Shown here: one piece after another, positions 1 through 64,000 of the stretch
How the letters are laid out: each line of letters starts with the position of its first letter
Numbering within the stretch: position 1 is the stretch's first letter
DNA from: Mytilus trossulus
Taxonomy: Eukaryota
Length of the DNA: 64,000 nt
NCBI RefSeq assembly: GCF_036588685.1
Contig: NC_086383.1
Coordinates: forward strand, 12,400,001 to 12,464,000
Direction of reading: 5' to 3'
The notes under the pieces: generated by a model
Database searches by the model: none
Told to the model about the DNA's origin: nothing
What the model saw: the letters and a program-made list of their open reading frames with translations, nothing else
Position numbers and translations under genes: made by a program

Positions 1-263
1 TCATTGAATCATTTTAAAAGTGTTGTAAATGTAACTTATATCAATATATATCAATATTTACGAACCGGAAGTAACTCCTTCCGACGATTGTAATATGCAG
101 AAAAGAATGAGGCTATTATATTTTAAATAGGAGTCTTAAATTTATTTTAATGAAAAAAAAATTCATTGGGTAAAGTAGCCATACTCTTTTATTTATTTCA
201 AGGATATCATTCTGTCAAAACTCCTTGTAAAAGTAGTACAGTTTTAGCCAAAAAGTAACCCAC

Positions 264-371
264 CTTCACATTGTTTTCCACTATATCCAGTTGGACAGGT
301 ACAAACAAAACTACTTCCGGTAGGAGTACATTCACCCCCATTCGAACAAGGCGAACTGTTGCATGGTGTGA
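264..371 (-). CDS. EGF exon (last visible in window)
   Basis: 108 nt, ag/gt boundaries, 6 Cys. Confidence 0.8.
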
Positions 372-3300
372 CTATCAAAAAAGAAGACAATTGTTTGAGT
401 ACAATCATTGCATCAATATCCTACAGTATATTGACATAAGAATTGGTACAACCTCGACCTCAATATTCAAATGGGTGATTTAAGCCAGCTTCTTAATATT
501 TTTCATGATCATCAGAAAATCCGTATCGACATTTTTCCAAGTTTGCAGTAATAAAATTTGACGCGTGAATGTAAGAAGTAAGTTTTCATATCCTTATCTA
601 TTTTCCCGTTTTTTTTCATGTTTGATTGAATCATTTTTAAAAGTGTTGTAAATGTAACTTATATTAATATATTAATTTGTACGTGACGGAAGTAACATCT
701 TCCGACGATTGTATTATGCAGACAGGAATGAGACTATTTTATTTTAAATAGCGGTCATATACTTATTTTAACGAAAACAACATTCATTGGGAAAGTAGTC
801 ACACTCTTTTATTTTATTTCTAGGATATCATTCTGTCAAAACTCCTTGTAAAAGTAGAACAGTTTTAGCCGACAAGTAACCCACCTTCACATTGTTTTCC
901 ACTATATCCAGTTGGACAGGTACAAGCAAAACTACTTCCGGTAGGAGTACATTCACCCCCATTCGAACAAGGCGAACTGCTGCATGGTGTGACTATGAAA
1001 AAAGAAAACAATTGTTTCAGTACAAACATGGTATCAATATCCTACTATATATATTGACATAAAAAATGTTACCACCTAGACTTCAATATTGAATTGGTTG
1101 TTTTGAACGAGCTTCCTAAATTAATTTCGTGATCACGTCATAACCTGGAGAAAATCAATACTGACATTAACAAATTTGCAGTAAAAAAACTCATGAATGT
1201 AAGAAGTAAATTTTAATAACCAAATCTATGTCACGCAGTTTCACGTTTGAAATATTTTAATTGTTTTCTTTATTTTAATATCTCAATATTTACATATCTG
1301 CAGTAACTCCTTTCGACAATTCTTATATGAAGACGCAAATAAGACGATTCTGTTGTCATATACCTATTTTTAATGAAATCAAAATTCATTGTTTAAAGTA
1401 GTCATAATGATTCATTTATTTAGAAAAAAGTGTATTTTTGTTCCATCTTTAATTTAAAAACCCGAAAGTCAACCTATATTTTAATTAATCTCACTTTGAC
1501 ATTGTTTTCCACTATATCCATTTGGACAGGAACAAACAAAACTACTACCAGTGGGCTTGCATATTCCCCCATTTACACAAGGCGAGCTGTGGCATGGTGT
1601 AACTAGAAAAAAATAAAATATTATTATTGAAATGCAAATATTTAATCAAATCCTAGGATATATGAGAATCATTGTCTCGGTTCCTTGACTGCTTAACACA
1701 GTCTAGATAGAACTACCTGTTTACAAAATGATTGTAGTAATCGCGCGGCAATTACAAACCGTGCGCAAAAGTACAGAACATATGATAGCATTAGTGTTTT
1801 CGTTGAGTACCATATGAATATCCGATTTGACAAATGTTTTCGTCGTTATAATGCTTTTTTCTCTTGGGGTTGCAATAACCGTTATCGGACACAATAGCTT
1901 TGTTTTTGTCATTTTTGTTGCAATATTACAAATATAAATAGATGTGTACTTTGTAAGTACAGCTGTGTCACAAACCATGTCTCTTTTAGTGAGATGTATA
2001 ATATTCATGAATAGTTTGTTTTCATAACGTCCTAGTTCCCTTATAGGATCTCTATGTATCTTCCCGTAAAGACAAAACTTGAAAATGTTACCATTATACA
2101 TTAACATAAGTAGCGGCCGCCTTAAATTCTGAGGTAAACTCAAAGTTAAGGAAGGATAGCACAGAATATCAGTATATTTTTCAAACTTTTAAAAGTGTAC
2201 AGTTTCTGTTTGTCTTTTTTCATTTTTAGCCTTGGCATTGTCAGTTTGTTTTAGATTTATGAGTTTGATTGTCCCTTTGGTATCTTTCATCCCTCTTTTA
2301 AGTTGTAAAAATAGTTCCTTTGGCTAATTGCATTATCTATATCAAAAGAAATGCATCATATATAGTAACCCACCTTCACATTGTTTTCCACTATATCCAG
2401 TTGGACAGGTACAAGCAAAACTACTTCCGGTAGGAGTACATTCACCCCCATTCGAACAAGGCGAACTGCTGCATGGTGTGACTATGAAAAAAGAAAACAA
2501 TTGTTTCAGTACAAACATGGTATCAATATCCTACTATATATATTGACATAAAAAATGTTACCACCTAGACTTCAATATTGAATTGGTTGTTTTGAACGAG
2601 CTTCCTAAATTAATTTCGTGATCACGTCATAACCTGGAGAAAATCAATACTGACATTAACAAATTTGCAGTAAAAAAACTCATGAATGTAAGAAGTAAAT
2701 TTTAATAACCAAATCTATTTCACGCAGTTTCACGTTTGAAATATTTTAATTTTTTTCTATATTTTAATTTCTCAATATTTACATATCTGCAGTAACTCCT
2801 TTCGACAATTCTTATATGAAGACGCAAATAAGACGATTCTGTTGTCATATACCTATTTTTAATGAAATCAAAATTCATTGGTTAAAGTAGTCATAATGAT
2901 TCATTTATTTAGAAAAAAGTGTATTTTTGTTCCATCTTTAATTTAAAAACCCGAAAGTCAACCTATATTTTAATTAATCTCACTTTGACATTGTTTTCCA
3001 CTATATCCATTTGGACAGGAACAAACAAAACTACTACCAGTGGGCTTGCATATTCCCCCATTTACACAAGGCGAGCTGTGGCATGGTGTAACTAGAAAAA
3101 AATAAAATATTATTATTGAAATGCAAATATTTAATCAAATCCTAGGATATATGAGAATCATTGTCTCGGTTCCTTGACTGCTTAACACAGTCTAGATAGA
3201 ACTACCTGTTTACAAAATGATTGTAGTAATCGCGCGGCAATTACAAACCGTGCGCAAAAGTACAGAACATATGATAGCATTAGTGTTTTCGTTGAGTACC

Positions 3301-6300
3301 ATATGAATATCCGATTTGACAAATGTTTTCGTCGTTATAATGCTTTTTTCTCTTGGGGTTGCAATAACCGTTATCAGACACAATAGCTTTGTTTTTGTCA
3401 TTTTTGTTGCAATATTACAAATATAAATAGATGTGTACTTTGTAAGTACAGCTGTGTCACAAACCATGTCTCTTTTAGTGAGATGTATAATATTCATGAA
3501 TAGTTTGTTTTCATAACGTCCTAGTTCCCTTATAGGATCTCTATGTATCTTCCCGTAAAGACAAAACTTGAAAATGTTACCATTATACATTAACATAAGT
3601 AGCGGCCGCCTTAAATTCTGAGGTAAACTCAAAGTTAAGGAAGGATAGCACAGAATATCAGTATATTTTTCAAACTTTTAAAAGTGTACAGTTTCTGTTT
3701 GTCTTTTTTCATTTTTAGCCTTGGCATTGTCAGTTTGTTTTAGATTTATGAGTTTGATTGTCCCTTTGGTATCTTTCATCCCTCTTTTAAGCTGTAAAAA
3801 TAGTTCCTTTGGCTAATTGCATTATCTATATCAAAAGAAATGCATCATATATAGTAACCCACCTTCACATTGTTTTCCACTATATCCAGTTGGACAGGTA
3901 CAAGCAAAACTACTTCCGGTAGGAGTACATTCACCCCCATTCGAACAAGGAGAACTGCTGCATGGTGTGACTATGAAAAAAGAAAACAATTGTTTCAGTA
4001 CAAACATGGTATCAATATCCTACTATATATATTGACATAAAAAATGTTACCACCTAGACTTCAATATTGAATTGGTTGTTTTGAACGAGCTTCCTAAATT
4101 AATTTCGTGATCACGTCATAACCTGGAGAAAATCAATACTGACATTAACAAATTTGCAGTAAAAAAAACTCATGAATGTAAGAAGTAAGTTTTAATATCC
4201 AAATCTATTTCACGCAGTTTCACGTTTGAAATATTTTAATTGTTTTCTTTATTTTAATATCTCAATATTTACATATCTGCAGTAACTCCTTTCGACAATT
4301 CTTATATGAAGACGCAAATAAGACGATTCTGTTGTCATATACCTATTTTTAATGAAATCAAAATTCATTGTTTAAAGTAGTCATAATGATTCATTTATTT
4401 AGAAAAAAGTGTATTTTTGTTCCATCTTTAATTTAAAAACCCGAAAGTCAACCTATATTTTAATTAATCTCACTTTGACATTGTTTTCCACTATATCCAT
4501 TTGGACAGGAACAAACAAAACTACTACCAGTGGGCTTGCATATTCCCCCATTTACACAAGGCGAGCTGTGGCATGGTGTAACTAGAAAAAAATAAAATAT
4601 TATTATTGAAATGCAAATATTTAATCAAATCCTAGGATATATGAGAATCATTGTCTCGGTTCCTTGACTGCTTAACACAGTCCAGATAGAACTACCTGTT
4701 TACAAAATGATTGTAGTAATCGCGCGGCAATTACAAACCGTGCGCAAAAGTACAGAACATATGATAGCATTAGTGTTTTCGTTGAGTACCATATGAATAT
4801 CCGATTTGACAAATGTTTTCGTCGTTATAATGCTTTTTTCTCTTGGGGTTGCAATAACCGTTATCGGACACAATAGCTTTGTTTTTGTCATTTTTGTTGC
4901 AATATTACAAATATAAATAGATGTGTACTTTGTAAGTACAGCTGTGTCACAAACCATGTCTCTTTTAGTGAGATGTATAATATTCATGAATAGTTTGTTT
5001 TCATAACGTCCTAGTTCCCTTATAGGATCTCTATGTATCTTCCCGTAAAGACAAAACTTGAAAATGTTACCATTATACATTAACATAAGTAGCGGCCGCC
5101 TTAAATTCTGAGGTAAACTCAAAGTTAAGGAAGGATAGCACAGAATATCAGTATATTTTTCAAACTTTTAAAAGTGTACAGTTTCTGTTTGTCTTTTTTC
5201 ATTTTTAGCCTTGGCATTGTCAGTTTGTTTTAGATTTATGAGTTTGATTGTCCCTTTGGTATCTTTCATCCCTCTTTTAAGCTGTAAAAATAGTTCCTTT
5301 GGCTAATTGCATTATCTATATCAAAAGAAATGCATCATATATAGTAACCCACCTTCACATTGTTTTCCACTATATCCAGTTGGACAGGTACAAGCAAAAC
5401 TACTTCCGGTAGGAGTACATTCACCCCCATTCGAACAAGGCGAACTGCTGCATGGTGTGACTATGAAAAAAGAAAACAATTGTTTCAGTACAAACATGGT
5501 ATCAATATCCTACTATATATATTGACATAAAAAATGTTACCACCTAGACTTCAATATTGAATTGGTTGTTTTGAACGAGCTTCCTAAATTAATTTCGTGA
5601 TCACGTCATAACCTGGAGAAAATCAATACTGACATTAGCAAATTTGCAGTAAAAAAACTCATGAATGTAAGAAGTAAATTTTAATAACCAAATCTATTTC
5701 ACGCAGTTTCACGTTTGAAATATTTTAATTGTTTTCTTTATTTTAATATCTCAATATTTACATATCTGCAGTAACTCCTTTCGACAATTCTTATATGAAG
5801 ACGCAAATAAGACGATTCTGTTGTCATATACCTATTTTTAATGAAATCAAAATTCATTGTTTAAAGTAGTCATAATGATTCATTTATTTAGAAAAAAGTG
5901 TATTTTTGTTCCATCTTTAATTTAAAAACCCGAAAGTCAACCTATATTTTAATTAATCTCACTTTGACATTGTTTTCCACTATATCCATTTGGACAGGAA
6001 CAAACAAAACTACTACCAGTGGGCTTGCATGTTCCCCCATTTACACAAGGCGAGCTGTGGCATGGTGTAACTAGAAAAAAATAAAATATTATTATTGAAA
6101 TGCAAATATTTAATCAAATCCTAGGATATATGAGAATCATTGTCTCGGTTCCTTGACTGCTTAACAGTCTAGATAGAACTACTTGTTTGCAAAATGATTG
6201 TAGTAATCGCGCGGCAATTACAAACCGTGCGCAAAAGTACAGAATATATGATAGCATTAGTGTTTTCGTTGAGTACCATATGAATATCCGATTTGACAAA

Positions 6301-9300
6301 TGTTTTCGTCATTATAATGCATTTTTCTCTTGGGGTTGCAATAACCGCTATCGGACACAATAGCTTTGTTTTTGTCATTTTTGTTGCAATATTACAAATA
6401 TAAATAGATGTGTACTTTGTAAATACAGCTGTGTCACAAACCATGTCTCTTTTAGTGAGATATATAATATTCATGGATAGTTTGTTTTCATAACGTCCTG
6501 GTTCCCTTATAGGACCTCTATGTATCTTCCCGTAAAGACAAAACTTGGAAATGTTACTACTATACATTAACATAATTAGTGGCCGCCTTAAATTCTGAGG
6601 TAAACTCAAAGTTAAGGAAGGATAGCACAGAATATCAGTATATTTTTCAAACTTTTAAAATAGTACAGTTTCTGTTTGTCTTTTTTCATTTTTAGCCTTG
6701 GCATTGTCAGTTTGTTTTATATTTATGAGTTTGACTGTCCCTTTGGTATCTTTCATCCCTCTTTTAAGCTGTAAAAATAGTTCCTTTGGCTAATTGCATT
6801 ATCTATATCAAAAGAAATGCATCATATAAAGTAACCCACCGTGACATTGATTTCCACTGTATCCAGTTGGACAAGTACAGGCAAATCTACTTCCGGTAGG
6901 AGTACATTCACCCCCATTCGAACAAGGCGAACTGTTGCATGGTGTGACTATGAAAATAAAACACAATTGTTTGAGTACAATCATTGAATCAATATCCTTC
7001 AATGTTTTGACATAGGAATTGTTGGAACATTCACTTCAATATTCAATTGGTTGCTTTGAACGAGTTTCCTACATTATTGTTTGTGATGACATAACCTAGA
7101 GAAAATCAAAACCGGCATAACCAAGTTTGCAGTTACAAAAAAAACCCGCAGGAATGTAAGAAGTAAATTTTGATATCCTTATCTATTTCACGTTCTTTTC
7201 ACGTTTAATTGAAAAAGTAATAAATCTTATTCAAATAAATTCGGATCTTCCCTCATCTGATAACCAGCATGGTTACGGTATTACTCCTAAAAGTATTACG
7301 AGGAGTGTGAGGTGACACGTCCAGGTATTCAAGCGATTTCCTGTCAGGCTTGCAAGTTCATTCATCGTGTCACTTCTGTAGCTATTAATCAGTTTACACA
7401 GCCGATAACTTATAACTTTCCATTTTGAACTAGCAGATGCATGTATAATATGCATCCGTCTTGCGTGTCCGAAAGTGATATAATACATGAGTCATTATTT
7501 ACTTAACTCATACGCTTGTTTAAAAATAAAATTTTTGGTGTAAAGAATATATTATCTATAAAAATATAGATAATAATACCCCCCCCCCCCCAAAAAAAAA
7601 AAGATTTGAAGAAATGAAAATCTATTTACATATTTTTACCAAGGGTTAATTTCTCGTTGTCAATAGTAAAGTACAGATTGAAACATACCAGAAATATTGA
7701 TTTAAAAAAAATCTACGCACTTGTCGACGATTCGTTATACGCCTGGGTAGAAAGTTACGGAAGAACTATAGCGCAATTTAAAATATATACATGTATACAT
7801 AAGAAAGAAACATGCATTTTGTGAAAATTGGGGTAAAAGTTTTGGTAATAGACTAGTCCACGTATGTCAACAATATGTAATCAACGAATTCGATAGACTT
7901 TTGTATACCAAAAGAAGAAGAAGAAGAAGAAGAAGAAGAAAAGAAACAATTTGATTTAAATGCAGGTCGATATACAACTTGCTTTGGTTCATCGAAGTTA
8001 TGAACATAGTAAAATCACAGATTTATATATCACTTCGATTGTTCTCGAATAAAGGAAGAAATTCGTCATCATCACAATTGTTCCGACATTCATGTAATAA
8101 ATATGCAACTGGACGTACACTAATAATCCCCGAGGGATGTTAATATTTTCCAGGGAAACTATTGAGAATTTTTAAAAGTTTTAAATTAATTTCGGGATTT
8201 ATTTTCTTTCTTGATATTCAATGACAGAAATTCAAAGAATAAACGGCTTGTCCGCTTTAGGGGTATTCTTGCCAGATAAACAGACTTATGATATAATTAA
8301 AAAATAGGAAAAGATGACATTAAATTCGTTGTCTTTTGTTTTTAAACATCTCTGGTCAAATATTTACTTATGTAGTATACATTGTGAGACGAAGATAGTT
8401 TTAATCAGGATGTTCTTGATTATGAATAAATTTGGTTGAAGTTTTTCATATTTGAAAAGAATGTCTTTTCGTAATTTTCGATTCCATTCCAAGAAGATCC
8501 TTACATTACCTGTTAATTCTTTAAAACCTCTTAAGTACAAAAGTATTTTTCTTTATTCGTACATATTATATTTCGCTTCAGTATGGCTTTCAAAAGTCTA
8601 AATGTAAGTGTTCTCGTACATTGTTTTACCTAATAAAGACAATCAAAATGCTTTTGTAAATGTATTTCTAATTTCTAAATTCCCCTTTTTTATGAAACAT
8701 AAATCAAAACCAAGAGGTGTATATCATTTCATTGTGACACATGAAATAAGTTTCCCGTTTTTAAACGAAAATTGTGTATTTCTAAGTAAATTAACTTTTT
8801 TGAATTCAGAATAAATAATAGCACCCAATATAATTAAATAATTCCACGGCGATTTATTTCTATTTTTTTACCAGCTTGAAGATGTATTTTAAATATGTGT
8901 ATTAAATGCTTCCTTAATTTTTTTTTAGTCCACTTATCCAAATAGACAGTCAAACCTTGCAAGGTGTGCCCTGGAGGCGTGGTTAAATACCGAAGTGCAA
9001 ATAACAATTTACCTTTTAACAAGCCATCTACGAATATTGGCACAGAAACATGAATTCACACATCGTATAAATCTAGTCATAGCAGAGATAGTAAAATGTC
9101 AATAAGAGTACACCAACATATTGTCTTTACAATTGTACTTTAATTTGCTCACCTAATCAGTCCGAAAATGCATTAATTAAATTTGAATTTATAAGTTTTT
9201 GTGTTGTCTACAACAATAACTCGAATATATACGTTTAACTTAGAAAATTTATCTCATAAATGTGTACAATTGCACGTCTGTGCGTTTTATCTTCTTATTA

Positions 9301-12300
9301 TAGGATGGTTATTAGATCAAAAATGATAAAGCATAAGTCATCGGCGAGCTTACGATAATGTTAAAATATGATTAAAAACCAAGACTTTTAATGATTGTAT
9401 TTTAAATCCAAGCATGCAAAAAACAGGAGAAAACGTCGCGACTTACAGGAAGTAGTTAATAGTTTTTCATTTATTATCGAATTTCTCCTTTATTACTGCA
9501 CATATAGCGATAAAACTTTGAGAAAATATATATATTATGTCATTATGAACGTATTCAAACCATAAGTAAAAATCGTGAATTTTCCCTTTAAAAGTGTTGT
9601 AAATTAAACTTACTAAAGTATATTAATATCTCAATATATCTCAAGTAATTTCTTCCGAAGACAAGAATGAGACTATAATATTTTAGATAGCAGTCGTATA
9701 CTTATTCAATGAAAACAAAATTCATTTGGTCAAACTATTTTATTTATTTCTAGGATATCATTCTGTCAAAACTCCTAGTAAAGTGGTACAGTTTTAGCCG
9801 ACAAAGTAACCCACCTTCACATTGTTTTCCACTATATCCAGTTGGACAGGTACAAGCAAAACTACTTCCGGTAGGAGTACATTCACCCCCATTCGAACAT
9901 GGCGAACTGTTGCATGGTGTGACTACGAAAATAAAAGACAAATGTTTGAGTACAATCATTGCCTCATTATCCTACAGTATATTGACATAGGAATAATTAC
10001 AACCGTGACCTCAAGATTCAATTAATTGATTTAAGCCAGCTTCTTAATATTTTTCATTATCATGAAAAAATCAATACCGACATGACCAAGTTTGCAATAA
10101 CAAAAAAAACACGTGAATGTAAGAAGTAAATTTTAATGTCCCTATCTATTTTCACGTTCTTTTTATGTTTGAATGAATTATTTTAAAAATTTTGTAAATG
10201 AAATTGATATGAATATATCAATATTTACATAACGGAAGAAACTCCTTCCGACGATTGCTGTATGCAGACAAGAATGATACTATGATACTTCAGATAGCAG
10301 TCTTATACTTATTCAATGAAAACAAAATTCATTTGGTCAAACTATTTTATTTATTTCTAGGATATCATTCTGTCAAAACTCCTAGTAAAAGTGGTACAGT
10401 TTTAGCCGACAAAGTAACCCACCTTCACATTGTTTTCCACTATATCCAGTTGGACAGGTACAAGCAAAACTACTTCCGGTAGGAGTACATTCACCCTCAT
10501 TCGAACATGGCGAACTGTTGCATGGTGTGACTACGAAAATAAAAGACAAATGTTTGAGTACAATCATTGCCTCATTATCCTACAGTATATTGACATAAGA
10601 ATAATTACAACCGTGACCTCAAGATTCAATTAATTGATTTAAGCCAGCTTCTTAATATTTTTCATGATCATGAAAAAATCAATACCGACATGACCAAGTT
10701 TGCAATAACAAAAAAAAAAACACGTGAATGTAAGAAGTAAATTTTAATGTCCCTATCTATTTTCAAGTTCTTTTTATGTTTGAATGAATTATTTTAAAAA
10801 TGTTGTAAATGAAATTGATATGAATATATCAATATTTACATACAGGAAGAAACTCCTTCCGACGATTGTTGTATGCAGACAAGAATGATACTATGATATT
10901 TCAGATAGCAGTCTTATACTTTTTTAATGAAAACAAAATTCATTCGGTCAAACTATTTCATTGATTTCTAGGATATCATTCTGTCAAAACTCCTAGTAAA
11001 AGTGGTACAGTTTTAGCCGAAAAAGAAGTTCCTATTGGTAATTGCATTGTCTGTACTAAATAAATGCAGGCTATAAAGTAACCCACTTTGGCATTGTTTT
11101 CCACTGTATCCAGAAGGACAGGTACAAACAAAACTACTACCAGCTGGTGTACATTCTCCCCAATTCGAACAAGGCGAACTGTTGCAAGGTGTGACTATGA
11201 AAATAAAAGACAATTGTTTGAGTATAATCATTGTATCAATTCATTGACATAAGAATTGTTACAACCGTCAATATTGACTTCAATATTAAAATGGGTGATT
11301 TGAACCAGCTTCCTACATTATTATTCGTGATTACGACACAACCGGGAGAAATTCAGTACCGACATAACCAAGTTTGCAGTAACAAAAAAAAAAACGATGT
11401 GAATGTAAGAAGTATATTTGAATATCTCTATATATTTTCACGTTCTTTTCGTGTTTGATTGAGTTATTTTAAAGGTCTTTCAGTATTAATATCTCAATAT
11501 TTACGTATCGGCAGTTACTCCTTTCGACGATTCTTATATGAAGACGCGAATATGACGATTCTATTTTAAATAGCTGTCTTTTACCTATTATTAATGAAAA
11601 CAAAATTCATTGGTTAAAGTAGTCATGATAGTTACATGAATTAATTTCTTTAGAAAAAGGGTATTTACGTTCAATCTTTAATCTAAAAACCCGAAAGTTA
11701 ACCTATATATTAATCAATCACACTTTCACATTGTTTTCCACTATATCCATTTGGACAGGAACAAACAAAACTACTACCAGTCGGCGTGCAGGCTCCCCAT
11801 TTACACAAAGCGAGCTGTGTCATGGTGTTCCAAGAAGAAGTAAAATTTATAATTGGCGTGCAAATATTAAATCAAATCCTAGGATATATGGGAATATTGT
11901 CTCGGTTCCATGACTGATTACCACAGTCTAGATAGAACTACTTGTTTTAGAAATAATTGCAGTAATCGCGCGGCAATTACAAACCCTGCTTAAAAGTACA
12001 TAATCTATGGTAGCATTAGTGTTTCCGTTGAGTATAATATGTACTTCAGATTTGACAAATATTTTCGTCTTTATAATGCATTTTTCTCTTGGCGTGGCAA
12101 GTACCGCTATCGGACACAATAGATATGTTTTTGTCATTTTTATTGCAATAATACAAATGTAAATAGATGTACACTTTGTAAATACAGCAGTTTCACAAAC
12201 CATTCCTCTTTTAGAGAGATAAATAATATTCATGAATAGTTTGTTTTCATAACGTCCTGGATCCCACTTATGATATGCATGTATCTTCCCATAAAGACAA

Positions 12301-15300
12301 AACTTGGAAATTTTGCCAGTATACATTAACATTATTAGCGGCTGCCTTCAATTATAAGGTAAATTCTAAACTAGGGAAGGGATAGTACAGAATTTTAGTA
12401 TATGTTTAAACTTTTAGAAGTTGGAGGCAGATAAACGGGAATTTTCAACACAGTTGTATATATCTTGTGCAAGAAAATTGGTACCGTTATTTTATTACTA
12501 CCACTGGGTTGATGCCTCTGCTGGGGGACTATTAGTCCCCGAGGGTATCACCAGCCCAGTAGCCAGGACTTCGGTACTGGCATGAAAATACGGATTTTTT
12601 GTGTTATTAAAATTTGCTGTTACAAAATATAAGAAATCATTATAAATTAAGGAATGTATCTCCCTCATGCAAAGCTCTGACTCCTTTCACGGATTTGGCC
12701 ATACTTTTTGGACCTTTTGGATTATACCTCTTCATCTTTTATATAAGCTTTGGATTTCAAATATTTTGGCTACGAGCACAACTGAAGAGACATGTATTGT
12801 CGAAATACGCACCTGGTGCAAGAAATATTTTTTATGATCATGAGAAAATCTGTACCGACATTTTTCCAAGTTTGCAGTAACAGAAATGACGCGTGAATAT
12901 AAGAAGTAAATTTTAACATCCTCATCTATTTTCTCATCTAACGTTCTTCTCATGTTTAATTTAATTATTCTAAAAGTGTTGTTCATGTTACGTATATTAA
13001 TATATCAATATTTGCGTCCGACGATCGTAGTATGCAAACAAGAATGAGACTATTATATTTTAAATAGTAGACTATATTTATTTTAATAAAAACAAAATTC
13101 ATTGGGTAAAGTAGCCATACTCTTTTATTTATTTCTAGAATGTAATTCTGTCACAACTCCTAGTAAAGATGGGACAGTTTTAGCAGAAAAAGGAGTTCCT
13201 TTGGTTAATTGCATTGTCTATAGTAAATGAAATGCATCATATAAAGAAACCCACCATGACATTGATTTCCACTGTATCCAGTTGGACAGGAACAAACAAA
13301 ACTACTACCAGCCGGTGCACATTCACCCCCATTCGAACAAGGCGAACTTTTGCATGGTGTGACTACGAAAATAAAAGACAACATTTAGAGTACAATCATA
13401 GTATCAGTATCCTATAATATATCTTTTCTTGTGGTTTTTGTTTTCTACAAATGAATACCTTCTTTTTCGGCAAAACAATATCATGACTTAGAATACCGGC
13501 ATTTGATTTTTTTGGGGGGATATCTATACAGGTTATGTTTTTTTTTATATAAAACGAGGATGTTTCTGTTGAGTTTTTGAAATCGAATTGCATAAAACAT
13601 ACCCTTCCTTTGAACCATGTACTTTATTTTCGAAAGACTGTTTTATTTTGTGTCAAAAGCACCCCATTTCTTATTAGAATGAATATTCCGTGTGTACTCA
13701 ATTTGCTTCAACGAATACTTTATGCCGGTCAACTATATTTTGCTTTAAATCCTTGATAAAATGTTGAACATGCATAAAAAATGTGTTTCGCAAACTTCTA
13801 GCTCATTGTTGATTTTGATTCTATTGGGTTTTTTTCCGAACCAAGTATCAAAAATGTTGGACATATTGTAAAAAATAAACCAAATCATAAGTTTGTCTAA
13901 GGTTTAGTATGTTGGTACTGTTTGTAACCCTGAACTTTGCCCAATTGATTCCAATATCCCATAGTGTGTTTCTTTTTCTATTGGGAATAATCTATTCAAA
14001 TTCAATAAAATTTTCCTAATGCTTTAAAACATGTATCCAGAAAGCAAAATGTTTGCACCCAGACACCCAGACACCAAACATTCATACTGTAAACATAGTT
14101 GGAATTCGTTGCTTATCGCCTAACAAATGTTACAACCTTCACATCTGGATCCATTGTATCCATCACTGCAAGCACAGATAGGTAATTTCCCAAGTTCAGT
14201 GCAAGTTCCATTGTAGAAGCAAGGTTCTTCAGAACACGGCGTTTCTAAAAGAAAACATATATGTTATCACGAGACAATCTAATGATTTTATTAAGCTAAA
14301 TCCTTCTCTTTAGGTGTTTCTCAGACCCTTGCATAATCGGAAGATGGAAATTCTGTTTTTAATCATTTTTTTACAAAATTTTGGTCTCATATCAACAGGT
14401 ATAGATTCAGTGTTAAGACTTCAGTTTTTATGGACAACATACAAAAAACAATACATAGAATAAAGCAAACAATAAATTCACATAGTTAAATATGTGGCTG
14501 CTGTTTTTCCAACTCTTGATCAAGTCAATAACAAAATTGCTAAATAACGAAAAGAATGCAACACTAACAGAATAAAGAAGAACAATCAATGAACAACAAA
14601 AAGACAAATAAATAAGAATCATGAATCCCGAAAAAAACAGAAGCTACGTGTGAGGGAATAAATTACATGTTTCTTGTAAGATACTCGCCGTGAAAACAGT
14701 TTGATATGAAAACAAGCTTTTGGTTTTGAAATTTCCAACATTTGACTGACAAAAAACTCAGCAAATATTTAAGAGACAATTTTTCATTACAAAATTTGTT
14801 TATTTCTCTCATAGTTGTTACTAATATTGTACAAAATTCAATTAAAAAGATCAAATTGTGTTGTCCCAAGAACACTTTTAAAATGTTTAAATCCTTGAAA
14901 AAGCTCCAAATTATCTCCCTTTAGTGAAAAAAACGTCATGTTTTGGGCACTAAACTGAAATATCTATTTTAAGTCATCGGTGACCTTTATTTTTGATTTT
15001 AAAAAAAGCTGTGCTCAAATTAAACTTTTGTAAAATTCAAGCGATATCTGTAATTGAGTTCTTTTTTTTTTCGATATTACATTTTTTCTTTTATTAGTTC
15101 AACAGAAAAAAAGAACCGAAACAAAAATGCATAATTCTTTTGAAGGCAAAATATGAACTTAAATTACGGTGACCCCATATTTTAAAAAAAATTTTTTTTT
15201 AGAATCAGACATGTCAGATAAAGTTTATTTATAAAAAAATCCTATATTTGAACAAACAAAAAAGATTTATACCCGCGATCCCACTTTAAGCAACAGGATA

Positions 15301-16988
15301 CACTAGACCTGACAAAGAAATGATTGTAAAGAAAACTACATTTTTTCTTCCTGCTTCTTTTTTTGTTTTTTGCTGGGGAAGTCCTATATTTCGTAAAGAT
15401 TCTTGATGTAACACGATGTATATTTGTTCTGCAGAGCCAATGTAACAATGCAGCTTTTACTATATTGTTACACTGGCTACAACAATAACCATTTACGTGA
15501 CAATGATAATTTTAAGTGTTCATTGAAAACGATATGATTTAAACGGTAGAGATGTTGTCGTAAACAAGTATTTCATTCAAGGTTAGAACATGATTTGGCC
15601 ATCATATACACGTTTCATTCTCTTCTTCCAATCTCATTTTTTTTACTCAAATAGAGAATAACAGAATAAACCTAGCTGCAATGCATCCTTAAATAAAGTC
15701 AATCTTTAGCTGCTATACTGGGGAATACATCTCTCCAAGCAATCTTTTTATTTAAAGGCAACAGTAGTATACTCTGTTCAAACTCATAAATCCATGGACA
15801 AAAAAAAAATCGGGGTAACAAACTAATACCGAGGGAAACGCATTAAATATAAGAGGAGAACAACGACATAACACCGAAACCCAACACACACAGAAACGGA
15901 CCAAGCATCAGACAAAATCCCACGAGAATAACAAATATAACATCTTAACATCTTTATCAACGATGGTCTTGTGTCAGTTTACTTACCTCATAATTGGTAG
16001 GTGTGTGTTCGACATAAGCCGAGGTCGTGATAACCAAATGTAAGAAAAGTGGAGGACTGCTTTTATCCCAAGTATGTGTCATTTAAGATTTATAAACAAA
16101 GAATGGTAAGATTGGAATATTGTATCCGAGAGACACACTTTCCTGTCGCTATTACATGGTGAACGATAACATCAAAGAGTAAAAGGGTAAATACAAAAAA
16201 GTGAGTCATTATAGATTATACAATCTAGTGAATTAATTTTAAGTAGACGTGTAGATTTTGTTTGTATCTAAAATTTTATTGAAGACTGTCTTTCTAGTTT
16301 TAGTTACGGTACGGTACGGTACAGAAATTTAGGCAAATAACTTTATTTCAAGTGCAAACTCTTATACTTTCATCTAGAAACTGTTGAAATCTTAATTCTA
16401 TTCTTTAAAACAGAGGATGAAATAGGTATGCATGTCATATATGAGCGGTAAACAAATATGTTATCAAAATTGATAAATACCATTGTTTTTCAGCAGCAGA
16501 AACATAGTTGTTCCAGCTATAACACCAACCAAAAGAAATCCAAATATGAAACAAGCCAAATGTTTTCCTCGCCGACTTTTGACAGTTATTTGGTTATAAC
16601 AAATGTTGTTCAAATGTGGTAAAGAGCAAGTAGTAGGAATCACTGCTAAATCATCTATACTCTCGTATATGTCAGAGTTACAAGAAGTTCGGGTTTGTAT
16701 TTCGCTATAATATACATCTTGTTTAACCTCTGCTGTGTTATTATCCAAAATAGTAATTTTTTCAGAAGTTTGAATGTGCTCCTTTGTACCATCTCTTTTT
16801 TCAATTGCTCTACTGGTCGTGTTTTTAACAATAATATCTGATTGTTGATTGTTTTCTAAGGTATCATAACTGCTCCTCGATATTATTAAGTCCGCTGGCA
16901 ATAAAGGTTCATATGTTTTGTTCTCATGAAAAGTTTGTTGTCGTGAACAAGTATTTCCATCAAAGTTCGAACATGATTTGGCCATCAT
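264..16988 (-). CDS. Type II membrane receptor, copy 1 (Tyr-motif tail, TM, >=15 EGF repeats; 3' end beyond left edge, C-type lectin presumed)
   Basis: Exon 1 16988-16481 ends at a phase-1 GT donor. It is followed by 108-nt AG..GT phase 1-1 EGF exons at 14137-14244, 13255-13362, 11087-11194, 10423-10530, 9815-9922, 6840-6947, 5963-6070, 5353-5460, 4474-4581, 3863-3970, 2984-3091, 2374-2481, 1495-1602, 885-992 and 264-371. Exon 1 and first EGF are clearly paralogous to copy 2. Confidence 0.85.
885..6947 (-). repeat. ~1.49-kb tandem array (about 4 units), each with two EGF exons (types A and B) and a Penelope-like 3' tail fragment
   Basis: Type A exons start at 885, 2374, 3863, 5353 and 6840 (periods 1489, 1489, 1490, 1487). 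Type B exons start at 1495, 2984, 4474 and 5963. The introns are nearly identical too. Confidence 0.92.
6840..6947 (-). CDS. EGF exon
   Basis: 108 nt, ag/gt boundaries, 6 Cys. Confidence 0.8.
7214..9586. mobile_element. ~2.4-kb unclassified insertion in an EGF intron
   Basis: The usual ~0.5-kb intron breaks after ...gtttaattgaa and resumes at tttaaaagtgttgtaaat near 9587. Contains an (AAG)n tract at 7912-7943; no convincing ORF. Confidence 0.45.
9815..9922 (-). CDS. EGF exon
   Basis: [35 protein letters not shown], ag/gt boundaries. Confidence 0.8.
10423..10530 (-). CDS. EGF exon
   Basis: 108 nt, ag/gt; 608-bp tandem duplicate of the 9815 exon. Confidence 0.8.
11087..11194 (-). CDS. EGF exon
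   Basis: [35 protein letters not shown], ag/gt boundaries. Confidence 0.8.
11724..11830 (-). pseudogene. Dead EGF exon (pseudo-exon)
   Basis: Homologous to the 1495-type exon, but the acceptor is changed AG->TG, the first Cys codon is TGA instead of TGC, and a 1-nt deletion leaves 107 nt. Confidence 0.8.
12467..12826 (+). mobile_element. Non-LTR retrozyme monomer, subfamily B (~349 nt), with degenerate type I hammerhead at 12776-12819
   Basis: Terminal redundancy gtgcaagaaa at 12467 and 12816. Ribozyme reads CTGAAGA-GACA tgtat TGTC-GAAA; stem III and the cleavage triplet are mutated. Confidence 0.75.
13255..13362 (-). CDS. EGF exon
   Basis: 108 nt, ag/gt boundaries, 6-Cys EGF. Confidence 0.8.
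14137..14244 (-). CDS. Copy 1 first EGF exon ([36 protein letters not shown])
   Basis: 108 nt, ttttag/gt boundaries, 6 Cys; counterpart of 40565-40672. Confidence 0.85.
15530..15640 (-). pseudogene. Fragmentary duplicate of the 5' part of receptor exon 1, inside intron 1
   Basis: gaacatgatttggccatcatatacacg...tcttccaatctca matches 16968-17016. Confidence 0.65.
16481..16988 (-). CDS. Copy 1 exon 1: cytoplasmic tail (YEPL, YDTL, YSEI, YESI) plus signal-anchor TM
   Basis: ATG at 16988 with an in-frame stop upstream; the track's start at 16994 is GTG. Basic RRGKH precedes hydrophobic [23 protein letters not shown]. Donor G|gtattt is phase 1. Confidence 0.85.
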
Positions 16989-17665
16989 ATGCACGTTTTA
17001 TTCTCTTCCAATCTCAAATATATTTTTTTAATCAAATAACATGTAAACTGACACTCAGGATTTAACATGTAGTTAAGTAGTTTTGTCTTAAATGGGAAAT
17101 TTATAGAAATTACATTGTTCAATACAAATATAACAACAACATTTTCTTATTGTTACATAATGAAAATCTATAGTGTAACAATATCACACATGTATGTCTT
17201 AGACGCAGTAAGTTATATACAATTCTTTTACACGCACATGTATTAGGTATGTTACACCCATATTAACATAAAATATCAAAACATCAACGTCAGATAAAGC
17301 CGTTTTCACAATGATCTAAACTCGGTGAGGTGAAAGTGTACTTAACCCCTAAAACATAACTCTAATACATTTCTATTGTAAAAAATAAATGTTAACATTT
17401 CATTCAAATCATTTTTTGACTACATGTAGTTGATGAAGTCATTTTACCGGCATACAAGTAGATAGTATGACGTTGGGTTTTATTATAAATATTCAATGAC
17501 GTTTCATATATTGAATTAAGGTTATCATAATCATATTGTTATCGATACAATTATTTAGTTTTATATTAAGTTGAAAATGAAAATGGGGAATATGTCAAAG
17601 AGACAACAACCCGATAAATATATATGACAAAACCTGAAACATTGCCCATTTAAAATCATGATTAA

Positions 17666-18257
17666 AGTGGCTCGGGTGTGTTCCTCCGTCTTGGATTTTG
17701 AAGAAGAAGATTACTTTGGTCTAGATATTTGATGAAATGTACAAATTTTGAGAGTTGTATTTGACTGTATGTAAAATACTTTTGATATAAATATAGAAAA
17801 CTGTGGGTTTTTTTTTATCAAAATCACGACTGTAATTTCTTCAAAAACAATTGTTTGTATTTGTTTACATGTTTTTTTTCATTTTTGCCAAATAAGGGAT
17901 AACTCAGATATATTATTTTTTATAATAAAAAGTGTAATGAATTATCCGATTTTGATATGTAGCAAGAAAAAAGTTGGGTGACCCCATTTTTTCTTGTTCT
18001 TATATGAAAGCAGGTTACCAGATCAACCACATTTTATCTTAAAGTTCTGATAATACGTTTTCTTTTTATCACACAAATTTTGATTTTGCATGCATAATCT
18101 ATACAAAATCGAACAATTTTGCACAACCTGCAGCGTGATAAAAAGGTCGGTGACCCCTACTTTTAATATGTTTTCAAAAAGAACATAATAAAAACTTCAT
18201 TTTGACAACTTATCAATCTTTTGTTTTATCAATTTCAATAAGGTCGCCCTAGCCACA
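17666..18257. mobile_element. Kolobok-like non-autonomous DNA transposon
   Basis: TTAA on both flanks; imperfect TIR AGTGGCTCGGGTG / CGCCCTAGCCACA; internal ggtgacccc motifs shared with a relic at ~14960-15288. Confidence 0.5.
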
Positions 18258-18261
18258 TTAA

Positions 18262-18436
18262 GCTGGTACCTAAGACTACAGGGAGATAACGGTGTCAAAT
18301 CAGCTAAATTCTTATAAAACGTTGGTTTTTTTTGGAAAACCTTATATTTTTGTGAAGGGCTTAAGTAAATACTTTGCCAATATTTTATGAAAATTTAACG
18401 AGGCAATTAATTTTGGCGAAGGTGTTGGGTACGACC
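18262..18436. mobile_element. Kolobok-like MITE
   Basis: TTAA|GCTGGTACCTAAGAC ... GTGTTGGGTACGACC|TTAA. Confidence 0.55.
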
Positions 18437-19102
18437 TTAAACATAAGTTTACCATTTGAAATTCAGAAGGAAGGGTATTTGTTTGCGATGGAATACTAAT
18501 TTATCAAAAACAGAAATATTTTGTGTTGTAAACAACTATTTTGTGCTGTGTCCTGGACATGGTTATATTATTTTTATAATTATCACCCGTCTAGATATTT
18601 GACATCAATAATTATCAAATTTTATTTTGTTTATTGTTTTACTAGGCATTTTTCATATCGCACATGCATTTTGACTTTTTAAATCAACGCAGTTGCAAAC
18701 ATAAGTTTACAAAAGTTTTGTTAGCTCAATGATTGTTCGAGCAAATCATGGATGGAAATTACCAGACCAATCACACTCAAGTAACTGTATGTAGGTTAAT
18801 AATATAAAAATCATATTGTAATAACCCGAATACAAGATTTGCAAAATTTATAAGCATTGGTGCAATATTAAAATGTAATGCAATCATATTGCTAAAAAAC
18901 ACCTAACAGGATAATGTCATCAAGATAGTGAAAAGGCTGATTATTGTTATATAATCTGAAAATAGTTACTAAATAAATGTACATATAAATCATTTAAAAA
19001 GTAAATTTTCTAATATATGTATGTTCATTATTCATATGAGTTATGTACATATGAATTATTTAAAAGTAAATTTTCTCACATATTCATGTTTTTAATTGAT
19101 AT

Positions 19103-19360
19103 AAGTAATAAAATTAACGGTACCAATTTTCTTGCACCAGATGCGCATTTTGACAATACATGTCAGTGATCTTCAGTGATGCTCGTGGCCAAAATATTTG
19201 AAATCAAAAGCTTATATAAAAGATGAAGAGCTTTAATCCAAAAGGTCCAAAAAGTATAGCAGTAACAGCAAATTTTAATAACACAAAAAATCCGCATTTT
19301 CATGCCAGTACCGAAGTACTGGCTACTGGGCTGGTGATACCCTCGGAGACTAATAGTCCA
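19103..19360 (-). mobile_element. Retrozyme subfamily B fragment with degenerate hammerhead (19134-19182)
   Basis: Reverse complement of the 12467 element. Minus strand reads GCATCA-CTGAAGA...GACA tgtat TGTC-aAAA-TGCGCATC-TGGTGC. Confidence 0.7.
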
Positions 19361-19817
19361 TTCTAATATAGTCCATTCATACACTCGGGGACTAATAATG
19401 TACATTAAAAAAATGATTTGTTTTCGGAATTTATGTTCACAGTTTGACCAATCTGGACGGGGTGATTTTTAGGAGAACTTTCGAGAAAGGATTTTACCAT
19501 CAATATTTGTCTAATGTGTCCTCGTGTAAACTTGTCTCAGATATGCTAGCATATTGCTTTCTCACATTTATACACTTGTATAATAAGACTCTCGAACAAT
19601 TAAACGTATTTAAAGTATCAAATTATGTTTATTTATCAATGTATCTGAAATGTATGGTATTTGTGTTTCATCACTGAATTCTCTTTAAAATTATGTTCAA
19701 TATTTTATATTAACCATTATTACATAGTATTATCCAGTAAAATCTGGTAAAACTCGAGTTCTCCCAGTACTCAATTCTGTGCTGGGCAATACTCATAAAA
19801 CTCATAAAACCTCTATC

Positions 19818-20180
19818 AAAACTCTCATATATGTCAGAGTAACAAGAAGTCCATATTTTCATTCCGATATAATAATAATCTTGTTCCAATTTCGTTTCGT
19901 TTGGTTATTGTCCAAACTAGTAAATCTTTCAAAAGTTTGATTATGTTCCTTTGAACAATGCCTTTGTTCTATTCTTCCCCTGGTCGTGTTTTAAAAGTAT
20001 TGTAAGATTTTTTAACGGTTTGCAAGATATCATAATTGTTTTTCGATTTTACCAAGTCCTCTGGTAGTACAAGTTCATACCTTTGGTTTTCATAGAAAAT
20101 TGGTTTTGGTGAGCAAGTCTTTCCATCAAGATGAACAAGTTTTGTCCATCAAGGTTAGAACATGATTTGGCAATCATATA
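19818..20180 (-). pseudogene. Third, truncated and frameshifted copy of receptor exon 1
   Basis: MIAKSCSNLDG start and YDIL/IYES motifs are recognisable; an internal duplication shifts the frame; no TM segment follows. Confidence 0.75.
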
Positions 20181-20902
20181 CACTTTTTTCTATACAAATT
20201 TCAAATCCATATTTGTTCTATCAATAAACGGTTGATACGTCAAACTACATTTCCACAAACAGACATTATAAAATCGACGTGCAGCGGTTTTCCTTCAGAG
20301 AGGAAATTTCATTTTCCATGATTTACTGTATAATACAAATATAATACTAAAATTTCCTTATTGTTACACAATGAAAATCTGAAGTGTCTCAATATCTATA
20401 TAAAATATATAGATGAAAGGATAACAGAGCAGATTGTCAAATAAAGGCAACTGAAGTATACCGCTGTTCAAAACTCGTAAATCTGTGGACAAAAAAACAA
20501 AATTGGGGTAATAAACTATAACTGAGGGAAACGCATTAAATTTAAGAAGAGAACAACGACACATCATTAAAATGTAACACATACAGAAACGAACTAAGCA
20601 TTAGACAAAATCAAATGAGCATAACAAATATACCATCAAAACCAAATACATGAATTTGGGATAGAAAAGTACCGTGACACGTCTTTTAGTAATATGAATT
20701 CACACTCAAATATCAGAAGACGAAAAAACGACACAACGGAAATACAACGTTAAAATGTTACACACACAGCAACGAACTACGATATAACAATGGCCATTTT
20801 CCATTTCAAACCGAGAAAATATTGTCAGCTGAGGCGAGCCAAGGTTGACAAAGGTTTTTGATGTGTACCAATCTCCATCATCCTCTGGGCTATTTCTCAT
20901 TC

Positions 20903-21377
20903 AAATAAACTCGCCATAGATACCAGGACTAAATTTAGTATATACGCCATATCAATGACAATTCATGTCAGCACAACAAGTGCTGACTACTGGTCTTGTG
21001 ATACCCTCGGGGAAATAAATCTCCACCAGCATTGGCATCGACCCAGTGGTTGTAAATAAACTCATCATAGATACCAGGACTAAATTTAGTATATACGCCA
21101 GACGCGCGTTTCGTCTACAAAAGACTCATCAGTGACGCTCGAATCCAAAAAAAGGGTAAAAAAGCAAAATAAAGTACGAAGATGAAGAGCATTGAGGACC
21201 AAAATTCCTAAAAGTTTTGCCAAATGCAGCTAAGGTTATCTATGCCTGAGGTGAAAAAAGCCTTAGTAATTCAAAAAATTCCAAATTTTGTAAACAGTAA
21301 ATTTATAAATATAACCATATAAATGACAATTCATGTCAGCACAAAAAGTGCTGACTACTGGGCTTGTGATACCCTCA
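20903..21377 (-). mobile_element. Retrozyme subfamily C partial multimer (~368-nt period)
   Basis: atgacaattcatgtcagcac repeats at 20955 and 21323; shares conserved blocks with subfamily A. Confidence 0.75.
21095..21138 (-). ncRNA. Minimal type I hammerhead ribozyme (intact core)
   Basis: Minus strand: GCGTCA-CTGATGA-GTCT tttgt AGAC-GAAA-CGCGCGTC^TGGCGT. Confidence 0.85.
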
Positions 21378-21562
21378 ATTTGGTACAATAAATAATCTAA
21401 TATTATAGGTTTTTTTTCTGTTAAACTAATTTTAAATTGAAAGTGATTATACATAACGTCACGTAGGTAACAACGTTACAATTACTAAAAACACAAACAA
21501 TAATGCAATAAATATATATGTTTATTTTAACAGTTTGAAACAGTTTAGTGATATGTAAATGT

Positions 21563-23030
21563 CTTTTTTATTTATTTTTTTATTATTTATAACTTCCAAT
21601 TTACAACATAATATACACAAATATAATAGCAATATATAATATATAAATCTAAAGATATTATCTAATCAATACAACTGTCTATAAGGATTTTTTTTTTTTT
21701 TTTTTTTTAATACAAATATAAGATAAAGAGTAAAGCAGTTTGAACACCGGAGAGAAAGAGAGAGATAGAAAGAGAGTGAGAGTGAGAGAGAATAGTGTGA
21801 TGAGTTTTCAATATAATTCATCTAGAAATTAAATTCTATTTTAGTATAGTTAATACAGCATTTTCATTTATAACATGTATAATATTAAATGTAAAGTATA
21901 TACATTTTTGTACTTAACTAAGTAATATATAAAAAACATTCCATTCTCTGAGAAACTGATGTTGACATTTGTTTTACATAGCAATATTTTTGTCCATTGC
22001 ATACACATATTTTAAAACATCTAGAATTATAAATATATTGCTTTATGGTAAGAAAAGGAGTATTTTCTGCAGTGCCTTTTGATATTTTTGCAGTGTTACC
22101 AAACAAAAATCTTCTGTTGTAAAAAATACACTAATTCTATTGGTCAGAAACCAGTTTTCAATCTGTTCTAATAATAATTGTGTATGTTCACACTCCCAAA
22201 ATAAATGTTCTAATGTTTCAATTTCTCTATTACAAAAAGTACAATTTGGATTATCTTAAATCTTAATTTTATGAAGGAATTTGTTTGTAGCTAAGATTCG
22301 ATGATTGAATCTATACTGTAGCCATGTAACTTAGTATTATTTGTGACAACAAATGGCAGTTTATAAATTTTTTTCCAATGATTTTAATCAAAGCCAAAAA
22401 TTTCAGTCCATTTTAACTGACTAGTGGGAACACTTCCATTTTTATTTAAAACAATATACATATCTTTAGATTCTTTTGAACTTTTAACTAGCCTTTTAAT
22501 AGCAGATGGAATTAAAGGTAGTGCTAATTTGTGATTTTTTTCTCACAAATGATTTTGATGCTTGATGTATAGCAGATACAATACTATTATATCTCATGAA
22601 ATTCACATTTATCTGATATATTTCTTCTATTTTTTTATGAGAGAAAAAGGTCCCATCTTCATTTACAATATCATTTATAAATCTTATACCGTTTTCAAAC
22701 CAATCTTTATAAAAAATAGGTTTATTTGCTACCTTTATATTATTGTTAAGCCAGATTGGACTGGCAAGAAAGTATTCCCAACTGCCATATTCTTCTTTTT
22801 CTCTAAGTAGTTGCCATGCTTTCAGAACATCTTGCCAAAATTTAATTTGTGATATATTGTTTTAATTTTTGGATATAAACACTTCCACAAGCATAAAATT
22901 TTTCAAGTTCTACATGAACATTTGACAAAAAAACATTCTGCCATTTGTTGTCTGTTTTAAATAATCTCCTTATCCATGTACACTTCATGTAAATGTCTTT
23001 TAATTAACAAAGTTTTTACAAAAGTTTAAG
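21563..23030 (-). mobile_element. 5'-truncated, degenerate L1/Tx1-type LINE (ORF2 C-terminus, 3' UTR, A-rich tail)
   Basis: Minus strand encodes fragments TWIRRLFKTDNKWQ and QYRFNHRILATNKFLHKIKI*DNPNCTFCNREIETLEHLFWEC (C-terminal zinc motif), with stops and frameshifts; A-rich end near 21563. Confidence 0.7.
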
Positions 23031-24605
23031 TTGAAAAGAAACTCGTATGAAATGGGTACGTATAACATAGTAAAACTCATTAAAAATACCAGGCTTCTTA
23101 AAACACAGAATAAGGTGGCCTTAGCCCTCAATTGGGTGACAGTCACATAGTTTTATCTTATTGACAAAAATATGTCAGAAACACCAAGACTTAATAAGCA
23201 AAAAATTGCAAAATTTGGGTACAGCTAACCATTTTTGTTTTATAAAAGTGCTATAAATAAAGTTAGAGAAGATACCATGACGACATTTTAAACACAAATT
23301 TCGAATGGAAAATGACAACAATACGTCAAAAAGAAGGAAAGACAATAAGATCAAAAAAATATCTCTTCATAGAAAATTTTAAAAAGTCAAAACGAACCGT
23401 ATCAATAAAACCAGAATTATCTTAGGTTCTTTGGAAGGGTATTACAATTTTTTGAAGACATTAAAAAATATAATCAGGTTAGACTGTCCCTTTTAACTTT
23501 CTCCAAATAATTTTAAAGAAATCTGCATTCATAACTATCATGTGATTGCTAAGGTAGCTCTTATTGGTTTATCTTTTGTCTAGAAGTAAAAAGTTGGATA
23601 AGAGTGGCACAATCTTTAACTAGTGTTAAACATAATATGTATCGTTTGGATAAACTGATCGATATCAAAGCACACAGAAAGTAACAAATATTCCTTCCGT
23701 CCAGTATCTACAGTAAAAATAATTCAAACGGAAAGTCCTTAAACTCAATAGCTTAATCAGATAAGACGAATGGAAAGAATGTCATATTTGTGATTTGAAA
23801 CAAGCATTTCCTTATGTCAAAAATTGTGAGTTAAAGCTGGGTTTATGGCTAGCTAAACCTCTCACTTGTAAAATAGCATTATTTTGGCAACAATGTATAA
23901 GAAACACAAAAATACAATGTACATAATATGTAAAAACGAAAAAATTGAAGAACAGCATTCTACATTGTTTATAATCTTTATCACTATAAACACAAGCAAC
24001 AATGAAAAATAGTATGGCATGTTCAATCTGTAAACACAGCAAATACGCAAAAATGAAAGACGAACATACGAAAAATGATCAACGTGAAAGCACAACAACA
24101 CTATGGCGAGATGGTTAAATACCGAGCCACGCCAAAAGATTATTACCACAAATAGACTTAAAGTAGAACTGTTATATCAAACTTAACTCGTTGTCTCTTC
24201 TTGTGTTGCTACATAACTCAAATCAATCTGAAAATAAACAATTAACACTGAAATAAGTGTATATCAATTGTGAACTGTTTGTGCAGTCAGATAATTGAAA
24301 CATTTTTCGAAATCTACTTTGAATATGTGCATTAAAAGAGCATGCTTTGTTTAATTACTAGCTTTTTGTTGAGTAATATCACCATAAGTCTTTATTGAAT
24401 TTGCAATTTTCCAATAATTGTTTAGAATTTATCTTTGTTTTAATAAAAAGAAATTCATGACATCTGAAGCGTTTTATCCTGTCAAGCACTTCAGACAAAA
24501 CTTCCCATTTGATTGCATATAAGATTAAAGCTATCACTGGAATGATGAACAATCTTTACGAATCATTTTACGAATGGATAGCAACTGTAAGGTACAGGCA
24601 TCTTC

Positions 24606-24859
24606 TTACGTAGAAAAGAATAAAGATTTAGAATATACTAACGGTCTTTCGCATATGAAGCGATAATCAAATGAACATTTGTCATCATTCCATTCATTAT
24701 CTAACTCGTCATCAATGGTCAGACAGTTTTCGTTTCCATCTTGATTATTTGGTTCGTGTACAGTACGTGTATGCCAATCAGTTACTGTAAACCTTTGTCC
24801 ACTAGTTGTCCATAACCACACACCTTCATTTGCCTGATCTGATCCACCTAGCCAAAAAG
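24606..24859 (-). CDS. C-type lectin domain exon 3 (terminal)
   Basis: FWLGGSD...EPN...ENC...WNDDKC...FICE; polypyrimidine-cag acceptor at 24860. Confidence 0.9.
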
Positions 24860-27800
24860 CTGAAAAAAATGAATAGTTAGTAATCAAAAGTACCAGGATT
24901 ATAATTGATAAACAACGTGTTATTCAAGAAAAAACTTTTTATTAAAAGTCATATACAACATATCCAAATTAAACTGCACGCCTCAAATACGTCAAACACC
25001 ATTATTTTCCAAAAGTATACACATTGAAGAGATTCAACATGGTCAAAAGTGATATATGTCAGGGGATTTTTAAAATTGCTGTTAGTGATTTTCCTCATTT
25101 TCCACATTTCATTCTGGTTGACCTACTTTGAAGAACATATTATTTTGAATTTATTTGTAATTTGTATGTACATCATATCTTAAATATTGTCAAATGAGTG
25201 TTGAAGAAAACTAAGAATCAGTCAATTTAAACTTAAATCCACCACTAGGCTTAAATGTAGGTCAAATATTTTTTTATCTTTTTAACATATTTTCAGTCAG
25301 AAATAAGTATGACATATGATCAGCATAAACACCAATACTGCAACCTGATTTCGATTCAAATAACGCTTAAGATTTCAATCAATTATCAATCACTCGAAAT
25401 TGTTTGAAAAATAGATCGAAACTAATGTAACTTGTTTATAAAATTGAGACTAAATATTTACTGTGAGTCTAAATATACCATGTGATATTAAGATGAGATT
25501 GAGTCTTCGAAATAAGTAGTATTTGATGATAATTGATCTGTTTGAAAAACAATTCTGATGTTTTGAAATCTCACTGACCATCGGAAACAAAAAAGATTTG
25601 TATTTTGTTGGGCAGGGATGTTAGAATGTAGAGTCCCATGGTCAGTGAGTTTTCACACGATTGATCGTTCTCTGTATTGTTTCTATAATATTATGTTCCA
25701 CATATTGTAAGTAGAATTTAGAGAATAAAAATAGAAACGTTTGTTTTTATATGGGCTGAGGCTACGTAGAAAGTGTGAGCTAACTTTCTTTGACCCGGCT
25801 ATGTTTTTACACTGGCGGTTGCGATTGATGGTATCTATATAATTTGTATGAGTCTGTATGATTAATGCGACGTTTGTTACAAAGTTGGAAAGGACGTGTT
25901 ATAAGTACATTCTAGTTGTTTGTGTTAGCTTTCACTTCCTCTCCCTCCTTCTAGTAGTAGTTTTGTACGCTTGATACTTATGTAATTATATAACATGTTG
26001 ACATTGATACATATGTTTGATCTTTATTGGATTTTTTTATACTTTCATTATATAAAATGTATTCGATCTTTCGCACAACCTCGTTTGTTGTTTAATTTAG
26101 CTAGTTTAGAAAGTATTTATTTTAGTACGAATGAAATGAGGCACATGTAGAAAATAACATACTTTTGGTAGATCTACTTGATAAATTTATTTATTTCCAT
26201 GTAGATTCATGTTTCAATTTATTTATCAAAGTTGCTCAACTCACACCATTATACGATCGCAAACTAACAGTTCAAAATTAGGTGCCCAAAAAGACCAATA
26301 TCGGCATTTTTTTTGTTTCCAGAGTATAACTTGTGGAACGGTGAATGGATTTCTCTCTAATTTTGTAATAAATAAATATCTAAAAACTGCAATTTTCCAA
26401 TGGTAGGTACATACTTTTTCCATATCTATTGGCGTTTGTCCTAAGAAATGTCATCTCACTTGTTGTTGTTACTTCTGCAAGCATACTACTACGCTGTTGA
26501 CAATAAGACTGGAAAGTAAAATTGGTATAAATTTAAACCGCGATAATGGTTAATAACTGTTTAATTCATTGCATTCAGTAGCAAAAAATAAACCTGGTTT
26601 TTACAGGGGGAAAAATGATAATAACATTTGCCTCGTTTAATGATTTCTTGATTGACAAAATATTTGTTACGTTCGGAGGACGTGTTTTTCAACAGACTGT
26701 CGGCATTCCAATGGGCAAAAAACTGTGCCCCTTTAATTGGCGACTAGTTTCTTTATTATTATGAGGCTGACTCCATGCAAGCACTTCTTAGGAAGAAAGA
26801 TAAGAAGTTAGCAATATCCTGTAACTCTATTTTCCTCTATATAGATGATGTTCTTTCACTAAACAATTCAAAATTTGATGACTATGTGGAACGCATCTAC
26901 TAGGATACGAGAGATACAGTTAATTCGGCTTCATATCTTGACTTACATCTAGGAATTGACAATGAGGGTCGGTTGAAAACAAAACTTTACGACAAAAGGG
27001 ATGAGTTCAGCTTCCCAACTGTGAACTTTCCATTTCTAGGTAGCAACATTCAAGCAGTAAATGCATACAGGGTATATATCTTCCAAATGATACGATATTC
27101 CCGTGCTTGCATTTCCTATTATGATTTTCTTGATAGAGGGTTGCTACTCAAAAGGATGCTATTAAACCAAGAGTTCGAAATGGTAAAGTTTAAATCATCC
27201 CTTCGTATATTTTACGTACGCCATCACGAGTTGGTTGACCGTTATGGAATAAGCGTTTCACAAATGATATCGGATATGTTCCTTACGTCGTAACTACAAT
27301 CCTCTTCCCTTTCATGAAGGTGACCTACTGAATTAGACTATTTACCGGATTTGTAATCACATAAGCAACACGACGGCTGCCACATGTTGAGCAGGATCTG
27401 CTTACGCTTCCGGAGCACCTGAGATCACCCCTAGTTTTTGGTGGGGTTCGTGTTGTTTATTCTTTAGTTTTCCATTTTGTGTCATGTGTACTATTGTTTT
27501 TCTGTTTGTCTTTTTCATTTTTAGCCATGGCGTTGTCAGTTTGTTTTAGATTTATGAGTTTGACTGTCCCTTTGGTATCTTTCGTCCTTCTTTTAATGAC
27601 GTTTCTTTTCATCGAATCAACATTTTGAAGATTTGCATCGTCCTTCCATCTTTTTATAAAGATATGGACCTACCATTAAAAAGTGTCAAATATAGCTGAG
27701 AAAAATTCAGGGTGTTCATAAACACACGAAGACTGCAGTTTACTGCGTTTGTACACCACACTTCGGCTGAAGGGATTCTAAGCAAAGCTATTAGCCTGCT

Positions 27801-30800
27801 TATATTCGAATGCGTTATTATTTTGTTATGTGCAATATAATAGAACATTAGTATTTTATCAAATTCTGTGAAAAGAATATAGATAAACAAGATAATTAAT
27901 TTCTTTATATTGGAATTTAATTAACAAGATACATGTTCTCTTGTCGTTTCGTTTAATATTTGAACAGAACTTGTGGACACAATTGTGTTCAAACCATCTT
28001 ACTTTACGACATCAGCCTGTTGAGAATGGTTATATTATATACAAGGTAAGTTGAATCTTTAAAAAACAATGTATTAATTCTTTTAAAAAAGTTATGAAAA
28101 CAGAGATAGAGGATGATAAGGTGAAAATGTCCAATTAACGGATATTGTATCATATAATTCTTCAACGGTAAATAACTTTTTTTTCTACAACCGTATGCAT
28201 TTAAACCAGTTTCGACCAGTTAATTATATTTTGATAAACCATACGTTGATTTTGGACAGTAACATTTTTTTTTATATCAAAGAAAAAGTAAATTACATCT
28301 GCTTTATCGTGTTGGTAATAAAAGTAATCGACTCTCAATGGTAAAAGAGAGACGAACGATACACAAGGGACAGTCAAACTCGAAAATAAACTGACAACGT
28401 CATGGCTAACAATAAAAAGGACAAACAGTAAAACAATAGTACACATGACACACCATAGAAAACTACAGAATAAACAACATGAACCCACCAAAAACTAGGG
28501 TGATCACAGGTGCTCCGGAAGAGTAAGCAGATCCTGCTCGTCGTGTTGCTTATGAGATAACAAATCCGGTAAAAAGTCTAAATCGGTAGGTCACATTTAT
28601 TAAAGGGAAGGAGATTGTAGTTACGACGTAAGGAGCATATCCGATATCATATGTGAATTGGTTATTCCATAACGGTCAACCAACTCGTGATGACGTCCGT
28701 AAAATTAACGAAGAGATGATTTTAACTTCACCATTTAGAACTCTTGATTTAATAGCTTCCTTGTGAGCAACAACCTTCTATCAAGAAAATCATGATATAA
28801 AATGCAAGCACGGGAATACCGTATCAATAGGGAGATATATACACCGTATGCATGTTGTAATGATATTGTAATTATTATGTTTATTTATGTTGGCCTAATT
28901 TATGTTGTATGGCCTGATAGTTGTTTACCAAATAATCTTGTAACTGTGCAGTTTAGGAATCACTGGAACAATCACAGAATGATTAGAACTTTCTAGAATG
29001 ATCCTTATAAAAGATGCGTAATTTAAACTTCTACATTATTCCAGAAACTTCCGTTGTAACTTTCCAGGATTTTCCACAATGTTCCGTTCTAGCGTGTTCT
29101 AGAATAATCCGTCACAACTATATATATACAGACACTAAAGTTAAACTCTCATAATTAAACTTGGACATAGACATTGATAGACATTAGTATTCACAGCATT
29201 TGGATTGACACTTTTATTCTACAAACAACATCATACTGGATTGTTACCTTAGTAGTGAACATAATATTCAGATTGGATTCCGAAAGATTTCCGGATACAG
29301 ATAAAGATAAAAGATTGGACTCATATTTGACAGTTAAGTTGACAGTTATATTTGTGTAAAACTTCTTGTAAACTTTTGTATAATAAATATTGTTAAATTT
29401 TACTATTTATTTGTGTCTTTTGTTGGCTACAATTTAAAGGCGATTTCTGGCCGTAACAGAAATTGGGGGCTCGTCCGGGAGACTGAACATATTTTATTCA
29501 AAATTTGTTTAATATTTTTATTATAACTAGCCAACAAAATTCTACAAAATGGCATTTGATGCTGGTAAATTTTTGAAAACGCCAGACCTGGAGAGTTTTG
29601 ATAATTTAAAGAAAGAGGAATTAGTGTTGCTTGCTAAACAACTGAAATTAGCTTTTAAAGTATCTATGAGAAAACAAATTATAAAAAATTTGGTTATAGA
29701 CAAACTAGTTGACGCAGAAATTTTAGGTGAAGAGGCTCTTGAACTTAAGGTCGAAAATGTTGACGCCTTTAAATTAAAACAGCTTGAATTAGAACATGAA
29801 CTTAGATTAAAAGAACTGGAAATGAAGGAAAGATTGGAAATGGATAAACAAGAAAAAGAAAAAGAAGATGAATTCAAATTAAAACAAGATGAACTTAAAT
29901 TAAAACAGGCAGAACTTGAAATGAGGGAAAGGCTAGAGATGGAAAAACTGAAAATTGAAATGGTCAAAGAAGAAAGCAACACTAAAGTCCAGCCAAAATC
30001 AGATTATTTTGATGCAGCAAAAAATATACGTTTGGTACCAAAATTTTGTGAAAAAACAGTCGACAAATATTTTTCACAGTTTGAGAAAATTGCTAATAAT
30101 TTGAAATGGCCAATGCCGTATTGGACTACGATGCTGCAAAGTGTTTTTGAGGGTAAGGCAGCTGAAATATACTCCGCACTTCCATCAGAAAAAAGTTCTG
30201 ATTATGACACTGTGAAACAGGAAGTTTTGAAAGCCTATGAGCTAGTACCAGAAGCATATAGACAGAAATTTAGATCTTATAAAAAGTTTGATTCGCAAAC
30301 CTATGTGGAATTTGCTCGGGAAAAAGAAGATCTATTTGATAAATGGCTTACTTCAAAGAAAACAAATAACAATTTTGATCACCTAAGACAATTGATGTTA
30401 TTAGAAGAGTTCAAACAATGTGTTCATTCAGAATTAAAAACACATTTAGACGACAAAACTGTTGAGTCAATACATGATGCAGCTGTTATATCAGATAATT
30501 ATACTCTTTCACACAAAAGAAGTTTCAAGGGTCAAAATTATAATACTTCCAGTGGAAATTACAAAAATCAAAGCACTGAGCGTACTGATAGTAAGCCTGT
30601 TGCACAGAATAAGAGTCAGTCCAGTTATAATATGTCTAGTCAAAAATTTGATACTTTTGAGAAGAAGTCACTGATTTGTGCTTATTGTAAGAAGAATGGT
30701 CACCTGATGGCTGATTGTTTTAGACTCCAGAAGAAGAATGAACGAGATAATAAGCCAAAGACCAGTGCTTGTACGACACCTTATATTACCAGTACATTGG

Positions 30801-33800
30801 AATGTCCTGCGCGTCAGGCTTTTAAGTCCAGTTTTTGTGATTACATGGAGGAATATAAACCCTTTATGTCTGATGGGTTTGTTTCTATTGTTGATGATAC
30901 CACTCTTCAGCCTATTAAGATTTTACGGGACACTGGAGCTTCTCAGTCTTTATTGTTAGAAGGTGTGTTGCCTTTGTCTGAGAAGACTTCTGTTGGTGTC
31001 TCCGTTTTGTTACAAGGTGTAGAGTTAGGTTGTATAGATGTTCCTCTCCATCGAATTTATCTGAAGTCAGATTTGGTAACTGGACCAGTTGTTGTAGGTG
31101 TTCGTCCTAATCTCCCTGTTGAGGGTGTTACATTATTGCTAGGAAATGATCTAGCTAGGAACAAAGTGGTTGCTGAACCAATTGTTAGCAGTGAACCGGT
31201 GGTGGATGCCAAATCACCTGAAGATGATGCTGAATTGTATCCAGCTTGTGTTGTTACTAGGGCGATGGCTAGAAAACAACAAGATGATAATTTGAAAGAA
31301 GACAAATTTGATTACATGGACCTTTCTGACACTTTTATAGCTGATATTGCAGATCCTAGTAAATCAGAAAAGGCCATTATAAAACCACCTAGTGTTAACA
31401 AGAATGTTATTATGCCATGGCCAGACGTTAACAGCCATTCATTAGACCGAAAGAATTTATCTGAAGAACAACATAAAGACCCTGAGGTTCTCCAGCTCAG
31501 CCTGAGAGCTCAACCACAGGACGAAGCAGACAAAGTGGCCGAATGCTATTACCATCAGGACGGCATTTTAATGAGGAAGTGGAGGCCTCCTGATGCTACC
31601 CCAGAGGAGGAATGGAGAGTGGTGTACCAAGTGGTGGTGCCTAAAGTTTATAGGCAAGAAATTATTGGTCTTGCCCATGACACCCCCTTGGCTGGACACT
31701 TAGGTATCAGGAAGACTAGCCTTAAGATCTTGCAGCATTTCTACTGGCCTAAACTTAGAAATGATGTTGCAGAATACTGCAAATCATGTCATATATGCCA
31801 GGTTGTTGGTAAACCTAACCAGAAAATACCACCAGCACCACTTCTGCCTATTCCAGCCTTTGAGGAACCTTTCAGCAGAGTTCTAATAGACTGTGTTGGA
31901 CCTTTACCAAAGACCAAGACTGGAAATGCATATTTATTGACAATCATGTGTACATCTACCCGCTTTCCTGAAGCTATTCCGCTCAGAAATATCAAGACAC
32001 CTACTATCGTCAAAGCTTTGATCAAATTTTTCACATTAGTAGGACTTCCTAAGTCTATACAGTCCGACCAGGGATCAAATTTCATGTCAGGTTTATTTCA
32101 GCAAGTCGTGTACCAGTTAGGGATTGCTCAGTACAGATCAAGTGCTTACCATCCAGAATCTCAAGGTGCCTTAGAACGTTTTCATCAAACATTGAAGAAC
32201 ATGATTAGAACTTTTTGTCTTCAATTTGACAGAGACTTGGATGATGGAGTTCATTTTCTACTTTTTGCGGTCCGAGAGGCTGTTCAAGAATCCCTTGGAT
32301 TTAGTCCCTTTGAATTGGTATTTGGTCATACTGTAAGAGGACCGTTAAAATTGATTAAGGAAAAGTGGCTTACTGAACATACTGACTTGAATCTTTTAGA
32401 CTATGTATCTAGATTTAAAGAAAAACTGTATACTGCTTGTCAAATTGCTCAGAAAAACTTGAAAAATGTACAAAACAAGATGAAAATATGGTATGATAAA
32501 GATGCCAGGGACAGAGTTTTTGAGCCTGGTGATAAGGTACTTGTGTTTTTGCCAGTCCCTGGACATCCTTTACAGGCTAAATATTGTGGTCCTTATACAA
32601 TAGAGAGTAAAATTAATGATTTGAATTATATTGTAAAAACTCCAGGTCGGCGCAAACAAAATAGAGTGTGTCATATTAATATGTTAAAACCATATTTTGA
32701 GCGTACTAATGTACTATGTGATAGTAAACCAGTTGCCACTTTAGGCATGGTTAAATTTGAGAACAATCATGACAAACCAGATGTAATTGAACCAACTTTT
32801 AGTTGTAAATCTATGGAAGAGACAGTTAGATTGAAAAATTCAGAAATTTTGTCAAATTTAGATTCAAAACTTGCACATCTGTCTTTTGATCGTAGAGAAG
32901 AAATAAAAACTTTTGTATTTTCTTTTAAAAATCTTTTTCCAGATGTGCCAAACAAAACCACTGCTGTTTGTCATGATGTTGATGTCGGAGATGCTTCTCC
33001 AATTAAGCAACATCCTTACAGGCTCAATCCACTCAAACTTGAAGTTATGAGAAAAGAAATTAAATATATGCTTGACAATAATATTATTGAGCCGAGTAAC
33101 AGTGAATGGAGCTCTCCTTGTCTCCTTGTGCCAAAACCAGATAAAACCTTTCGTTTCGTGACTGATTTCAGAAAAGTAAATTTAGTCTCAAAATCTGATT
33201 CCTATCCGATTCCAAGGATAGACGATTGTATTGACAATATTGGTCAAGCAAAATTTGTGAGCAAATTTGATTTATTGAAAGGTTATTGGCAAGTACCATT
33301 GACACAGAGAGCTCGTGAAATATCAGCTTTTGTTACACCAGATGGCTTATTTCAATATACTGTAATGCCGTTTGGCATGAAAAGTGCTCCAGCTACATTT
33401 CAAAGAATGATCAATAATGTTATAAAAGATTTAGACTGTTGTTATGCTTATATTGATGATCTTATTGTATGTAGTGATAGCTGGGAACAGCATTTAACAC
33501 ATTTGTATAATACTTTTGATAGATTGTCAAAATCAAATTTGACTGTTAATCTTGGTAAAAGTGAATTTTGTCAGGCCACTGTTGATTATTTAGGGCATAC
33601 AGTTGGCCAAGGTCAAGTAAAACCTATAATGGCTAAAGTGGAAGCTATTTCCAAATTTCCTCCTCCTACAAATAGAAAACAACTTATGAGATATTTAGGC
33701 ATGATTGGATTTTACAGGAAATTTTGTTCAAATTTTGCTACTGTTGTTCAACCATTGACTCATCTTTTACGAAAAGACTCTAAATTTATCTGGAGTGAAA

Positions 33801-36800
33801 ATTGTCAAAAAGCTTTTGAAAATAGCAAATCACTTTTAATTAATAGTCCAGTTCTGATTACTCCAGACTTTGAAAAACAATTTAAACTTGCCGTTGATGC
33901 AAGCGATGTAGGAATAGGAGCTGTTTTATATCAAGAGACAGATGATAATGTTGAAAAACCTATATCATATTTTTCTAAGAAATTAGATAAACATCAGAAA
34001 AATTATTCAACTATTGAAAAAGAGTGTTTTGCAATGTTGTCAGCACTTCAACATTTTGATGTATATTTGAATCCCACTGTATATCCTATTCTTGTTTATA
34101 CTGATCATAATCCTCTCACCTTCATGCATAAAATGAGAAACAAGAATCAGAGGTTGACTAGGTGGAGTTTATTGTTACAGGAATATGATGTAATTGTAAA
34201 ACATATTAAGGGTAAAGATAATGTAATAGCTGATGCTTTATCTAGAGCTTATTAAATCACTTTGTATATATTATGTATTTTTGTTCATATTATTCATGAT
34301 AAGTTTTTGTTACACTAAAACTTCTTTTAAGGGGGGAGGTGTAATGATATTGTAATTATTATGTTTATTTATGTTGGCCTAATTTATGTTGTATGGCCTG
34401 ATAGTTGTTTACCAAATAATCTTGTAACTGTGCAGTTTAGGAATCACTGGAACAATCACAGAATGATTAGAACTTTCTAGAATGATCCTTATAAAAGATG
34501 CGTAATTTAAACTTCTACATTATTCCAGAAACTTCCGTTGTAACTTTCCAGGATTTTCCACAATGTTCCGTTCTAGCGTGTTCTAGAATAATCCGTCACA
34601 ACTATATATATACAGACACTAAAGTTAAACTCTCATAATTAAACTTGGACATAGACATTGATAGACATTAGTATTCACAGCATTTGGATTGACACTTTTA
34701 TTCTACAAACAACATCATACTAGATTGTTACCTTAGTAGTGAACATAATATTCAGATTGGATTCCGAAAGATTTCCGGATACAGATAAAGATAAAAGATT
34801 GGACTCATATTTGACAGTTAAGTTGACAGTTATATTTGTGTAAAACTTCTTGTAAACTTTTGTATAATAAATATTGTTAAATTTTACTATTTATTTGTGT
34901 CTTTTGTTGGCTACAATTTAAAGGCGATTTCTGGCCGTAACAATGTGCTGCTGGAATGTTGCTACTTAGAAATAGAAAGTTAACAATTGGAAAGCTGAAA
35001 CCATCTCTTTTGTCGTAAAGTTTTGTTTTCAATCGACCCTAATTGTCAATTTCTAGATATTAGGCCGACTTAACTGTATCTATTGTGTCCTTTATCTTTA
35101 GTTCAATGTGATAGATACGTTCGACAAAGTCACCAATTTTGATTAATTCAGTGAAAGAACATCATCTTTATAGCGGAAAGTAGAGTTAAAGGATATTGCG
35201 AACTTCTTATCTATCTTCCTAAGAGGTTCCTGTATGAAGCGAGCCTCATAATAATAAAAATACAAGTCGGCAAGAAGAGGGCACAATTCAAGTTTCAAAA
35301 TGCTCGCGGAATTGAAAATGAGGCACGATTAATTAATATCAGACATCTTTGAATGTCGAAAAACAAATAAACATATACAGTGATAGCAAAATTCATGTAA
35401 GGTCAACTTTGCCTGAGGGAATTTAACCTAAGTAAGAAACCTCACTTTTGAAACTATGTATTTCGCCTATCTCGAGGAAATAAATATAAACAAATGTATG
35501 CGTGGTATGATTTATTAGTATTTAAATAATTCTTTGGAACGTCCATATACTACTGTATTTTATTGATATTTTATAATTCTATTATTTATTTATGAAAATT
35601 TAAACATTAAGTATTAAAGCCAATGAAAAAATGAGATTATCATCTGTTTAGCCAGAGTGAACTTTTCTTTAAAGACATGAGCTTCTCAATTTTACATGCA
35701 GAATATTTTTATTTTCATAATCGGTATTCACGCCTGTAATTGATCTAAGATTATATGTTTTTCGTGATTTAACACAAAATAACACACTCTCTCACCCAAG
35801 ACCAAAACATTTTGCTGTTTGTTTTGCTGAATGGCTGAAATTAATCTCTATTGACGCCTAGTAGCAAAGCTGCCGTTTGAGAGAATAAATTATGGTTGCG
35901 CTTCACCTTTTTCATCTTTGTTATAAATAAGAAAATGTCAATGAATAAAAATCCGTTCCCCGGAATATATATGTAGGACTCAAATCTATGGTGGGTTCCA
36001 AATCTATGGCAGATCCTGATCTATGGTAAATTTGACGTCATGCCATCCTAAATCTATATAGCAAGTATTGTAATTTCCTAATCTATGGCGGATTAATGTT
36101 GTTTCCAAATCTATGACAAGTTTTGTGGAAATGGAAAACAATGTAGTACATTTTCGACCAATTACTTGTCTTAAGCAAGTGGAAATACACGACAACGGTA
36201 GCATATCTATAAACATTTGTGAAATATACGTTCCATAATGGTCAATCCAAAAAAAATCATAGAGGAAAAAATTATATGCCTTGATACAGACTTCAAGATT
36301 AAAATTATGTGCTCTTTAAAAAATAAGCATTTTTTAATCTGTGCATGGTAACTGTTTAACCAATTCATTAAATCAACTATTTAGACATCTAAAAAACAAG
36401 AAGGCCGCCCATTCAAGTAACAATTTCTAAAAGTAAACCATTATTATAGGTCAAGGTACGGCCTTCAACACGGAACCCTGACTCACACCGAACAGCAAGC
36501 TATAAAGGGCCCCAAAAACTCTTTTTTCTAAAATATGCGGTACTGAAAATAGCGGTGTTAAAATTCAGCGCGGCATTGACCCAGTACAGCACATTTTGTC
36601 CATCTTCGGGATAATATGTCACATTTTCCTTTAAACTACCCGCAATTTGTTGTCAGTGAAATATCTTTATCTTGAATGGTGTTCAAAACTATTGGTTCCG
36701 CCATCGTTAGCGGCGGCGAAGATGAAATATGGCGTTATTTAATTGTGACGTTATATGTTACTCTTCCCCCAAAATCTGCCATAGATTTGGAGAAAACAAA

Positions 36801-39800
36801 AATCTGCCATAGATTTGAGGTGCTTGGCGTTTGTAACGTCACATTTGCCATAGATTAGGAATCTGCCATAGATTTGGAACCCGCCAAAGATTTGAGTCTT
36901 ACATTTATATTTTAAGTTTCACAATAGATCCGGGACAAACAAAATTGTCAAACTTCAATTTATTACTTGTTGTTCTTAATCGTATGATTAATGAAAAGTT
37001 TGCCATTATCATAGACAAATAGTACGACAATTACGGAATCGTTGGAAATTTTAAGAGTGAATTAATATATGTTGATTATCAATCTATAGCATGCATGTTA
37101 TGTTCAATAAATCTTTTCTGGCTTTCCTTCCAATTTTTGATACTATAGAGTCATAACTTTGTTAACTGTTGCCTCTAAGTAAGGTTTATTGTTTTGAATT
37201 ATTGTAGAATTGTAAATACTAAAAGTAATTAAATTTTTTAAACCTTGGCATTATTCCAATTTGCGCTCGCAATGCTGCTAAAAAAATAACAACTATTTTC
37301 ATTCATCTTCCAACCAGAGGGACATGAAGGTCGACCTGTAAAAAAATGATCAACTAAGAATAAAGAAAGAAAACAAACGAGATTATCAACGGATTGAAAT
37401 AAGAGGAAGTCTTTATCAACAAAATGAGTCCACTAACAACAAATATCAGATGATATTCTAAGTATGAATAAGCTTATCAAGAACGGTGAAATCTTCATTA
37501 ATGTAACCGTATTTAGAAGAAAAACCAGACAGATATCACAAAGCTACTTTGTGTTAAACGCAATGATTTCGTTATACTCTATGTTAGTAAATTTATTTGT
37601 GGTCATTTGTGGAACGTTGTTAGGTTCAATATTTCACCAGAGCATATCAGATCTTTGATTCGTTTGATTAAGATTTTGTACTCTTTCGGGACAAAAAAGG
37701 CTAGCGGCCTATCATAAAAAAAAGTGTTGTATCCACATAGCATGTTTTAAACGCCCTTGCAGTAAAGCTACACATTTTTTTTAATGCTTGTGTGAATTTT
37801 GTTCCATCATGAATTAAATAAAAACTTCTGTCGATTAATATAGTAATCAAATATTTCAACGAAACAAACTTTGACATCGGTTTCCACTGTATCCAGTTGA
37901 ACAGGAACAAACAAAACTACTTGTAGTTGGTGTGCACCTTCCCCCATTCAAGCAAGGTGAACTATGGCATGGTGTGACTACAATATTAAATAACAGAATT
38001 TAGGTGCAAGGATTATATAAAGATATTAATATAGATTTGAAGTGTTGCTACCTTTACTTTTTGATAAATTTTTACACAGTATATCAAATAATTATGCAGT
38101 TTTCTGATAGACATTCCTAAGTAGTGTAAACTTCCCTAGCATGTAAACATAACGATTGTCACACAACTAGTTTTTGTTATTAAAAAATATGTTGTTATCA
38201 CTGTAATGAAAGTTGTTGTAGTATTTATTTGTTTTACAATTTTTGTTTAAAGAAGTTTATATTTTTCTGACTTTTGTCGATTTTCGTTTGGTATTTCCGC
38301 CTGAGTATCCTGGTTTCTTTCTTCGTTTGGTTAATCATTTATAAATGTCTTTCACATGAAACTTATTAATAGTTCAGCATTTACGTACCGCTTGTAACTT
38401 CTTCCGATTGTTGTTTAAGAAACTAATGAAATGATTTTTTTATTAACAAAAACAAACTGTATGTATTATGCCATAATAAATTTGATAAACCTCAAATTTA
38501 ACCTATATAATAATCATACACACTTTGACATTGTTTTCCATTATATCCAGTTGGACAGAAACAAACAAAACTACTACCAGTGGGCTTGCATGTTCCCCTA
38601 TTTAAACAAGGTGAACTGTGGCATGGCGTTCCTAAAAAAATAGAATAATATCATTGGAGTGCAATCATTAGATTAAAATCCTAGAATATATTGTTATTAG
38701 ATGTGTTGGTTGCTTGACTTCTTAGCACCTTTTGAAAAGAAACAATTTTAAAGAAATATTTGCAGTGACCATGTTCTAAGGTCGACACACCAAGGTATAT
38801 TACGTCATGGTTTCCTCGAGAAAAATATGTACTTTTCATTTTGATATATACATTATATGATCAATATACAAGAATGTACTTTTTATGATGCAAACTTCTC
38901 TCTTAATGCCTATTAACTTTAATAAAAAAAAAATGAAATCTGTATTTTTCAATCCGATTGCAATGATGATCTTGATATACATGTAAATTTAAACGTAATC
39001 CACCTTGACATTGGCTTCCAAAGTATCCAGTTGGACAGGAACAAACAAAACTACTTCCGGTTGGTGTACATTCTCCCCCATTCGAACAAGGTGAACTGTG
39101 GCATGGTGTTACTAAGAAAAGAAAAGAAAATTATTTGAGTTCAATCAATGTCCATTGAATTATCTAGATAAGAATTTCTACCACATTGACTGTAATTTTC
39201 AAATTGTTGATATGAACAAGCTATTAGCGCAAGTGATAATTTCCTGTATGTTTTTCGTCATCACGACATTATCAGTAAAACAAATCAATGACAATATTTC
39301 CAAGTTTGCAGTGAGAAAAAAAATGGCGATAATGTAAGTCTTTACATTTAGCAGTCCACGTTTAACTCACATCATGCTAAAGTGGATACAAATGATTTTA
39401 ATTGTTTTATTTTCATACATATAAAACTATTACATCGACTTGTCAAAAATCCCCAGTTCGTCTTACGTAATAACTTGGTGAAATATTCTTTCTACAACGA
39501 TTTTTTTTCTGTTTTATTATGTTTTCAAATTCTGCTTTTTAACGATTTTTTTTCTTTTGGCCTATGTTTTCTTTCAATAGTCATCTTCCGTGTGCGAAAA
39601 AACAATATGCTGTTCTGATGTACCCCCATTTGAATTCTTCTTTTTTTAATACTTATACGAGTCACACTTTATCTATGTAAATCAAGGCTGCTTCTTTTAG
39701 TTTTTAATTTACAATTATTCATTTGAGGTAGCTGAGGTTTCTTCCTCCAACTTGGAATTTGAAAAAGCAGAGGCAATCGGTCTAGATTTTTAATAAAATG

Positions 39801-42800
39801 TGCGATTGTCGAGAGTACTATGTTACTGTAAACCAACTAAATTTCGCGTGCGATTTATTTTGGCGACTTTCGCGAGTAGAAAAATAACGCGAAATTAAAT
39901 CATCGCGAAAAGGAATAACTTGGATCTTTCCCTATCAAACTACATTAAGTAATTAAGAAAATCGCGAAATTAAATCGCCGCGAAGTTGACTAGCTGGGTA
40001 TAAACGCGAAATTAAGTACCCGCGAAAATAAGTTGGTTTACAGTATTCATATGTTAGACATGCCAGGTTGATATAAAACAGTGTGTGTTTTATCCTATCT
40101 ACAGCTGTATTTTACCAAAAAAAGAAAGTTTTTGTTTCTTTCAGTCTGACAATAGCTATTTTTATATATTGACCCAAGTCTCAATAGATCTATGGTTGGG
40201 TTGTTGTCTCTCTGACACATTTCCCATTTCCAATCTCAATTTTAAATTTCTTTTCTATCGATATTGGATATTATCGAACCAAATACTTAAATGTTACACT
40301 TCTTGTAAAATCAATAAACCATAAGTTTGTCGAACGTTATATTTATCTGTGTTGTTTGTGACCCTGACTTTTGCCATATGGATTCCAATCTCACATAGGA
40401 TCTTTCCTTTTCATTTTGACATTATCATTACAGGTTTCATAAATGTTTCTATATGCATTTAGATGTTTATCAAGAGAACGAAATTTAAACACCTGGACAA
40501 CCAGACCTCCAGCCATTAAACAAAGGGAGAAATTCGTCGATTATCTACTAACAAAGTTACTAACCTTCACATCTGGATCCATTGTATCCATCAGTACAAA
40601 CACAGATAGTTAAATTCCTAAGTTCATTGCAAGTTCCATTGTAGAAGCAAGGTTCTCTAGAACACGGTGTTTCTAAAATCAAAAACTGAATTATAATCCT
40701 GGTTACTATTTTACACCACTGGGTCGATGCCACTGCTGGTGGACATTTCGTCCCCGAGGGTATTACCAGCCCAGTAGTCAACACGTCGGTGTTGACATGA
40801 GTATCAATAATGTGGTCATTTTATACAAATGTCCTGTTTACAAAACTTTGAATTTTCGAAAAATTAAGGATTTTCTTATCCTAGGCATAGATTACCGTAG
40901 CCATATTTGGCACAACTTTTTTGGAATTTTGGATTCTAAATGCTCTTCAACTTTTTACTTGTTTGGCTTAATAAATATTTTGATATGAGCGTCACTGATG
41001 AGTCTTATGTAGACGAAAAGCGCGTCTGGTGTACTAACTATTTTATCACGAAATAACTGAATGATATTTTTTCAGGGGCACGGTAGTATTTCCTGGGCCA
41101 TAAGGGATAATGATAGCCTTTTTAGAATTTTAATCACTGTCGAACATTGCAAAAAAAATCTACATCAACATAAAATTTTAGTACTTTCATTATACTATTC
41201 ATGAATGAATTTGAATATGTATCATGACCGTTTTTTTTTTAATCTTCAAAATCCTAAGGCCACTTGTGCTTTAAGGTCTTTTATCATGCAGTGAATACAA
41301 ATTTGAAAAATTGTAATAATTCATTTTCACCCGTATGTTAAATTATTTCATATTTTTCTACACCTGATTACTCAGTTTTCTGGAAAGTATGTTCAGTTGA
41401 TACTGTATTTTTTGTCCAATCACACTGTTCAGTTACCTTGAATTAATTAGGGTACACATAAGAGCAACTTGTAATCAGGAATGCAAACACTACCATGCTA
41501 CCTTCAATTCAATTCATAGCATTCGTAATAATAATATTTACGTTATATTTTCCGTACTAAATACGAAGAACCGTTATTATTTCGGAAAATGTTTCAATTA
41601 CCTTAGGGTAATCAATCAACACTGTTTGTGTTTTATTTAGTTAAATATATGCTTAGTTTTCATGGTTCAAATAAGATTTATATTTTTCGAACAAAACTTC
41701 CAAAGCATGTTTTCTTAGATTCTATAAATCATGATATTTCGTTGCTGGACAAAAAATAATGCAAAAGTTATACACTTTTTCAAAATTAATATTTTTTACT
41801 GTTTTTTCGTCACAGAAACTATCTGAGTCAAAGAATGTTGTATGCTCTACAAGGAAGAAGAAAAGTATTGCGTGCCAGCTTATGAAATAGTTATTTACAC
41901 GTTAGATTTTCTGCGTTTGCAATTCGGATAAAGTTTATCACTATGTTTCCTACTTAAAAGAACATTTAAAGGAGGGGTGAAAGATTCAAAAGGGACAGTC
42001 AATTTAACAAGATTAGGGCAACACTAGAATATTTAAAAGTTATAGATGTATAGAGAGAAAACGAATCCGGGAACAAACTTAAACCGATGGAAACATTACA
42101 ACTATTAGAGTAAAATATCGTTACAACAGAAACATTGAAGTGCCAAAAAACTATAACATAAACGACAAAAACGATATACATAGAAACGGAGTATTTGATA
42201 ACTACGCCACACATAAAGATGTATTTTTATAATGTATATAAAGTCTTGAAATTTATACAATTGTTTGAAACGAGATCGTTAATTTAAAATTTATTTTCAC
42301 AATACTTCTCCAAATAATTATCATCAGAATGAATGTATTGAAAGGCCATTTTAAAATAATGCTGTGACGACTTCATCATTATTTAGACTAATACAATACT
42401 CTATTTATTGAAAAAAAAATTGACTGTAGTGACTAATAAGACATCTGTGAAACATACAGAAAATATATAATTGAAACCACAAACGATAAGACAAAACACA
42501 ATATCAAACCCAACCCACAATAGAAACATCGTTTCTAAAAACAAAAATATTAATATATAAGTCACTGATAGTAGTATACAGACATTTCCTAAATTCATGT
42601 TGATATATTAATTAGATAATTTGTTAACATTACATACTTAAAAACAAAAATATATATTACTATATGATTATGCAAGTAGATGAAAAGAAATCAGTAGCAG
42701 TGTGTTAAAATGTAAAATAAATTCTGCACTAAAGAAACGTTTAGCTATAGTTATAGTTTACATGTTTAATAACAATGTAGATGTATGTGTTTTAATTTCA

Positions 42801-44453
42801 ATTACTCTCGGGTTTTTTTTTAATTCACTTTCTACGTATCGCGCACGCATACATCATTTAAAGTTAACTTGACACAGTGTTCATAAGGGTTTCAAAAATA
42901 GTCTCGGCTAAATGGTGGTTCAAGGTATAAACAAGGAAAGAAATTATAACAAACCAATCACAAATATATGTTAATAAGCAAATCATTAATTTAAAAGAAT
43001 CATTTCCACGAAACCCATAGTTGATTAAAATGCTAGTTTTATACCACATGTTTGTGAATTTTATAGTCAACAAGTCGCCCCGTCCATAATTAAAAAATTT
43101 TGTAACAATGTACATTAGAAAACACTACTTCATCCTTTTGAATGATTTTATCAAATATGTCAATCGTTGTTAACCATAATTTACGTTTAAAACAACCATA
43201 ACAACAGGATACACTTTAGTTTTCCTAGAATTGACAAAGCGATGGATGTAAAAAAAAAAAGTCAATTTATCTTTCGGCTGTATTTATGGTTCATGATTAA
43301 ATCCTGTATTTTGTTAAACATTAAGATTCGTGATTTGTCTTCCGAGCCAATGTAGTGATACAGCTATAAGTATATGGTTATATCACTGTATACTTTATAT
43401 AAGGAGAGACATTTATTTATTCTGTACAATATAAATACAATTAAGTCACCGGTAGTTTGTCTATTTATATTATATTGTAAAACTATATATATATATATAT
43501 AATTCAAGTAGAAATCGTTCTGCTCAGAAAGACTTAATTTTGTTTAATTGTGTAATAAATAATGTAAAATTTGAGAAACATGAAATCAGAACATTGTGTT
43601 CGGAAGACGTATTTTACTGCCGACTGTATATTGTGAATAGTTACTTCAAAGAGTTTTAGGGTGTATAAAAAGAAAACGAATCAGTATAGATTGAGCAATC
43701 AAGTAAATTTTATTTATTTTTAAGTAATGCAGTTTTTTTCTTTTAATTTATGATTTTTAAGGAAGACTTATTTCTAATTGTAATGCCTTGTAAGAGTACA
43801 AAAGGGAGGTTATAGATGGTTATGGGAATACATTTCTCTAAAGATTTATAAAATATGAATGTAAGTAAAGAATGAGTAGAAAAAATATGTCATCAAAATC
43901 GATAAATACTTTGAGCCTGAGTATTTTGCTTTTCGTGATCCAGCGAGTTGTTTTTCAGTAACAAAAACACAGTCACTCCGGCTATGACAACCGCCAAAAG
44001 AACCGAAAATATAAAACAAGCCAAACATTTTCTTCGCCGGCCTTTGAAAGTAAAACGTTTGTTACAACATCTGGTCAAATGTGTTGAAGCACAATGAGTA
44101 GGGTTCAGTTCTTTGACATCTATATTCTCATATACATCAGAATTACAAGACGTCTGGGGTTGTATTTCTGTATAATAATCATCTTGTTCCACTTTCGCTG
44201 TCTTATTGTCCAAACTAGTAAATCTTTCAGAAGTTTGAATGAGCTCCTTTGTACAATCGCTTTGTTCTATTCGTCCCCTGGTGGTGTTTTTATAAGTGTT
44301 GTTCGCATTTTGATCGTTTTGCAAGATATCATAATTGCTCTTCGATATTACCAAGTTATCTGGCAACAAAGGTTCATACGTTTGGCTTTTATCAACAATT
44401 GTTTCTGATGAACAGATATTCCCATCGAGAATAGAGCATATTTTGGCCATCAT
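24606..44453 (-). CDS. Type II membrane receptor, copy 2: Tyr-motif tail, TM, 4 EGF, C-type lectin (EPN/WND), 471 aa
   Basis: Exons 44453-43910, 40672-40565, 39111-39004, 38631-38524, 37977-37870, 37335-37244, 26508-26415 and 24859-24606. All introns are GT-AG with compatible phases (1,1,1,1,1,0,1); total 1416 nt, open to TAA. Confidence 0.88.
26415..26508 (-). CDS. C-type lectin domain exon 2
   Basis: ttccag|SYCQQRSSMLAEVTTTSEMTFLRTNANRYGK|gtatgt; 94 nt, phase 0-1. Confidence 0.85.
26626..27594 (+). mobile_element. Penelope-like retroelement 3' fragment (RT/thumb plus 3' UTR), degenerate
   Basis: GIPMG..CAP, YIDD and KLYDKRDEFSFPTVNFPFL motifs with frameshifts; the same 3' tail recurs many times in the window. 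Confidence 0.8.
28856..29458 (+). repeat. 5' LTR
   Basis: TGTAAT...GTAACA; direct repeat of 34340-34942. Confidence 0.95.
29464..29480 (+). other. Primer binding site, tRNA-Pro type
   Basis: TGGGGGCTCGTCCGGGA, matching the known tRNA-Pro PBS, 5 nt after the LTR. Confidence 0.85.
29549..34255 (+). CDS. Gag-Pol polyprotein (capsid/SCAN-like, CCHC knuckle, protease, integrase, RT, RNase H)
   Basis: 1568 aa with motifs in this order: CAYCKKNGHLMADC, LRDTGA, HHCC plus DCVG/SDQG/ERF, YIDD, VDAS...TDH. Confidence 0.96.
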   Translation: MAFDAGKFLKTPDLESFDNLKKEELVLLAKQLKLAFKVSMRKQIIKNLVIDKLVDAEILGEEALELKVENVDAFKLKQLELEHELRLKELEMKERLEMDKQEKEKEDEFKLKQDELKLKQAELEMRERLEMEKLKIEMVKEESNTKVQPKSDYFDAAKNIRLVPKFCEKTVDKYFSQFEKIANNLKWPMPYWTTMLQSVFEGKAAEIYSALPSEKSSDYDTVKQEVLKAYELVPEAYRQKFRSYKKFDSQTYVEFAREKEDLFDKWLTSKKTNNNFDHLRQLMLLEEFKQCVHSELKTHLDDKTVESIHDAAVISDNYTLSHKRSFKGQNYNTSSGNYKNQSTERTDSKPVAQNKSQSSYNMSSQKFDTFEKKSLICAYCKKNGHLMADCFRLQKKNERDNKPKTSACTTPYITSTLECPARQAFKSSFCDYMEEYKPFMSDGFVSIVDDTTLQPIKILRDTGASQSLLLEGVLPLSEKTSVGVSVLLQGVELGCIDVPLHRIYLKSDLVTGPVVVGVRPNLPVEGVTLLLGNDLARNKVVAEPIVSSEPVVDAKSPEDDAELYPACVVTRAMARKQQDDNLKEDKFDYMDLSDTFIADIADPSKSEKAIIKPPSVNKNVIMPWPDVNSHSLDRKNLSEEQHKDPEVLQLSLRAQPQDEADKVAECYYHQDGILMRKWRPPDATPEEEWRVVYQVVVPKVYRQEIIGLAHDTPLAGHLGIRKTSLKILQHFYWPKLRNDVAEYCKSCHICQVVGKPNQKIPPAPLLPIPAFEEPFSRVLIDCVGPLPKTKTGNAYLLTIMCTSTRFPEAIPLRNIKTPTIVKALIKFFTLVGLPKSIQSDQGSNFMSGLFQQVVYQLGIAQYRSSAYHPESQGALERFHQTLKNMIRTFCLQFDRDLDDGVHFLLFAVREAVQESLGFSPFELVFGHTVRGPLKLIKEKWLTEHTDLNLLDYVSRFKEKLYTACQIAQKNLKNVQNKMKIWYDKDARDRVFEPGDKVLVFLPVPGHPLQAKYCGPYTIESKINDLNYIVKTPGRRKQNRVCHINMLKPYFERTNVLCDSKPVATLGMVKFENNHDKPDVIEPTFSCKSMEETVRLKNSEILSNLDSKLAHLSFDRREEIKTFVFSFKNLFPDVPNKTTAVCHDVDVGDASPIKQHPYRLNPLKLEVMRKEIKYMLDNNIIEPSNSEWSSPCLLVPKPDKTFRFVTDFRKVNLVSKSDSYPIPRIDDCIDNIGQAKFVSKFDLLKGYWQVPLTQRAREISAFVTPDGLFQYTVMPFGMKSAPATFQRMINNVIKDLDCCYAYIDDLIVCSDSWEQHLTHLYNTFDRLSKSNLTVNLGKSEFCQATVDYLGHTVGQGQVKPIMAKVEAISKFPPPTNRKQLMRYLGMIGFYRKFCSNFATVVQPLTHLLRKDSKFIWSENCQKAFENSKSLLINSPVLITPDFEKQFKLAVDASDVGIGAVLYQETDDNVEKPISYFSKKLDKHQKNYSTIEKECFAMLSALQHFDVYLNPTVYPILVYTDHNPLTFMHKMRNKNQRLTRWSLLLQEYDVIVKHIKGKDNVIADALSRAY
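34329..34339 (+). other. Polypurine tract
   Basis: AAGGGGGGAGG abutting the 3' LTR. Confidence 0.85.
34340..34942 (+). repeat. 3' LTR
   Basis: One mismatch to the 5' LTR seen by eye (29238 G vs 34722 A). Confidence 0.95.
35971..36904. mobile_element. Non-autonomous DNA transposon with long imperfect TIRs and subterminal AAATCTATGGC repeats
   Basis: ATGTAGGACTCAAATCTATGGTGGGTTCCAAATCTATGGCAGAT versus right-end reverse complement ATGTAAGACTCAAATCTTTGGCGGGTTCCAAATCTATGGCAGAT. Confidence 0.75.
37244..37335 (-). CDS. C-type lectin domain exon 1
   Basis: tttacag|RPSCPSGWKMNENSCYFFSSIASANWNNAK|gt; 92 nt, phase 1-0. Confidence 0.88.
37870..37977 (-). CDS. Copy 2 EGF exon 4
   Basis: [35 protein letters not shown], ag/gt boundaries. 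Confidence 0.85.
38524..38631 (-). CDS. Copy 2 EGF exon 3
   Basis: [35 protein letters not shown], ag/gt boundaries. Confidence 0.85.
39004..39111 (-). CDS. Copy 2 EGF exon 2
   Basis: [35 protein letters not shown], ag/gt boundaries. Confidence 0.85.
39826..40043. mobile_element. MITE with TA TSD (Tc1/mariner-type signature)
   Basis: TA|CTGTAAACCAACT...AGTTGGTTTACAG|TA; internal CGCGAAATTAA repeats. Confidence 0.85.
40565..40672 (-). CDS. Copy 2 EGF exon 1
   Basis: [35 protein letters not shown], ag/gt boundaries. Confidence 0.85.
40689..41037 (+). mobile_element. Retrozyme subfamily A near-monomer with hammerhead at 40989-41032
   Basis: Colinear with the 59542 element; one stem III substitution. 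Confidence 0.8.
43910..44453 (-). CDS. Copy 2 exon 1: tail (YEPL, YDIL, YTEI, YENI) plus TM
   Basis: RRRK precedes CLACFIFSVLLAVVIAGVTVFLLL; phase-1 donor A|gtattt. Confidence 0.88.
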
Positions 44454-44884
44454 ATACACGTATTATTCTCTTCCAATCTAAACTCTAACGTTTTTAATCA
44501 ATAAACATTTGATGTATATAACTATATTTCTTCAAACTATATTAAACACTCGGAAATTCACAAGTATTTTTCTCTTGAGACCGGAAATTTCATTCATTTC
44601 CCAAGATTTAGTATGATTAAAACAAATTTGTAATTCAATATGTAGCAATAAGTAAAAATTATCATTATATACTTGTATATTTAAATAATAATAAAATTTT
44701 CCTTTTGTTGCATAATGAAAGGCTTTTAAAGTGTATTTTATGCATTTGTCAAACAAGTAAGAGGTTTGAAATAGGAAAATTCAAAAAGCAAGGTCCCTAT
44801 AATCAAGTGGCAAAATTAAAAGCTCAACCACATAAAGAAAATAGATAACTGTCACATTCCTGACTATGTACAGGCATTTTCTTA

Positions 44885-45700
44885 TGTAGGAAATGGTGGA
44901 TTTAACCTGGTTTTATAGCTAGCCGAGGTTGGCAATGTATTTTTATGGTTACCAATCTGTTTTATCATCCTCCTCGCTATGTGTTATTTTACTTATTGTA
45001 ATGATTGTTCCATCAAGAGAGCTTGTGCCGTTCACCTTGGGTATCACCAGCCCAGTAGTCAGCACTTCGGAATATCATTTATATATAATTTTTGTAAATT
45101 TACTGTTTGCAAAAGTATGAATTATTCGAAATACTGAGGATTTTTTTACTCAAAGAGTCGATTCACAAAGCTGACCTCCGAGGAAAATTCAAAGCGGACA
45201 GTCCCTAATCAAATGGCAAAATCAAATGATAAATCACATCAAACGAATGGACAATACATGTCATATTCATAACTTGATAGGGCACTTTCAAATGTAGGAA
45301 ATCGTGGATTTAACCTGGTTTTATAGCTAGCCGAGGTTTGCAATGTATTTTTATGGTTACCAATCTGTTCTATCATCCTCCTCGCTATGTGTTATTTTAC
45401 TAATTGTAATGATTGTTCCATCAAGAGAGCTTGTGCCGTTCACCTTGGGTATCACCAGCCCAGTAGTCAGCACTTCGGAATATCATTTATATATAATTTT
45501 TGTAAATTTACTGTTTGCAAAAGTATGAATTATTCGAAATACTGAGGATTTTTTTACTCAAAGAGTCGATTCACAAAGCTGACCTCCGAGGAAAATTCAA
45601 AGCGGACAGTCCCTAATCAAATGGCAAAATCAAATGATAAATCACATCAAACGAATGGACAATAAATGTCATATTCATGACTTGGTAGGGCACTTTCAAA
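44885..45700. repeat. 408-bp tandem duplication bounded by SINE-like repeat copies
   Basis: atgtatttttatggttacc occurs at 44935 and 45343; units are near-identical. Confidence 0.85.
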
Positions 45701-45763
45701 TGTAGAAAATGGTGAATTGAATCTGGTTTTATAGTGCAGTATGACAGTCTGATTCAAGTCGCA

Positions 45764-45950
45764 TCCAAGTCATAGATTATCTTAGCCGTAATTGGCTCAA
45801 CTTCTTGAAAAAAATTAGGCCCTCAATGCTCTTCAACTTTGGACTTGTTTGGCTTTCTAAATATTTTGATCTGAGCGTCACTGATGAGTCTTATGTAGAC
45901 GAAACGCGGGTCTGACGTTTTAAATTATAAGCCTGGTACCTTTGATAACC
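45764..45950 (+). mobile_element. Retrozyme subfamily A fragment with hammerhead at 45875-45918
   Basis: GCGTCA-CTGATGA-GTCT tatgt AGAC-GAAA-CGCGGGTC-TGACGT. Confidence 0.78.
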
Positions 45951-46099
45951 ATGGGTTTATGTGCATATGCAACAAAGGACACTCTTCAGCATTGTAGACA
46001 AGAATAGAGTTTATGACAAAATTCTCTGTTTTTGTTCATCTTGTATTGATGATCCTTTGGTCTGTTCTCTCTATCTTCTAACGTTTTTTTCATAAAACA

Positions 46100-47500
46100 C
46101 AAAAAAGGGTTTGCACACGTCATAAGATAAGTCTACCAGGTGCTAATGTGTTTGAGAGTTGGAGCCAAGAATGTCCCGAAGATCGTTAAGACTGTTACGG
46201 AGAAGATGACTGGTATGACCCCGTCACGACTACCTTAATCGACATTTGTTGTTGGAGATAAAAGGCGTAGGTATCGTTTATTTGAAGCAGAAGGTAATAT
46301 AGCTGTAGGGTCTGATAGCACCACTAAATTGCTTGCATCATTATCGTGCAATTTCAATTTCTCTATCAGGTGAAACCATGTGCATGGTAATGCATGATAA
46401 GGCATTTGGGGATGCAGAAGCGTATCGAAACCTCTTTCTAAATTATTAACATCTATTTTATCAGTAATCAAAGACGGGCTTCAAAGTTATTGTGAAACTG
46501 CCTATTCTAGAGGTGGCATGAATCTTATGTGGATACTTAAAAATTCCAAAGAGATCTATTAGAGTATATACAATCTAACTATCTTTCATCTTGCAATAGA
46601 ATAAAACATTTGACTTTCTACGCTTTACACAACTATTCCACATTCCAAACTAAAAGACAAATTGAAACAGTTGGTACCACTTTGTTTCATTTAAAAGAAT
46701 AGCCAACGTAGATACAAGTATCTTGTTTTAGGGAGGGATACATCCTTCTTTGTAAAAGATCACTCTGATTAAAACAAAAAATCTCTGATTTGTATTAACA
46801 TGAGCAACACGATGGGTGCCACATGTTAAGCATGATCTGCTTAACCTTCCGGAGCACCTGAGATCACCTCTAGTTTTTGGTGGGGTTCGTGTTGCTCATT
46901 CTTTAGTTTTCTATGTTGTGTCATGTATACTATTGTTTGTCTGTTTGACTTTTTTCATTTTTAGCCATGGGGTACGTTGTCAGTTTATTTTCTATTTATG
47001 AGTTTGACTGTCACTCTGGTATCTTTCATTCCTCTTTACTGGAGGGTATCATTCTTGAGATGATAGTCGATGCCAATGACCAGGTAAGATAGGTATACTA
47101 GAAAGTTAACGACCAGGCCAGTGTCAACAGGAAGTTCGTTACCTTATTATCAGAATGGAGAGAGAAAGCCTAACCATCACATGTCGTTGGAAGCTGGGAC
47201 TCCCTCAATTCAATACAGAGAGAGCGGTATGTTACCATTACTTACTTCTTGAGTGGTCATCATTATTGAGAAGGTCTGTCAGAGCAGGCCAACTAGACTT
47301 TTACTTTGCGGGAAAACTGGTTCACTCTGATGAGAAGGTTTAAGCCCATACCCTACCAGTAAGAAACAGTATACTAGGTGAACCAGGTACAACCAACGAG
47401 ACTGGTATGTACAGTATGTAAGCCAGTGTAGGATCGTGGATATGAAAAGCAGGGTAGTTCTAGGTTTTTTTACAGACTCAAGTACAGGGAAAGGAAGTGT
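46100..47500 (+). mobile_element. Possible degenerate DNA transposase relic interrupted by a Penelope-like copy
   Basis: Stop-riddled coding-like stretches VYQVLMCLRVGAKNVPKIVKTVTEKMTGMTPSRLP and LLSEWREKA*PSHVVGSWDSL; family not identified. Confidence 0.3.
46425..47038 (+). mobile_element. Internally deleted Penelope-like element (RT N-terminal part fused to 3' tail)
   Basis: KPLSKLLTSIL..MWILKNSK..TFDF/LYTTIPH with frameshifts, followed by the shared 3' tail. Confidence 0.75.
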
Positions 47501-49029
47501 CATTAGCTAAGTCGACATTCCTATGTATAGAAACAAGTGTCTGTGAACACAGCTAAGTTTTTTAGGAATACTACTACTTATCCATTCTCATTCCATTCCA
47601 TTTCACTTTCCTACCGGGTTTTTTCTAGAAATAAATATCGTCAACTTCCGATAGCGTTTATTTGAGGATTAGAATAAGCTGACCGATTCTTGGTTTATAT
47701 ATCCATATATATAAATCATAGCTGGGGTGTTAAAAATCACATCCCTTTTATGCATTGTTCAAAACGTTACCGTTGGTTTAAATTCTAAATACGAACAGAA
47801 AAAGTAAAATAAAAAAATTACTGAAATCCGAGAAAAATTCGAAACAGAAAGTCTGGCAAAAATTGTACACGTAGGAGTTCTTAACTGGAAGAATAAATAT
47901 GTCTAGGCTAGTTTAGTCCCAATAGTGTATTGTTATAAGCATTTTCGAGGACTCCTGTATTTTTCTGTAATGTTTGACTTTATGTTTTTCTTTCTGCTCA
48001 GAATGTTTATTTGGGGTGATTTAAAATAAATACCAGTGCAACGTCAAGTTCGTCAATCTTTCCTTTGTTTGCTTTGTTTACTTTGACTTATAGCAAGGAT
48101 CCCGGGGTTCCTTCAAACAACAATCAACTTATTTAGCTATATGACTCGCCATATATTTTATAAGTAAGGGTCGTTGTTTAGAGGTTATAAGCCGCGCAGA
48201 TAGCTGTAAGCCACGTATTTATTTTCAACGTAGAATTTAAGATAATCCCGTTCGGTCCATACAAAAAATACAAAAAATTTATTTTGGTAGCTCCTCCCCG
48301 TATGTTAATTATATTTTTGTAAGAATATTGTTCATGTATGGAAATATATCGGCTGCTCTAGAAGTTTAATGCACGTATCATTTTCTTCTATGTATTATAT
48401 ATACTGACGCTTACAATGTCAATGTTGACATAGAGCGGACATCAGAGTAGGCCAGTTTCGGGATACGGTTTTTAGACAATTCTTGTTATGTGACTTTCAT
48501 CACAACGTGACAAAATGTATTAAATTCATCGTCATGTCCAACACATGTTGAGACAACGGGTGAAAAGTTTGATTTTATGCTGCACAAAATAATTGGGAAA
48601 TTAAAATCTAATAAGATGGTCACTCTCCCTCAGACGTACGGGAATCAAGATTACGTACTTACGGAACATTAAGTATTTCTAACTTCGTATACCCTACATA
48701 ATGAAGATAAGGAAGTCCGGTGATCTTTTAATAGAACAGGGATACAGGCGCGCCTTCTATCTTGTAAATGACGTCATAAAGGTAGGCGAAATTGAAGATC
48801 CTTTCCGTCATGTAGTTAAGTTTAATGAGCCTTGCTGGCATCTAATGAATTCAATCCTGGTACAGATGATGAGTTAAAATATAACAGAAGTTGTATGGCA
48901 AATTCAGACTAACCCTTCGAATGCATATTATTCATGAAGTGTTTAATGCATTAATCATGGGTTTATCCTGCACAATCAAAGAACAATCAATACAGGACTA
49001 CTTCCTGTGTATTTTTCAGGAACATATCC

Positions 49030-49341
49030 GATATCATTTCACAAATGATATCGGATATGCTCCTTCCGTCGTAACTACAATCCCCTTCCCTTTCATGAAT
49101 GTGAACCACCGAATTAGCCTATTTACCGAATTTGTTAGCACATACGCAACACAGATGCCACCTGTGGACCAGGATCTGCTTACCCTTCCGGAGCACCTGA
49201 GATCACCCCTAGTGTTGCATATTCTTTAGTTTTCTCTGTTGTGTGATGTGTACTATTGTTTGTCTTTTTTCATTTTTAGCCGTTGTCAGTTTATTTTCGA
49301 TTAATGAGATTGACTGTCCCTCTGGTATCTTTCGTCCCTCT
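49030..49341 (+). mobile_element. Penelope-like 3' tail fragment
   Basis: Matches 27255-27590. Confidence 0.75.
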
Positions 49342-49830
49342 GTCAGAGAATTTGATTTTCTTTTGGGTGGTTAATTTTACCTATTCATTTTATTCTCCTT
49401 ATTTCTTTGAAACACATTGTTGTAGCGAAATCCAAAGTCCGAATGTGTCTAAGCGTATGTCCGTTCTAACCCCATCTAGTTCAGTGTCATAGAGAGGTAA
49501 ATCATCTATTATGGCGACGAGGACCACCGGTCTTTTGATTAAGAATGAAAAATAATCTATACCTTAAAGTCCTACCAAATTAAAATGTTTAATCCTTTAA
49601 CTTCACGTTCCGTTATCGGTTGCTCTCACAGCATTAATTATACAATATTTGGTGACTATTTGGAACACAACTTATCGACCTTGACAAAAATAACACCTTG
49701 TACACAGCTGCGTCTCTCTCATATTATATTTTTGCGGTGACCATCAGTTGTTAAAATATATGTCAATTGGTGTTTGGGGATAGTTGTCATTGGCAATCAT
49801 ACCACATCTTCTTATCTTTTAAGTACATAT

Positions 49831-50300
49831 AGGAATTGACAATGAGGGTCGGTTGGCATAAACATGTACGAGAAAGAATTTATTTCAGTTTCAAAATTGC
49901 AAATTTTCAGTTTATCTTTATTCCAATAACAGTTGAATAAGGAGGACATATATCCATATTTACTGTATTTCAAAGACTATGTTTCCTATCATAATTTCTT
50001 TGATAGAGTATTGATGCTTACAAGAAAATTTAAAAATTCACGTAGTAGGGTTAAAGTCGTATTTCGAAAAGGTTTACGAATGCTACCACGAGGTGGATGA
50101 TAGTAATGGTATCACAGGTCACACCTTAGGTATGTTCTAATTGTCGTCACCTAAATCTCGTCTCTGACATCACTGAATGAGACTTATTTCTTGATTAAAC
50201 CTGAAAGATACCACGGGTGGCACATGAGGAGGATGACAACAATCCATTTCGTAGTTTTCGGTTCGTCCATGGTATTTGATTGACTTTGTGTTGATCAATC
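49831..50300 (+). mobile_element. Old Penelope-like relic
   Basis: aggaattgacaatgagggtcggttg matches 26951; diverged similarity continues downstream. Confidence 0.55.
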
Positions 50301-50419
50301 TTACTAAACGCGTAAGGAACTATCATACCAAAAAGGCTTTAAAATGAAAAGTCAAATTAAATCAATATAATTTTGCCTTACTGAGATGGAACCTTGGTTT
50401 CTTAATAATTTCATACTTT

Positions 50420-50780
50420 ATCAACAGCTATAGGTAATCGTGCAGCATTCAACAATTCAAAATCTATAACACCCATATTCATGTAAAAAAAAACGAAATG
50501 CCAAAAGTAAAATTCAAACGAAAGATCTAACGGATTGATTTATGTACAAAACAATGAGCCAAAAACAATTATGATCTACAGCAACACACAACAACTATAG
50601 AATTACAGGCTCCTGATTAGGGATAGGCACATATGGAATGTGGCAGTGTTAAATATGATAGTGGATGCCCAATATTCCCTGAACCCGTGACAGCGGAGTT
50701 AACATTACACGTAAAACAAAACTAAAACAATCAGTTGAAAAGGGATTAACTCATTCGATCGTTACAAAGACACTAAATAA
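50420..50780 (-). mobile_element. SINE-like repeat (diverged antisense copy of 58547-58985)
   Basis: gaattacaggctcctga..gggataggcacat and aatcagttgaaaaggg are reverse complements of blocks in the 58547 element. Confidence 0.55.
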
Positions 50781-50888
50781 AGATATGAGAATAATTGGAG
50801 TTACCGACAACTAGTTGAAAGCCAGCATGTAGATCATTTTGCTCCTTGTAGTAAATAGTTATCAAAGATACCAGGACTACAATTTAGT

Positions 50889-50932
50889 ACGCCAGACGCG
50901 CGTTTCGTCTACATAAGACTCATCAGTGACGC
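50889..50932 (-). ncRNA. Minimal type I hammerhead ribozyme (intact) in retrozyme fragment 50851-50968
   Basis: Exact reverse complement of the subfamily A hammerhead. Confidence 0.85.
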
Positions 50933-51130
50933 TCATATCAAAATATTTATAAAGCAAAAGTAAAAGTTTCTCCAGCAATTTTCAATATAAAAGAACTTTC
51001 TTTATCTTACTTTTTTCTAACTGTTATTTACTACACTGTGCAATGATTAATGTTAACTATCTTTCCTCGTGTTATCCACCGACAACAATTGTCAGATGCA
51101 TTTTTTGTCCTTCCCTTTTCGTCAAAGTGT

Positions 51131-53048
51131 TTAAGCTATTTTACAAAGAGCAGCTTTACCAGATGTGTTAAATGTCACAATGAATGTGTTACTTTTCGGA
51201 GCAAAACGTATTGTACACGGATATTATAATCCCACGACTTTCCCCGGAATTAATCTTATTAATTGCCCATCTTTCGTTATTTGGTGGATGTTCATAGAAT
51301 TATAATCAGCAATGTAGATGTTTCCCGCAAAGTCAATTCCAATCCCTCTTGGACAATTTAGTTGATCGTCTGTATATGTAAACTTTGTTGTATTACCAAC
51401 TACATACTGGATACTTCTACTGTCAGCATGAATATAATCAGACTGCTTAATTGATAACACAAAATACGATTGACCATTTGTCTTTCGTTGGTTCACTTTT
51501 TGTCCAGATGATACATTTATCCATGTAAGTGTGGAACCACTACCAGTTATGAATTGGTCTTCATTTACAAAACATAATCCATATACTGGTATCTCTGGTA
51601 ATGTCAAAGTTTGTAAAAATGTCATCTTATCTTTGTCCACTATATATACAATATTCTCCGAAGATGATACCGCAACGTTTATTATCGTTATCACAGCAAT
51701 ATCATGAGGTTCACATTGAAGGGCCAATTCTGAAAGCAAGCTTTTACCATCGCCAGAATATTTCACTACTTTTTTCTTCGGACGAACTGTGAAGAGTAGA
51801 CAGTCTCCTACAAAAATGCCACTCCTAAAACCTCCACCATTACAAACGTCGATAATTTTTACTATCCTAATATTTCCGGTTCGGAAGTCGACATTACTAC
51901 CAAATAAATTATTTGGTGCTTCGTCAACTTGAAAGCCTCCTAAGGTCTTGGTATTCTTCTCAAAATCATCTATGCTAGATGACGGACTTAATAATACTGA
52001 TACTGTCTTTATATTTTTTATCAAGTCGTTCAATTGTCCTTCTAGTTCAGAGACCTCTGGTTCAATTTTATCGACTTCAATCAGGCACTGTTGCTCGGAC
52101 CCATGTTCCAGAACATAATTAATCACCGCTTTCCAGTTTTTGACAGCGCTTTTATAGGACGAAAACATATCTATATCATCTTTTATTTTAATGTTTACTT
52201 ACTTCTTGGTTGATGTTAACTCACCTTTCAGTCTTTCTTCTATTCTGTCTATATGATGTAAAAGTTCCCTTTTGATAGCAGTCACTCGTGTAGCAATCTC
52301 TTCTATTGAATTATCAACATTAGCTAAATTTTCATTTCGATCATCAATAATTTCACTTAAATTTTTGAAATGGTCTTTTAGCCGTTCTGATAAGCCTAAC
52401 GCTTTCGGTGACTGTTTGATACCGGAAGCGGCTTTTTGGATTGAAGTTACATTTTCACATTTACGGTGTGAAAGTGTAGCGCACGACGTACAACAAGGTT
52501 GGGAATGATCTAAACAAAAAAAAATCGATGATCTTCTCTGGATGCTCTACACAGTTTTGTACCTCACATACCTGGAAAGGTGAATCACCCGTGAGAATTT
52601 CTTTAATGTTGAGAAGTTTATGCCTTGCTGACATCTTAAATGTTTTGTGATATTTCTCGCACTGTTCACAAAATGCTTCCTCGCAAATCGTACACCAGCT
52701 TTTCGCTTTTGTACTTTCTTTGTTTACTTGACAGGAATCACACATTTTTTCTTCCTTTTGCATAGAACGTTTATCCAACATAGAAGCTACAAAATGGTTT
52801 GTTGGCAACACGGCTGCACATATTTCTAGCTGGTCTATTTCCTTTGATACAATCTTTCGACATATGGGACATTTGAATCCCTCTGTAATCTTTCCCTTTT
52901 CCAGAGATGACACAATGTAGGTATTGATACATGATTCACAAAACGTATGAAGACATGGTAGATGTTTTGGAATCTTGAATTTTTCTAAACAAATTGAACA
53001 AGTTAATAAATCATCGAAATGTGTTGTATCCTTAGTGGGAGTCGCCAT
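51131..53048 (-). pseudogene. TRIM pseudogene (RING, 2 B-box, coiled coil, NHL-like propeller)
   Basis: Paralog of 60643-62589; frameshift near 52520 and in-frame TAA near 52200 and at 51224. Confidence 0.85.
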
Positions 53049-53212
53049 TTTATAACACACTTTGACCGTTATACTTCCTTACCGAGGTCAATTATAAGCT
53101 ATTATAATAAACAAAACAATGTGATTACTGTAATAAATCTTGCGATCACAATATTTGCGCTTTGTTTTAGAGTAAATAATATTTGTCTTAATAGACAATT
53201 AATGAGTCACAA

Positions 53213-53603
53213 ATGAGTCTTATGTAGACGAAACGCGTACTAAATTATAATCCTGATACATTTGATTACTATTTACACTACTGGGTCGATGCCACTGATG
53301 GTGGACGAGAGCATCAGCAGTCAAGTAGTCAACACTTCGGTGTTGACATGAATATCAATAATGTGGTAATTTTTAATAAATTTTCTGTTTACAAAACTTT
53401 AAATTTTTCGAAAAACTTAGGATTTTCTTATCCCAGACATAGATTTACTTAGCCGTATTTAGTACAACGTTTTGGAATTTTGATCCTCAATGCTTTTCAA
53501 CTTTGTACTTGTTTGGCTTTATGAATATTTTGATATTAGCGTCACTGATGAGTCTTATGTAGACGAAACGCGCGTCTGGCGTACTAAACTATAATCCTAG
53601 TAC
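53213..53603 (+). mobile_element. Retrozyme subfamily A: partial hammerhead, monomer, then intact hammerhead (53539-53582)
   Basis: atgagtcttatgtagacgaaacgcg occurs at 53213 and 53548. Confidence 0.82.
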
Positions 53604-54139
53604 AAGTAGAAGGCTTGTTATAATTCGTTATTCTTGATAGGTATGTTATAACTATCATGGTGGTTATACAACAATATATCTATATTCAGATTAGATAAAC
53701 AGCAGTATTGTTTATATTTTGGAAGCAAAATCGTTCTGTTTTTTTCTTCTTAAGTACAAGTTACGCTATAATGTCACTTGTAAACCAAGTTCATATACTT
53801 TTGTTATTTGTGCTTCATTTTGTAAGAATTAAATATACAAATGAATCCGATAGTGCTCAACCAATGTTCAAATCTCGTTAATCGATTAAGTCAATCAATT
53901 GACAACTCATTAACAAGAAACGAAAAAGACAAGAAGACACACATACGAAGTATATGAAATACAACATGTAAAATAAAAACTGACCAACACAGACCAAGTC
54001 TTGTTAGTCATTAAGATCAGCTTTCTTGTTGCGGATCATAAATGCAAAGAGCTACGTATTCTACTGGTAAACTTAATGGCATTTCAGATGACAAATCTGT
54101 ATTTGATTTGGTTATCAAGAAACATTTGCGTGTAGACAT

Positions 54140-55420
54140 AGCTAGTGATTTTCAATGTATTTACCTTGTTGCAAAAGGTAGACTAGATAAGCAGCATTTA
54201 TAAATATACCATCGGCAAACTTATTTACAGTACAAAAACTTCTTTCTTAAGGAGATTTACAAGTTAAACTTTCTATTTTGTCAATGCTGCATTTCATCTG
54301 AACATTTGTGTGTATTTAACATCTTTCAGTGGGGTTTTTTTTTTTCGTTGGATTTTCCTTATCATTCTCATTTTGTTTTTAAATTATATTTTCCATCTTT
54401 CTTTGTTATGTAATTATTCAATTAATTCCTGTTCCATGTCTTTGTAACATACCATGCTATGTTTATCAAAGTTTTAAATTGGAGTTATTACTGTAAGGAA
54501 ACATATAAATACAAGCTGGATGCAGCATGTTTCTGAATTATATTAGTACAGTGTGTTTCGTATTATGAAAAATCACTGTGATGATGACGAATAAATATGT
54601 TTAAAAAAAATAATGCTTCTCGTAATTTACTTAAATCATAATGTAAGAATGTTGAACAACGAATTAGAGATCTTCTCAAGAGAATTAATTTCAAAAGTAC
54701 AATCGACAACTCATCTACGTTATCGTTCTATCAAAAACTCGTAGAGGACTAATTCTGACTAGTTGTTTTAAATTGTCTCAAACTTTTTATGTATAGCTTG
54801 CTATGTATTCTTCAATACTAAGTCTGTGAACTATATAAACTCATTAATGAATAGAGATTGTGTTCTTGCAGTAACTGCATTGGTGGTTCTAGTTTGAATG
54901 TATCCTTCAATTCTCATCTACTCCTCCAACAAGCACACAGTGTTAGGGGTTAATTAGACCGCAGTAAAATTTTTGATATTAATACGATGTTGCCTTGTGA
55001 ATTGATATGATAAAAGGTCGACTTAGTATGACGGTCTATCTCTAGAGCAAGGCAGGATTATTCATATATTTTAAGAAGAGGTTATCATCCTCAATATTCA
55101 TTTCAGCTTTGTTGTTGGACGTCAAGCAACGATAAACCAATAATTCGTTAATCTATGGTCTGGTTTTTACTTAAATATTTGTTATCATGTACCTCAAGTT
55201 ATAATACATCTCTGGCTGTGAATATATGTGTCGAGAGTGTGTACTTTTTTTTTAATTTGTAATAGCGTTTTCGACGCTCAAATTTTCAAAGATTTTTTTA
55301 GCACCGCGTTCAACCGACGCTGGTGTGCACTCTTAGTCCTACAGGAGTTTTGTTTATAACACACTCCTCTTTTTTTCAGTAAAAATATAAAAAAGGAATC
55401 ATTTAAGATACTAGCTCCCT
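54140..55420. repeat. Segmental duplicate of 62650-64000 (TRIM inter-copy spacer)
   Basis: Long colinear similarity, e.g. gctgcatttcatctgaacatttgtgtgtatttaacatc and ggacgtcaagcaacgataaaccaataattcg. Confidence 0.85.
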
Positions 55421-55986
55421 CGGACAAGTTTACCTTCGATTAATTCCTGTTGGTCACGTAGATTCTAAAGTATTATGTATCGTTGGTTTTCAAATATATG
55501 GTTTAGAGCGTTCCTGGTGAAGTTTAATCCAAGAGCAACGCTTAAAATGTACCTAATTGGTTCAGTTTTATTATAATTATTTACTACTTAATACAGAAAC
55601 TTTTCTCAATTGCTACAACAGAAACATATTTTTATAGTTTGCGTTCTCTATGCATGTAATAAATAATCTACATGTATACATGACCGTGCATGTTAAATAA
55701 TTATCATCATTTATTTTTAAGAAAATAAAAATCCTTTTTTATTATATTTATTTGTTTCTCTTTTATTATTTGTAACTGCTAATATAAATGACTTTTGGTT
55801 TGATGAGTATTTGTTTACTCCTTGGTTTTAAAAGTTATTGTCTTATATCTGAAGGAGACGTAACATTATAATGTAACTCCTTTCTGTAGAGCAATTCTTA
55901 ACTTATAAAGCTTCTTATGTATATTGTCATGTCTAACGTCAGTTTCTTCATAATGACATTTGTGATTTATTTTCAAATAAAAGTAT

Positions 55987-57906
55987 TTAAATAGTTTCAC
56001 AAAGTGATGCCTTCCCTGAAATCAAACAGGTAACGATAAACTTGTTGCTGCCTGGTGCAAAACGTATTGTCCATGGACATTCAATTCCCACAGTTGTAGC
56101 CGGAATTATTCTAATAAGATTTCCTTCGTTTGTTATTTGATGGATATTTGCAGAATTATATCCAGCGATGTATATATTACCAACCATGTCTACTCCAATC
56201 CCTCTTGGACCTGAAAGTTTGGTATTTGTATAGGTGAATCTAGTCGTACCACCAACTGAATAATTGACTGAATTTTTATCGGTACCATATATATAGTCCT
56301 GTTCTCCTAGTGATAATACTAGTTCGAGTTACTTACTGTGTGTCTTTCATTTATTTTTTCTCCAGATGGAAGGTTTACCCATGTAAGTGTGTCATAAGAA
56401 CCAATTATTAATTGTTTTTCGTTGACACAGGATAATCCATATACTTTTATAAATGAAAATGTCAAAGTTTGTAACAATGTCATTTTATCACGATCCACAA
56501 TATATACTGCCTTCCTGGTAGATGAAACGGCAACTTTGTATTGTACTATCGTGGCAATATCCTGAGGTGCACTTGGAAGCAACGATTGTGATAGTAAGCT
56601 TTTTCCATCGAATTTGTATTTACTACTTTGTTCTGTTGACGAATTGTAAATAGTAAATAGTTCTGTATGAAAATACCACTAAAAGTACCGCTACCTTTGC
56701 ATACGTCGATTACTTGCAGAATTTTGATATTTCCGGTTCGGAAGTCTATGTTGGATATCCCAAGCATACCGGTCAACTTGCTATCAGGTGATTCGTCAAC
56801 TTTAATACATCCAAAAGTATTTGTATTCTTCAAATCAGCAATAGGAGATGAAGGACTGAAAACAACCGATATTGTTTTCCTATTTTTCTTTAAATCTGTC
56901 ATTTCTCGTTCTAGATCAGATATTTTCGGTTCGATTTTGTTAATTTCCATCATACATTGCTGCTCGGATCCGTGGTTAAGAACACTATCGAACATGTCTT
57001 TCCAATTTTTAACGGCACTTTTGTACGATAAACAAACGTCTATTTCGTCTTTTAATTTGTTACCAACTTGCTTCTTGGTTGAGGTCAACTCTACTTTCAT
57101 GGTTTCTTCCATTTTGTCAATATGCTTTAAAATTTCTGTTTTCATATTAGAGACGCTTGTCTCAATCTCTTCTATTGAATTCTCTACATCGGATAAATTT
57201 GTGTTCCGATTTTCAATAATTTCATTAAGCTGGTCAGAGTGTTCTGTCAGTTTCTCAGATAAGTCATTAGCCGCTTTTGACTGTTTGATACCGTAAGCGG
57301 CTTCTTGTATTAAAGTAACATTTTCACATTTAAGGTGTGAAAGTGTAGCGCACGACGTACAACAAGGTTGAGAATGATCCAAACAATAAAATTCTATGAT
57401 CTTTCCTGGATGATCTTCACAGCTTTGTACCTCACATACTTTGAAAGGTGTTATACCTGACTGCATTTTTTGAAGGTTTAGAAGTTTATGTCTTGCTGAT
57501 ATCTTAACGTTTTTGTGACATTTTTCGCACTGTTCACAGAATGCTTCCTTGCAAATAGTACACCAAGATTTTGCTTTTGTACTTTCTTTGTTTAATTGGC
57601 ACGAGTCGCACAATTTTACTGCCTTTTGTATTGCTTGTTTATCCAACATTGATGCTACAAAACAATTCGTAGGCAACGTGGTCGCCCATAATTCTGGCCT
57701 TTCTAATGTTTCCAATGCTGATACAATTTTTCGACAAACAGGACAATAATCCCTCGGTTATCTTTCCCTTTTCCACAGAAGACACAATGTAGGTATTAAT
57801 ACGTATCAAGACATGGTAGAAACTTCGGAACTTTAAAAGTTTCTAAACAAATCGTGCAAGTTAATAAGTCTTCGAAATGTTCAGTATCCTCAGTGGGTGT
57901 CGCCAT
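55987..57906 (-). pseudogene. TRIM pseudogene
   Basis: MATPTEDTEHFEDLLTCTIC start; deletions within the RING; frameshift near 56600; split over three track ORFs. Confidence 0.85.
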
Positions 57907-58289
57907 TATCAAAATAAACTATTAATACTTCCTTGTGTGCGTGTAGATATAGTTTAGTGTATTTACCTAGTTGTGACAGGTAAATTAGATAATCAATCTT
58001 TTTTAAGGGTATCGTTAACAACCTTCTTTTCAATACACAAGTTCTAACTAAACATGATTAATTGCAAGAGATTCACAAGATAAATTCACTATTTTGTCAA
58101 TGTTGAATTTCATCTGAACATTTGCATGACTCGTATTAAATGTTTTTTTTTTTTTTCTTTTAATGTTTATGACCCCTTCTGTGGCCTGTGAAGTATGAAC
58201 TTTTCAAACTGCAATAGTATTAAAACGGCAAAGATTATTAATAATAGAGATGGGCCATTTTGTCCATATACCAAGGGGAAACTTCGTTC

Positions 58290-58440
58290 AAAGCTCAAAC
58301 AAATCAAACGAATGGATAACAACTGTCATATTCCTGACTTGGTACAGGCATTTTCTCATGTAGAAAATGGTGGATTGAACCTGGTTCTATAGCTAGCTTA
58401 ACCTCTCACTTGTATGACAGTCGTATCAAATTCCATTACA
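58290..58440 (+). repeat. Dispersed SINE-like repeat
   Basis: tgtcatattcctgacttggtacaggcatttt...gctagc...cctctcacttgta; relatives at ~23720, 44770, 45180 and 45590. Confidence 0.6.
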
Positions 58441-58546
58441 AATACATTATTTTTTCTCAATTGCTCAACAGAAACAAATATTTGATATTTTGCGTTCTCA
58501 ATGTAATTTATTATTTATACATGATAGTTCAGCTTTAATAATTAAC

Positions 58547-58985
58547 TGGTCATATCCACTTGTATTTTTTGTCTATCTGACGAGTTAAGCCTTTTTCAAC
58601 TGATTTTTATAGTTCGTTCTTATGTTGTACTGTTATACCACTGTCCCAGGTTAGGGGAGGGTTGGGATCCCGCTAACATGTTTAACCCCGCCACATTATT
58701 TATGTATGTGCCTGTCCCAAGTTAGGAGCCTGTAATTCAGTGGTTGTCGTTTGTTTAGGTGTTACATATTTGTTTTTCGTTCATTTTTTTACATAAATAA
58801 GGCCGTTAGTTTTCTCGTTTGAATTGTTTTACATTGTCTTAGCGGGGCCTTTTATAGCTGACTTTGCGGTATGGGCTCATTGTTGAAGACCGTACGGTGA
58901 CCTATAGTTGTTAATGTTTGTGTCATTTTGGTCCATTGTGGATAGCTGTCTCATTGACAATCATACCACATCTTCTTTTTTATAT
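58547..58985 (+). mobile_element. SINE-like element (possible Nin/Deu-type core)
   Basis: gtgcctgtcccaag..aggagcctgtaattcag core and caatcataccacatcttc tail (also near 49790); absent from the paralogous spacer near 55690. Confidence 0.55.
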
Positions 58986-59541
58986 CGTCTTTTTTTTTTG
59001 ATATAAAATTAAGATCTTTTTATATTTTAAGGACACATACCATCATAATGTGACTTCTTTGCTGTACAGTAATTCTTAACTTATATAGCTCCTAATGTAT
59101 ATTTTCATGTTTCATGTAAGTTTCTTCATGTTGACATTTGTGATTTCTTTTCAAAAAAATAGTATTCAAATAATTTCACATATTGAGGCCTTCCCAGAAG
59201 TCAAACATGTAACGATAAAGATGTTGCTTCTTGGTGCAAAACGTATTGTCCATGGACTCTCAATTCCTACGGTTGTAGCCGCAATTAGTCTTATTAAATT
59301 TCCTGCGTTTGTTAGTTGGTGGATATTTGCAGAATTATATCCAACGATGTATATATTACCAACAATGTCTACTCCAATCCCTCTTGGAACTGCAAGTTAG
59401 TTGTTTGTATAGGAAAACTTTGTCACATAACCGACTGAATAATTGACTGAATTCATACTGGTACCATAAATATATATATATATATATATATATGTGTGTA
59501 TGGTGATAAAACAAAGTTAGAGTTACTACTAGTCTGTCTTC

Positions 59542-59928
59542 CTGGCGTATAAAATTATAATCCTGGTACCTTTGATAACTATTTACACAACTGGGTCGAT
59601 GCCACTGCTGGTGGAAGTTTCGTCCCCGAGGGTATCACCAGCCCAGTAGTCAGCACTTCGGTGTTGACATGAATATCAATTATGTGGTCATTTTTATAAA
59701 TTACCTGTTACAAAACTTTGAATTAATCGAAAAACTGAGGATTTTCTTATCCCAGGAATAGATTACCTTAGCCGTATTTGGCACAACTTTTTGGAATTTT
59801 GGGTCCTCAATGCTCTACAACTTTATACTTCTTTGGCTTTACAACGATTTTGATCTGAGCGTCACTGATGAGTCTTATGTAGACGAAACGCGCGTCTGGC
59901 GTATAAAATTATAATCCTGGTACCTTTG
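59542..59928 (+). mobile_element. Retrozyme subfamily A full monomer (354 nt) plus ~32 nt terminal redundancy
   Basis: ctggcgtataaaattataatcctggtacctttg occurs at 59542 and 59896. Confidence 0.88.
59859..59902 (+). ncRNA. Minimal type I hammerhead ribozyme (intact)
   Basis: GCGTCA-CTGATGA-GTCT tatgt AGAC-GAAA-CGCGCGTC^TGGCGT. Confidence 0.88.
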
Positions 59929-60642
59929 TGACTAATTCCGTCCATTTGTTCTACAGATGGAATGACTATCCATGTAAGTTTGTTACTAGAACCAATTATT
60001 AATTGTGTCTCGTTGACACAGGATAATCCATATACTTGTATAAATGGAAATGTCGAAGTTTGTAACAATGTCATTGTATCACTATCAACAATATATACTG
60101 GTAGACGAAACGGCAACTTTGAATTGTATTATGGTAGAAATATCCTCGGGTGAATATGGACGCAACAATTGTGATAGTAATATGACATTCAATATTATTA
60201 AGTTTAGTAATCACTCTTTTTCAGTTTTAGTTTCTTATCGCTATCTGGTCTCAAATGGGAGTCATATTCGGCACTATCTGAACGCTGTTTTACCAAACAT
60301 AACATAACTTTAGTTACACATGTTACAGTGTCACACCAAACACTTCAGGTAGCTTACTTTTTATTATAAACATTCGTAAAGTATTATGTGATATAGAATA
60401 AAGAAAAATAGATTTTTAATTAAAATCAATTTAAGTAAGCATATAATTCTTTAAATGTCCGAATATATTTTAATGTGTCGTTTCTTTATATGAACGCATA
60501 TGTAAATTTCCTTGACTTTTTCTATTATACCATGAGTTTGTATCGTTTAAATAAATCTCATATTTGATACACGAATCCTGCGTATGGTACTTAGGGTGGT
60601 AGGGTGGTAAGTTGATAAAAGAGATGCAGTATCCATGAGATT

Positions 60643-62589
60643 TTAAACAAATTCACATATTGTTGCTTTGCCAGTACTCGAACATGTGACAACCATTTTG
60701 TTACTATTTGTTGCAAAACGAATTGTCCATGGATTCACAATTCCTATGGTTGAAGCCGGAATTTTTCTTATTAACTCTCCTCCATTCGTTATTTGGTGGA
60801 TATATCTAGAACTATATGATGCAATATATAAATTGCCCATATAGTCTACTCCTATCCCTCTAGGGTAAGATAAATCAGAGTTGGTATAGGTAAACTTTTT
60901 CGTGTTATCGACTACATAATCGACAGAATTGGAACTGTTGGCAAACATGTAATCGGTTTGTGATAACGATAACACAAAGAACGATTGACTACTGGTCGTC
61001 CTTTTGTTAATTGTTTGTCCCGATGAAACGTTTATCCATGTAAGTGTGTAACTATGACAAGCGATAAATGTGTCTTCATTAACAAAGCTTATTCCATACA
61101 CTGGTATACCTGGTAAATTCAAGGTTTGTAACAATACCATCTTATTACTATCTACTACACATACTCCTTGCCCATAAGATGATACTGCAACTTTGAAGTG
61201 TGTTACCGCAGCAATGTCCTCCGGTGAACCTGGAAGGGCCAATTCTGATAGCAAACTTTGTCCATCACTGTTGTATTTCACTACTTTCTTTTTGTTATGA
61301 ATTGTAAAAAGTAGAAAGTTGTGTATAAATATTCCAGACGTTGTTCCGGTACCATTGCACACGTCGATAACTTGTAGAATGTTAATATTTCCAGTGCGGA
61401 AGTCGACTTTGTCTACTTTCATCTCAAGGTTAAAATTCAAAAAACTAACAGCGGATTTGTCAACTTTAATTCTTTCAAACGTCTGGGCATTTTTGATAAA
61501 ATCTGCAATAGGGGGAGAAGGGCTAAAAACAACTGAAACACTCTTTATTGTTTTCACCAAATCTTCAATTTCTTGTTCAAGTTCTGAGATTTTAGATTCG
61601 ATTTTATTAATTTCCATCAGACATTGCTCATCGGACCCATGTTCTAGAACACTGTCTATCACTGTTTTCCATTTTTTAACAGCGCCTCTGTATGATGAAA
61701 GAACACCAACTTCGTCTTTTACTTCTATTTCAACTTGCTTCTTGGTTGAGGTCAACTCGGTTATCAGAGTTTCTTCTATTCGATCTATATGCCTTGAAAT
61801 TTCAGTTTTTATATTAGCCACTGTTGTCCTAATTTCTCCTGTTGAATTCTCAACATCAGCTAAATTCGTATTTCGATCTTCAATAATTTCACCTAACTGA
61901 ATCACGTGCTCTGTTAGTTTTTGTGATAAACCAGACGCTTTCGGTGAATGTTTGATACCGGAAGCGGCTTTTTGAATTGAAGTGACATTTTCACATTTAC
62001 GGTGAGTTAGTGTACCGCACGACGTGCAACAAGGTTGTGAATGATCCAAACAATAAAATTCGACAATCTTTCCTGGATGATCTTCACAGTTTTGTACCTC
62101 GCATACTTTGAATGGTGTACCGCCGGACTGCATTTCCTGAATGCTGAAAAGTTTATGCCGTGCTGATATCTTTAAGTTTTTATGATATTTCTCACATTGG
62201 TCACAGAAAGCCTCTTCACAAATCGGACACCAGCTTTTCGCTTTTGTACTTTCTTTGTTAATGACACAAGAATCGCACATTTTTTCTGCCTTTTGTATTG
62301 CTAGTTTATCTAACATTGAGGTAACAAAATGATTGCTTGGGAGCGATTGCGCCCATAATTCTGGCTTTTCTAATTTGTCTCCTCCTGATACGATTTTTCG
62401 ACATACAGGACATGTAAATCCCTCGGTTATCTTTCCCTTTGCCACAGATGACACAATATAGGTATTAATACACGAATCACAGAAGGTATGAAGACATGGT
62501 AGATACTTCGGAAGTTTGAATATTTCCAAACAAATCGTGCAAGTTAACAAATCATCGAAATGTTCAGTATCCTTAGTGGGTGTCGCCAT
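60643..62589 (-). CDS. Intronless TRIM E3 ligase (RING, B-box x2, coiled coil, NHL-like beta-propeller; TRIM2/3/56/71-like), 648 aa
   Basis: CTIC..PCLHTFCDSC..CPVC RING; CDSC..CPIC..FCDQC..H..H; CEDH..CLDH..CCTSC..H; C-terminal YPRGIGVD..GNLYIA. ATG at 62589; the track's start is TTG. Confidence 0.93.
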   Translation of the reverse strand: MATPTKDTEHFDDLLTCTICLEIFKLPKYLPCLHTFCDSCINTYIVSSVAKGKITEGFTCPVCRKIVSGGDKLEKPELWAQSLPSNHFVTSMLDKLAIQKAEKMCDSCVINKESTKAKSWCPICEEAFCDQCEKYHKNLKISARHKLFSIQEMQSGGTPFKVCEVQNCEDHPGKIVEFYCLDHSQPCCTSCGTLTHRKCENVTSIQKAASGIKHSPKASGLSQKLTEHVIQLGEIIEDRNTNLADVENSTGEIRTTVANIKTEISRHIDRIEETLITELTSTKKQVEIEVKDEVGVLSSYRGAVKKWKTVIDSVLEHGSDEQCLMEINKIESKISELEQEIEDLVKTIKSVSVVFSPSPPIADFIKNAQTFERIKVDKSAVSFLNFNLEMKVDKVDFRTGNINILQVIDVCNGTGTTSGIFIHNFLLFTIHNKKKVVKYNSDGQSLLSELALPGSPEDIAAVTHFKVAVSSYGQGVCVVDSNKMVLLQTLNLPGIPVYGISFVNEDTFIACHSYTLTWINVSSGQTINKRTTSSQSFFVLSLSQTDYMFANSSNSVDYVVDNTKKFTYTNSDLSYPRGIGVDYMGNLYIASYSSRYIHQITNGGELIRKIPASTIGIVNPWTIRFATNSNKMVVTCSSTGKATICEFV

Positions 62590-62687
62590 TATCAAAATAA
62601 ACTTTGACCGTTAATATACTTCCTTGTGTGCGTGTATTTATAGTCATTGACTTGGTGTATTTACCTTGTTGCAAAAAGTAGATTGGA

Positions 62688-62763
62688 TAAATAGTTATCA
62701 AAAATACCAGGATTATAATTTTATACGCCAGACGCGCGTTTCGTCTACATAAGACTCATCAGT
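62688..62763 (-). mobile_element. Short retrozyme insertion carrying a hammerhead core (62725-62763, stem I truncated)
   Basis: Absent from the paralogous site near 54188; TAAA on both sides. Confidence 0.78.
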
Positions 62764-64000
62764 AAACAGTATTTAAAAATATACCATTGGCAAACTTATT
62801 TAAAGTACAAAAACTTCTTTCTAAAGGAAATTTACACTTTAAATTTTCTATTTTGTCAATGCTGCATTTCATCTGAACATTTGTGTGTATTTAACATCTT
62901 TTAGTGGGTTTTTTTTTTCGTTGGATTTTCTTTATCGATGTTATCATTCTCAACTTTTTTAAATTATATTTTCCATCTTTCTTTGTTATGTAATTATTCA
63001 ATTCATTCCTGTTCCATGTCTTTGTAATATGCACATTTTGCCATGCTATGTTTAAGAAATTTTCAAATTTGAGTTAATCCTGTAACGAAACATATAAATA
63101 CAAGCTAGATGCAGCATGTTTCTGAATTATATTAGTACAGTGTGTTTTGTATTATGAAAAATCACTGTGATGATGACGAATAAATGTGTTTAAACAAACA
63201 ATGCTTCTTGTAAACATTATGTAAGAATATTGAACAACGAATTAACGATCTTCTCAAGAGAATTAATTTCAAAAATACAATCAACAACTCATCTAAGTCA
63301 TCGGTCTATCAAAATCTTGTAAAGGACTAATTCTGACTCGATGTTTTAAATTGTTTCAAACCTTTTATGTATAGTTTGCTATGTATACTTCAATACTAAG
63401 TCTGTGAACTATATAAACTCGTTAATGGATAGAGATTGTGTTCTTGCAATAGCTGTATTGGTGGTTCTAGTTTGAATGTATCCTTCAATTCTCATCTACT
63501 CCTCCCACAAGCACACAGTGTTAGGGGTTGATTGGACCGCAGTAAAACTTTTGATAGTAATACGATGTTGCCTTGTGAATTGGTATGTTGAAAGGTCGAC
63601 TTAGTGTGACGGTCTATATCTAGAGCAAGGCAGGAACATCTATATTTCGTGAAGATCATCCTTAATATTCATTTTAGCTTTGTTGTTGGACGTCAAGCAA
63701 CGATAAACCAATAATTCGGTACTCTGTGGTCTGTTTTTTACTGAAATATTTGTCATCATGTACCTCAAGTTATAATACATCTTTGGCTGTATATATATAT
63801 ATATATGTGTCGAGAGTTCCTGTTGAATGTGCTTTAATTTGTAATAGCGTTTTCGACGCTCAAATTTTCAAAGAATTTTTTATCACCGTGTTATAACCTA
63901 TGCTGGTGTACACTGTTAGTCATAAAGGAGTATTGTTTATAACACACTACTCTTTTTTTTCAGTAAAAATATAAATAACGAATCATCTAAAATACTAGCT

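Follow-up and report, generated by a model that had tools for sequence, protein, structure and literature searches.

The locus raises the question of why one mussel gene carries at least 15 EGF exons when its neighbour carries four, and whether the length of this EGF spacer is still changing. The window analysed here is a 64,000-nucleotide stretch of the Mytilus trossulus genome. On balance, we consider it probable that the EGF-rich gene (gene A) encodes a type II mussel receptor with a double-ITAM-consensus tail, one transmembrane (TM) helix, at least 15 EGFs and likely a C-terminal C-type lectin, in which the spacer is resized by unequal crossover.

Gene A lies on the minus strand and has 16 EGF exon slots between 264 and 14244, of which 15 are intact and one is dead. 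Its parts are as follows.

16481–16988, minus strand: first coding exon, with the tail, a basic patch, one TM helix (approximately residues 148–166) and a phase-1 donor
14137–14244, minus strand: EGF1, a distinct type, matching gene B exon 40565 at 98/108 nt
13255–13362, minus strand: X-like EGF exon
11723–11829, minus strand: dead Y-type EGF exon, within an older copy of the two-exon unit (11011–12421)
11087–11194, minus strand: EGF exon
9815–10530, minus strand: two X-type EGF exons (9815–9922 and 10423–10530), a recent 0.61-kb one-exon duplication
6840–6947, minus strand: X-like EGF exon bordering the 1.49-kb array
885–6839, minus strand: four 1.49-kb units, U1 (885–2373), U2 (2374–3862), U3 (3863–5352) and U4 (5353–6839), each pairing an X exon (885, 2374, 3863, 5353) with a Y exon (1495, 2984, 4474, 5963)
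264–371, minus strand: last EGF exon in the window; the gene continues past the left edge
Lower coordinates of the 15 intact EGF exons, minus strand: 14137, 13255, 11087, 10423, 9815, 6840, 5963, 5353, 4474, 3863, 2984, 2374, 1495, 885, 264

The neighbouring gene B has the following parts.

43910–44453, minus strand: tail/TM exon with two ITAM-consensus pairs
37870–40672, minus strand: four 108-nt EGF exons (40565, 39004, 38524, 37870)
37244–37335, minus strand: C-type lectin exon 1
26415–26508, minus strand: C-type lectin exon 2
24643–24859, minus strand: C-type lectin exon 3, with EPN and WND motifs (Lectin_C E 1e-10)
24183–24227, minus strand: terminal exon with the last residues and the stop; the model is 462 aa

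Each intact EGF exon of gene A is 108 nt long, has AG/GT ends, is in phase 1-1 and encodes six cysteines; length and phase are the same in all 19 intact EGF exons of the two genes. With one domain per exon and phase-1 introns on either side, these exons belong to class 1-1, the symmetric exons of shuffled EGF modules. The sequence-only reading had described at least 15 such symmetric exons against four in the neighbour, and both the counts and all the coordinates were confirmed. The tail/TM exon joined to the 15 intact EGF exons gives 709 codons with no stop. Since the modules are in phase 1-1, the gain, loss or death of one leaves the frame intact. The dead slot has lost its AG acceptor, which reads TG; it also contains an in-frame TGA and has a 1-nt deletion. 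Two contigs of the public DNA run X1, spanning 11127–11757 and 11752–12143, cover it with 0 differences. Inclusion of the slot in the mRNA would bring a stop at approximately codon 250, so it must be skipped. This exon and two ITAM-consensus motifs in the tail had been overlooked by the sequence-only reading.

The skipped slot raises the possibility that alternative splicing or constitutive skipping makes the protein stalk shorter than the DNA would imply, and also more variable. Of two Mytilus edulis database entries for a relative, labelled isoform X1 and isoform X2, one has two complete EGFs more than the other. The public run X17 contains two contigs that match the gene A tail exon with 0 differences and also covers one X exon, with zero depth over 5345–6128, which takes in the U4 Y exon, but X17 is shallow and was only guessed to be RNA. 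Canonical splice sites and pyrimidine tracts are moreover kept in 15/15 intact exons, and we regard partial exon use as rather unlikely. A raw RNA run with another organism label (X23, approximately 6% of which was read) had zero depth on the tail and EGF exons, a result that says nothing either way. No gene A joint was found among the 15 listed of 214 splice joints. The joints listed were mostly in transposon fragments.

The duplication units showed that parts of the gene A array were duplicated at three ages. The two-exon unit of approximately 1.49 kb that had been proposed was found in four copies of 1489, 1489, 1490 and 1487 nt. U1–U3 differ from one another by 6–9 substitutions (99.4–99.6% identity) and from U4 by 25–28. 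An older copy at 11011–12421 is 81% identical. The proposed one-exon unit of approximately 0.61 kb held for the recent pair 9815/10423, which is identical at 107/108 exon and 195/197 upstream intron positions, whereas the pair 264/885 proved older, with introns only 82–87% alike. Tandem Repeats Finder is blind to periods over 500. The X and Y EGF lineages are common to genes A and B, as shown by intron typing and a tree. The most diverged 1.49-kb unit is the edge unit U4, and the differences among U1–U3 are mosaic, as unequal exchange predicts. Such crossover between near-identical units of exon and intron would lengthen or shorten the EGF spacer.

The near identity of U1–U3, with no spanning read seen, could also mean that haplotypes or read errors were stacked in tandem during assembly. 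The alignment of U1–U4 distinguishes four units by 37 variable columns, of which only three are gaps and most are substitutions. Public run depth likewise argues against an array with fewer units than assembled, the artefact that the sequence-only reading had allowed for. The X1 flanks, represented by five contigs without differences from the window, had a depth of 19.6–22.6. The unit contigs, which agree with the U1–U4 majority path both in length and in how many differences separate them from U4, had depths of 100.9 and 95.2. The unit/flank ratio was thus 4.86× and 4.58×, above the 3.53× and 3.34× expected from the window alone. X1 is possibly the source sample of the assembly, and further units, either beyond the left edge of the window or at other places, could account for the extra depth. 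Of the four units, the X1 comparison spanned U4, and the presence of U1–U3 and exon 264 in X1 rests on letters and on the depth over U4. We consider an assembly artefact very improbable.

The DNA run X2 gave a different result. Its unit contigs had depths of 25.1, 45 and 29.8 and its six flank contigs 25.5–48.9, that is, 0.7–1.3×, with flank depths varying twofold. X2 had the U4 letter alone at 8 of the 15 listed diagnostic sites; the other 7 showed the U1–U3 letter in whole or in part, which makes its unit a mixed type. By this indirect measure (the tool itself warns that contig depth is not copy number), approximately 5–6 units are present in one animal and approximately 1 in another. Unit copy number therefore likely differs between animals, and the difference may be one between species because the runs bear different organism labels. 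The earlier claim that stalk length changes rapidly by unequal crossover is thus borne out for recent tandem duplication and, from contig depth, for a unit number that differs between two animals.

The EGF exons of gene A are conserved far better than its introns, and the pooled dN/dS was 0.28 (45 non-independent pairs, 10 exon types); for EGF1 of gene A against gene B it was 1.06. With 15/16 modules intact, this points to selection that keeps the live modules folded. It is selection on the modules and not on their number, so that most data are also compatible with a real array whose copy variation is tolerated drift, the length having no functional effect. The death of one module has had no apparent cost, and U1–U3 are too young to show selection. 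Mussel genomes are described as rich in structural variation (PMC7653742, main text). The neck of human CLEC4M (DC-SIGNR), which has 4–9 repeats in people, has a length polymorphism that was argued to be neutral and whose effect on binding is controversial, according to the text available from PMC3261175. The good preservation of modules relative to introns counts against pure drift, and we give neutral length variation a chance only a little short of even.

The analogy with DC-SIGNR that had been drawn holds in part. Both have an N-terminal tail, a TM helix and a spacer of variable length, followed by a C-terminal carbohydrate domain, which here was seen in gene B. The tetramer-forming neck of DC-SIGN/DC-SIGNR is made of 23-aa repeats, whereas the gene A spacer consists of folded 36-aa EGFs on their own 108-nt exons; membership of that group was rejected on this ground. 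Unlike CLEC4M, gene A duplicated its modules together with introns and has ITAM-consensus pairs in its tail.

The tail of gene A contains the pairs Y26-x11-Y41 and Y94-x10-Y108, which fit the ITAM consensus YxxI/L-x6-12-YxxI/L, as worded in the text available from 10.1101/198986. Gene B also has two cytoplasmic YxxI/L-x10-11-YxxI/L pairs; its tail/TM exon is 57% identical to that of gene A. Both tails thus bear the YxxL/I activation motif that characterises hemITAM/ITAM C-type lectin receptors, such as the Dectin-1-like ones and the oyster CLec-HTM. Two matches arose by chance in 3/20,000 shuffles for gene A and likewise for gene B. Among 11 scanned sequences, nine had the consensus: twice in genes A and B, P0002, P0003 and P0009, and once in P0006, P0007, P0012 and P0016. 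Gene A has no N-terminal hydrophobic segment and has 4–5 K/R directly before the TM helix. From hydropathy and this positive-inside pattern, its product is predicted to be type II, with the N-terminus inside and a single TM helix.

A C-type lectin head on gene A is likely, judging from gene B and six database relatives that combine EGF and lectin. Gene B has the C-terminal EPN carbohydrate domain, and the end of gene A falls outside the window. The uncharacterised Mytilus proteins P0002–P0005, P0008 and P0009 share the tail, TM and EGF types of gene A. Their tail identity to gene A is 52–55%, or 86% over the tail/TM exon for P0009, which runs on into the same first EGF. P0003–P0005 and P0008 have the EPN lectin. 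Pfam counted 4, 4, 6, 6 (partial) and 6 EGFs in tail-sharing relatives, and neither gene A nor gene B has an exon corresponding to the extra first EGF of P0002–P0005. The gene A stalk could instead carry a different module at its end, or none, as in a headless or decaying duplicate. The same tail is found on thyroglobulin type-1 (P0006) or TSP1 (P0007, P0012) domains, an EGF is the last domain in the sequences of P0002, P0009 and P0017, and degenerate tail copies lie nearby. A decaying gene is hard to square with an open frame of 709 codons, and six of nine EGF-bearing relatives have the EPN lectin, the other three stopping at an EGF (one is labelled partial). We hold a headless gene A to be improbable.

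Other receptors resemble this family in single features. Draper (CED-1/MEGF10 family) and Eater have a long EGF-type ectodomain like that of gene A, in Eater a repeat stalk. Draper, MEGF10 and Eater are type I proteins with an N-terminal EGF ectodomain and no C-type lectin. Membership of this group was rejected, as the TM helix of gene A precedes its EGFs, and no homology was found between the gene A tail and those of Draper or Eater. Selectins, also type I, hold an N-terminal lectin out on a repeat stalk of one EGF and CCP repeats. They were rejected because the order here is tail, TM, EGFs and lectin and no CCP appeared in the Pfam scans. CD97/EMR2 are EGF-TM7 adhesion GPCRs whose EGF exons are skipped in frame. 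The selectins and CD97/EMR2 thus resemble the gene A family in a lectin on a variable repeat stalk or in in-frame EGF exon skipping. Among bivalves, the oyster CgCLec-HTM and CgCLec-TM1 are transmembrane C-type lectins that carry a tyrosine motif and signal through Syk; they are described as CRD plus hemITAM, with no EGF mentioned in the available part of a review (PMC13027682). Going by that description, genes A and B differ from them in their two complete ITAM-consensus pairs and in having an EGF stalk.

For the proposed receptor, we suggest that glycan binding by the lectin head would cluster it, a Src-family kinase would phosphorylate the tail and a Syk/Shark-type kinase would be recruited. 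These steps are modelled on the oyster CLec-HTM and CLec-TM1 and on Draper, whose ITAM signals to Shark (10.1101/198986, available text). Stalk length would then set a balance between reaching across mucus or glycocalyx and the tight contact on which ITAM triggering depends. One EGF is approximately 2.5–3 nm long. An extended stalk would measure approximately 10–12 nm with four EGFs and 40–45 nm with 15. The EGF exons begin with TPC and encode no acidic Ca-binding residues; without this consensus, the stalk could be flexible rather than rod-like.

A broader reading, which we find doubtful, is a Mytilus modular immune-receptor kit. A double-ITAM tail exon would be joined through phase-1 introns to exchangeable ectodomains, namely EGF-lectin, TSP1-EGF-lectin, thyroglobulin or TSP1-other. 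The height of the receptor would be a heritable, fast-mutating dial, moving two EGFs per crossover and tuning the activation threshold by phosphatase exclusion. If so, mussels would diversify the distance and ease with which a lectin fires, besides what it binds. Macrophage phagocytosis drops at contact heights above 10 nm (10.1101/250373, available text), and gene A could offer a natural allelic series for whether receptor height sets the ITAM trigger threshold, which is usually tested with engineered spacers. Module number within a gene would also be immune variation that counts of gene presence and absence miss. The expansion mechanism is familiar from symmetric exons and CLEC4M-like neck variation; should length be neutral, the locus would be a clean if unremarkable case of symmetric-exon expansion, visible at three ages.

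The family with full ITAM-consensus tails is apparently undescribed: no description was found in the literature searched, where figures, subscription papers and bioRxiv supplements, outside its scope, may hold a prior mention. "EGF" had 0 mentions in a bivalve C-type lectin survey (PMC10140915, main text and one supplement) and 0 in the main text of PMC7653742. The relatives bear the automatic names hypothetical, Notch-like and Delta-like. Notch and Delta have DSL, LNR or ankyrin domains and Ca-binding EGFs; this identity was rejected, as Pfam scans of the relatives returned no DSL, LNR or ankyrin. The database searches, including the EGF-region matches, found no family protein with more than six EGFs, and the tail searches returned no named protein from outside Mytilus. 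All seven named matches of the tail profile were Mytilus, and 12 matches occurred among 1.84 billion unnamed representatives. Of the 106 proteins returned by the EGF-region search, seven belonged to the Mytilus family; the remainder, at 35–51% identity, comprised SNED1, Crumbs, Jagged and proteins of that kind.

The window (GC content 32%) contains two predicted receptor paralogues, genes A and B, both on the minus strand. Gene A starts at 16988 and continues past the left window edge. Its 15 intact EGF exons are all 108 nt long, with AG/GT borders, phase 1-1 and six cysteines, which confirms the sequence-only reading of at least 15 symmetric exons. The tail exon and these 15 exons joined give 709 stop-free codons. 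A 16th EGF slot (11723-11829) has lost its acceptor and one base, and contains a TGA. The contigs of the public DNA run X1 showed 0 differences from the window over this dead exon, so its lesions are not base-calling errors. The last EGF of the M. edulis model P0099, which is of Y type (X and Y being two of the EGF exon types), is frame-shifted near the same G-rich spot, through either a common lesion or a recurrent slip.

Three duplication ages are readable from the sequence of the gene A array. The oldest event is the X/Y split, which the exon tree and intron typing showed to be common to gene B. The middle age comprises an X-Y unit copy at 11011-12421 (81% identical, its Y exon dead) and one-exon copies with introns 82–87% alike. 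The youngest comprises the one-exon pair 9815/10423, whose exon and upstream intron are about 99% identical, and four two-exon units, U1-U4. The proposed duplication units of about 1.49 kb (two exons) and 0.61 kb (one exon) were thus borne out. U1-U3 differ by 6–9 substitutions, and the edge unit U4 differs from them by 25–28, in mosaic patterns. Unequal crossover with conversion leaves diverged edge units and mosaics, and U1-U4 fit this process. The duplication mechanism is textbook. The pooled dN/dS was 0.28 (45 non-independent pairs, 10 exon types), and that of the EGF1 pair by itself was 1.06.

The X-type exons 264, 885, 9815 and 10423 are 97–98% identical, with flanking introns only about 75–92% identical. 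A single synonymous change separates them where about 5 would be expected, a rough P of about 0.04. There are hints of exon-limited gene conversion among them. The U4 Y exon (5963-6070) differs from those at 1495, 2984 and 4474 by a single change, a Thr-to-Ile replacement ahead of the third cysteine, which removes an O-fucose consensus site from the three expanded Y copies.

The contigs of 4 of the 24 runs were compared with window positions 5345-17100. In X1, five contigs of the adjoining flanks matched the window exactly at depths of 19.6–22.6, and two contigs over U4 (5353-6839) had depths of 100.9 and 95.2. The latter differed from U4 by 1 substitution and by 18 substitutions plus 2 gaps, and fit the U1-U4 majority path in length and difference count. 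The unit/flank depth was 4.86× and 4.58×, against 3.53× and 3.34× predicted from the window structure. Because the observed depth exceeds the prediction, the X1 unit count is at least that of the window, judged from contig depth, which the tool states is no copy number. By the same measure X1 probably carries one or two further units, although X1 may be the source sample and the surplus could come from left of the window. In the second DNA run, X2, unit contigs (25.1, 45 and 29.8) were at 0.7–1.3× the flanks (25.5–48.9). Among 15 listed diagnostic sites, the U4 letter only was found at 8 and the U1-U3 letter, whole or partial, at 7. This fits about one mixed-type unit per flank copy, again in contig depth and not copy number. 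X2 has 705- and 490-nt stretches identical to the window. The proposed check by depth, made here on contigs, supports a real array, with X1 above prediction; by this measure unit number probably differs between X1 and X2, two runs whose organism labels also differ.

In run X17, only guessed to be RNA, two contigs at a depth of about 5 were identical to the gene A tail exon; depth was 8 on the 9815 exon and zero over 5345-6128. No gene A splice joint was among the 15 of 214 joints listed for the runs over 5345-17100. M. edulis database entries named isoform X1 and isoform X2 of a relative are exactly two EGFs apart.

Gene A encodes a single hydrophobic helix with 4–5 basic residues before it and no signal peptide, on which grounds a type II topology is predicted. 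The ITAM definition given for Draper (10.1101/198986) is YxxI/L-x6-12-YxxI/L. Two tyrosine pairs in the gene A tail match it, and a shuffle test gave two pairs in 3 of 20,000. All four tail tyrosines are invariant in a four-sequence alignment. One or two consensus pairs occurred in 9 of 11 scanned sequences; the two exceptions are P0008, whose sequence starts partway through the tail, and P0099, whose N-terminus is unrelated. A degenerate third tail/TM exon copy (19815-20224, 70%) and a fragment (15553-15653, 84%), both on the minus strand, flank the gene A first exon, indicating that the tail exon itself was duplicated.

The tail matched 12 proteins among 1.84 billion representatives, and all named proteins with this tail are from Mytilus. 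The following architectures were found, all in automatic gene models:
P0003-P0005: tail with EGF-lectin
P0008: tail with TSP1-EGF-lectin
P0006: tail with two thyroglobulin type-1 domains
P0007, P0012: tail with TSP1 and an unassigned domain
The data suggest that P0006 and P0008 lie in one cluster. After its lectin, the M. edulis model P0014 has a tandem repeat of ~69 residues (about 290-506) that includes the first of the tail's tyrosine pairs; the model may have fused in an adjacent gene whose tail is expanded.

The oyster receptors CLec-HTM and CLec-TM1, which bind LPS and bacteria, use a hemITAM to signal to Syk (PMC13027682). By analogy, the mussel lectin head may cluster on glycans and the tail may recruit a tandem-SH2 kinase. 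The EGF stalk would be a spacer whose length changes by whole modules. O-glucose and O-GlcNAc consensus sites are present in 14 of the 15 gene A modules, and a Ca-binding consensus was found in none, so stalk extension is plausible but not assured. In macrophages, a contact height >10 nm impairs ITAM-driven phagocytosis (10.1101/250373); a longer stalk could have greater reach but, on this account, weaker readiness to signal. EGF number may also have no functional effect; the CLEC4M neck VNTR has been argued to be neutral (PMC3261175).

The suggested analogy with DC-SIGNR held for the layout, which is like that of the predicted mussel receptor, but not for the neck, a 23-aa repeat that the mussel receptor lacks. 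The tail would work like those of Draper or Dectin-type receptors. Selectins and Draper are type I, whereas the mussel receptor is predicted to be type II. A Notch/Delta identity was rejected on its defining features. No description of this Mytilus receptor family was found in the partly viewed literature, and a prior mention is possible.

Gene B is complete: its 462 codons up to the stop are spread over a tail/TM exon, 4 EGF exons, 3 exons for the C-type lectin and a last short exon, and the encoded lectin has EPN and WND motifs. It begins with:
43910-44453, minus strand: tail/TM exon, first coding exon
A two-copy 408-nt tandem repeat (92%) lies directly upstream (44773-45734). An LTR retrotransposon with Gypsy-like domain order (28856-34942) sits in the gene B intron that separates lectin exons 1 and 2. 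Its 603-nt LTRs have 1 base difference, and a single 4.7-kb frame is open on the plus strand (29531-34252). The insertion is likely very recent.

Three tandem, intronless TRIM-like genes were noted:
51227-53078, minus strand: TRIM-like gene
55990-57842, minus strand: TRIM-like gene
60646-62610, minus strand: TRIM-like gene
Judged by eye, they have a RING, a B-box, a coiled coil and a beta-propeller-like end. Their DNA is 72–74% alike. One is open across 655 codons, and two are frameshifted.

Follow-up and report, generated by a model that had tools for sequence, protein, structure and literature searches.

Dispersed copies of a known mussel non-LTR retrozyme, likely copied by a Naiad-type reverse transcriptase

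The window, the whole stretch of 64,000 nucleotides analysed here, carries dispersed and mostly truncated or mutated insertions of a known mussel non-LTR retrozyme. A Naiad Penelope-like element (PLE) likely supplied the reverse transcriptase that copied them, which would start just before a stem-loop that retrozyme and Naiad have in common; we put the probability of this reading at roughly 0.7. The retrozyme and two ribozyme families are already published, and the finding as the sequence-only reading worded it is ordinary. What comparison of sequences adds to the published picture is two further forms, D and E, a fixed insertion end before the Naiad-shared stem-loop, and a likeness of D/E to a (TA)n-targeting PLE.

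Retrozyme copies in the window

Hammerhead-derived sequence was found at all ten positions listed by the sequence-only reading, intact at four and damaged at six, both B copies being among the damaged ones. The copies and related features are as follows.

12467..12825, + strand: a complete unit of subfamily B, 95% to an array copy, with terminal redundancy of 10 nt; its hammerhead, 12776-12819, is damaged by changes in stem I, in loop 3 and at position 16.1
12503..12560, + strand: Naiad-shared stem-loop of this B copy, two substitutions
19104..19360, - strand: B fragment with internal deletion; hammerhead 19134-19182 broken (G12 to A, 5-nt insertion after the core); end near the usual B tail point (+36)
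20903..21376, - strand: C copy, 5′-truncated, a 474-nt permuted piece; its hammerhead (21095-21138) is intact, with the cut predicted after 21101, and the stem-loop at 20989-21047 is followed by a second tail that reaches the usual C end point
24878..24906, - strand: A tail-only fragment (unit 11-39), absent from the earlier list
26904..27596, + strand: 3′ fragment of the PLE Naiad-1 (reverse transcriptase C-terminus and 3′ end)
40689..41037, + strand: an A unit, nearly whole (88%), whose hammerhead at 40989-41032 is damaged by a broken helix III pair and an altered 3′ arm of stem I
45039..45571, + strand: two pieces of the A body in a decayed state (79%, unit 88-223) within a 408-bp tandem duplication
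45763..45952, + strand: A copy, 5′-truncated; hammerhead 45875-45918 damaged (helix III loop and stem I altered); tail to +40
50851..50965, - strand: A copy, 5′-truncated; its hammerhead at 50889-50932 is intact, with the cut predicted after 50895, and its tail reaches +44
53206..53604, + strand: A copy; a partial hammerhead at 53206-53237 (listed at 53213), then a single unit (86%) and a hammerhead at 53539-53582 that is intact, its cut being predicted after 53576
59543..59937, + strand: A copy, whole unit and 41-nt tail, 95%, with its stem-loop at 59590-59647; the hammerhead at 59859-59902 is intact and its cut is predicted after 59896
62688..62763, - strand: A insertion of 76 nt; hammerhead (62725) whose stem I 5′ arm was lost through truncation, and 43-nt tail

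The description of these copies as elements of about 350 nt fits four of the ten positions, which are near-whole (12467, 40689, 53235 and 59543); the C copy is a permuted piece of 474 nt, and the remaining positions hold fragments between 76 and 257 nt long. Each window copy holds at most one intact ribozyme and no tandem with two intact ribozymes was found among them, so that release of a circle by double cleavage is impossible for the window copies. They are probably dead ends. The copies are non-coding, with few stop-to-stop frames over them and none common between copies. No PLE ORF was found adjoining them, and the Naiad-1 fragment has no physical linkage to the retrozyme copies. The B copy at 12467 and three window A copies end short of the usual point. 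Empty paralogous sites were found for two of the ten insertions (62688 and 59543), and comparison of the 62688 insertion with a paralogous empty site near 54185 gave zero target duplication, whereas the comparison for 59543 gave no clear reading; in non-LTR retrozymes such duplications, where they occur, exceed 4 bp.

A 14-base core pattern had 36,743 matches in the genome as compared to one for the reversed control; the window hammerheads are thus not due to chance. In a search with the Rfam hammerhead model RF00163, proposed by the sequence-only reading, the intact hammerheads at 21095(-), 50889(-), 53539(+) and 59859(+) scored 32.5-33 bits (A 33, C 32.5; E ~3e-4), just under the gathering score of 34 bits, and B, D and E loci gave zero matches at E ≤ 1. 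The B motif that had been described is a composite, complete in neither window B copy. Among B loci in the rest of the genome it is the most frequent form, with 168 matches of the two top B variants (60 loci, a tally in which overlapping loci were counted more than once). A further repeat with a core-like motif was rejected; its flanks are a repeated short motif and hammerhead stems are absent.

Class and subfamilies

The label "minimal" given to these ribozymes was wrong. With a helix I of 6 bp, a helix II of 4 bp and a helix III of 1-2 bp with a palindromic loop they are canonical metazoan type I hammerheads as described in the part of PMC4209133 consulted. They share type I topology, palindromic helix III positions and a proposed dimer action with the min-HHRs of metazoan PLEs in that account, but have no extra base before helix II, a 4-bp helix II and a 2-bp helix III with a 4-nt loop, and lie outside a pLTR. 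Thus the signs of PLE min-HHRs, namely an extra base between positions 9 and 10.1, a long helix II and a helix III without stem, were not seen in them; true min-HHRs are present in the same genome in other elements. Mussel hammerheads are described in PMC7229834, as far as consulted, as lacking most of the conserved nucleotides of the loop 1-loop 2 tertiary contact.

The proposed class of non-LTR retrozyme held: there is a type I hammerhead in each unit, tandem units lie within 150-450 bp, unit GC is 36-39% (below 50%), the units are non-coding, and they are transcribed. The three subfamilies are real as well. Among 146 distinct monomers, taken from loci that were best BLAST matches, 63 clustered as A (354-355 nt), 62 as B (350 nt) and 21 as C (363-366 nt), with 95-96% identity within subfamilies and 83% between A and C, 68% between A and B and 66% between B and C. 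Tandem arrays with a period of 350-366 nt occur elsewhere in the genome, while the window copies are solo. Forms D and E are 548-578 nt long and their ribozyme is identical to that of B at 34 of 37 nt.

Most of the subfamily structure, which the sequence-only reading suggested might be new, is already published. Section 14 of PMC7229834 reports two ribozyme families in mussel repeats of 350-390 bp, and the 375-nt M. galloprovincialis retrozyme of PMC4918200 (Additional file 11) matches subfamily C in a comparison by eye; the element is therefore known. It resembles the M. galloprovincialis retrozyme of PMC7229834 in its type I hammerhead, repeat length, two ribozyme families and low GC, whereas about 5,000 copies are reported there as compared to the 36,743 core matches here. 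Three subfamilies, D/E forms of 550-580 nt, the stem-loop, a fixed 3′ end and a named partner are all absent from the consulted part of that account.

The Naiad stem-loop and insertion ends

Which retrotransposon mobilises animal retrozymes, and how the circle is primed, is left open in the literature consulted. A Penelope-like mobiliser had been named in the sequence-only reading, and the present comparisons support one through a Naiad-type stem-loop and a matched insertion end. The stem-loop is 58 nt long, is common to A, B, C and Naiad-1, and has folding z-scores of -3.9 to -4.6. Two-sided changes occur at 5 of its 31 pairs among A, B and C, and a Naiad-specific C-G to U-A swap preserves pairing. 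In two full Naiad copies on different contigs it sits after the Naiad 3′ end and before the ORF. With a 171-nt query comprising the Naiad end, the stem-loop and the 5′ UTR, all 40 scored of 1,497 candidates matched at 99-100%, and some candidates lie in tandems of 3.3-3.4 kb. A junction at one sampled locus, taken for a Naiad inserted into a retrozyme, was misread and is the Naiad start. Naiad-1 has an N-terminal GIY-YIG and CxC and DKA motifs and no hammerhead; the retrozymes are the converse, carrying a hammerhead and encoding no protein.

The insertions have fixed 3′ and scattered 5′ ends. At the sampled loci, 38 of 58 terminal A ends lay at +41 to +43, 10 of 12 terminal B ends at +33 to +36 and 22 of 24 terminal C ends at +45 to +51. 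This 3′ end falls 3-8 nt before the stem-loop in A, B and C, and Naiad-1 has the same register. At 92 of 150 sampled A sites the tail continued into the next unit, showing that the end is not a hard RNA end. Of 60 5′ ends, one was at the cut site and 10 reached the reference edge; a cluster of 5′ ends at the cut site was an artefact of the monomer query. Cleavage in vivo gains no support from these 5′ ends, nor from the read ends in RNA-seq.

All insertion ends are T-rich. Runs of (TA)4 or more were present at a single A end among 75 and at none of the 14 B, 50 C and 55 Naiad-1 ends, as against 26 of 30 for D/E and 3 of 3 and 3 of 7 for two min-HHR PLEs. A, B, C and Naiad-1 thus have a common class of target flank, scored as (TA)n or not only. 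The usual Naiad target is (TA)n according to the consulted part of PMC8557442, from which Naiad-1 differs here. D/E do not end in the TGGTAYC-type tail of A, B and C; 22 of 54 listed D/E alignment ends were at unit position 370, at (TA)n. When 3′ tails of retrozymes and PLEs were compared (35 pairs at four lengths), A matched Naiad-1 at 14 of 22 positions, the top rank, and B and C did not rank it top. Mimicry of PLE 3′ ends by the tails was set aside: three of the 35 pairs, at four lengths, gave p ~0.01, one of them with a disfavoured PLE, which is weak after multiple comparisons.

The shared stem-loop and end register point to a Naiad reverse transcriptase that likely starts internally. The partner may be a relative of Naiad-1 rather than Naiad-1 itself, the Naiad starts compared being those of Naiad-1. 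The Naiad protein would bind the stem-loop, nick AT-rich DNA and initiate 34-50 nt downstream of the cut site, copying upstream round a circle or along an uncut multimer; continued copying would give arrays, and early fall-off would give fragments like the window copies. Poseidon_Ac offers a precedent for internal initiation in a stem-loop. In the part of PMC11167929 consulted, its reverse transcription likewise begins internally, at a stem-loop that lies downstream of a hammerhead, its genomic ends mark starts, and RNA-seq ends are absent at the cut site.

Alternative readings and a modular view

The same retrozyme could carry the stem-loop as a relic of descent or as a DNA-level promoter from the Naiad start, with the end set otherwise (by an RNA 3′ end at a U-rich tract or an endonuclease preference) and another PLE doing the copying. 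In Naiad the stem-loop opens the 5′ region, a possible internal promoter site, the ends are uniformly T-rich, and the genome contains several further families of Naiad and of PLEs with a C-terminal GIY-YIG, of which the non-(TA)n family mH3 gave p 0.008-0.025 against the A tail. We hold this account to be distinctly unlikely, since the two-sided changes that preserve pairing argue for an RNA structure, the distance from end to helix is equal in four lineages with differing tails, and most A tails read on into the next unit. A resemblance to Pol III A and B boxes was set aside; the units hold many T runs. It is very improbable that the family has become mainly a satellite-like DNA without a circle-based cycle, whose tens of thousands of copies yield RNA through passenger transcription. 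Family-level RNA depth reached hundreds to thousands in all four RNA runs, with flanks near 0. The reads are mostly 90-95% alike to the window copies, so this RNA comes from other copies. Hundreds of reads per run pass the tail into mixed, unrelated flanks, no read-end pile-up occurred at internal cut sites in the RNA-seq data, and run X24 showed no strand bias, all as passenger transcription would have it. Against it stand a sense excess of 73-90% in the other three runs, the retrotransposition marks of the fixed 3′ and scattered 5′ ends, and circles detected in M. galloprovincialis by published northern and RT-PCR; in that literature, as far as consulted, mussel repeats self-cleave, RtcB ligates them better than self-ligation and circles accumulate. 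Reads run across the hammerhead cut site here, and back-joints of 354 and 350 nt were present in all four runs, a joint that tandem arrays also give. The 117 molecules ending at 59543 in run X21 were rejected as cleaved 5′ ends; internal cut sites did not reproduce them and an edge effect is likely.

The compensatory changes claimed between A/C and B were confirmed in an alignment of rows preselected for an intact core, where 100% pairing is by design and the counts rest on four or five lineages. The helix III palindrome occurs as four sequences, ACGCGCGT, ATGCGCAT, ATCCGGAT and ATCTAGAT; of the three changed pairs, two are loop bases in a monomer. D/E keep the palindrome with different inner bases, which favours cleavage as dimers. 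The computed palindrome duplex was -7.4 to -13.3 kcal/mol as compared to +2.4 to +4.8 kcal/mol for the hairpin. Array transcripts would then cleave mainly as double hammerheads through this palindrome. The earlier statement that the ribozymes act as dimers gains support from the palindrome covariation, yet dimers may be dispensable, since section 14 of PMC7229834 reports cleavage of a cloned single mussel repeat at ~0.1 per min. It is doubtful, however, that the ribozymes act as monomers aided by an extended helix I and that a DNA process, such as template switching at short hairpins or CpG decay on both strands, keeps the palindrome. In favour of this reading, computed folds allow an extended helix I, and E differs from D by the replacement of CG with TA. 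Against it, the active monomer fold lies 3.8-7.4 kcal/mol above the best fold, and B and D differ by two paired transversions that lie outside CpG and have become fixed in a large family (48 in the first 100 of 2,047 matches, by hand count). At the inner two positions, by contrast, 135 double changes were counted that are scattered without a dominant form, which also speaks against a DNA process.

D/E resemble a (TA)n-targeting PLE rather than Naiad. We lean slightly towards a modular view of mussel retrozymes, in which a dimer-cleaving, circle-making hammerhead is combined with a PLE initiation module, which for A, B and C would be the start stem-loop of a hammerhead-free Naiad and for D/E a terminal repeat from a PLE that has a C-terminal GIY-YIG and targets (TA)n; on this view the 58-nt stem-loop would be a portable start signal. 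The Xenopus retrozymes derived from PLE pLTRs (bioRxiv 10.64898/2026.07.22.740005, in the part consulted) are likewise non-autonomous PLE derivatives with solo copies as array offspring. Their homology is to PLE terminal repeats, whereas A, B and C share only the stem-loop with a hammerhead-free Naiad, and the Xenopus model suits D/E better.

With its four sequences, the palindrome series lends itself to tests of dimer against monomer cleavage. For mobilisation, the common stem-loop and matched end supply a named enzyme, a named RNA element and a predicted position for the start, all open to the assay used for Poseidon_Ac. If the modular view is true, the 58-nt stem-loop would let a Naiad reverse transcriptase start inside any RNA, even a circle without a 3′ end.

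Hammerhead copies and neighbouring features

All ten hammerhead positions listed in the sequence-only reading hold hammerhead-derived sequence by motif scan and alignment. An Rfam search of the window returned type I hammerheads at 21095, 50889, 53539 and 59859 (32.5-33 bits, narrowly short of the 34-bit gathering score), plus weak matches at 62728 and 45872. Six of the ten are damaged, including both copies of subfamily B: the copy at 12776 is altered in stem I, loop 3 and position 16.1, and that at 19134 has 5 nt inserted and G12 changed. Because both are broken, the B ribozyme proposed from the window was a composite of the two, but it matches the majority B form at loci elsewhere. Natural monomers mapped on the window recovered the claimed ~350-nt elements as four near-whole units, the rest being one permuted C piece and fragments; no window copy had two intact ribozymes. 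A strict core pattern gave 36,743 matches in the 1.3-Gb assembly (control, 1) and 7 in the window, a local excess over the 1.8 that the genome mean predicts. The window copies are inactive or solo offspring of a real, already known element.

Other features of the window:
200-13500: tandem duplications, periods 1,489 bp and about 610 bp, four or five units, 97-100% identical; related pieces at 37800-39200
16464-16997 and 43893-44462: paralogous pair of exons; each has a predicted transmembrane segment at its end, and neither matches Pfam
24606-24923, minus strand: C-type lectin domain exon; a tail-only retrozyme fragment (24878-24906) lies within its stop-to-stop frame, directly upstream of the domain match
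28856-34942: young LTR retrotransposon; 603-bp LTRs (28856-29458, 34340-34942) 99.8% identical; a single 1,574-codon open frame encodes SCAN, integrase ahead of RT, and RNase H, a domain order we take to be Gmr1-like; flanking inverted repeats include Naiad pieces
51224-62610, minus strand: single-exon TRIM gene cluster (RING, B-box, coiled coil, NHL-like); the gene at 60643-62610 has a single open frame, and the remaining two are split across frames

Subfamilies and proposed dimer cleavage

Clustering of 146 distinct cut-to-cut monomers bore out the three proposed subfamilies: A (63 monomers, 353-356 nt), B (62, mostly 350-351 nt) and C (21, 363-366 nt). Tandem arrays of all three are present at the subfamily loci, which are best-match loci. 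Identity is 83% for A-C, 68% for A-B and 66% for B-C, and A and C have a common ribozyme except for loop 2. A pattern search that required two helix III positions to differ found 2,047 matches; among the first 100 listed, counted by hand, 48 carried ATCCGGAT and 32 ATCTAGAT. These are forms D and E, with units of 548-578 nt, which have only the ribozyme region in common with B (for D, 34 of 37 nt agree) and no copies in the window.

L131-L160 and L266-L272 (sampled loci of the same assembly): D/E retrozymes with a B-like ribozyme; their fixed end lies within (TA)n, at unit position 370

The helices covary as had been claimed. Among 25 rows from A-E, two-sided changes occur at 7 of 14 pairs and across all three helices; only rows with an intact core were taken, and they stem from just four or five lineages, so the covariation counts as about seven events and not as a probability. 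Two of the seven pairs occupy positions of the 4-nt loop in the monomer and are pairable only between two ribozymes. The duplex was calculated at -7.4 to -13.3 kcal/mol and the 2-bp hairpin at +2.4 to +4.8; in two window cores the active monomer fold lay 3.8-7.4 kcal/mol above the best fold. The 135 double changes limited to the inner two helix III positions were scattered. The palindrome pairs, the energies and these scattered changes favour dimer cleavage. According to the accessible text of PMC7229834, a cloned single mussel repeat cleaves at about 0.1 per min.

The label 'minimal' had to be given up, since the architecture is canonical by the wording available from PMC4209133. The true minimal hammerhead (min-HHR) pattern had 1,033 genome matches (control, 104), and min-HHRs sit downstream of Penelope-like element (PLE) ORFs with a C-terminal GIY-YIG domain. 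At L223-L252 at least three min-HHR families have such an ORF upstream, and two of them show two alternative 3' ends each, ~95 nt apart. A dispersed repeat at L253-L262 was excluded as a hammerhead; its repeated short motif mimics the core and lacks hammerhead stems.

Insertion ends and the Naiad-1 stem-loop

Retrozyme 3' ends fall at fixed distances after the predicted cut site: +41 to +43 in 38 of 58 A ends, +33 to +36 in 10 of 12 B ends and +45 to +51 in 22 of 24 C ends. The 5' ends are scattered, and the cut site was the 5' end in 1 of 60. PLE ends carry a 30-40-bp tail, as stated in the accessible part of PMC8557442; taken by themselves, the retrozyme tails resemble PLE ends weakly. For one window insertion a clean paralogous empty site is present, and comparison with it shows no target duplication. 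A (TA)n flank was found at 26/30 D/E ends and at 3/3 and 3/7 ends of two min-HHR PLEs, versus 1/139 A/B/C ends and 1/102 ends of four Naiad-type families. Flank type thus splits the elements into two groups, D/E with min-HHR PLEs and A/B/C with Naiad-type PLEs. Composite insertions join an A array to a PLE end (L189:1769-1900), a truncated A to a B tail (L052:1237-1940) and a truncated C to a Naiad-2 end (L162:700-1150); possible origins are template switching or the insertion of one element at another's end.

Directly past the fixed end of A, B and C lie a bulged stem-loop of 58 nt and another hairpin (folding z-scores near -4; 5 of 31 pairs changed on both sides). The stem-loop sequence also follows Naiad 3' ends. 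We dropped the reading that Naiad had inserted into a retrozyme there, as the stem-loop begins full-length copies of Naiad-1, a hammerhead-free PLE: two of these, located on separate contigs, read 3' end, stem-loop, 5' UTR, ORF in that order. Of 1,497 candidates 40 were scored, and every one matched the 171-nt junction at 99-100%; these were best matches and hence biased to whole ones. Differences between Naiad and retrozyme stem-loops preserve pairing, and insertions of A, B, C and Naiad-1 all end 3-8 nt ahead of the helix, despite differing tails. Naiad-1 has an N-terminal GIY-YIG domain, 38,614 first-look candidates and no hammerhead in four long copies scanned. It is our candidate retrozyme partner, with a predicted start site. 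The D/E body is partly alignable to a min-HHR PLE: unit ~163-370 aligns to its terminal repeat and stops at the common end (scores 45-56 in four comparisons; 0/100 mononucleotide shuffles each), with no significant alignment for a third variant and other PLEs.

RNA and published retrozymes

Four raw-read RNA runs (X21-X24) from two studies, under the species label that goes with the window sequence, covered 59542-59928 to a depth of about 230-3,200 in each direction. Depth was close to 0 in the flanks and 0-10 over the TRIM gene next to it; B reached roughly one-sixth to one-third of the A/C depth. Ribozyme-strand reads made up 73-90% in X21-X23, with read direction judged from a few reads of TRIM paralogues and from standard library chemistry; X24 was symmetric, and X22 held loose ends of D/E type. 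Reads span internal cut sites with no pile-up of ends, a pattern that either ligated circles or uncut RNA would give. Back-joints, alike for circles and arrays, were seen, and hundreds of reads per run extend into mixed flanks.

For M. galloprovincialis, the accessible text of PMC7229834 reports about 5,000 type I hammerheads that form two families and lie in 350-390-bp repeats, circles in vivo, RtcB ligation, and PLEs as candidate mobilisers; A and B may already be shown in its supplement. By eye, C matches the 375-nt sequence of PMC4918200 Additional file 11. A 2026 preprint (bioRxiv 10.64898/2026.07.22.740005), in its accessible part, ties Xenopus retrozymes to PLE terminal repeats. The literature covered, with most subscription journals outside it, yielded no work on retrozymes with internal initiation of reverse transcription, none on non-autonomous Naiad/Penelope-like elements in bivalves and, in the accessible portions of work on both, no retrozyme-Naiad link. 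What the present analysis adds is a specific, testable candidate partner and predicted start site, together with the helix III palindrome series and the D/E contrast.

Follow-up and report, generated by a model that had tools for sequence, protein, structure and literature searches.

The two sets of tandem tyrosine motifs encoded on the minus strand of the 64,000-nucleotide stretch of Mytilus trossulus DNA analysed here (the window) raise the question of whether they are signalling elements of receptors and, if so, whether they operate as ITAMs, as ITIMs or in some other capacity. The answer that we favour, with moderate confidence and on sequence grounds, is that they belong to the first exon of a receptor, predicted to be of type II, in whose tail the tyrosines are likely to be phosphorylated and likely to provide docking sites for a tandem-SH2 kinase (Shark/Syk) that would switch on an immune response. 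The relevant features of the window, in which gene A harbors copy 1 of the tail and gene B copy 2, are the following.

16481..16988, minus strand: coding exon 1 of gene A, with a tail of ~140 amino acids, a basic patch (KSRRGKH), a transmembrane helix and a phase-1 donor.
16857..16913, minus strand: tyrosine pair 1 of gene A, YEPL-x11-YDTL, tyrosines 15 apart.
16656..16709, minus strand: tyrosine pair 2 of gene A, YSEI-x10-YESI, tyrosines 14 apart.
16491..16556, minus strand: predicted transmembrane helix (signal-anchor) of gene A, the top hydropathy window (2.4), with basic residues on its N-terminal side.
264..14244, minus strand: EGF region of gene A, with 15 intact 108-nt phase-1 EGF exons and one broken copy at ~11.7–11.83 kb.
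43910..44453, minus strand: coding exon 1 of gene B, a tail with both tyrosine pairs and a transmembrane helix at 44021–43956.
37870..40672, minus strand: four 108-nt EGF exons of gene B (40672–40565, 39111–39004, 38631–38524 and 37977–37870).
24219..37335, minus strand: C-type lectin domain of gene B (exons 37335–37244, 26508–26415 and 24859–24643, and a short last exon from 24227).
19815..20187, minus strand: decayed, frameshifted copy of exon 1 in which YELV-x11-YDIL is still visible.
15537..15653, minus strand: short decayed copy of the exon-1 start, containing a stop codon.

The interval to which the preliminary description had drawn attention is precisely one coding exon of gene A, extending from an ATG at 16988 to the phase-1 donor at 16481. 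The only hydrophobic segment (residues 144–165) is preceded by the basic patch and an in-frame stop is found four codons upstream of the ATG, so that the protein is predicted to be of type II, with its tail inside the cell; a secreted or a type I protein was rejected on account of the same hydrophobic segment and upstream stop. Four read runs were placed on 12900–17400 and the joints 16481–14244 and 14137–13362 were found, at the predicted sites and with GT..AG ends, in contigs of two of them belonging to two studies (X2 and X4), the absence of the exon 1 joint from X1 and X3 being uninformative; these spliced contigs, whose status as RNA is the guess of the tool, are ~95% alike to gene A (~30 of 570 letters differ). 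Gene A extends past the window, so its EGF exons are at least 15 and its C-terminal domain lies outside. Within its EGF region, positions 875–7206 consist of about four tandem 1.49-kb units of 95–98% identity with two EGF exons each, which may represent a recent expansion of the stalk or, possibly, an assembly artefact.

For gene B, on the other hand, the predicted model is complete, with exon 1, four EGF exons, three lectin exons and the short last exon, all bounded by GT..AG, in an open frame of ~460 residues that is colinear with P0002 of M. edulis save for one additional EGF in the latter. Both this model and P0002 display what is expected of a type II C-type lectin receptor, namely no signal peptide, a single transmembrane segment with basic residues on its N-terminal side and a C-terminal lectin domain. 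In gene B this domain (Pfam Lectin_C, E 7e-11) has intact EPN and WND motifs, which according to PMC5877582 are calcium-site motifs of C-type lectin domains, and is thus predicted to be a Ca-dependent, mannose-type lectin. The clearest difference between the paralogs is the length of the EGF stalk, at least 15 repeats in gene A vs 4 in gene B. Stalk length could affect triggering through size-based phosphatase exclusion.

As to the surroundings, the two decayed copies of exon 1 are placed by the analysis between genes A and B. Intron 6 of gene B contains, on the opposite strand (28856–34942), a young LTR retrotransposon having 603-bp LTRs with 1 mismatch, a 4-bp target duplication and an open 1574-aa frame that matches SCAN, integrase, RT and RNase H, the integrase being ahead of the RT. 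Two open frames, at 22496–22861 (minus strand) and 26904–27293 (plus strand), resemble fragments of non-LTR retroelements by eye and have no Pfam match. At 51124–62625 (minus strand) at least three TRIM-like RING/B-box genes or fragments are clustered, with 60643–62610 constituting a single open 655-aa frame and the remainder being split over frames.

The motifs listed in the preliminary description were found to be correct in both copies upon translation of each exon: the tail of copy 1 (16988–16481) carries its two pairs at 16913–16857 and 16709–16656, and that of copy 2 (44453–43910) has YEPL-x11-YDIL at 44378–44322 and YTEI-x10-YENI at 44174–44121; the NPxY motif is absent from both. In 100,000 composition-preserving shuffles of each tail, at least two pairs spaced 6–12 were obtained in 0.017% of the cases for copy 1 and in 0.012% for copy 2, so that the motifs are real and beyond chance (P 1–2e-4 for two pairs). 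The tail of copy 1 vs that of copy 2 gives a dN/dS of 0.51 (bootstrap 0.31–0.84), which indicates moderate purifying selection. It had also been claimed that the motifs are conserved between paralogs amid a diverged tail; that they are shared is correct, but the two tails agree at 96 of 168 residues (57%) and, taken alone, the two copies are therefore weak evidence for motif conservation, which must come from homologues.

The tail searches returned 4, 12, 7 and 6 matches, and those labelled with a species were all from Mytilus (edulis, galloprovincialis, trossulus, coruscus and californianus), with distant tails possibly missed and with the exception of the weak P0015 (E 6e-4), which was rejected as a hydrophobic chance match. 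Twenty tails were aligned, leaving out the N-terminally short P0003, P0004 and P0014, together with P0012, P0015 and most cluster members; 16 of the 20 entered the tree, from which the truncated or odd P0008, P0010 and P0011, that lose motifs, and the near-duplicate P0033 were dropped. P0012 (M. edulis CAG2209620.1) has several tandem pair-1 units after its EGF/lectin part; it was kept from the tree as a probably mis-joined model, its contig has the length of those of P0008 and P0014, and it is possibly a locus with an amplified tail. The RefSeq models P0003 and P0004 (M. edulis) start downstream of pair 1 and are otherwise nearly identical to P0002, which reflects either an effect of annotation or an allele or isoform devoid of pair 1. 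Pfam scans of both window tails and of P0013 gave no match and the ESM Atlas no usable match for a tail, results that have no bearing on novelty.

The 16 tails of the tree share 38–94% pairwise identity and only 11 of their 135 cytoplasmic columns are invariant; yet the four tyrosines are unchanged in 16 of 16 (parsimony P 2e-5; model-based rate P 0.008). Among the 74 columns at which the two window copies agree, four drawn at random would all be invariant with a probability of 3e-4; of the five shared cysteines, not one is invariant. Pair 1 is conserved also when its +3 positions are included (parsimony P 5e-4, rate P 0.026): YxxL/I is present at Y25 in 17 and at Y40 in 18 of the 20 aligned tails, both halves are kept in all 16 tree tails in the pattern YxxL/I..YDxL, and the spacer is of 11 residues in 12 tails and of 9 in the other 4. 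The acidic residue at +1 is likewise maintained, D41 and E108 being invariant and E26 having changed once.

The situation is different for pair 2, whose conservation, +3 residues included, does not exceed that of the flanks (P 0.19–0.39); the residue at Y93+3 is E in 3 of 20 tails, that at Y107+3 is A or T in 6 of 20, and both +3 positions are L/I/V in register in 8 of 16. Taken jointly, the four +3 positions are not significant (P 0.29–0.53). Tyrosine mutates slowly in general, and the eight tyrosine and +3 positions, for which parsimony gives P 0.001, yield P 0.057 by rate with this property corrected. The comparison of motifs and flanks that the preliminary description had called for thus favors the four tyrosines and pair 1, but neither pair 2 with its +3 residues nor the −2 positions of the presumed ITIMs, to which we return below.

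The same tail is found beneath different ectodomains. Gene models of five Mytilus species (P0007, P0026–P0029, P0032 and P0033) have tail and membrane helix joined to TSP1 and to a domain of ~210 residues, and in P0006 of M. coruscus, a single model and possibly a mis-join, the homologous tail is followed by two thyroglobulin type-1 repeats recognized by Pfam. The ~210-residue terminal domain has no Pfam match and scores 0.93 vs SPRY clusters in the Atlas; its fold model is weak (mean pLDDT 53) and, with this model, the top four Foldseek hits are PRYSPRY (TM 0.39–0.46) with legume lectins and calreticulin scoring close to them, so that we limit ourselves to calling it an SPRY-like beta-sandwich. 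In P0007, P0027, P0028 and P0029 these C-terminal 210 residues follow TSP1 on what is predicted to be the outer face of the membrane; an SPRY domain is as a rule found inside the cell. Unspliced frames of the TSP1 class terminate in GI/GIY where the spliced models enter the ectodomain and the frame of gene A ends likewise at its donor, which points, judging from protein ends, to an exon boundary common to the EGF and TSP1 classes.

All nine tails of the TSP1 and thyroglobulin classes contain a third, middle tyrosine pair ending in YDST. This pair resembles pair 1 (0–2 of 300 shuffles reach its score in each of four tails tested), suggesting that the pairs arose by duplication, and in the EGF class it has been lost by a deletion combined with a Tyr-to-Ser replacement. 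The tails cluster by ectodomain class, the tree of 16 being unrooted and the order of events unclaimed. We tentatively propose, as an idea that may well prove wrong, that a portable signalling exon, consisting of the multi-ITAM-like tail, the anchor and a phase-1 donor, could have come, by shuffling, to be joined to recognition modules of unrelated kinds (an EGF stalk carrying a C-type lectin, TSP1 followed by the SPRY-like beta-sandwich, thyroglobulin repeats) feeding one Shark/Syk pathway, the long-spaced pairs being tuned to Shark and the length of the EGF stalk (4 vs 15 or more) tuning reach.

Whether the pairs deserve the name of ITAM depends upon the definition. The spacers of 11 and 10 residues of both window copies exceed the strict one, Yxx[I/L]x6-9Yxx[L/I] as given in PMC9546547, into which falls the 9-residue spacer of 4 of the 16 relatives; on the other hand, both pairs in both copies conform to the broader YxxI/L-x6-12-YxxI/L applied to Draper (10.1101/198986), their cytoplasmic location following from the predicted topology. 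With respect to the acidic lead-in of D/ExxYxxL/I (PMC6994640), D90 occupies the −3 position before pair 2 in both copies, while N or S is found before pair 1. Of the ITAM-like pairs originally described, pair 1 thus stands as a conserved motif, whereas pair 2 qualifies as a strict ITAM only in part, both its +3 residues being kept in 8 of 16 tails. The proposal that the products are signalling receptors is borne out, at the level of prediction, by the type II topology, by the EGF and lectin ectodomain and by the invariance of the four tyrosines in 16 of 16 tails vs 11 invariant columns of 135, and the proteins probably represent a Mytilus family of phosphotyrosine-signalling receptors coupled to Shark/Syk.

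The mechanism could be envisaged as follows. By the EPN/WND rule the ligands of gene B would be mannose-type glycans, whose binding would bring receptor molecules together in clusters; the tail tyrosines would then be phosphorylated by a kinase of the Src family, pair 1 would engage the two SH2 domains of the kinase (Shark or Syk) in the manner of the ITAM of Draper, and pair 2 would offer additional SH2 sites. The output might be phagocytosis or ERK/cytokine signalling, by analogy with what is reported for oyster receptors with an ITAM or a hemITAM. Invertebrates have been reported to possess SHARK and a Syk-like gene (PMC10253181, PMC13344425).

Three other readings must be weighed, the first two of which can coexist with the one just outlined. 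The tail could be a multi-site phosphotyrosine scaffold rather than an ITAM, each tyrosine serving as the site of one protein with an SH2 or PTB domain (Src-type, Grb2-type in the case of YENI, SHP2) and the pairing being a product of internal duplication. We regard this as rather unlikely, if worth retaining: tyrosines are indeed kept where the +3 hydrophobic residue is lost, as in YEIA/YEIT at Y107 and in the YDST of the middle pair, and the likeness of the latter to pair 1 fits an origin by duplication, but in pair 1 both halves are YxxL/I in every tree tail and the only spacings, 11 and 9, fall within x6-12.

A role of the motifs as YxxPhi signals for sorting by AP-2 or AP-3, in lectin receptors that would be endocytic, seems improbable. 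All four window motifs fit YxxPhi and lectins of the EPN/WND type, like DC-SIGN, are endocytic; however, the tyrosines are invariant even where Phi is lost (YEIA, YEIT, YDST), an acidic residue at +1 would be more in keeping with an SH2 ligand or a kinase substrate than with binding to mu2, and four to six copies at fixed spacings would exceed the needs of sorting.

As for the embedded ITIMs, SSYDTL, VYYSEI and SNYDIL do match [S/I/V/L]xYxx[I/L/V] and DYYTEI fails, as had been noticed, but that list was incomplete, ICYNQI of copy 1 being a further match, for a total of three in copy 1 and one in copy 2; ICYNQI is missing from P0005, the closest relative of copy 1. Such matches come easily, since S/I/V/L make up 26–30% of the tail residues, and occur in just 7 of 20 tails at Y40 and 4 of 20 at Y93; furthermore, the −2 positions that define them have changed 5 times each on the tree vs a mean of 2.56 per column and are among the fastest sites (99% of random column pairs change as little or less), so that neither ITIMs nor a paired-receptor output find support. 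Accordingly, a paired set in which copy 1 inhibits via ITIMs and SHP phosphatases and copy 2 is more activating is very hard to credit, for although the A lineage (window A, P0005 and P0010) retains VYYSEI, as does P0006 in the form VYYSEL, and the B lineage (window B and P0030) has DYY, and ITIM-bearing invertebrate receptors have been described (PMC9546547), the distinguishing −2 site is variable, all four YxxL/I motifs are present in both copies and the ectodomains differ in EGF number.

The reading with which we remain, that of tyrosine pairs docking Shark or Syk, can be compared with known systems. Drosophila Draper is a type I protein with an EGF-rich ectodomain made of EMI and EGF domains, whereas the predicted topology of the mussel proteins is type II, their tip being a C-type lectin; they have two or three pairs, and NPxY is missing from the window tails. 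The ITAM of Draper is formed by Y934/Y949, 15 apart, and recruits Shark via the tandem SH2 domains (10.1101/198986); mussel pair 1 resembles it in that its tyrosines are mostly 15 apart (12 of 16 tails), in fitting YxxI/L-x6-12-YxxI/L and in being accompanied by further tail tyrosines, and an EGF-rich ectodomain is likewise common to both, sequence homology being neither found nor claimed.

The C-type lectin receptors of type II found in vertebrates include Dectin-1 and CLEC-2, which carry a hemITAM, DCIR, which carries an ITIM, and DC-SIGN, which is endocytic. Their stalk is a coiled coil and their tail has a hemITAM or ITIM, whereas the mussel stalk consists of EGF repeats and the tail of complete tyrosine pairs. 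The N-terminal tail, single transmembrane segment, stalk and C-terminal lectin domain are common to both, and the EPN/WND calcium site is as in mannose-type lectins (PMC5877582). Closer to mussels, the oyster membrane proteins CgIgR, CgCLec-HTM and CgCLec-TM1, which also bear tail tyrosine motifs, are reported to signal through CgSyk to ERK (PMC6994640, PMC12842671, PMC13027682); as described there, CgCLec-HTM and CgCLec-TM1 carry a hemITAM, the transmembrane segment of CgCLec-HTM is C-terminal and the single ITAM of CgIgR has a spacer of 8 residues. The matches of our tail searches included none of the three. Finally, the Alr of Hydractinia are, according to PMC9546547, a lineage-specific, clustered receptor family with pseudogenes and ITAM/ITIM tails, characters that the mussel family shares insofar as it is lineage-specific, clustered, accompanied by pseudogenes and endowed with ITAM-like tails; unlike the Alr, whose tails diverge beneath similar Ig ectodomains, the mussel genes have kept a homologous tail beneath different ones.

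ITAM-type signalling in bivalve receptors is already known, so the signalling principle is not new. In the literature searched, mostly open-access titles and abstracts, no description was found of a predicted type II EGF-lectin receptor with intrinsic tandem tyrosine pairs nor of one tail exon on unrelated ectodomains; in a 2025 bivalve lectin review (PMC12842671) the terms “EGF” and “ITIM” both have 0 occurrences.

As far as the sources at hand indicate, few bivalve receptors have a defined kinase link, those described there being from oyster and having a hemITAM or a single ITAM, and the mussel family adds candidates with intrinsic, repeated tyrosine pairs on a type II lectin, whose tails allow a clean test of whether pairs spaced by 15 residues prefer Shark to Syk. 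Should unrelated ectodomains indeed have this tail exon in common, it would illustrate how exon shuffling enables a mussel lineage to connect new sensors to immune signalling, and the family would represent a natural set of chimeric receptors plugging new sensors into one Shark/Syk pathway.

What the first reader, a model, noticed from the sequence alone, without database searches (positions are those of the whole stretch)
24606..44453. Hidden type II receptor: Tyr-motif tail - TM - EGF stalk - EPN C-type lectin
Seen: eight minus-strand exons with canonical splice sites and matching phases join into a 471-aa ORF. It has no signal peptide, one TM preceded by RRRK, four EGFs and a long-form 6-Cys CTLD with EPN, E and WND. 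Known: EPN with WND marks Ca-dependent mannose/glucose/GlcNAc/fucose binding. Type II signalling lectins (DC-SIGN, Dectin) use helical or short necks, while the CTLD+EGF proteins I know (selectins, thrombomodulin family) are type I. Inference: a lineage-specific pattern-recognition receptor with an inverted, selectin-like layout that I cannot match to a characterised family.
Basis: partly seen in the sequence, partly recalled or inferred. Interest (0 to 1): 0.85.

Follow-up and report, generated by a model that had tools for sequence, protein, structure and literature searches.

The report
Mussel type II EGF-stalk C-type lectin receptor
The eight exons form an intact mussel (Mytilus) gene for a membrane sugar-binding receptor with a tyrosine-motif tail, an EGF stalk and a C-type lectin head; it belongs to a Mytilus-only tandem gene family that databases hold only as misnamed, unstudied predictions.

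Summary
Eight minus-strand exons (44453-24606), all with AG/GT sites and matching phases, sum to 1416 nt (471 codons plus stop). They encode a 142-aa tail, one TM helix after RRRK, four EGF domains (Pfam E 6e-6 to 6e-10) and a long-form six-Cys CTLD with EPN, E and WND.

The genome is Mytilus trossulus. The gene lies in a 230-kb tandem cluster. At least five paralogs keep the same order (tail/TM, EGFs, CTLD) on one strand, with 3 to 22 EGF exons.

Public Mytilus proteins show the same layout, for example M. edulis XP_071144267.1, auto-named "Notch-like". A truncated M. edulis model is 86% identical to this tail. No relative of the tail was found outside Mytilus, and I found no paper describing the architecture.

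The tail/TM exon always ends in phase 1. It is also joined to TSP1 and thyroglobulin ectodomains. Its four Yxx[L/I] sites are conserved across five species.

Most likely this is a Ca-dependent glycan receptor that signals or internalises through the tyrosine motifs. That function is inferred.

The scan had already noted the same kind on two paralogs (s1-830148; s1-820756 and s1-820869). I rate it a new variant of a known kind, of moderate interest.

The parts
43910..44453 (-). Exon 1: start codon, 142-aa cytoplasmic tail, TM helix and short juxtamembrane linker; ends in phase 1 (donor GT at 43909-43908)
   Evidence: It has paralogs with open frames at 47-60% identity and is 86% identical to M. 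edulis P0026.
44367..44378 (-). YEPL (aa 26-29), first Yxx[L/I] site
   Evidence: The Tyr is invariant in 5 paralogs and kept in at least 85% of 14 Mytilus tails.
44322..44333 (-). YDIL (aa 41-44), 11 residues after YEPL; together they form ITAM-like pair 1
44163..44174 (-). YTEI (aa 94-97), preceded by the acidic QDD
   Evidence: The YY.E.Q block is conserved in at least 85% of tails.
44121..44132 (-). YENI (aa 108-111), 10 residues after YTEI; together they form ITAM-like pair 2
   Evidence: This Tyr is invariant.
43956..44039 (-). RRRK basic cluster (44039-44028) followed by the TM helix, aa 143-166 (44027-43956)
   Evidence: Kyte-Doolittle 19-residue maximum 2.96. In the AF2 model of relative P0003 the only helix in this region lies over the TM segment, at low confidence.
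40565..40672 (-). Exon 2: EGF 1 (108 nt, phase 1-1)
   Evidence: Pfam EGF E 6.2e-6; AG/GT flanks
39004..39111 (-). Exon 3: EGF 2, carries the C-x-S-x-P-C motif
   Evidence: Pfam EGF E 1.4e-9
38524..38631 (-). Exon 4: EGF 3
   Evidence: Pfam EGF E 5.5e-10
37870..37977 (-). Exon 5: EGF 4
   Evidence: Pfam EGF E 1.8e-8
37244..37335 (-). Exon 6: start of the CTLD with the long-form Cys pair (CPSGW...SCYFF); ends in phase 0
   Evidence: Paralog exons are 63-79% identical and lie in collinear positions.
26415..26508 (-). Exon 7: CTLD helix region (contains C1); ends in phase 1
24606..24859 (-). Exon 8: CTLD C-terminal two-thirds (WLGG, EPN 24755-24747, E 24731-24729, WND 24692-24684, three Cys) and the TAA stop
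   Evidence: Pfam Lectin_C E 2.2e-10. The Ca/sugar-site residues align with langerin, codakine and mosGCTL-1.
28856..34639 (+). LTR retrotransposon nested in intron 6, antisense to the gene. It is not part of the gene but explains the 10.7-kb intron.
   Evidence: 300-nt LTR stretches are 100% identical. The 1568-aa ORF has integrase upstream of RT/RNase H.

Best explanation
This is an intact gene of Mytilus trossulus. It encodes a single-pass type II membrane protein, N-terminus inside the cell, in this order:
- a disordered cytoplasmic tail with four conserved Yxx[L/I] sites arranged as two ITAM-like pairs;
- a TM helix;
- a stalk of four Notch-type, non-Ca-binding EGF domains;
- a membrane-distal long-form C-type carbohydrate-recognition domain with a complete principal Ca2+/sugar site (EPN, E, WND).

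It is one member of a Mytilus-specific, tandemly duplicated birth-and-death family. In that family the stalk length varies from 3 to 22 symmetric EGF exons. The tail/TM exon is a phase-1 cassette that is also spliced to other ectodomains.

Inferred mechanism: the CRD binds mannose/GlcNAc/fucose-type glycans in a Ca-dependent way on microbes or particles. Receptor clustering then leads to phosphorylation of the tail tyrosines, which recruit a Syk-type tandem-SH2 kinase, as reported for oyster transmembrane C-type lectins, and/or drive uptake.

Shown here: gene structure, domains, motifs, family structure and conservation. Inferred: topology (from sequence rules), sugar specificity, signalling and expression.
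For: - Exon model with canonical sites and matching phases; Pfam EGF x4 and Lectin_C.
- TM helix with positive-inside flank and no signal peptide.
- In-frame stop just upstream of a start codon that is conserved among paralogs.
- Collinear tail, EGF and CTLD exon sets in paralogs B, C, D, E and G on C11:12.22-12.44 Mb.
- Same layout in public proteins: M. edulis CAG2252097.1 (tail-TM-5 EGF-CTLD) and RefSeq XP_071144267.1.
- M. edulis counterpart of this very tail at 86% identity, with exon 1 joined to an EGF as in this model.
- The CRD of this gene and of family member P0003 is closest to langerin, codakine, mincle and DC-SIGN, with EPN/E/WND aligned.
- dN/dS of about 0.46 against intact paralogs, in both tail and CTLD.
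- The four Tyr sites are kept in at least 85% of 14 tails from five Mytilus species and four ectodomain classes.
- Shuffle test on the 142-aa tail: P = 0.003 for four or more Yxx[L/I]; P = 0.0009 for two ITAM-like pairs.
- Oyster CgCLec-TM1 and CgCLec-HTM signal through a YxxL tail to Syk, ERK and IL-17 (PMC13027682).
Against:
- The 471-aa product was not seen in the protein collection, so no independent gene model confirms all seven junctions for this copy.
- Neighbouring copies are decaying: a stop in the tail of C, a lost Cys and QPN in E, and a broken tail exon D2.
- dN/dS of 0.46-0.9 indicates only moderate constraint.
- The spacing between the YxxL/I sites (11 and 10 residues) is longer than the canonical ITAM 6-8.
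- EPN does not strictly predict specificity in bivalves: GYL has EPN/WND but binds Gal-beta-1-4-GlcNAc (PMC12842671).
- The AF2 model of relative P0003 was poor over the CTLD (mean pLDDT 48.7).
Confidence: 0.7

Rival explanations
1. The protein is the same, but the tyrosine motifs are YxxPhi sorting signals. The receptor would then be mainly endocytic or phagocytic, clearing glycoconjugates or microbes through AP-2, as ASGPR and DC-SIGN do, rather than signalling through Syk.
For: All four sites fit YxxPhi. The closest solved CRDs belong to endocytic receptors such as langerin, DC-SIGN, MGL and the mannose receptor family. The inter-tyrosine spacing of 10-11 residues is off the canonical ITAM.
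Against: The paired arrangement is conserved across distant tails and is unlikely by chance. In paralog D1 the YEPL...YDxL unit is tandemly amplified about 6 times. Oyster transmembrane C-type lectins use YxxL tails to bind Syk. The two roles are not exclusive.
Confidence: 0.3
2. The protein is a non-immune adhesion or matrix receptor, for example for cell-cell or cell-matrix contact, byssus or shell formation, or gamete or larval recognition. In this reading the lectin head recognises self glycans.
For: EGF repeats of this type also occur in mussel foot proteins: a PVFP-5 chain is among the PDB hits and one related protein carries the automatic name 'Adhesive plaque matrix protein 2'. Lecticans use EGF-CTLD for matrix binding. 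No expression data were available.
Against: Tandem birth-and-death expansion, fast evolution, variation between EPN and QPN among copies, and a tail shared with TSP1-class receptors are typical of immune recognition families. Bivalve transmembrane CTLs studied so far are haemocyte immune receptors.
Confidence: 0.12
3. This copy is silent or dispensable: a recently duplicated or presence/absence-variable gene that is no longer used, even though its frame is still open.
For: Neighbouring copies are broken. A full-length young LTR element sits in intron 6. The product is absent from the protein collection. There are no RNA data.
Against: All eight exons are open with canonical splice sites. The Ca-site and Cys residues are all intact. 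dN/dS against intact paralogs is about 0.46, not 1. The M. edulis counterpart keeps the frame and all four Tyr motifs.
Confidence: 0.12
4. The model is mis-joined: exon 1 belongs to a different transcript, and the EGF-CTLD exons use another, unseen signal-peptide exon.
For: Secreted relatives with signal peptide, coiled coil, EGF and CTLD exist in Mytilus (P0062-P0064). Junction 1-2 spans a 3.2-kb intron and was not confirmed by reads.
Against: The tail exon is followed by EGF and CTLD exons on the same strand in five further paralogs. Gene models from three other Mytilus species join this tail type directly to an EGF or to TSP1+EGF (P0003, P0013, P0015, P0016, P0026, P0061). The phase is 1 on both sides. 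No other EGF or leader-like exon was found between 45000 and 40672.
Confidence: 0.04

Closest known systems
Vertebrate group II type II C-type lectin receptors (DC-SIGN/CD209, langerin/CLEC4K, mincle, MGL, ASGPR)
   Same: N-terminal cytoplasmic tail with Tyr motifs, a single TM and a membrane-distal C-terminal CRD with EPN/WND. These are the best solved-structure matches by sequence: langerin E 4e-18 to family member P0003 and 1.4e-8 to exon 8.
   Different: Their neck is a coiled coil or short stalk that oligomerises the CRDs; here it is 4 (3-22 in paralogs) EGF domains. There is no orthology, since the family was found only in Mytilus. The tail carries two YxxL/I pairs rather than a hemITAM, an ITIM or an adaptor-binding charge in the TM.
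Oyster transmembrane C-type lectins CgCLec-TM1 and CgCLec-HTM (also CgCLEC-TM2, CfLec-2)
   Same: They are bivalve membrane-bound CTLs. YxxL-type tails are reported to bind Syk and drive ERK and IL-17 (PMC13027682). CfLec-2 and CgCLEC-TM2 have an N-terminal TM (PMC12842671).
   Different: Those are single-domain CTLs without an EGF stalk. CgCLec-HTM has its TM at the C-terminus and QPS/WHD motifs, and CgCLEC-TM2 has EFG/FVN. The tails are unrelated: nothing outside Mytilus was found in the tail search.
Lectican G3 domain (aggrecan, versican, neurocan, brevican)
   Same: The N-to-C order is EGF then CTLD, which is why automatic pipelines name the Mytilus proteins 'neurocan' or 'versican core protein'.
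   Different: Lecticans are secreted proteoglycans with a CCP after the CTLD and no TM or tail. Here there is no CCP and the protein is membrane-anchored at the N-terminus.
Selectins and the thrombomodulin/CD93 group (CTLD + EGF, type I)
   Same: They combine a CTLD with EGF domains on a single-pass membrane protein. They were the nearest large clusters in the ESM Atlas feature search (scores 0.79-0.80, leads only).
   Different: They are type I, with the CTLD at the N-terminus followed by EGF and then the TM. Here polarity and domain order are reversed with respect to the chain. In both cases the CRD is the membrane-distal domain.
Draper/CED-1/MEGF10 phagocytic receptors and teneurins (from my own knowledge, not tested here)
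   Same: Draper has an EGF-repeat ectodomain plus a tail ITAM with long spacing (YxxI-x11-YxxL) that recruits the Syk-like kinase Shark. Teneurins are type II proteins with EGF repeats.
   Different: Draper is type I and has no CTLD. The teneurin EGF model PF25024 scores below its cutoff on P0003 (56.8 vs 65 bits), and no other teneurin domain is present.

Membership tests
C-type lectin-like domain superfamily (Pfam PF00059), Ca-dependent CRD subtype | CTLD sequence signature: WIGL-type motif and four core Cys plus the two N-terminal long-form Cys | tested here: met
   PF00059 E 2.2e-10 on exon 8 alone. Exons 6/7/8 hold 2+1+3 Cys and FWLGGSD. Family member P0003 scores E 3.8e-17 over the whole domain.
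C-type lectin-like domain superfamily (Pfam PF00059), Ca-dependent CRD subtype | Principal Ca2+ site residues: E-P-N, a downstream E, and N-D of WND | tested here: met
   EPN, NENC and WND are present and align with langerin, codakine and mosGCTL-1.
C-type lectin-like domain superfamily (Pfam PF00059), Ca-dependent CRD subtype | Ca-dependent binding of mannose-type sugars | not testable with these tools
   This needs a recombinant CRD with a glycan array, with and without EDTA.
Type II (N-in) single-pass membrane receptor | No cleavable signal peptide, one TM, a positive-inside N-terminal flank, and disulfide-rich domains C-terminal to the TM | tested here: met
   Hydropathy and flanks; in-frame stop upstream of the conserved start. 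This is a sequence rule only and was not tested experimentally.
Vertebrate group II CLRs (DC-SIGN/langerin/ASGPR) | Coiled-coil or heptad neck between the TM and the CRD | tested here: not met
   The neck consists of four EGF domains. A coiled-coil neck occurs only in the secreted Mytilus relatives P0062-P0064.
Selectins | Type I; N-terminal CTLD, then EGF, then CCP repeats, then TM | tested here: not met
   The order here is tail, TM, EGF x4, CTLD, and there is no CCP/Sushi match.
Lecticans (G3) | Secreted proteoglycan; EGF-EGF-CTLD-CCP at the C-terminus | tested here: not met
   The EGF-then-CTLD order is shared, but there is no CCP and there is an N-terminal TM.
ITAM-bearing immunoreceptors | Cytoplasmic Yxx[L/I]-x(6-12)-Yxx[L/I] | tested here: met
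   There are two pairs: YEPL-x11-YDIL and YTEI-x10-YENI. Shuffle P = 0.0009 and the sites are conserved across 14 tails. The spacing is longer than the canonical 6-8.
ITAM-bearing immunoreceptors | Tyr phosphorylation and binding of a Syk-family tandem SH2 domain | not testable with these tools
   There is only precedent, from oyster CTLs (PMC13027682).
Teneurins | Type II protein with the teneurin EGF block plus the YD-shell/Tox-GHH ectodomain | tested here: not met
   PF25024 scores 56.8 bits against a cutoff of 65 on P0003, and no other teneurin domains are found.

The most novel reading that the evidence does not exclude
The conserved tail/TM exon is a portable phase-1 signalling cassette with two ITAM-like pairs in cis. 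Mytilus has shuffled it onto at least four ectodomain types: EGF-CTLD, TSP1-EGF-CTLD, TSP1 plus an SPRY-like domain, and thyroglobulin type-1 repeats. On this reading it defines a genus-specific immunoreceptor superfamily. Stalk length, through an 'accordion' of 3-22 symmetric EGF exons and predicted exon-skipping isoforms, and CRD motif (EPN versus QPN) would diversify recognition. This would be an invertebrate counterpart of vertebrate ITAM receptor families, built by exon shuffling.
Probability: 0.35. Interest if true: 0.7.

Novelty: new variant of a known kind. Interest (0 to 1): 0.5.

Why it matters
Bivalves have very large C-type lectin repertoires, but only a few membrane-bound members have been studied, and none of those covered in the surveys I read has an EGF stalk.

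This family offers a directly testable link in a lophotrochozoan between glycan recognition at the cell surface and tyrosine-based signalling or uptake. It also shows how exon shuffling can build receptor diversity: a phase-1 tail/TM cassette combined with phase 1-1 EGF exons.

On the practical side, these genes are mislabelled in public annotation as Notch, Delta, neurocan or versican homologues, and this copy seems to be missing from the protein sets.

Tried and rejected
- The look-up of encoding contigs for the M. edulis counterpart P0026 was closed. No cross-species DNA, and so no orthologue dN/dS, could be obtained.
All searches used single exons by reference or natural database proteins. 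As a result, no full-length look-up, fold or topology predictor was run on this gene's own product.
- AF2 on family member P0003 with a 13-sequence alignment gave mean pLDDT 48.7. The EGFs scored about 80, but the CTLD and tail were below 50. I judged the model too poor for a fold search and ran none.
- The ESM Atlas feature search gave only sub-0.9 leads: thrombomodulin, selectins and C1qR.
- Four literature searches found no description of a type II EGF-stalk CTL.
- Rejected: an upstream signal-peptide exon, because of the in-frame TAA and the absence of an acceptor before the ATG.
- Rejected: extra or degenerate EGF exons in the introns.
- Rejected: teneurin, selectin or lectican membership (see the membership tests).
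- Poly(A) signals (AATAAA 212 nt after the stop) and TATA-like hexamers were found, but they carry little weight in a 32% GC genome.


Full report
**1. Observation**

The window is AT-rich (about 32% GC). On the minus strand I re-derived the eight exons from stop-free segments and their flanks:
- ex1 44453-43910
- ex2 40672-40565
- ex3 39111-39004
- ex4 38631-38524
- ex5 37977-37870
- ex6 37335-37244
- ex7 26508-26415
- ex8 24859-24606

Every intron starts with GT and ends with a pyrimidine tract plus AG. The phases are 1 after ex1-ex5, 0 after ex6 and 1 after ex7, and they match across all junctions. The lengths sum to 1416 nt, i.e. 471 codons plus TAA.

Everything below rests on single exons given by reference, or on natural proteins from the databases.

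**2. Domains**

Pfam, searched exon by exon:
- EGF (PF00008) in ex2-ex5, E 6e-6 to 6e-10.
- Lectin_C (PF00059) in ex8, E 2e-10, covering profile positions 42-107. The missing N-terminal third of the domain lies in ex6 and ex7.

Exons 6, 7 and 8 carry 2+1+3 cysteines, the long form, and an FWLGGSD motif.

Exon 8 aligns with mosGCTL-1, langerin and the clam lectin codakine (E 3e-11 to 3e-8). EPN, the glutamate of NENC and WND fall on the Ca/sugar-site columns.

Exon 1 has one strongly hydrophobic stretch, aa 143-166 (Kyte-Doolittle 2.96). It is preceded by KGRRRK and followed by a mildly charged linker. The first 30 residues are not hydrophobic.

EGFs 2-4 carry C-x-S-x-P-C, and EGFs 1 and 3 carry C-x4-[ST]-C. 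From general knowledge these are the Notch-type O-glucose and O-fucose consensus sites. None of the EGFs has a Ca-binding N-terminus.

**3. Is exon 1 the true first coding exon?**

An in-frame TAA lies three codons upstream of the first ATG, and there is no AG between them. The start (MMAK/MAK) and about 170 nt of 5' flank are conserved among paralogs. An upstream coding exon therefore cannot feed this frame.

A tblastn sweep found no further EGF-like or leader-like exon between 48000 and 20000. The next upstream genes (51-62 kb, minus strand) are RING/B-box/NHL TRIM-like ORFs.

**4. Organism and family**

The window is G000:C11:12400001-12464000 of a 1.30-Gb genome. Contig C11 is 71,253,669 bp. 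That is the contig length recorded for Mytilus trossulus XP_063406856.1, and that protein's EGF peptides are identical to those of neighbouring gene A. The genome is therefore M. trossulus.

The tail/TM exon has about ten relatives on C11:12.22-12.44 Mb and two to three on C7:30.20-30.21 Mb. CTLD exons 6 and 8 have their closest relatives in the same C11 interval.

Combining these hits gives collinear, same-strand sets of tail, EGF exons, ex6, ex7 and ex8 for the following genes:

| Gene | EGF exons | CRD motif | Notes |
|---|---|---|---|
| B | 6 | EPN | intact |
| C | 3 | QPN | stop in the tail |
| D | 5 | EPN | two tail exons; one is broken, the other has about six tandem copies of the YEPL...YDxL unit in a 645-aa open frame |
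| E | 4 | QPN | one long-form Cys lost |
| G | 22 | EPN | the neighbour inside this window |
| H | 4 | EPN | this gene, intact |

Gene A (XP_063406856.1) has the same EGF-CTLD ectodomain behind a different tail and TM.

All EGF exons are 108 nt, except one of 105 nt in gene D. All are flanked by AG/GT and keep phase 1-1.

Pairwise NG86 dN/dS for H against the intact copies G and B is about 0.46 in both tail and CTLD exon 8, and about 0.3 in exon 6. Pairs involving the degenerating copy E approach 1. This is a birth-and-death family under moderate constraint.

**5. Independent gene models**

A full HMMER scan of 1.84 billion representatives with exon 1 returned only 12 proteins.
- Eleven have E <= 1e-10. 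The six that carry a species label are all Mytilus, two more are in clusters or alignments with Mytilus proteins, and three come from Logan assemblies with no species label.
- The 12th hit (E 5e-4) looks unrelated.

Models with the same layout:
- M. edulis CAG2252097.1 (442 aa): tail, TM, five EGF, CTLD.
- M. edulis RefSeq XP_071144267.1 (466 aa) and isoform X2 (394 aa): the same layout, differing by exactly two EGFs.
- M. galloprovincialis and M. coruscus also have such models. One M. coruscus model has a TSP1 domain inserted before the EGFs.

M. edulis P0026 (260 aa, a truncated model) is 86% identical to H's exon 1 over 180 aa. It keeps all four tyrosine motifs and joins the tail directly to the first EGF, as in this model.

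H's own product did not appear in three searches of the 5.8-billion-protein collection, although gene A's did. This suggests, but does not prove, that H is unannotated.

Automatic names in the family are 'neurogenic locus Notch protein-like', 'Delta-like', 'fibropellin', 'neurocan' and 'versican'.

**6. The tail is a shared cassette**

The same tail/TM module precedes several other ectodomains:
- two thyroglobulin type-1 repeats (M. coruscus CAC5394270.1);
- a TSP1 domain plus a roughly 210-aa C-terminal domain (M. coruscus CAC5385899.1; M. californianus LOC127708035). The C-terminal domain looks SPRY-like in the Atlas, which is a lead only.

Two TSP1-class genes lie on C7:30.19-30.21 Mb of this genome.

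In H, B, D1, G, E and both C7 genes the tail exon ends one base into a codon, directly before GT. It is therefore a phase-1 cassette compatible with phase 1-1 EGF exons.

In an alignment of 14 tails from five species and four ectodomain classes, the >=85% consensus retains MAK, TY(EPL), YD.L.N.Q, YY.E.Q...S..S..YE, RGK and the TM core.

In H, four of six tail tyrosines are Yxx[L/I], and they form two Yxx[L/I]-x10/11-Yxx[L/I] pairs. Shuffling the 142-aa tail reaches these counts with P = 0.003 and P = 0.0009.

**7. Mechanism (inferred)**

Disulfide-rich EGF and CTLD domains must face outward, and the positive-inside rule places the N-terminus in the cytoplasm. This is a type II receptor with the CRD held away from the membrane on an EGF stalk.

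A complete EPN/E/WND site predicts Ca-dependent binding of sugars with equatorial 3- and 4-OH groups (mannose, GlcNAc, glucose, fucose). The related clam lectin codakine behaves this way. The rule is looser in bivalves, however (PMC12842671).

For the tail, the best-supported reading is tyrosine-based signalling. Oyster CgCLec-TM1 and CgCLec-HTM bind Syk through YxxL tails and drive ERK and IL-17 (PMC13027682). The amplified YEPL...YDxL unit in paralog D also suggests a functional module.

YxxPhi-mediated endocytosis is a serious and not exclusive alternative.

**8. Comparison with known families**

The CRD is closest to vertebrate group II receptors (langerin, DC-SIGN, mincle), but the neck is made of EGFs rather than a coiled coil.

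The EGF-then-CTLD order recalls lectican G3, but there is no CCP and the protein is membrane-anchored. Selectins and the thrombomodulin group are type I, with the CTLD first.

Bivalve transmembrane CTLs described so far are single-domain. Two bivalve CTL surveys do not mention EGF at all. Four literature searches found no description of this layout.

Mytilus also has secreted relatives with signal peptide, coiled coil, EGF and CTLD, and a WSC-CTLD form with a CRD of this type. The EGF-CTLD unit is therefore itself shuffled.

**9. Limits**
- There is no transcript evidence.
- The AF2 model of P0003 was confident only for the EGFs, and I made no fold search.
- Searches for the layout outside Mytilus were limited to close relatives. 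A distant family with the same architecture cannot be excluded.

**10. Verdict**

This is a real-looking, intact member of a Mytilus-specific family of type II EGF-stalk C-type lectin receptors with a conserved double-YxxL/I tail cassette. It is a new variant of a known kind, of moderate interest. The scan had already flagged the same kind on paralogs G (s1-820756, s1-820869) and E (s1-830148).

Noticed in passing
window 28856-34639 (+), inside intron 6: A full-length LTR retrotransposon lies antisense to the gene. Its 300-nt LTR stretches are 100% identical and it has one open 1568-aa gag-pol frame. The integrase (aa 697-1049) lies upstream of RT (1194-1352) and RNase H, the unusual Gmr1-like order for a gypsy-type RT, and gag contains a SCAN-like capsid domain. 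It looks like a very young insertion. I only observed it.
   Followed up: partly
window 264-16988 (-), continuing to G000:C11:12389399: Neighbouring paralog G has the same tail/TM exon (16476-16988), 22 intact 108-nt EGF exons, many in near-identical alternating pairs, and CTLD exons beyond the window start (ex6 at 12392557, ex7 at 12390103, ex8 at 12389399). The predicted product is about 1100 aa.
   Followed up: partly
G000:C11:12272786-12274603 (L005): Paralog D has a 645-aa open first exon in which the YEPL...YDxL unit of the tail (aa 1-85) is tandemly repeated about six times before the normal tail and TM. M. edulis CAG2209620.1 shows the same repeats in a mis-fused model.
   Followed up: partly
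G000:C7:30192359-30211483 (-): Two genes use the same tail/TM cassette with a TSP1 domain and a roughly 210-aa C-terminal domain that has many copies in the genome. The ESM Atlas places that domain next to SPRY domains (0.92-0.95, a lead only). A thyroglobulin type-1 version exists in M. coruscus.
   Followed up: partly
window 19895-20130 (-): Two short fragments resemble the N-terminal part of the tail (aa 9-57 and 45-87; E 7e-6 and 2.5e-5). One of them contains stops. They lie between genes G and H and could be a relic or an alternative first exon.
   Followed up: no
window 51227-53060, 56549-57715, 60646-62595 (-): Long ORFs with RING, B-box and NHL matches, i.e. TRIM-NHL-like genes, lie upstream of the lectin gene.
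   Followed up: partly
window 26729-27375 vs 28539-28853 and 34943-35281: There are inverted repeats of 118-315 nt at 84-88% complementarity around the LTR element. Reverse-transcriptase-like ORF fragments (YIDD-type) lie on opposite strands at 26615-27293 (+) and 34877-35298 (-). This looks like an older retroelement, arranged head to head.
   Followed up: no
G000:C11:12205001-12214500 (gene A = XP_063406856.1): The cluster's edge gene has the same EGF-CTLD ectodomain (EPN/WND) but an unrelated cytoplasmic tail and TM. This points to a swap of the first exon within the cluster. RefSeq names it 'neurogenic locus notch homolog protein 3-like'.
   Followed up: partly
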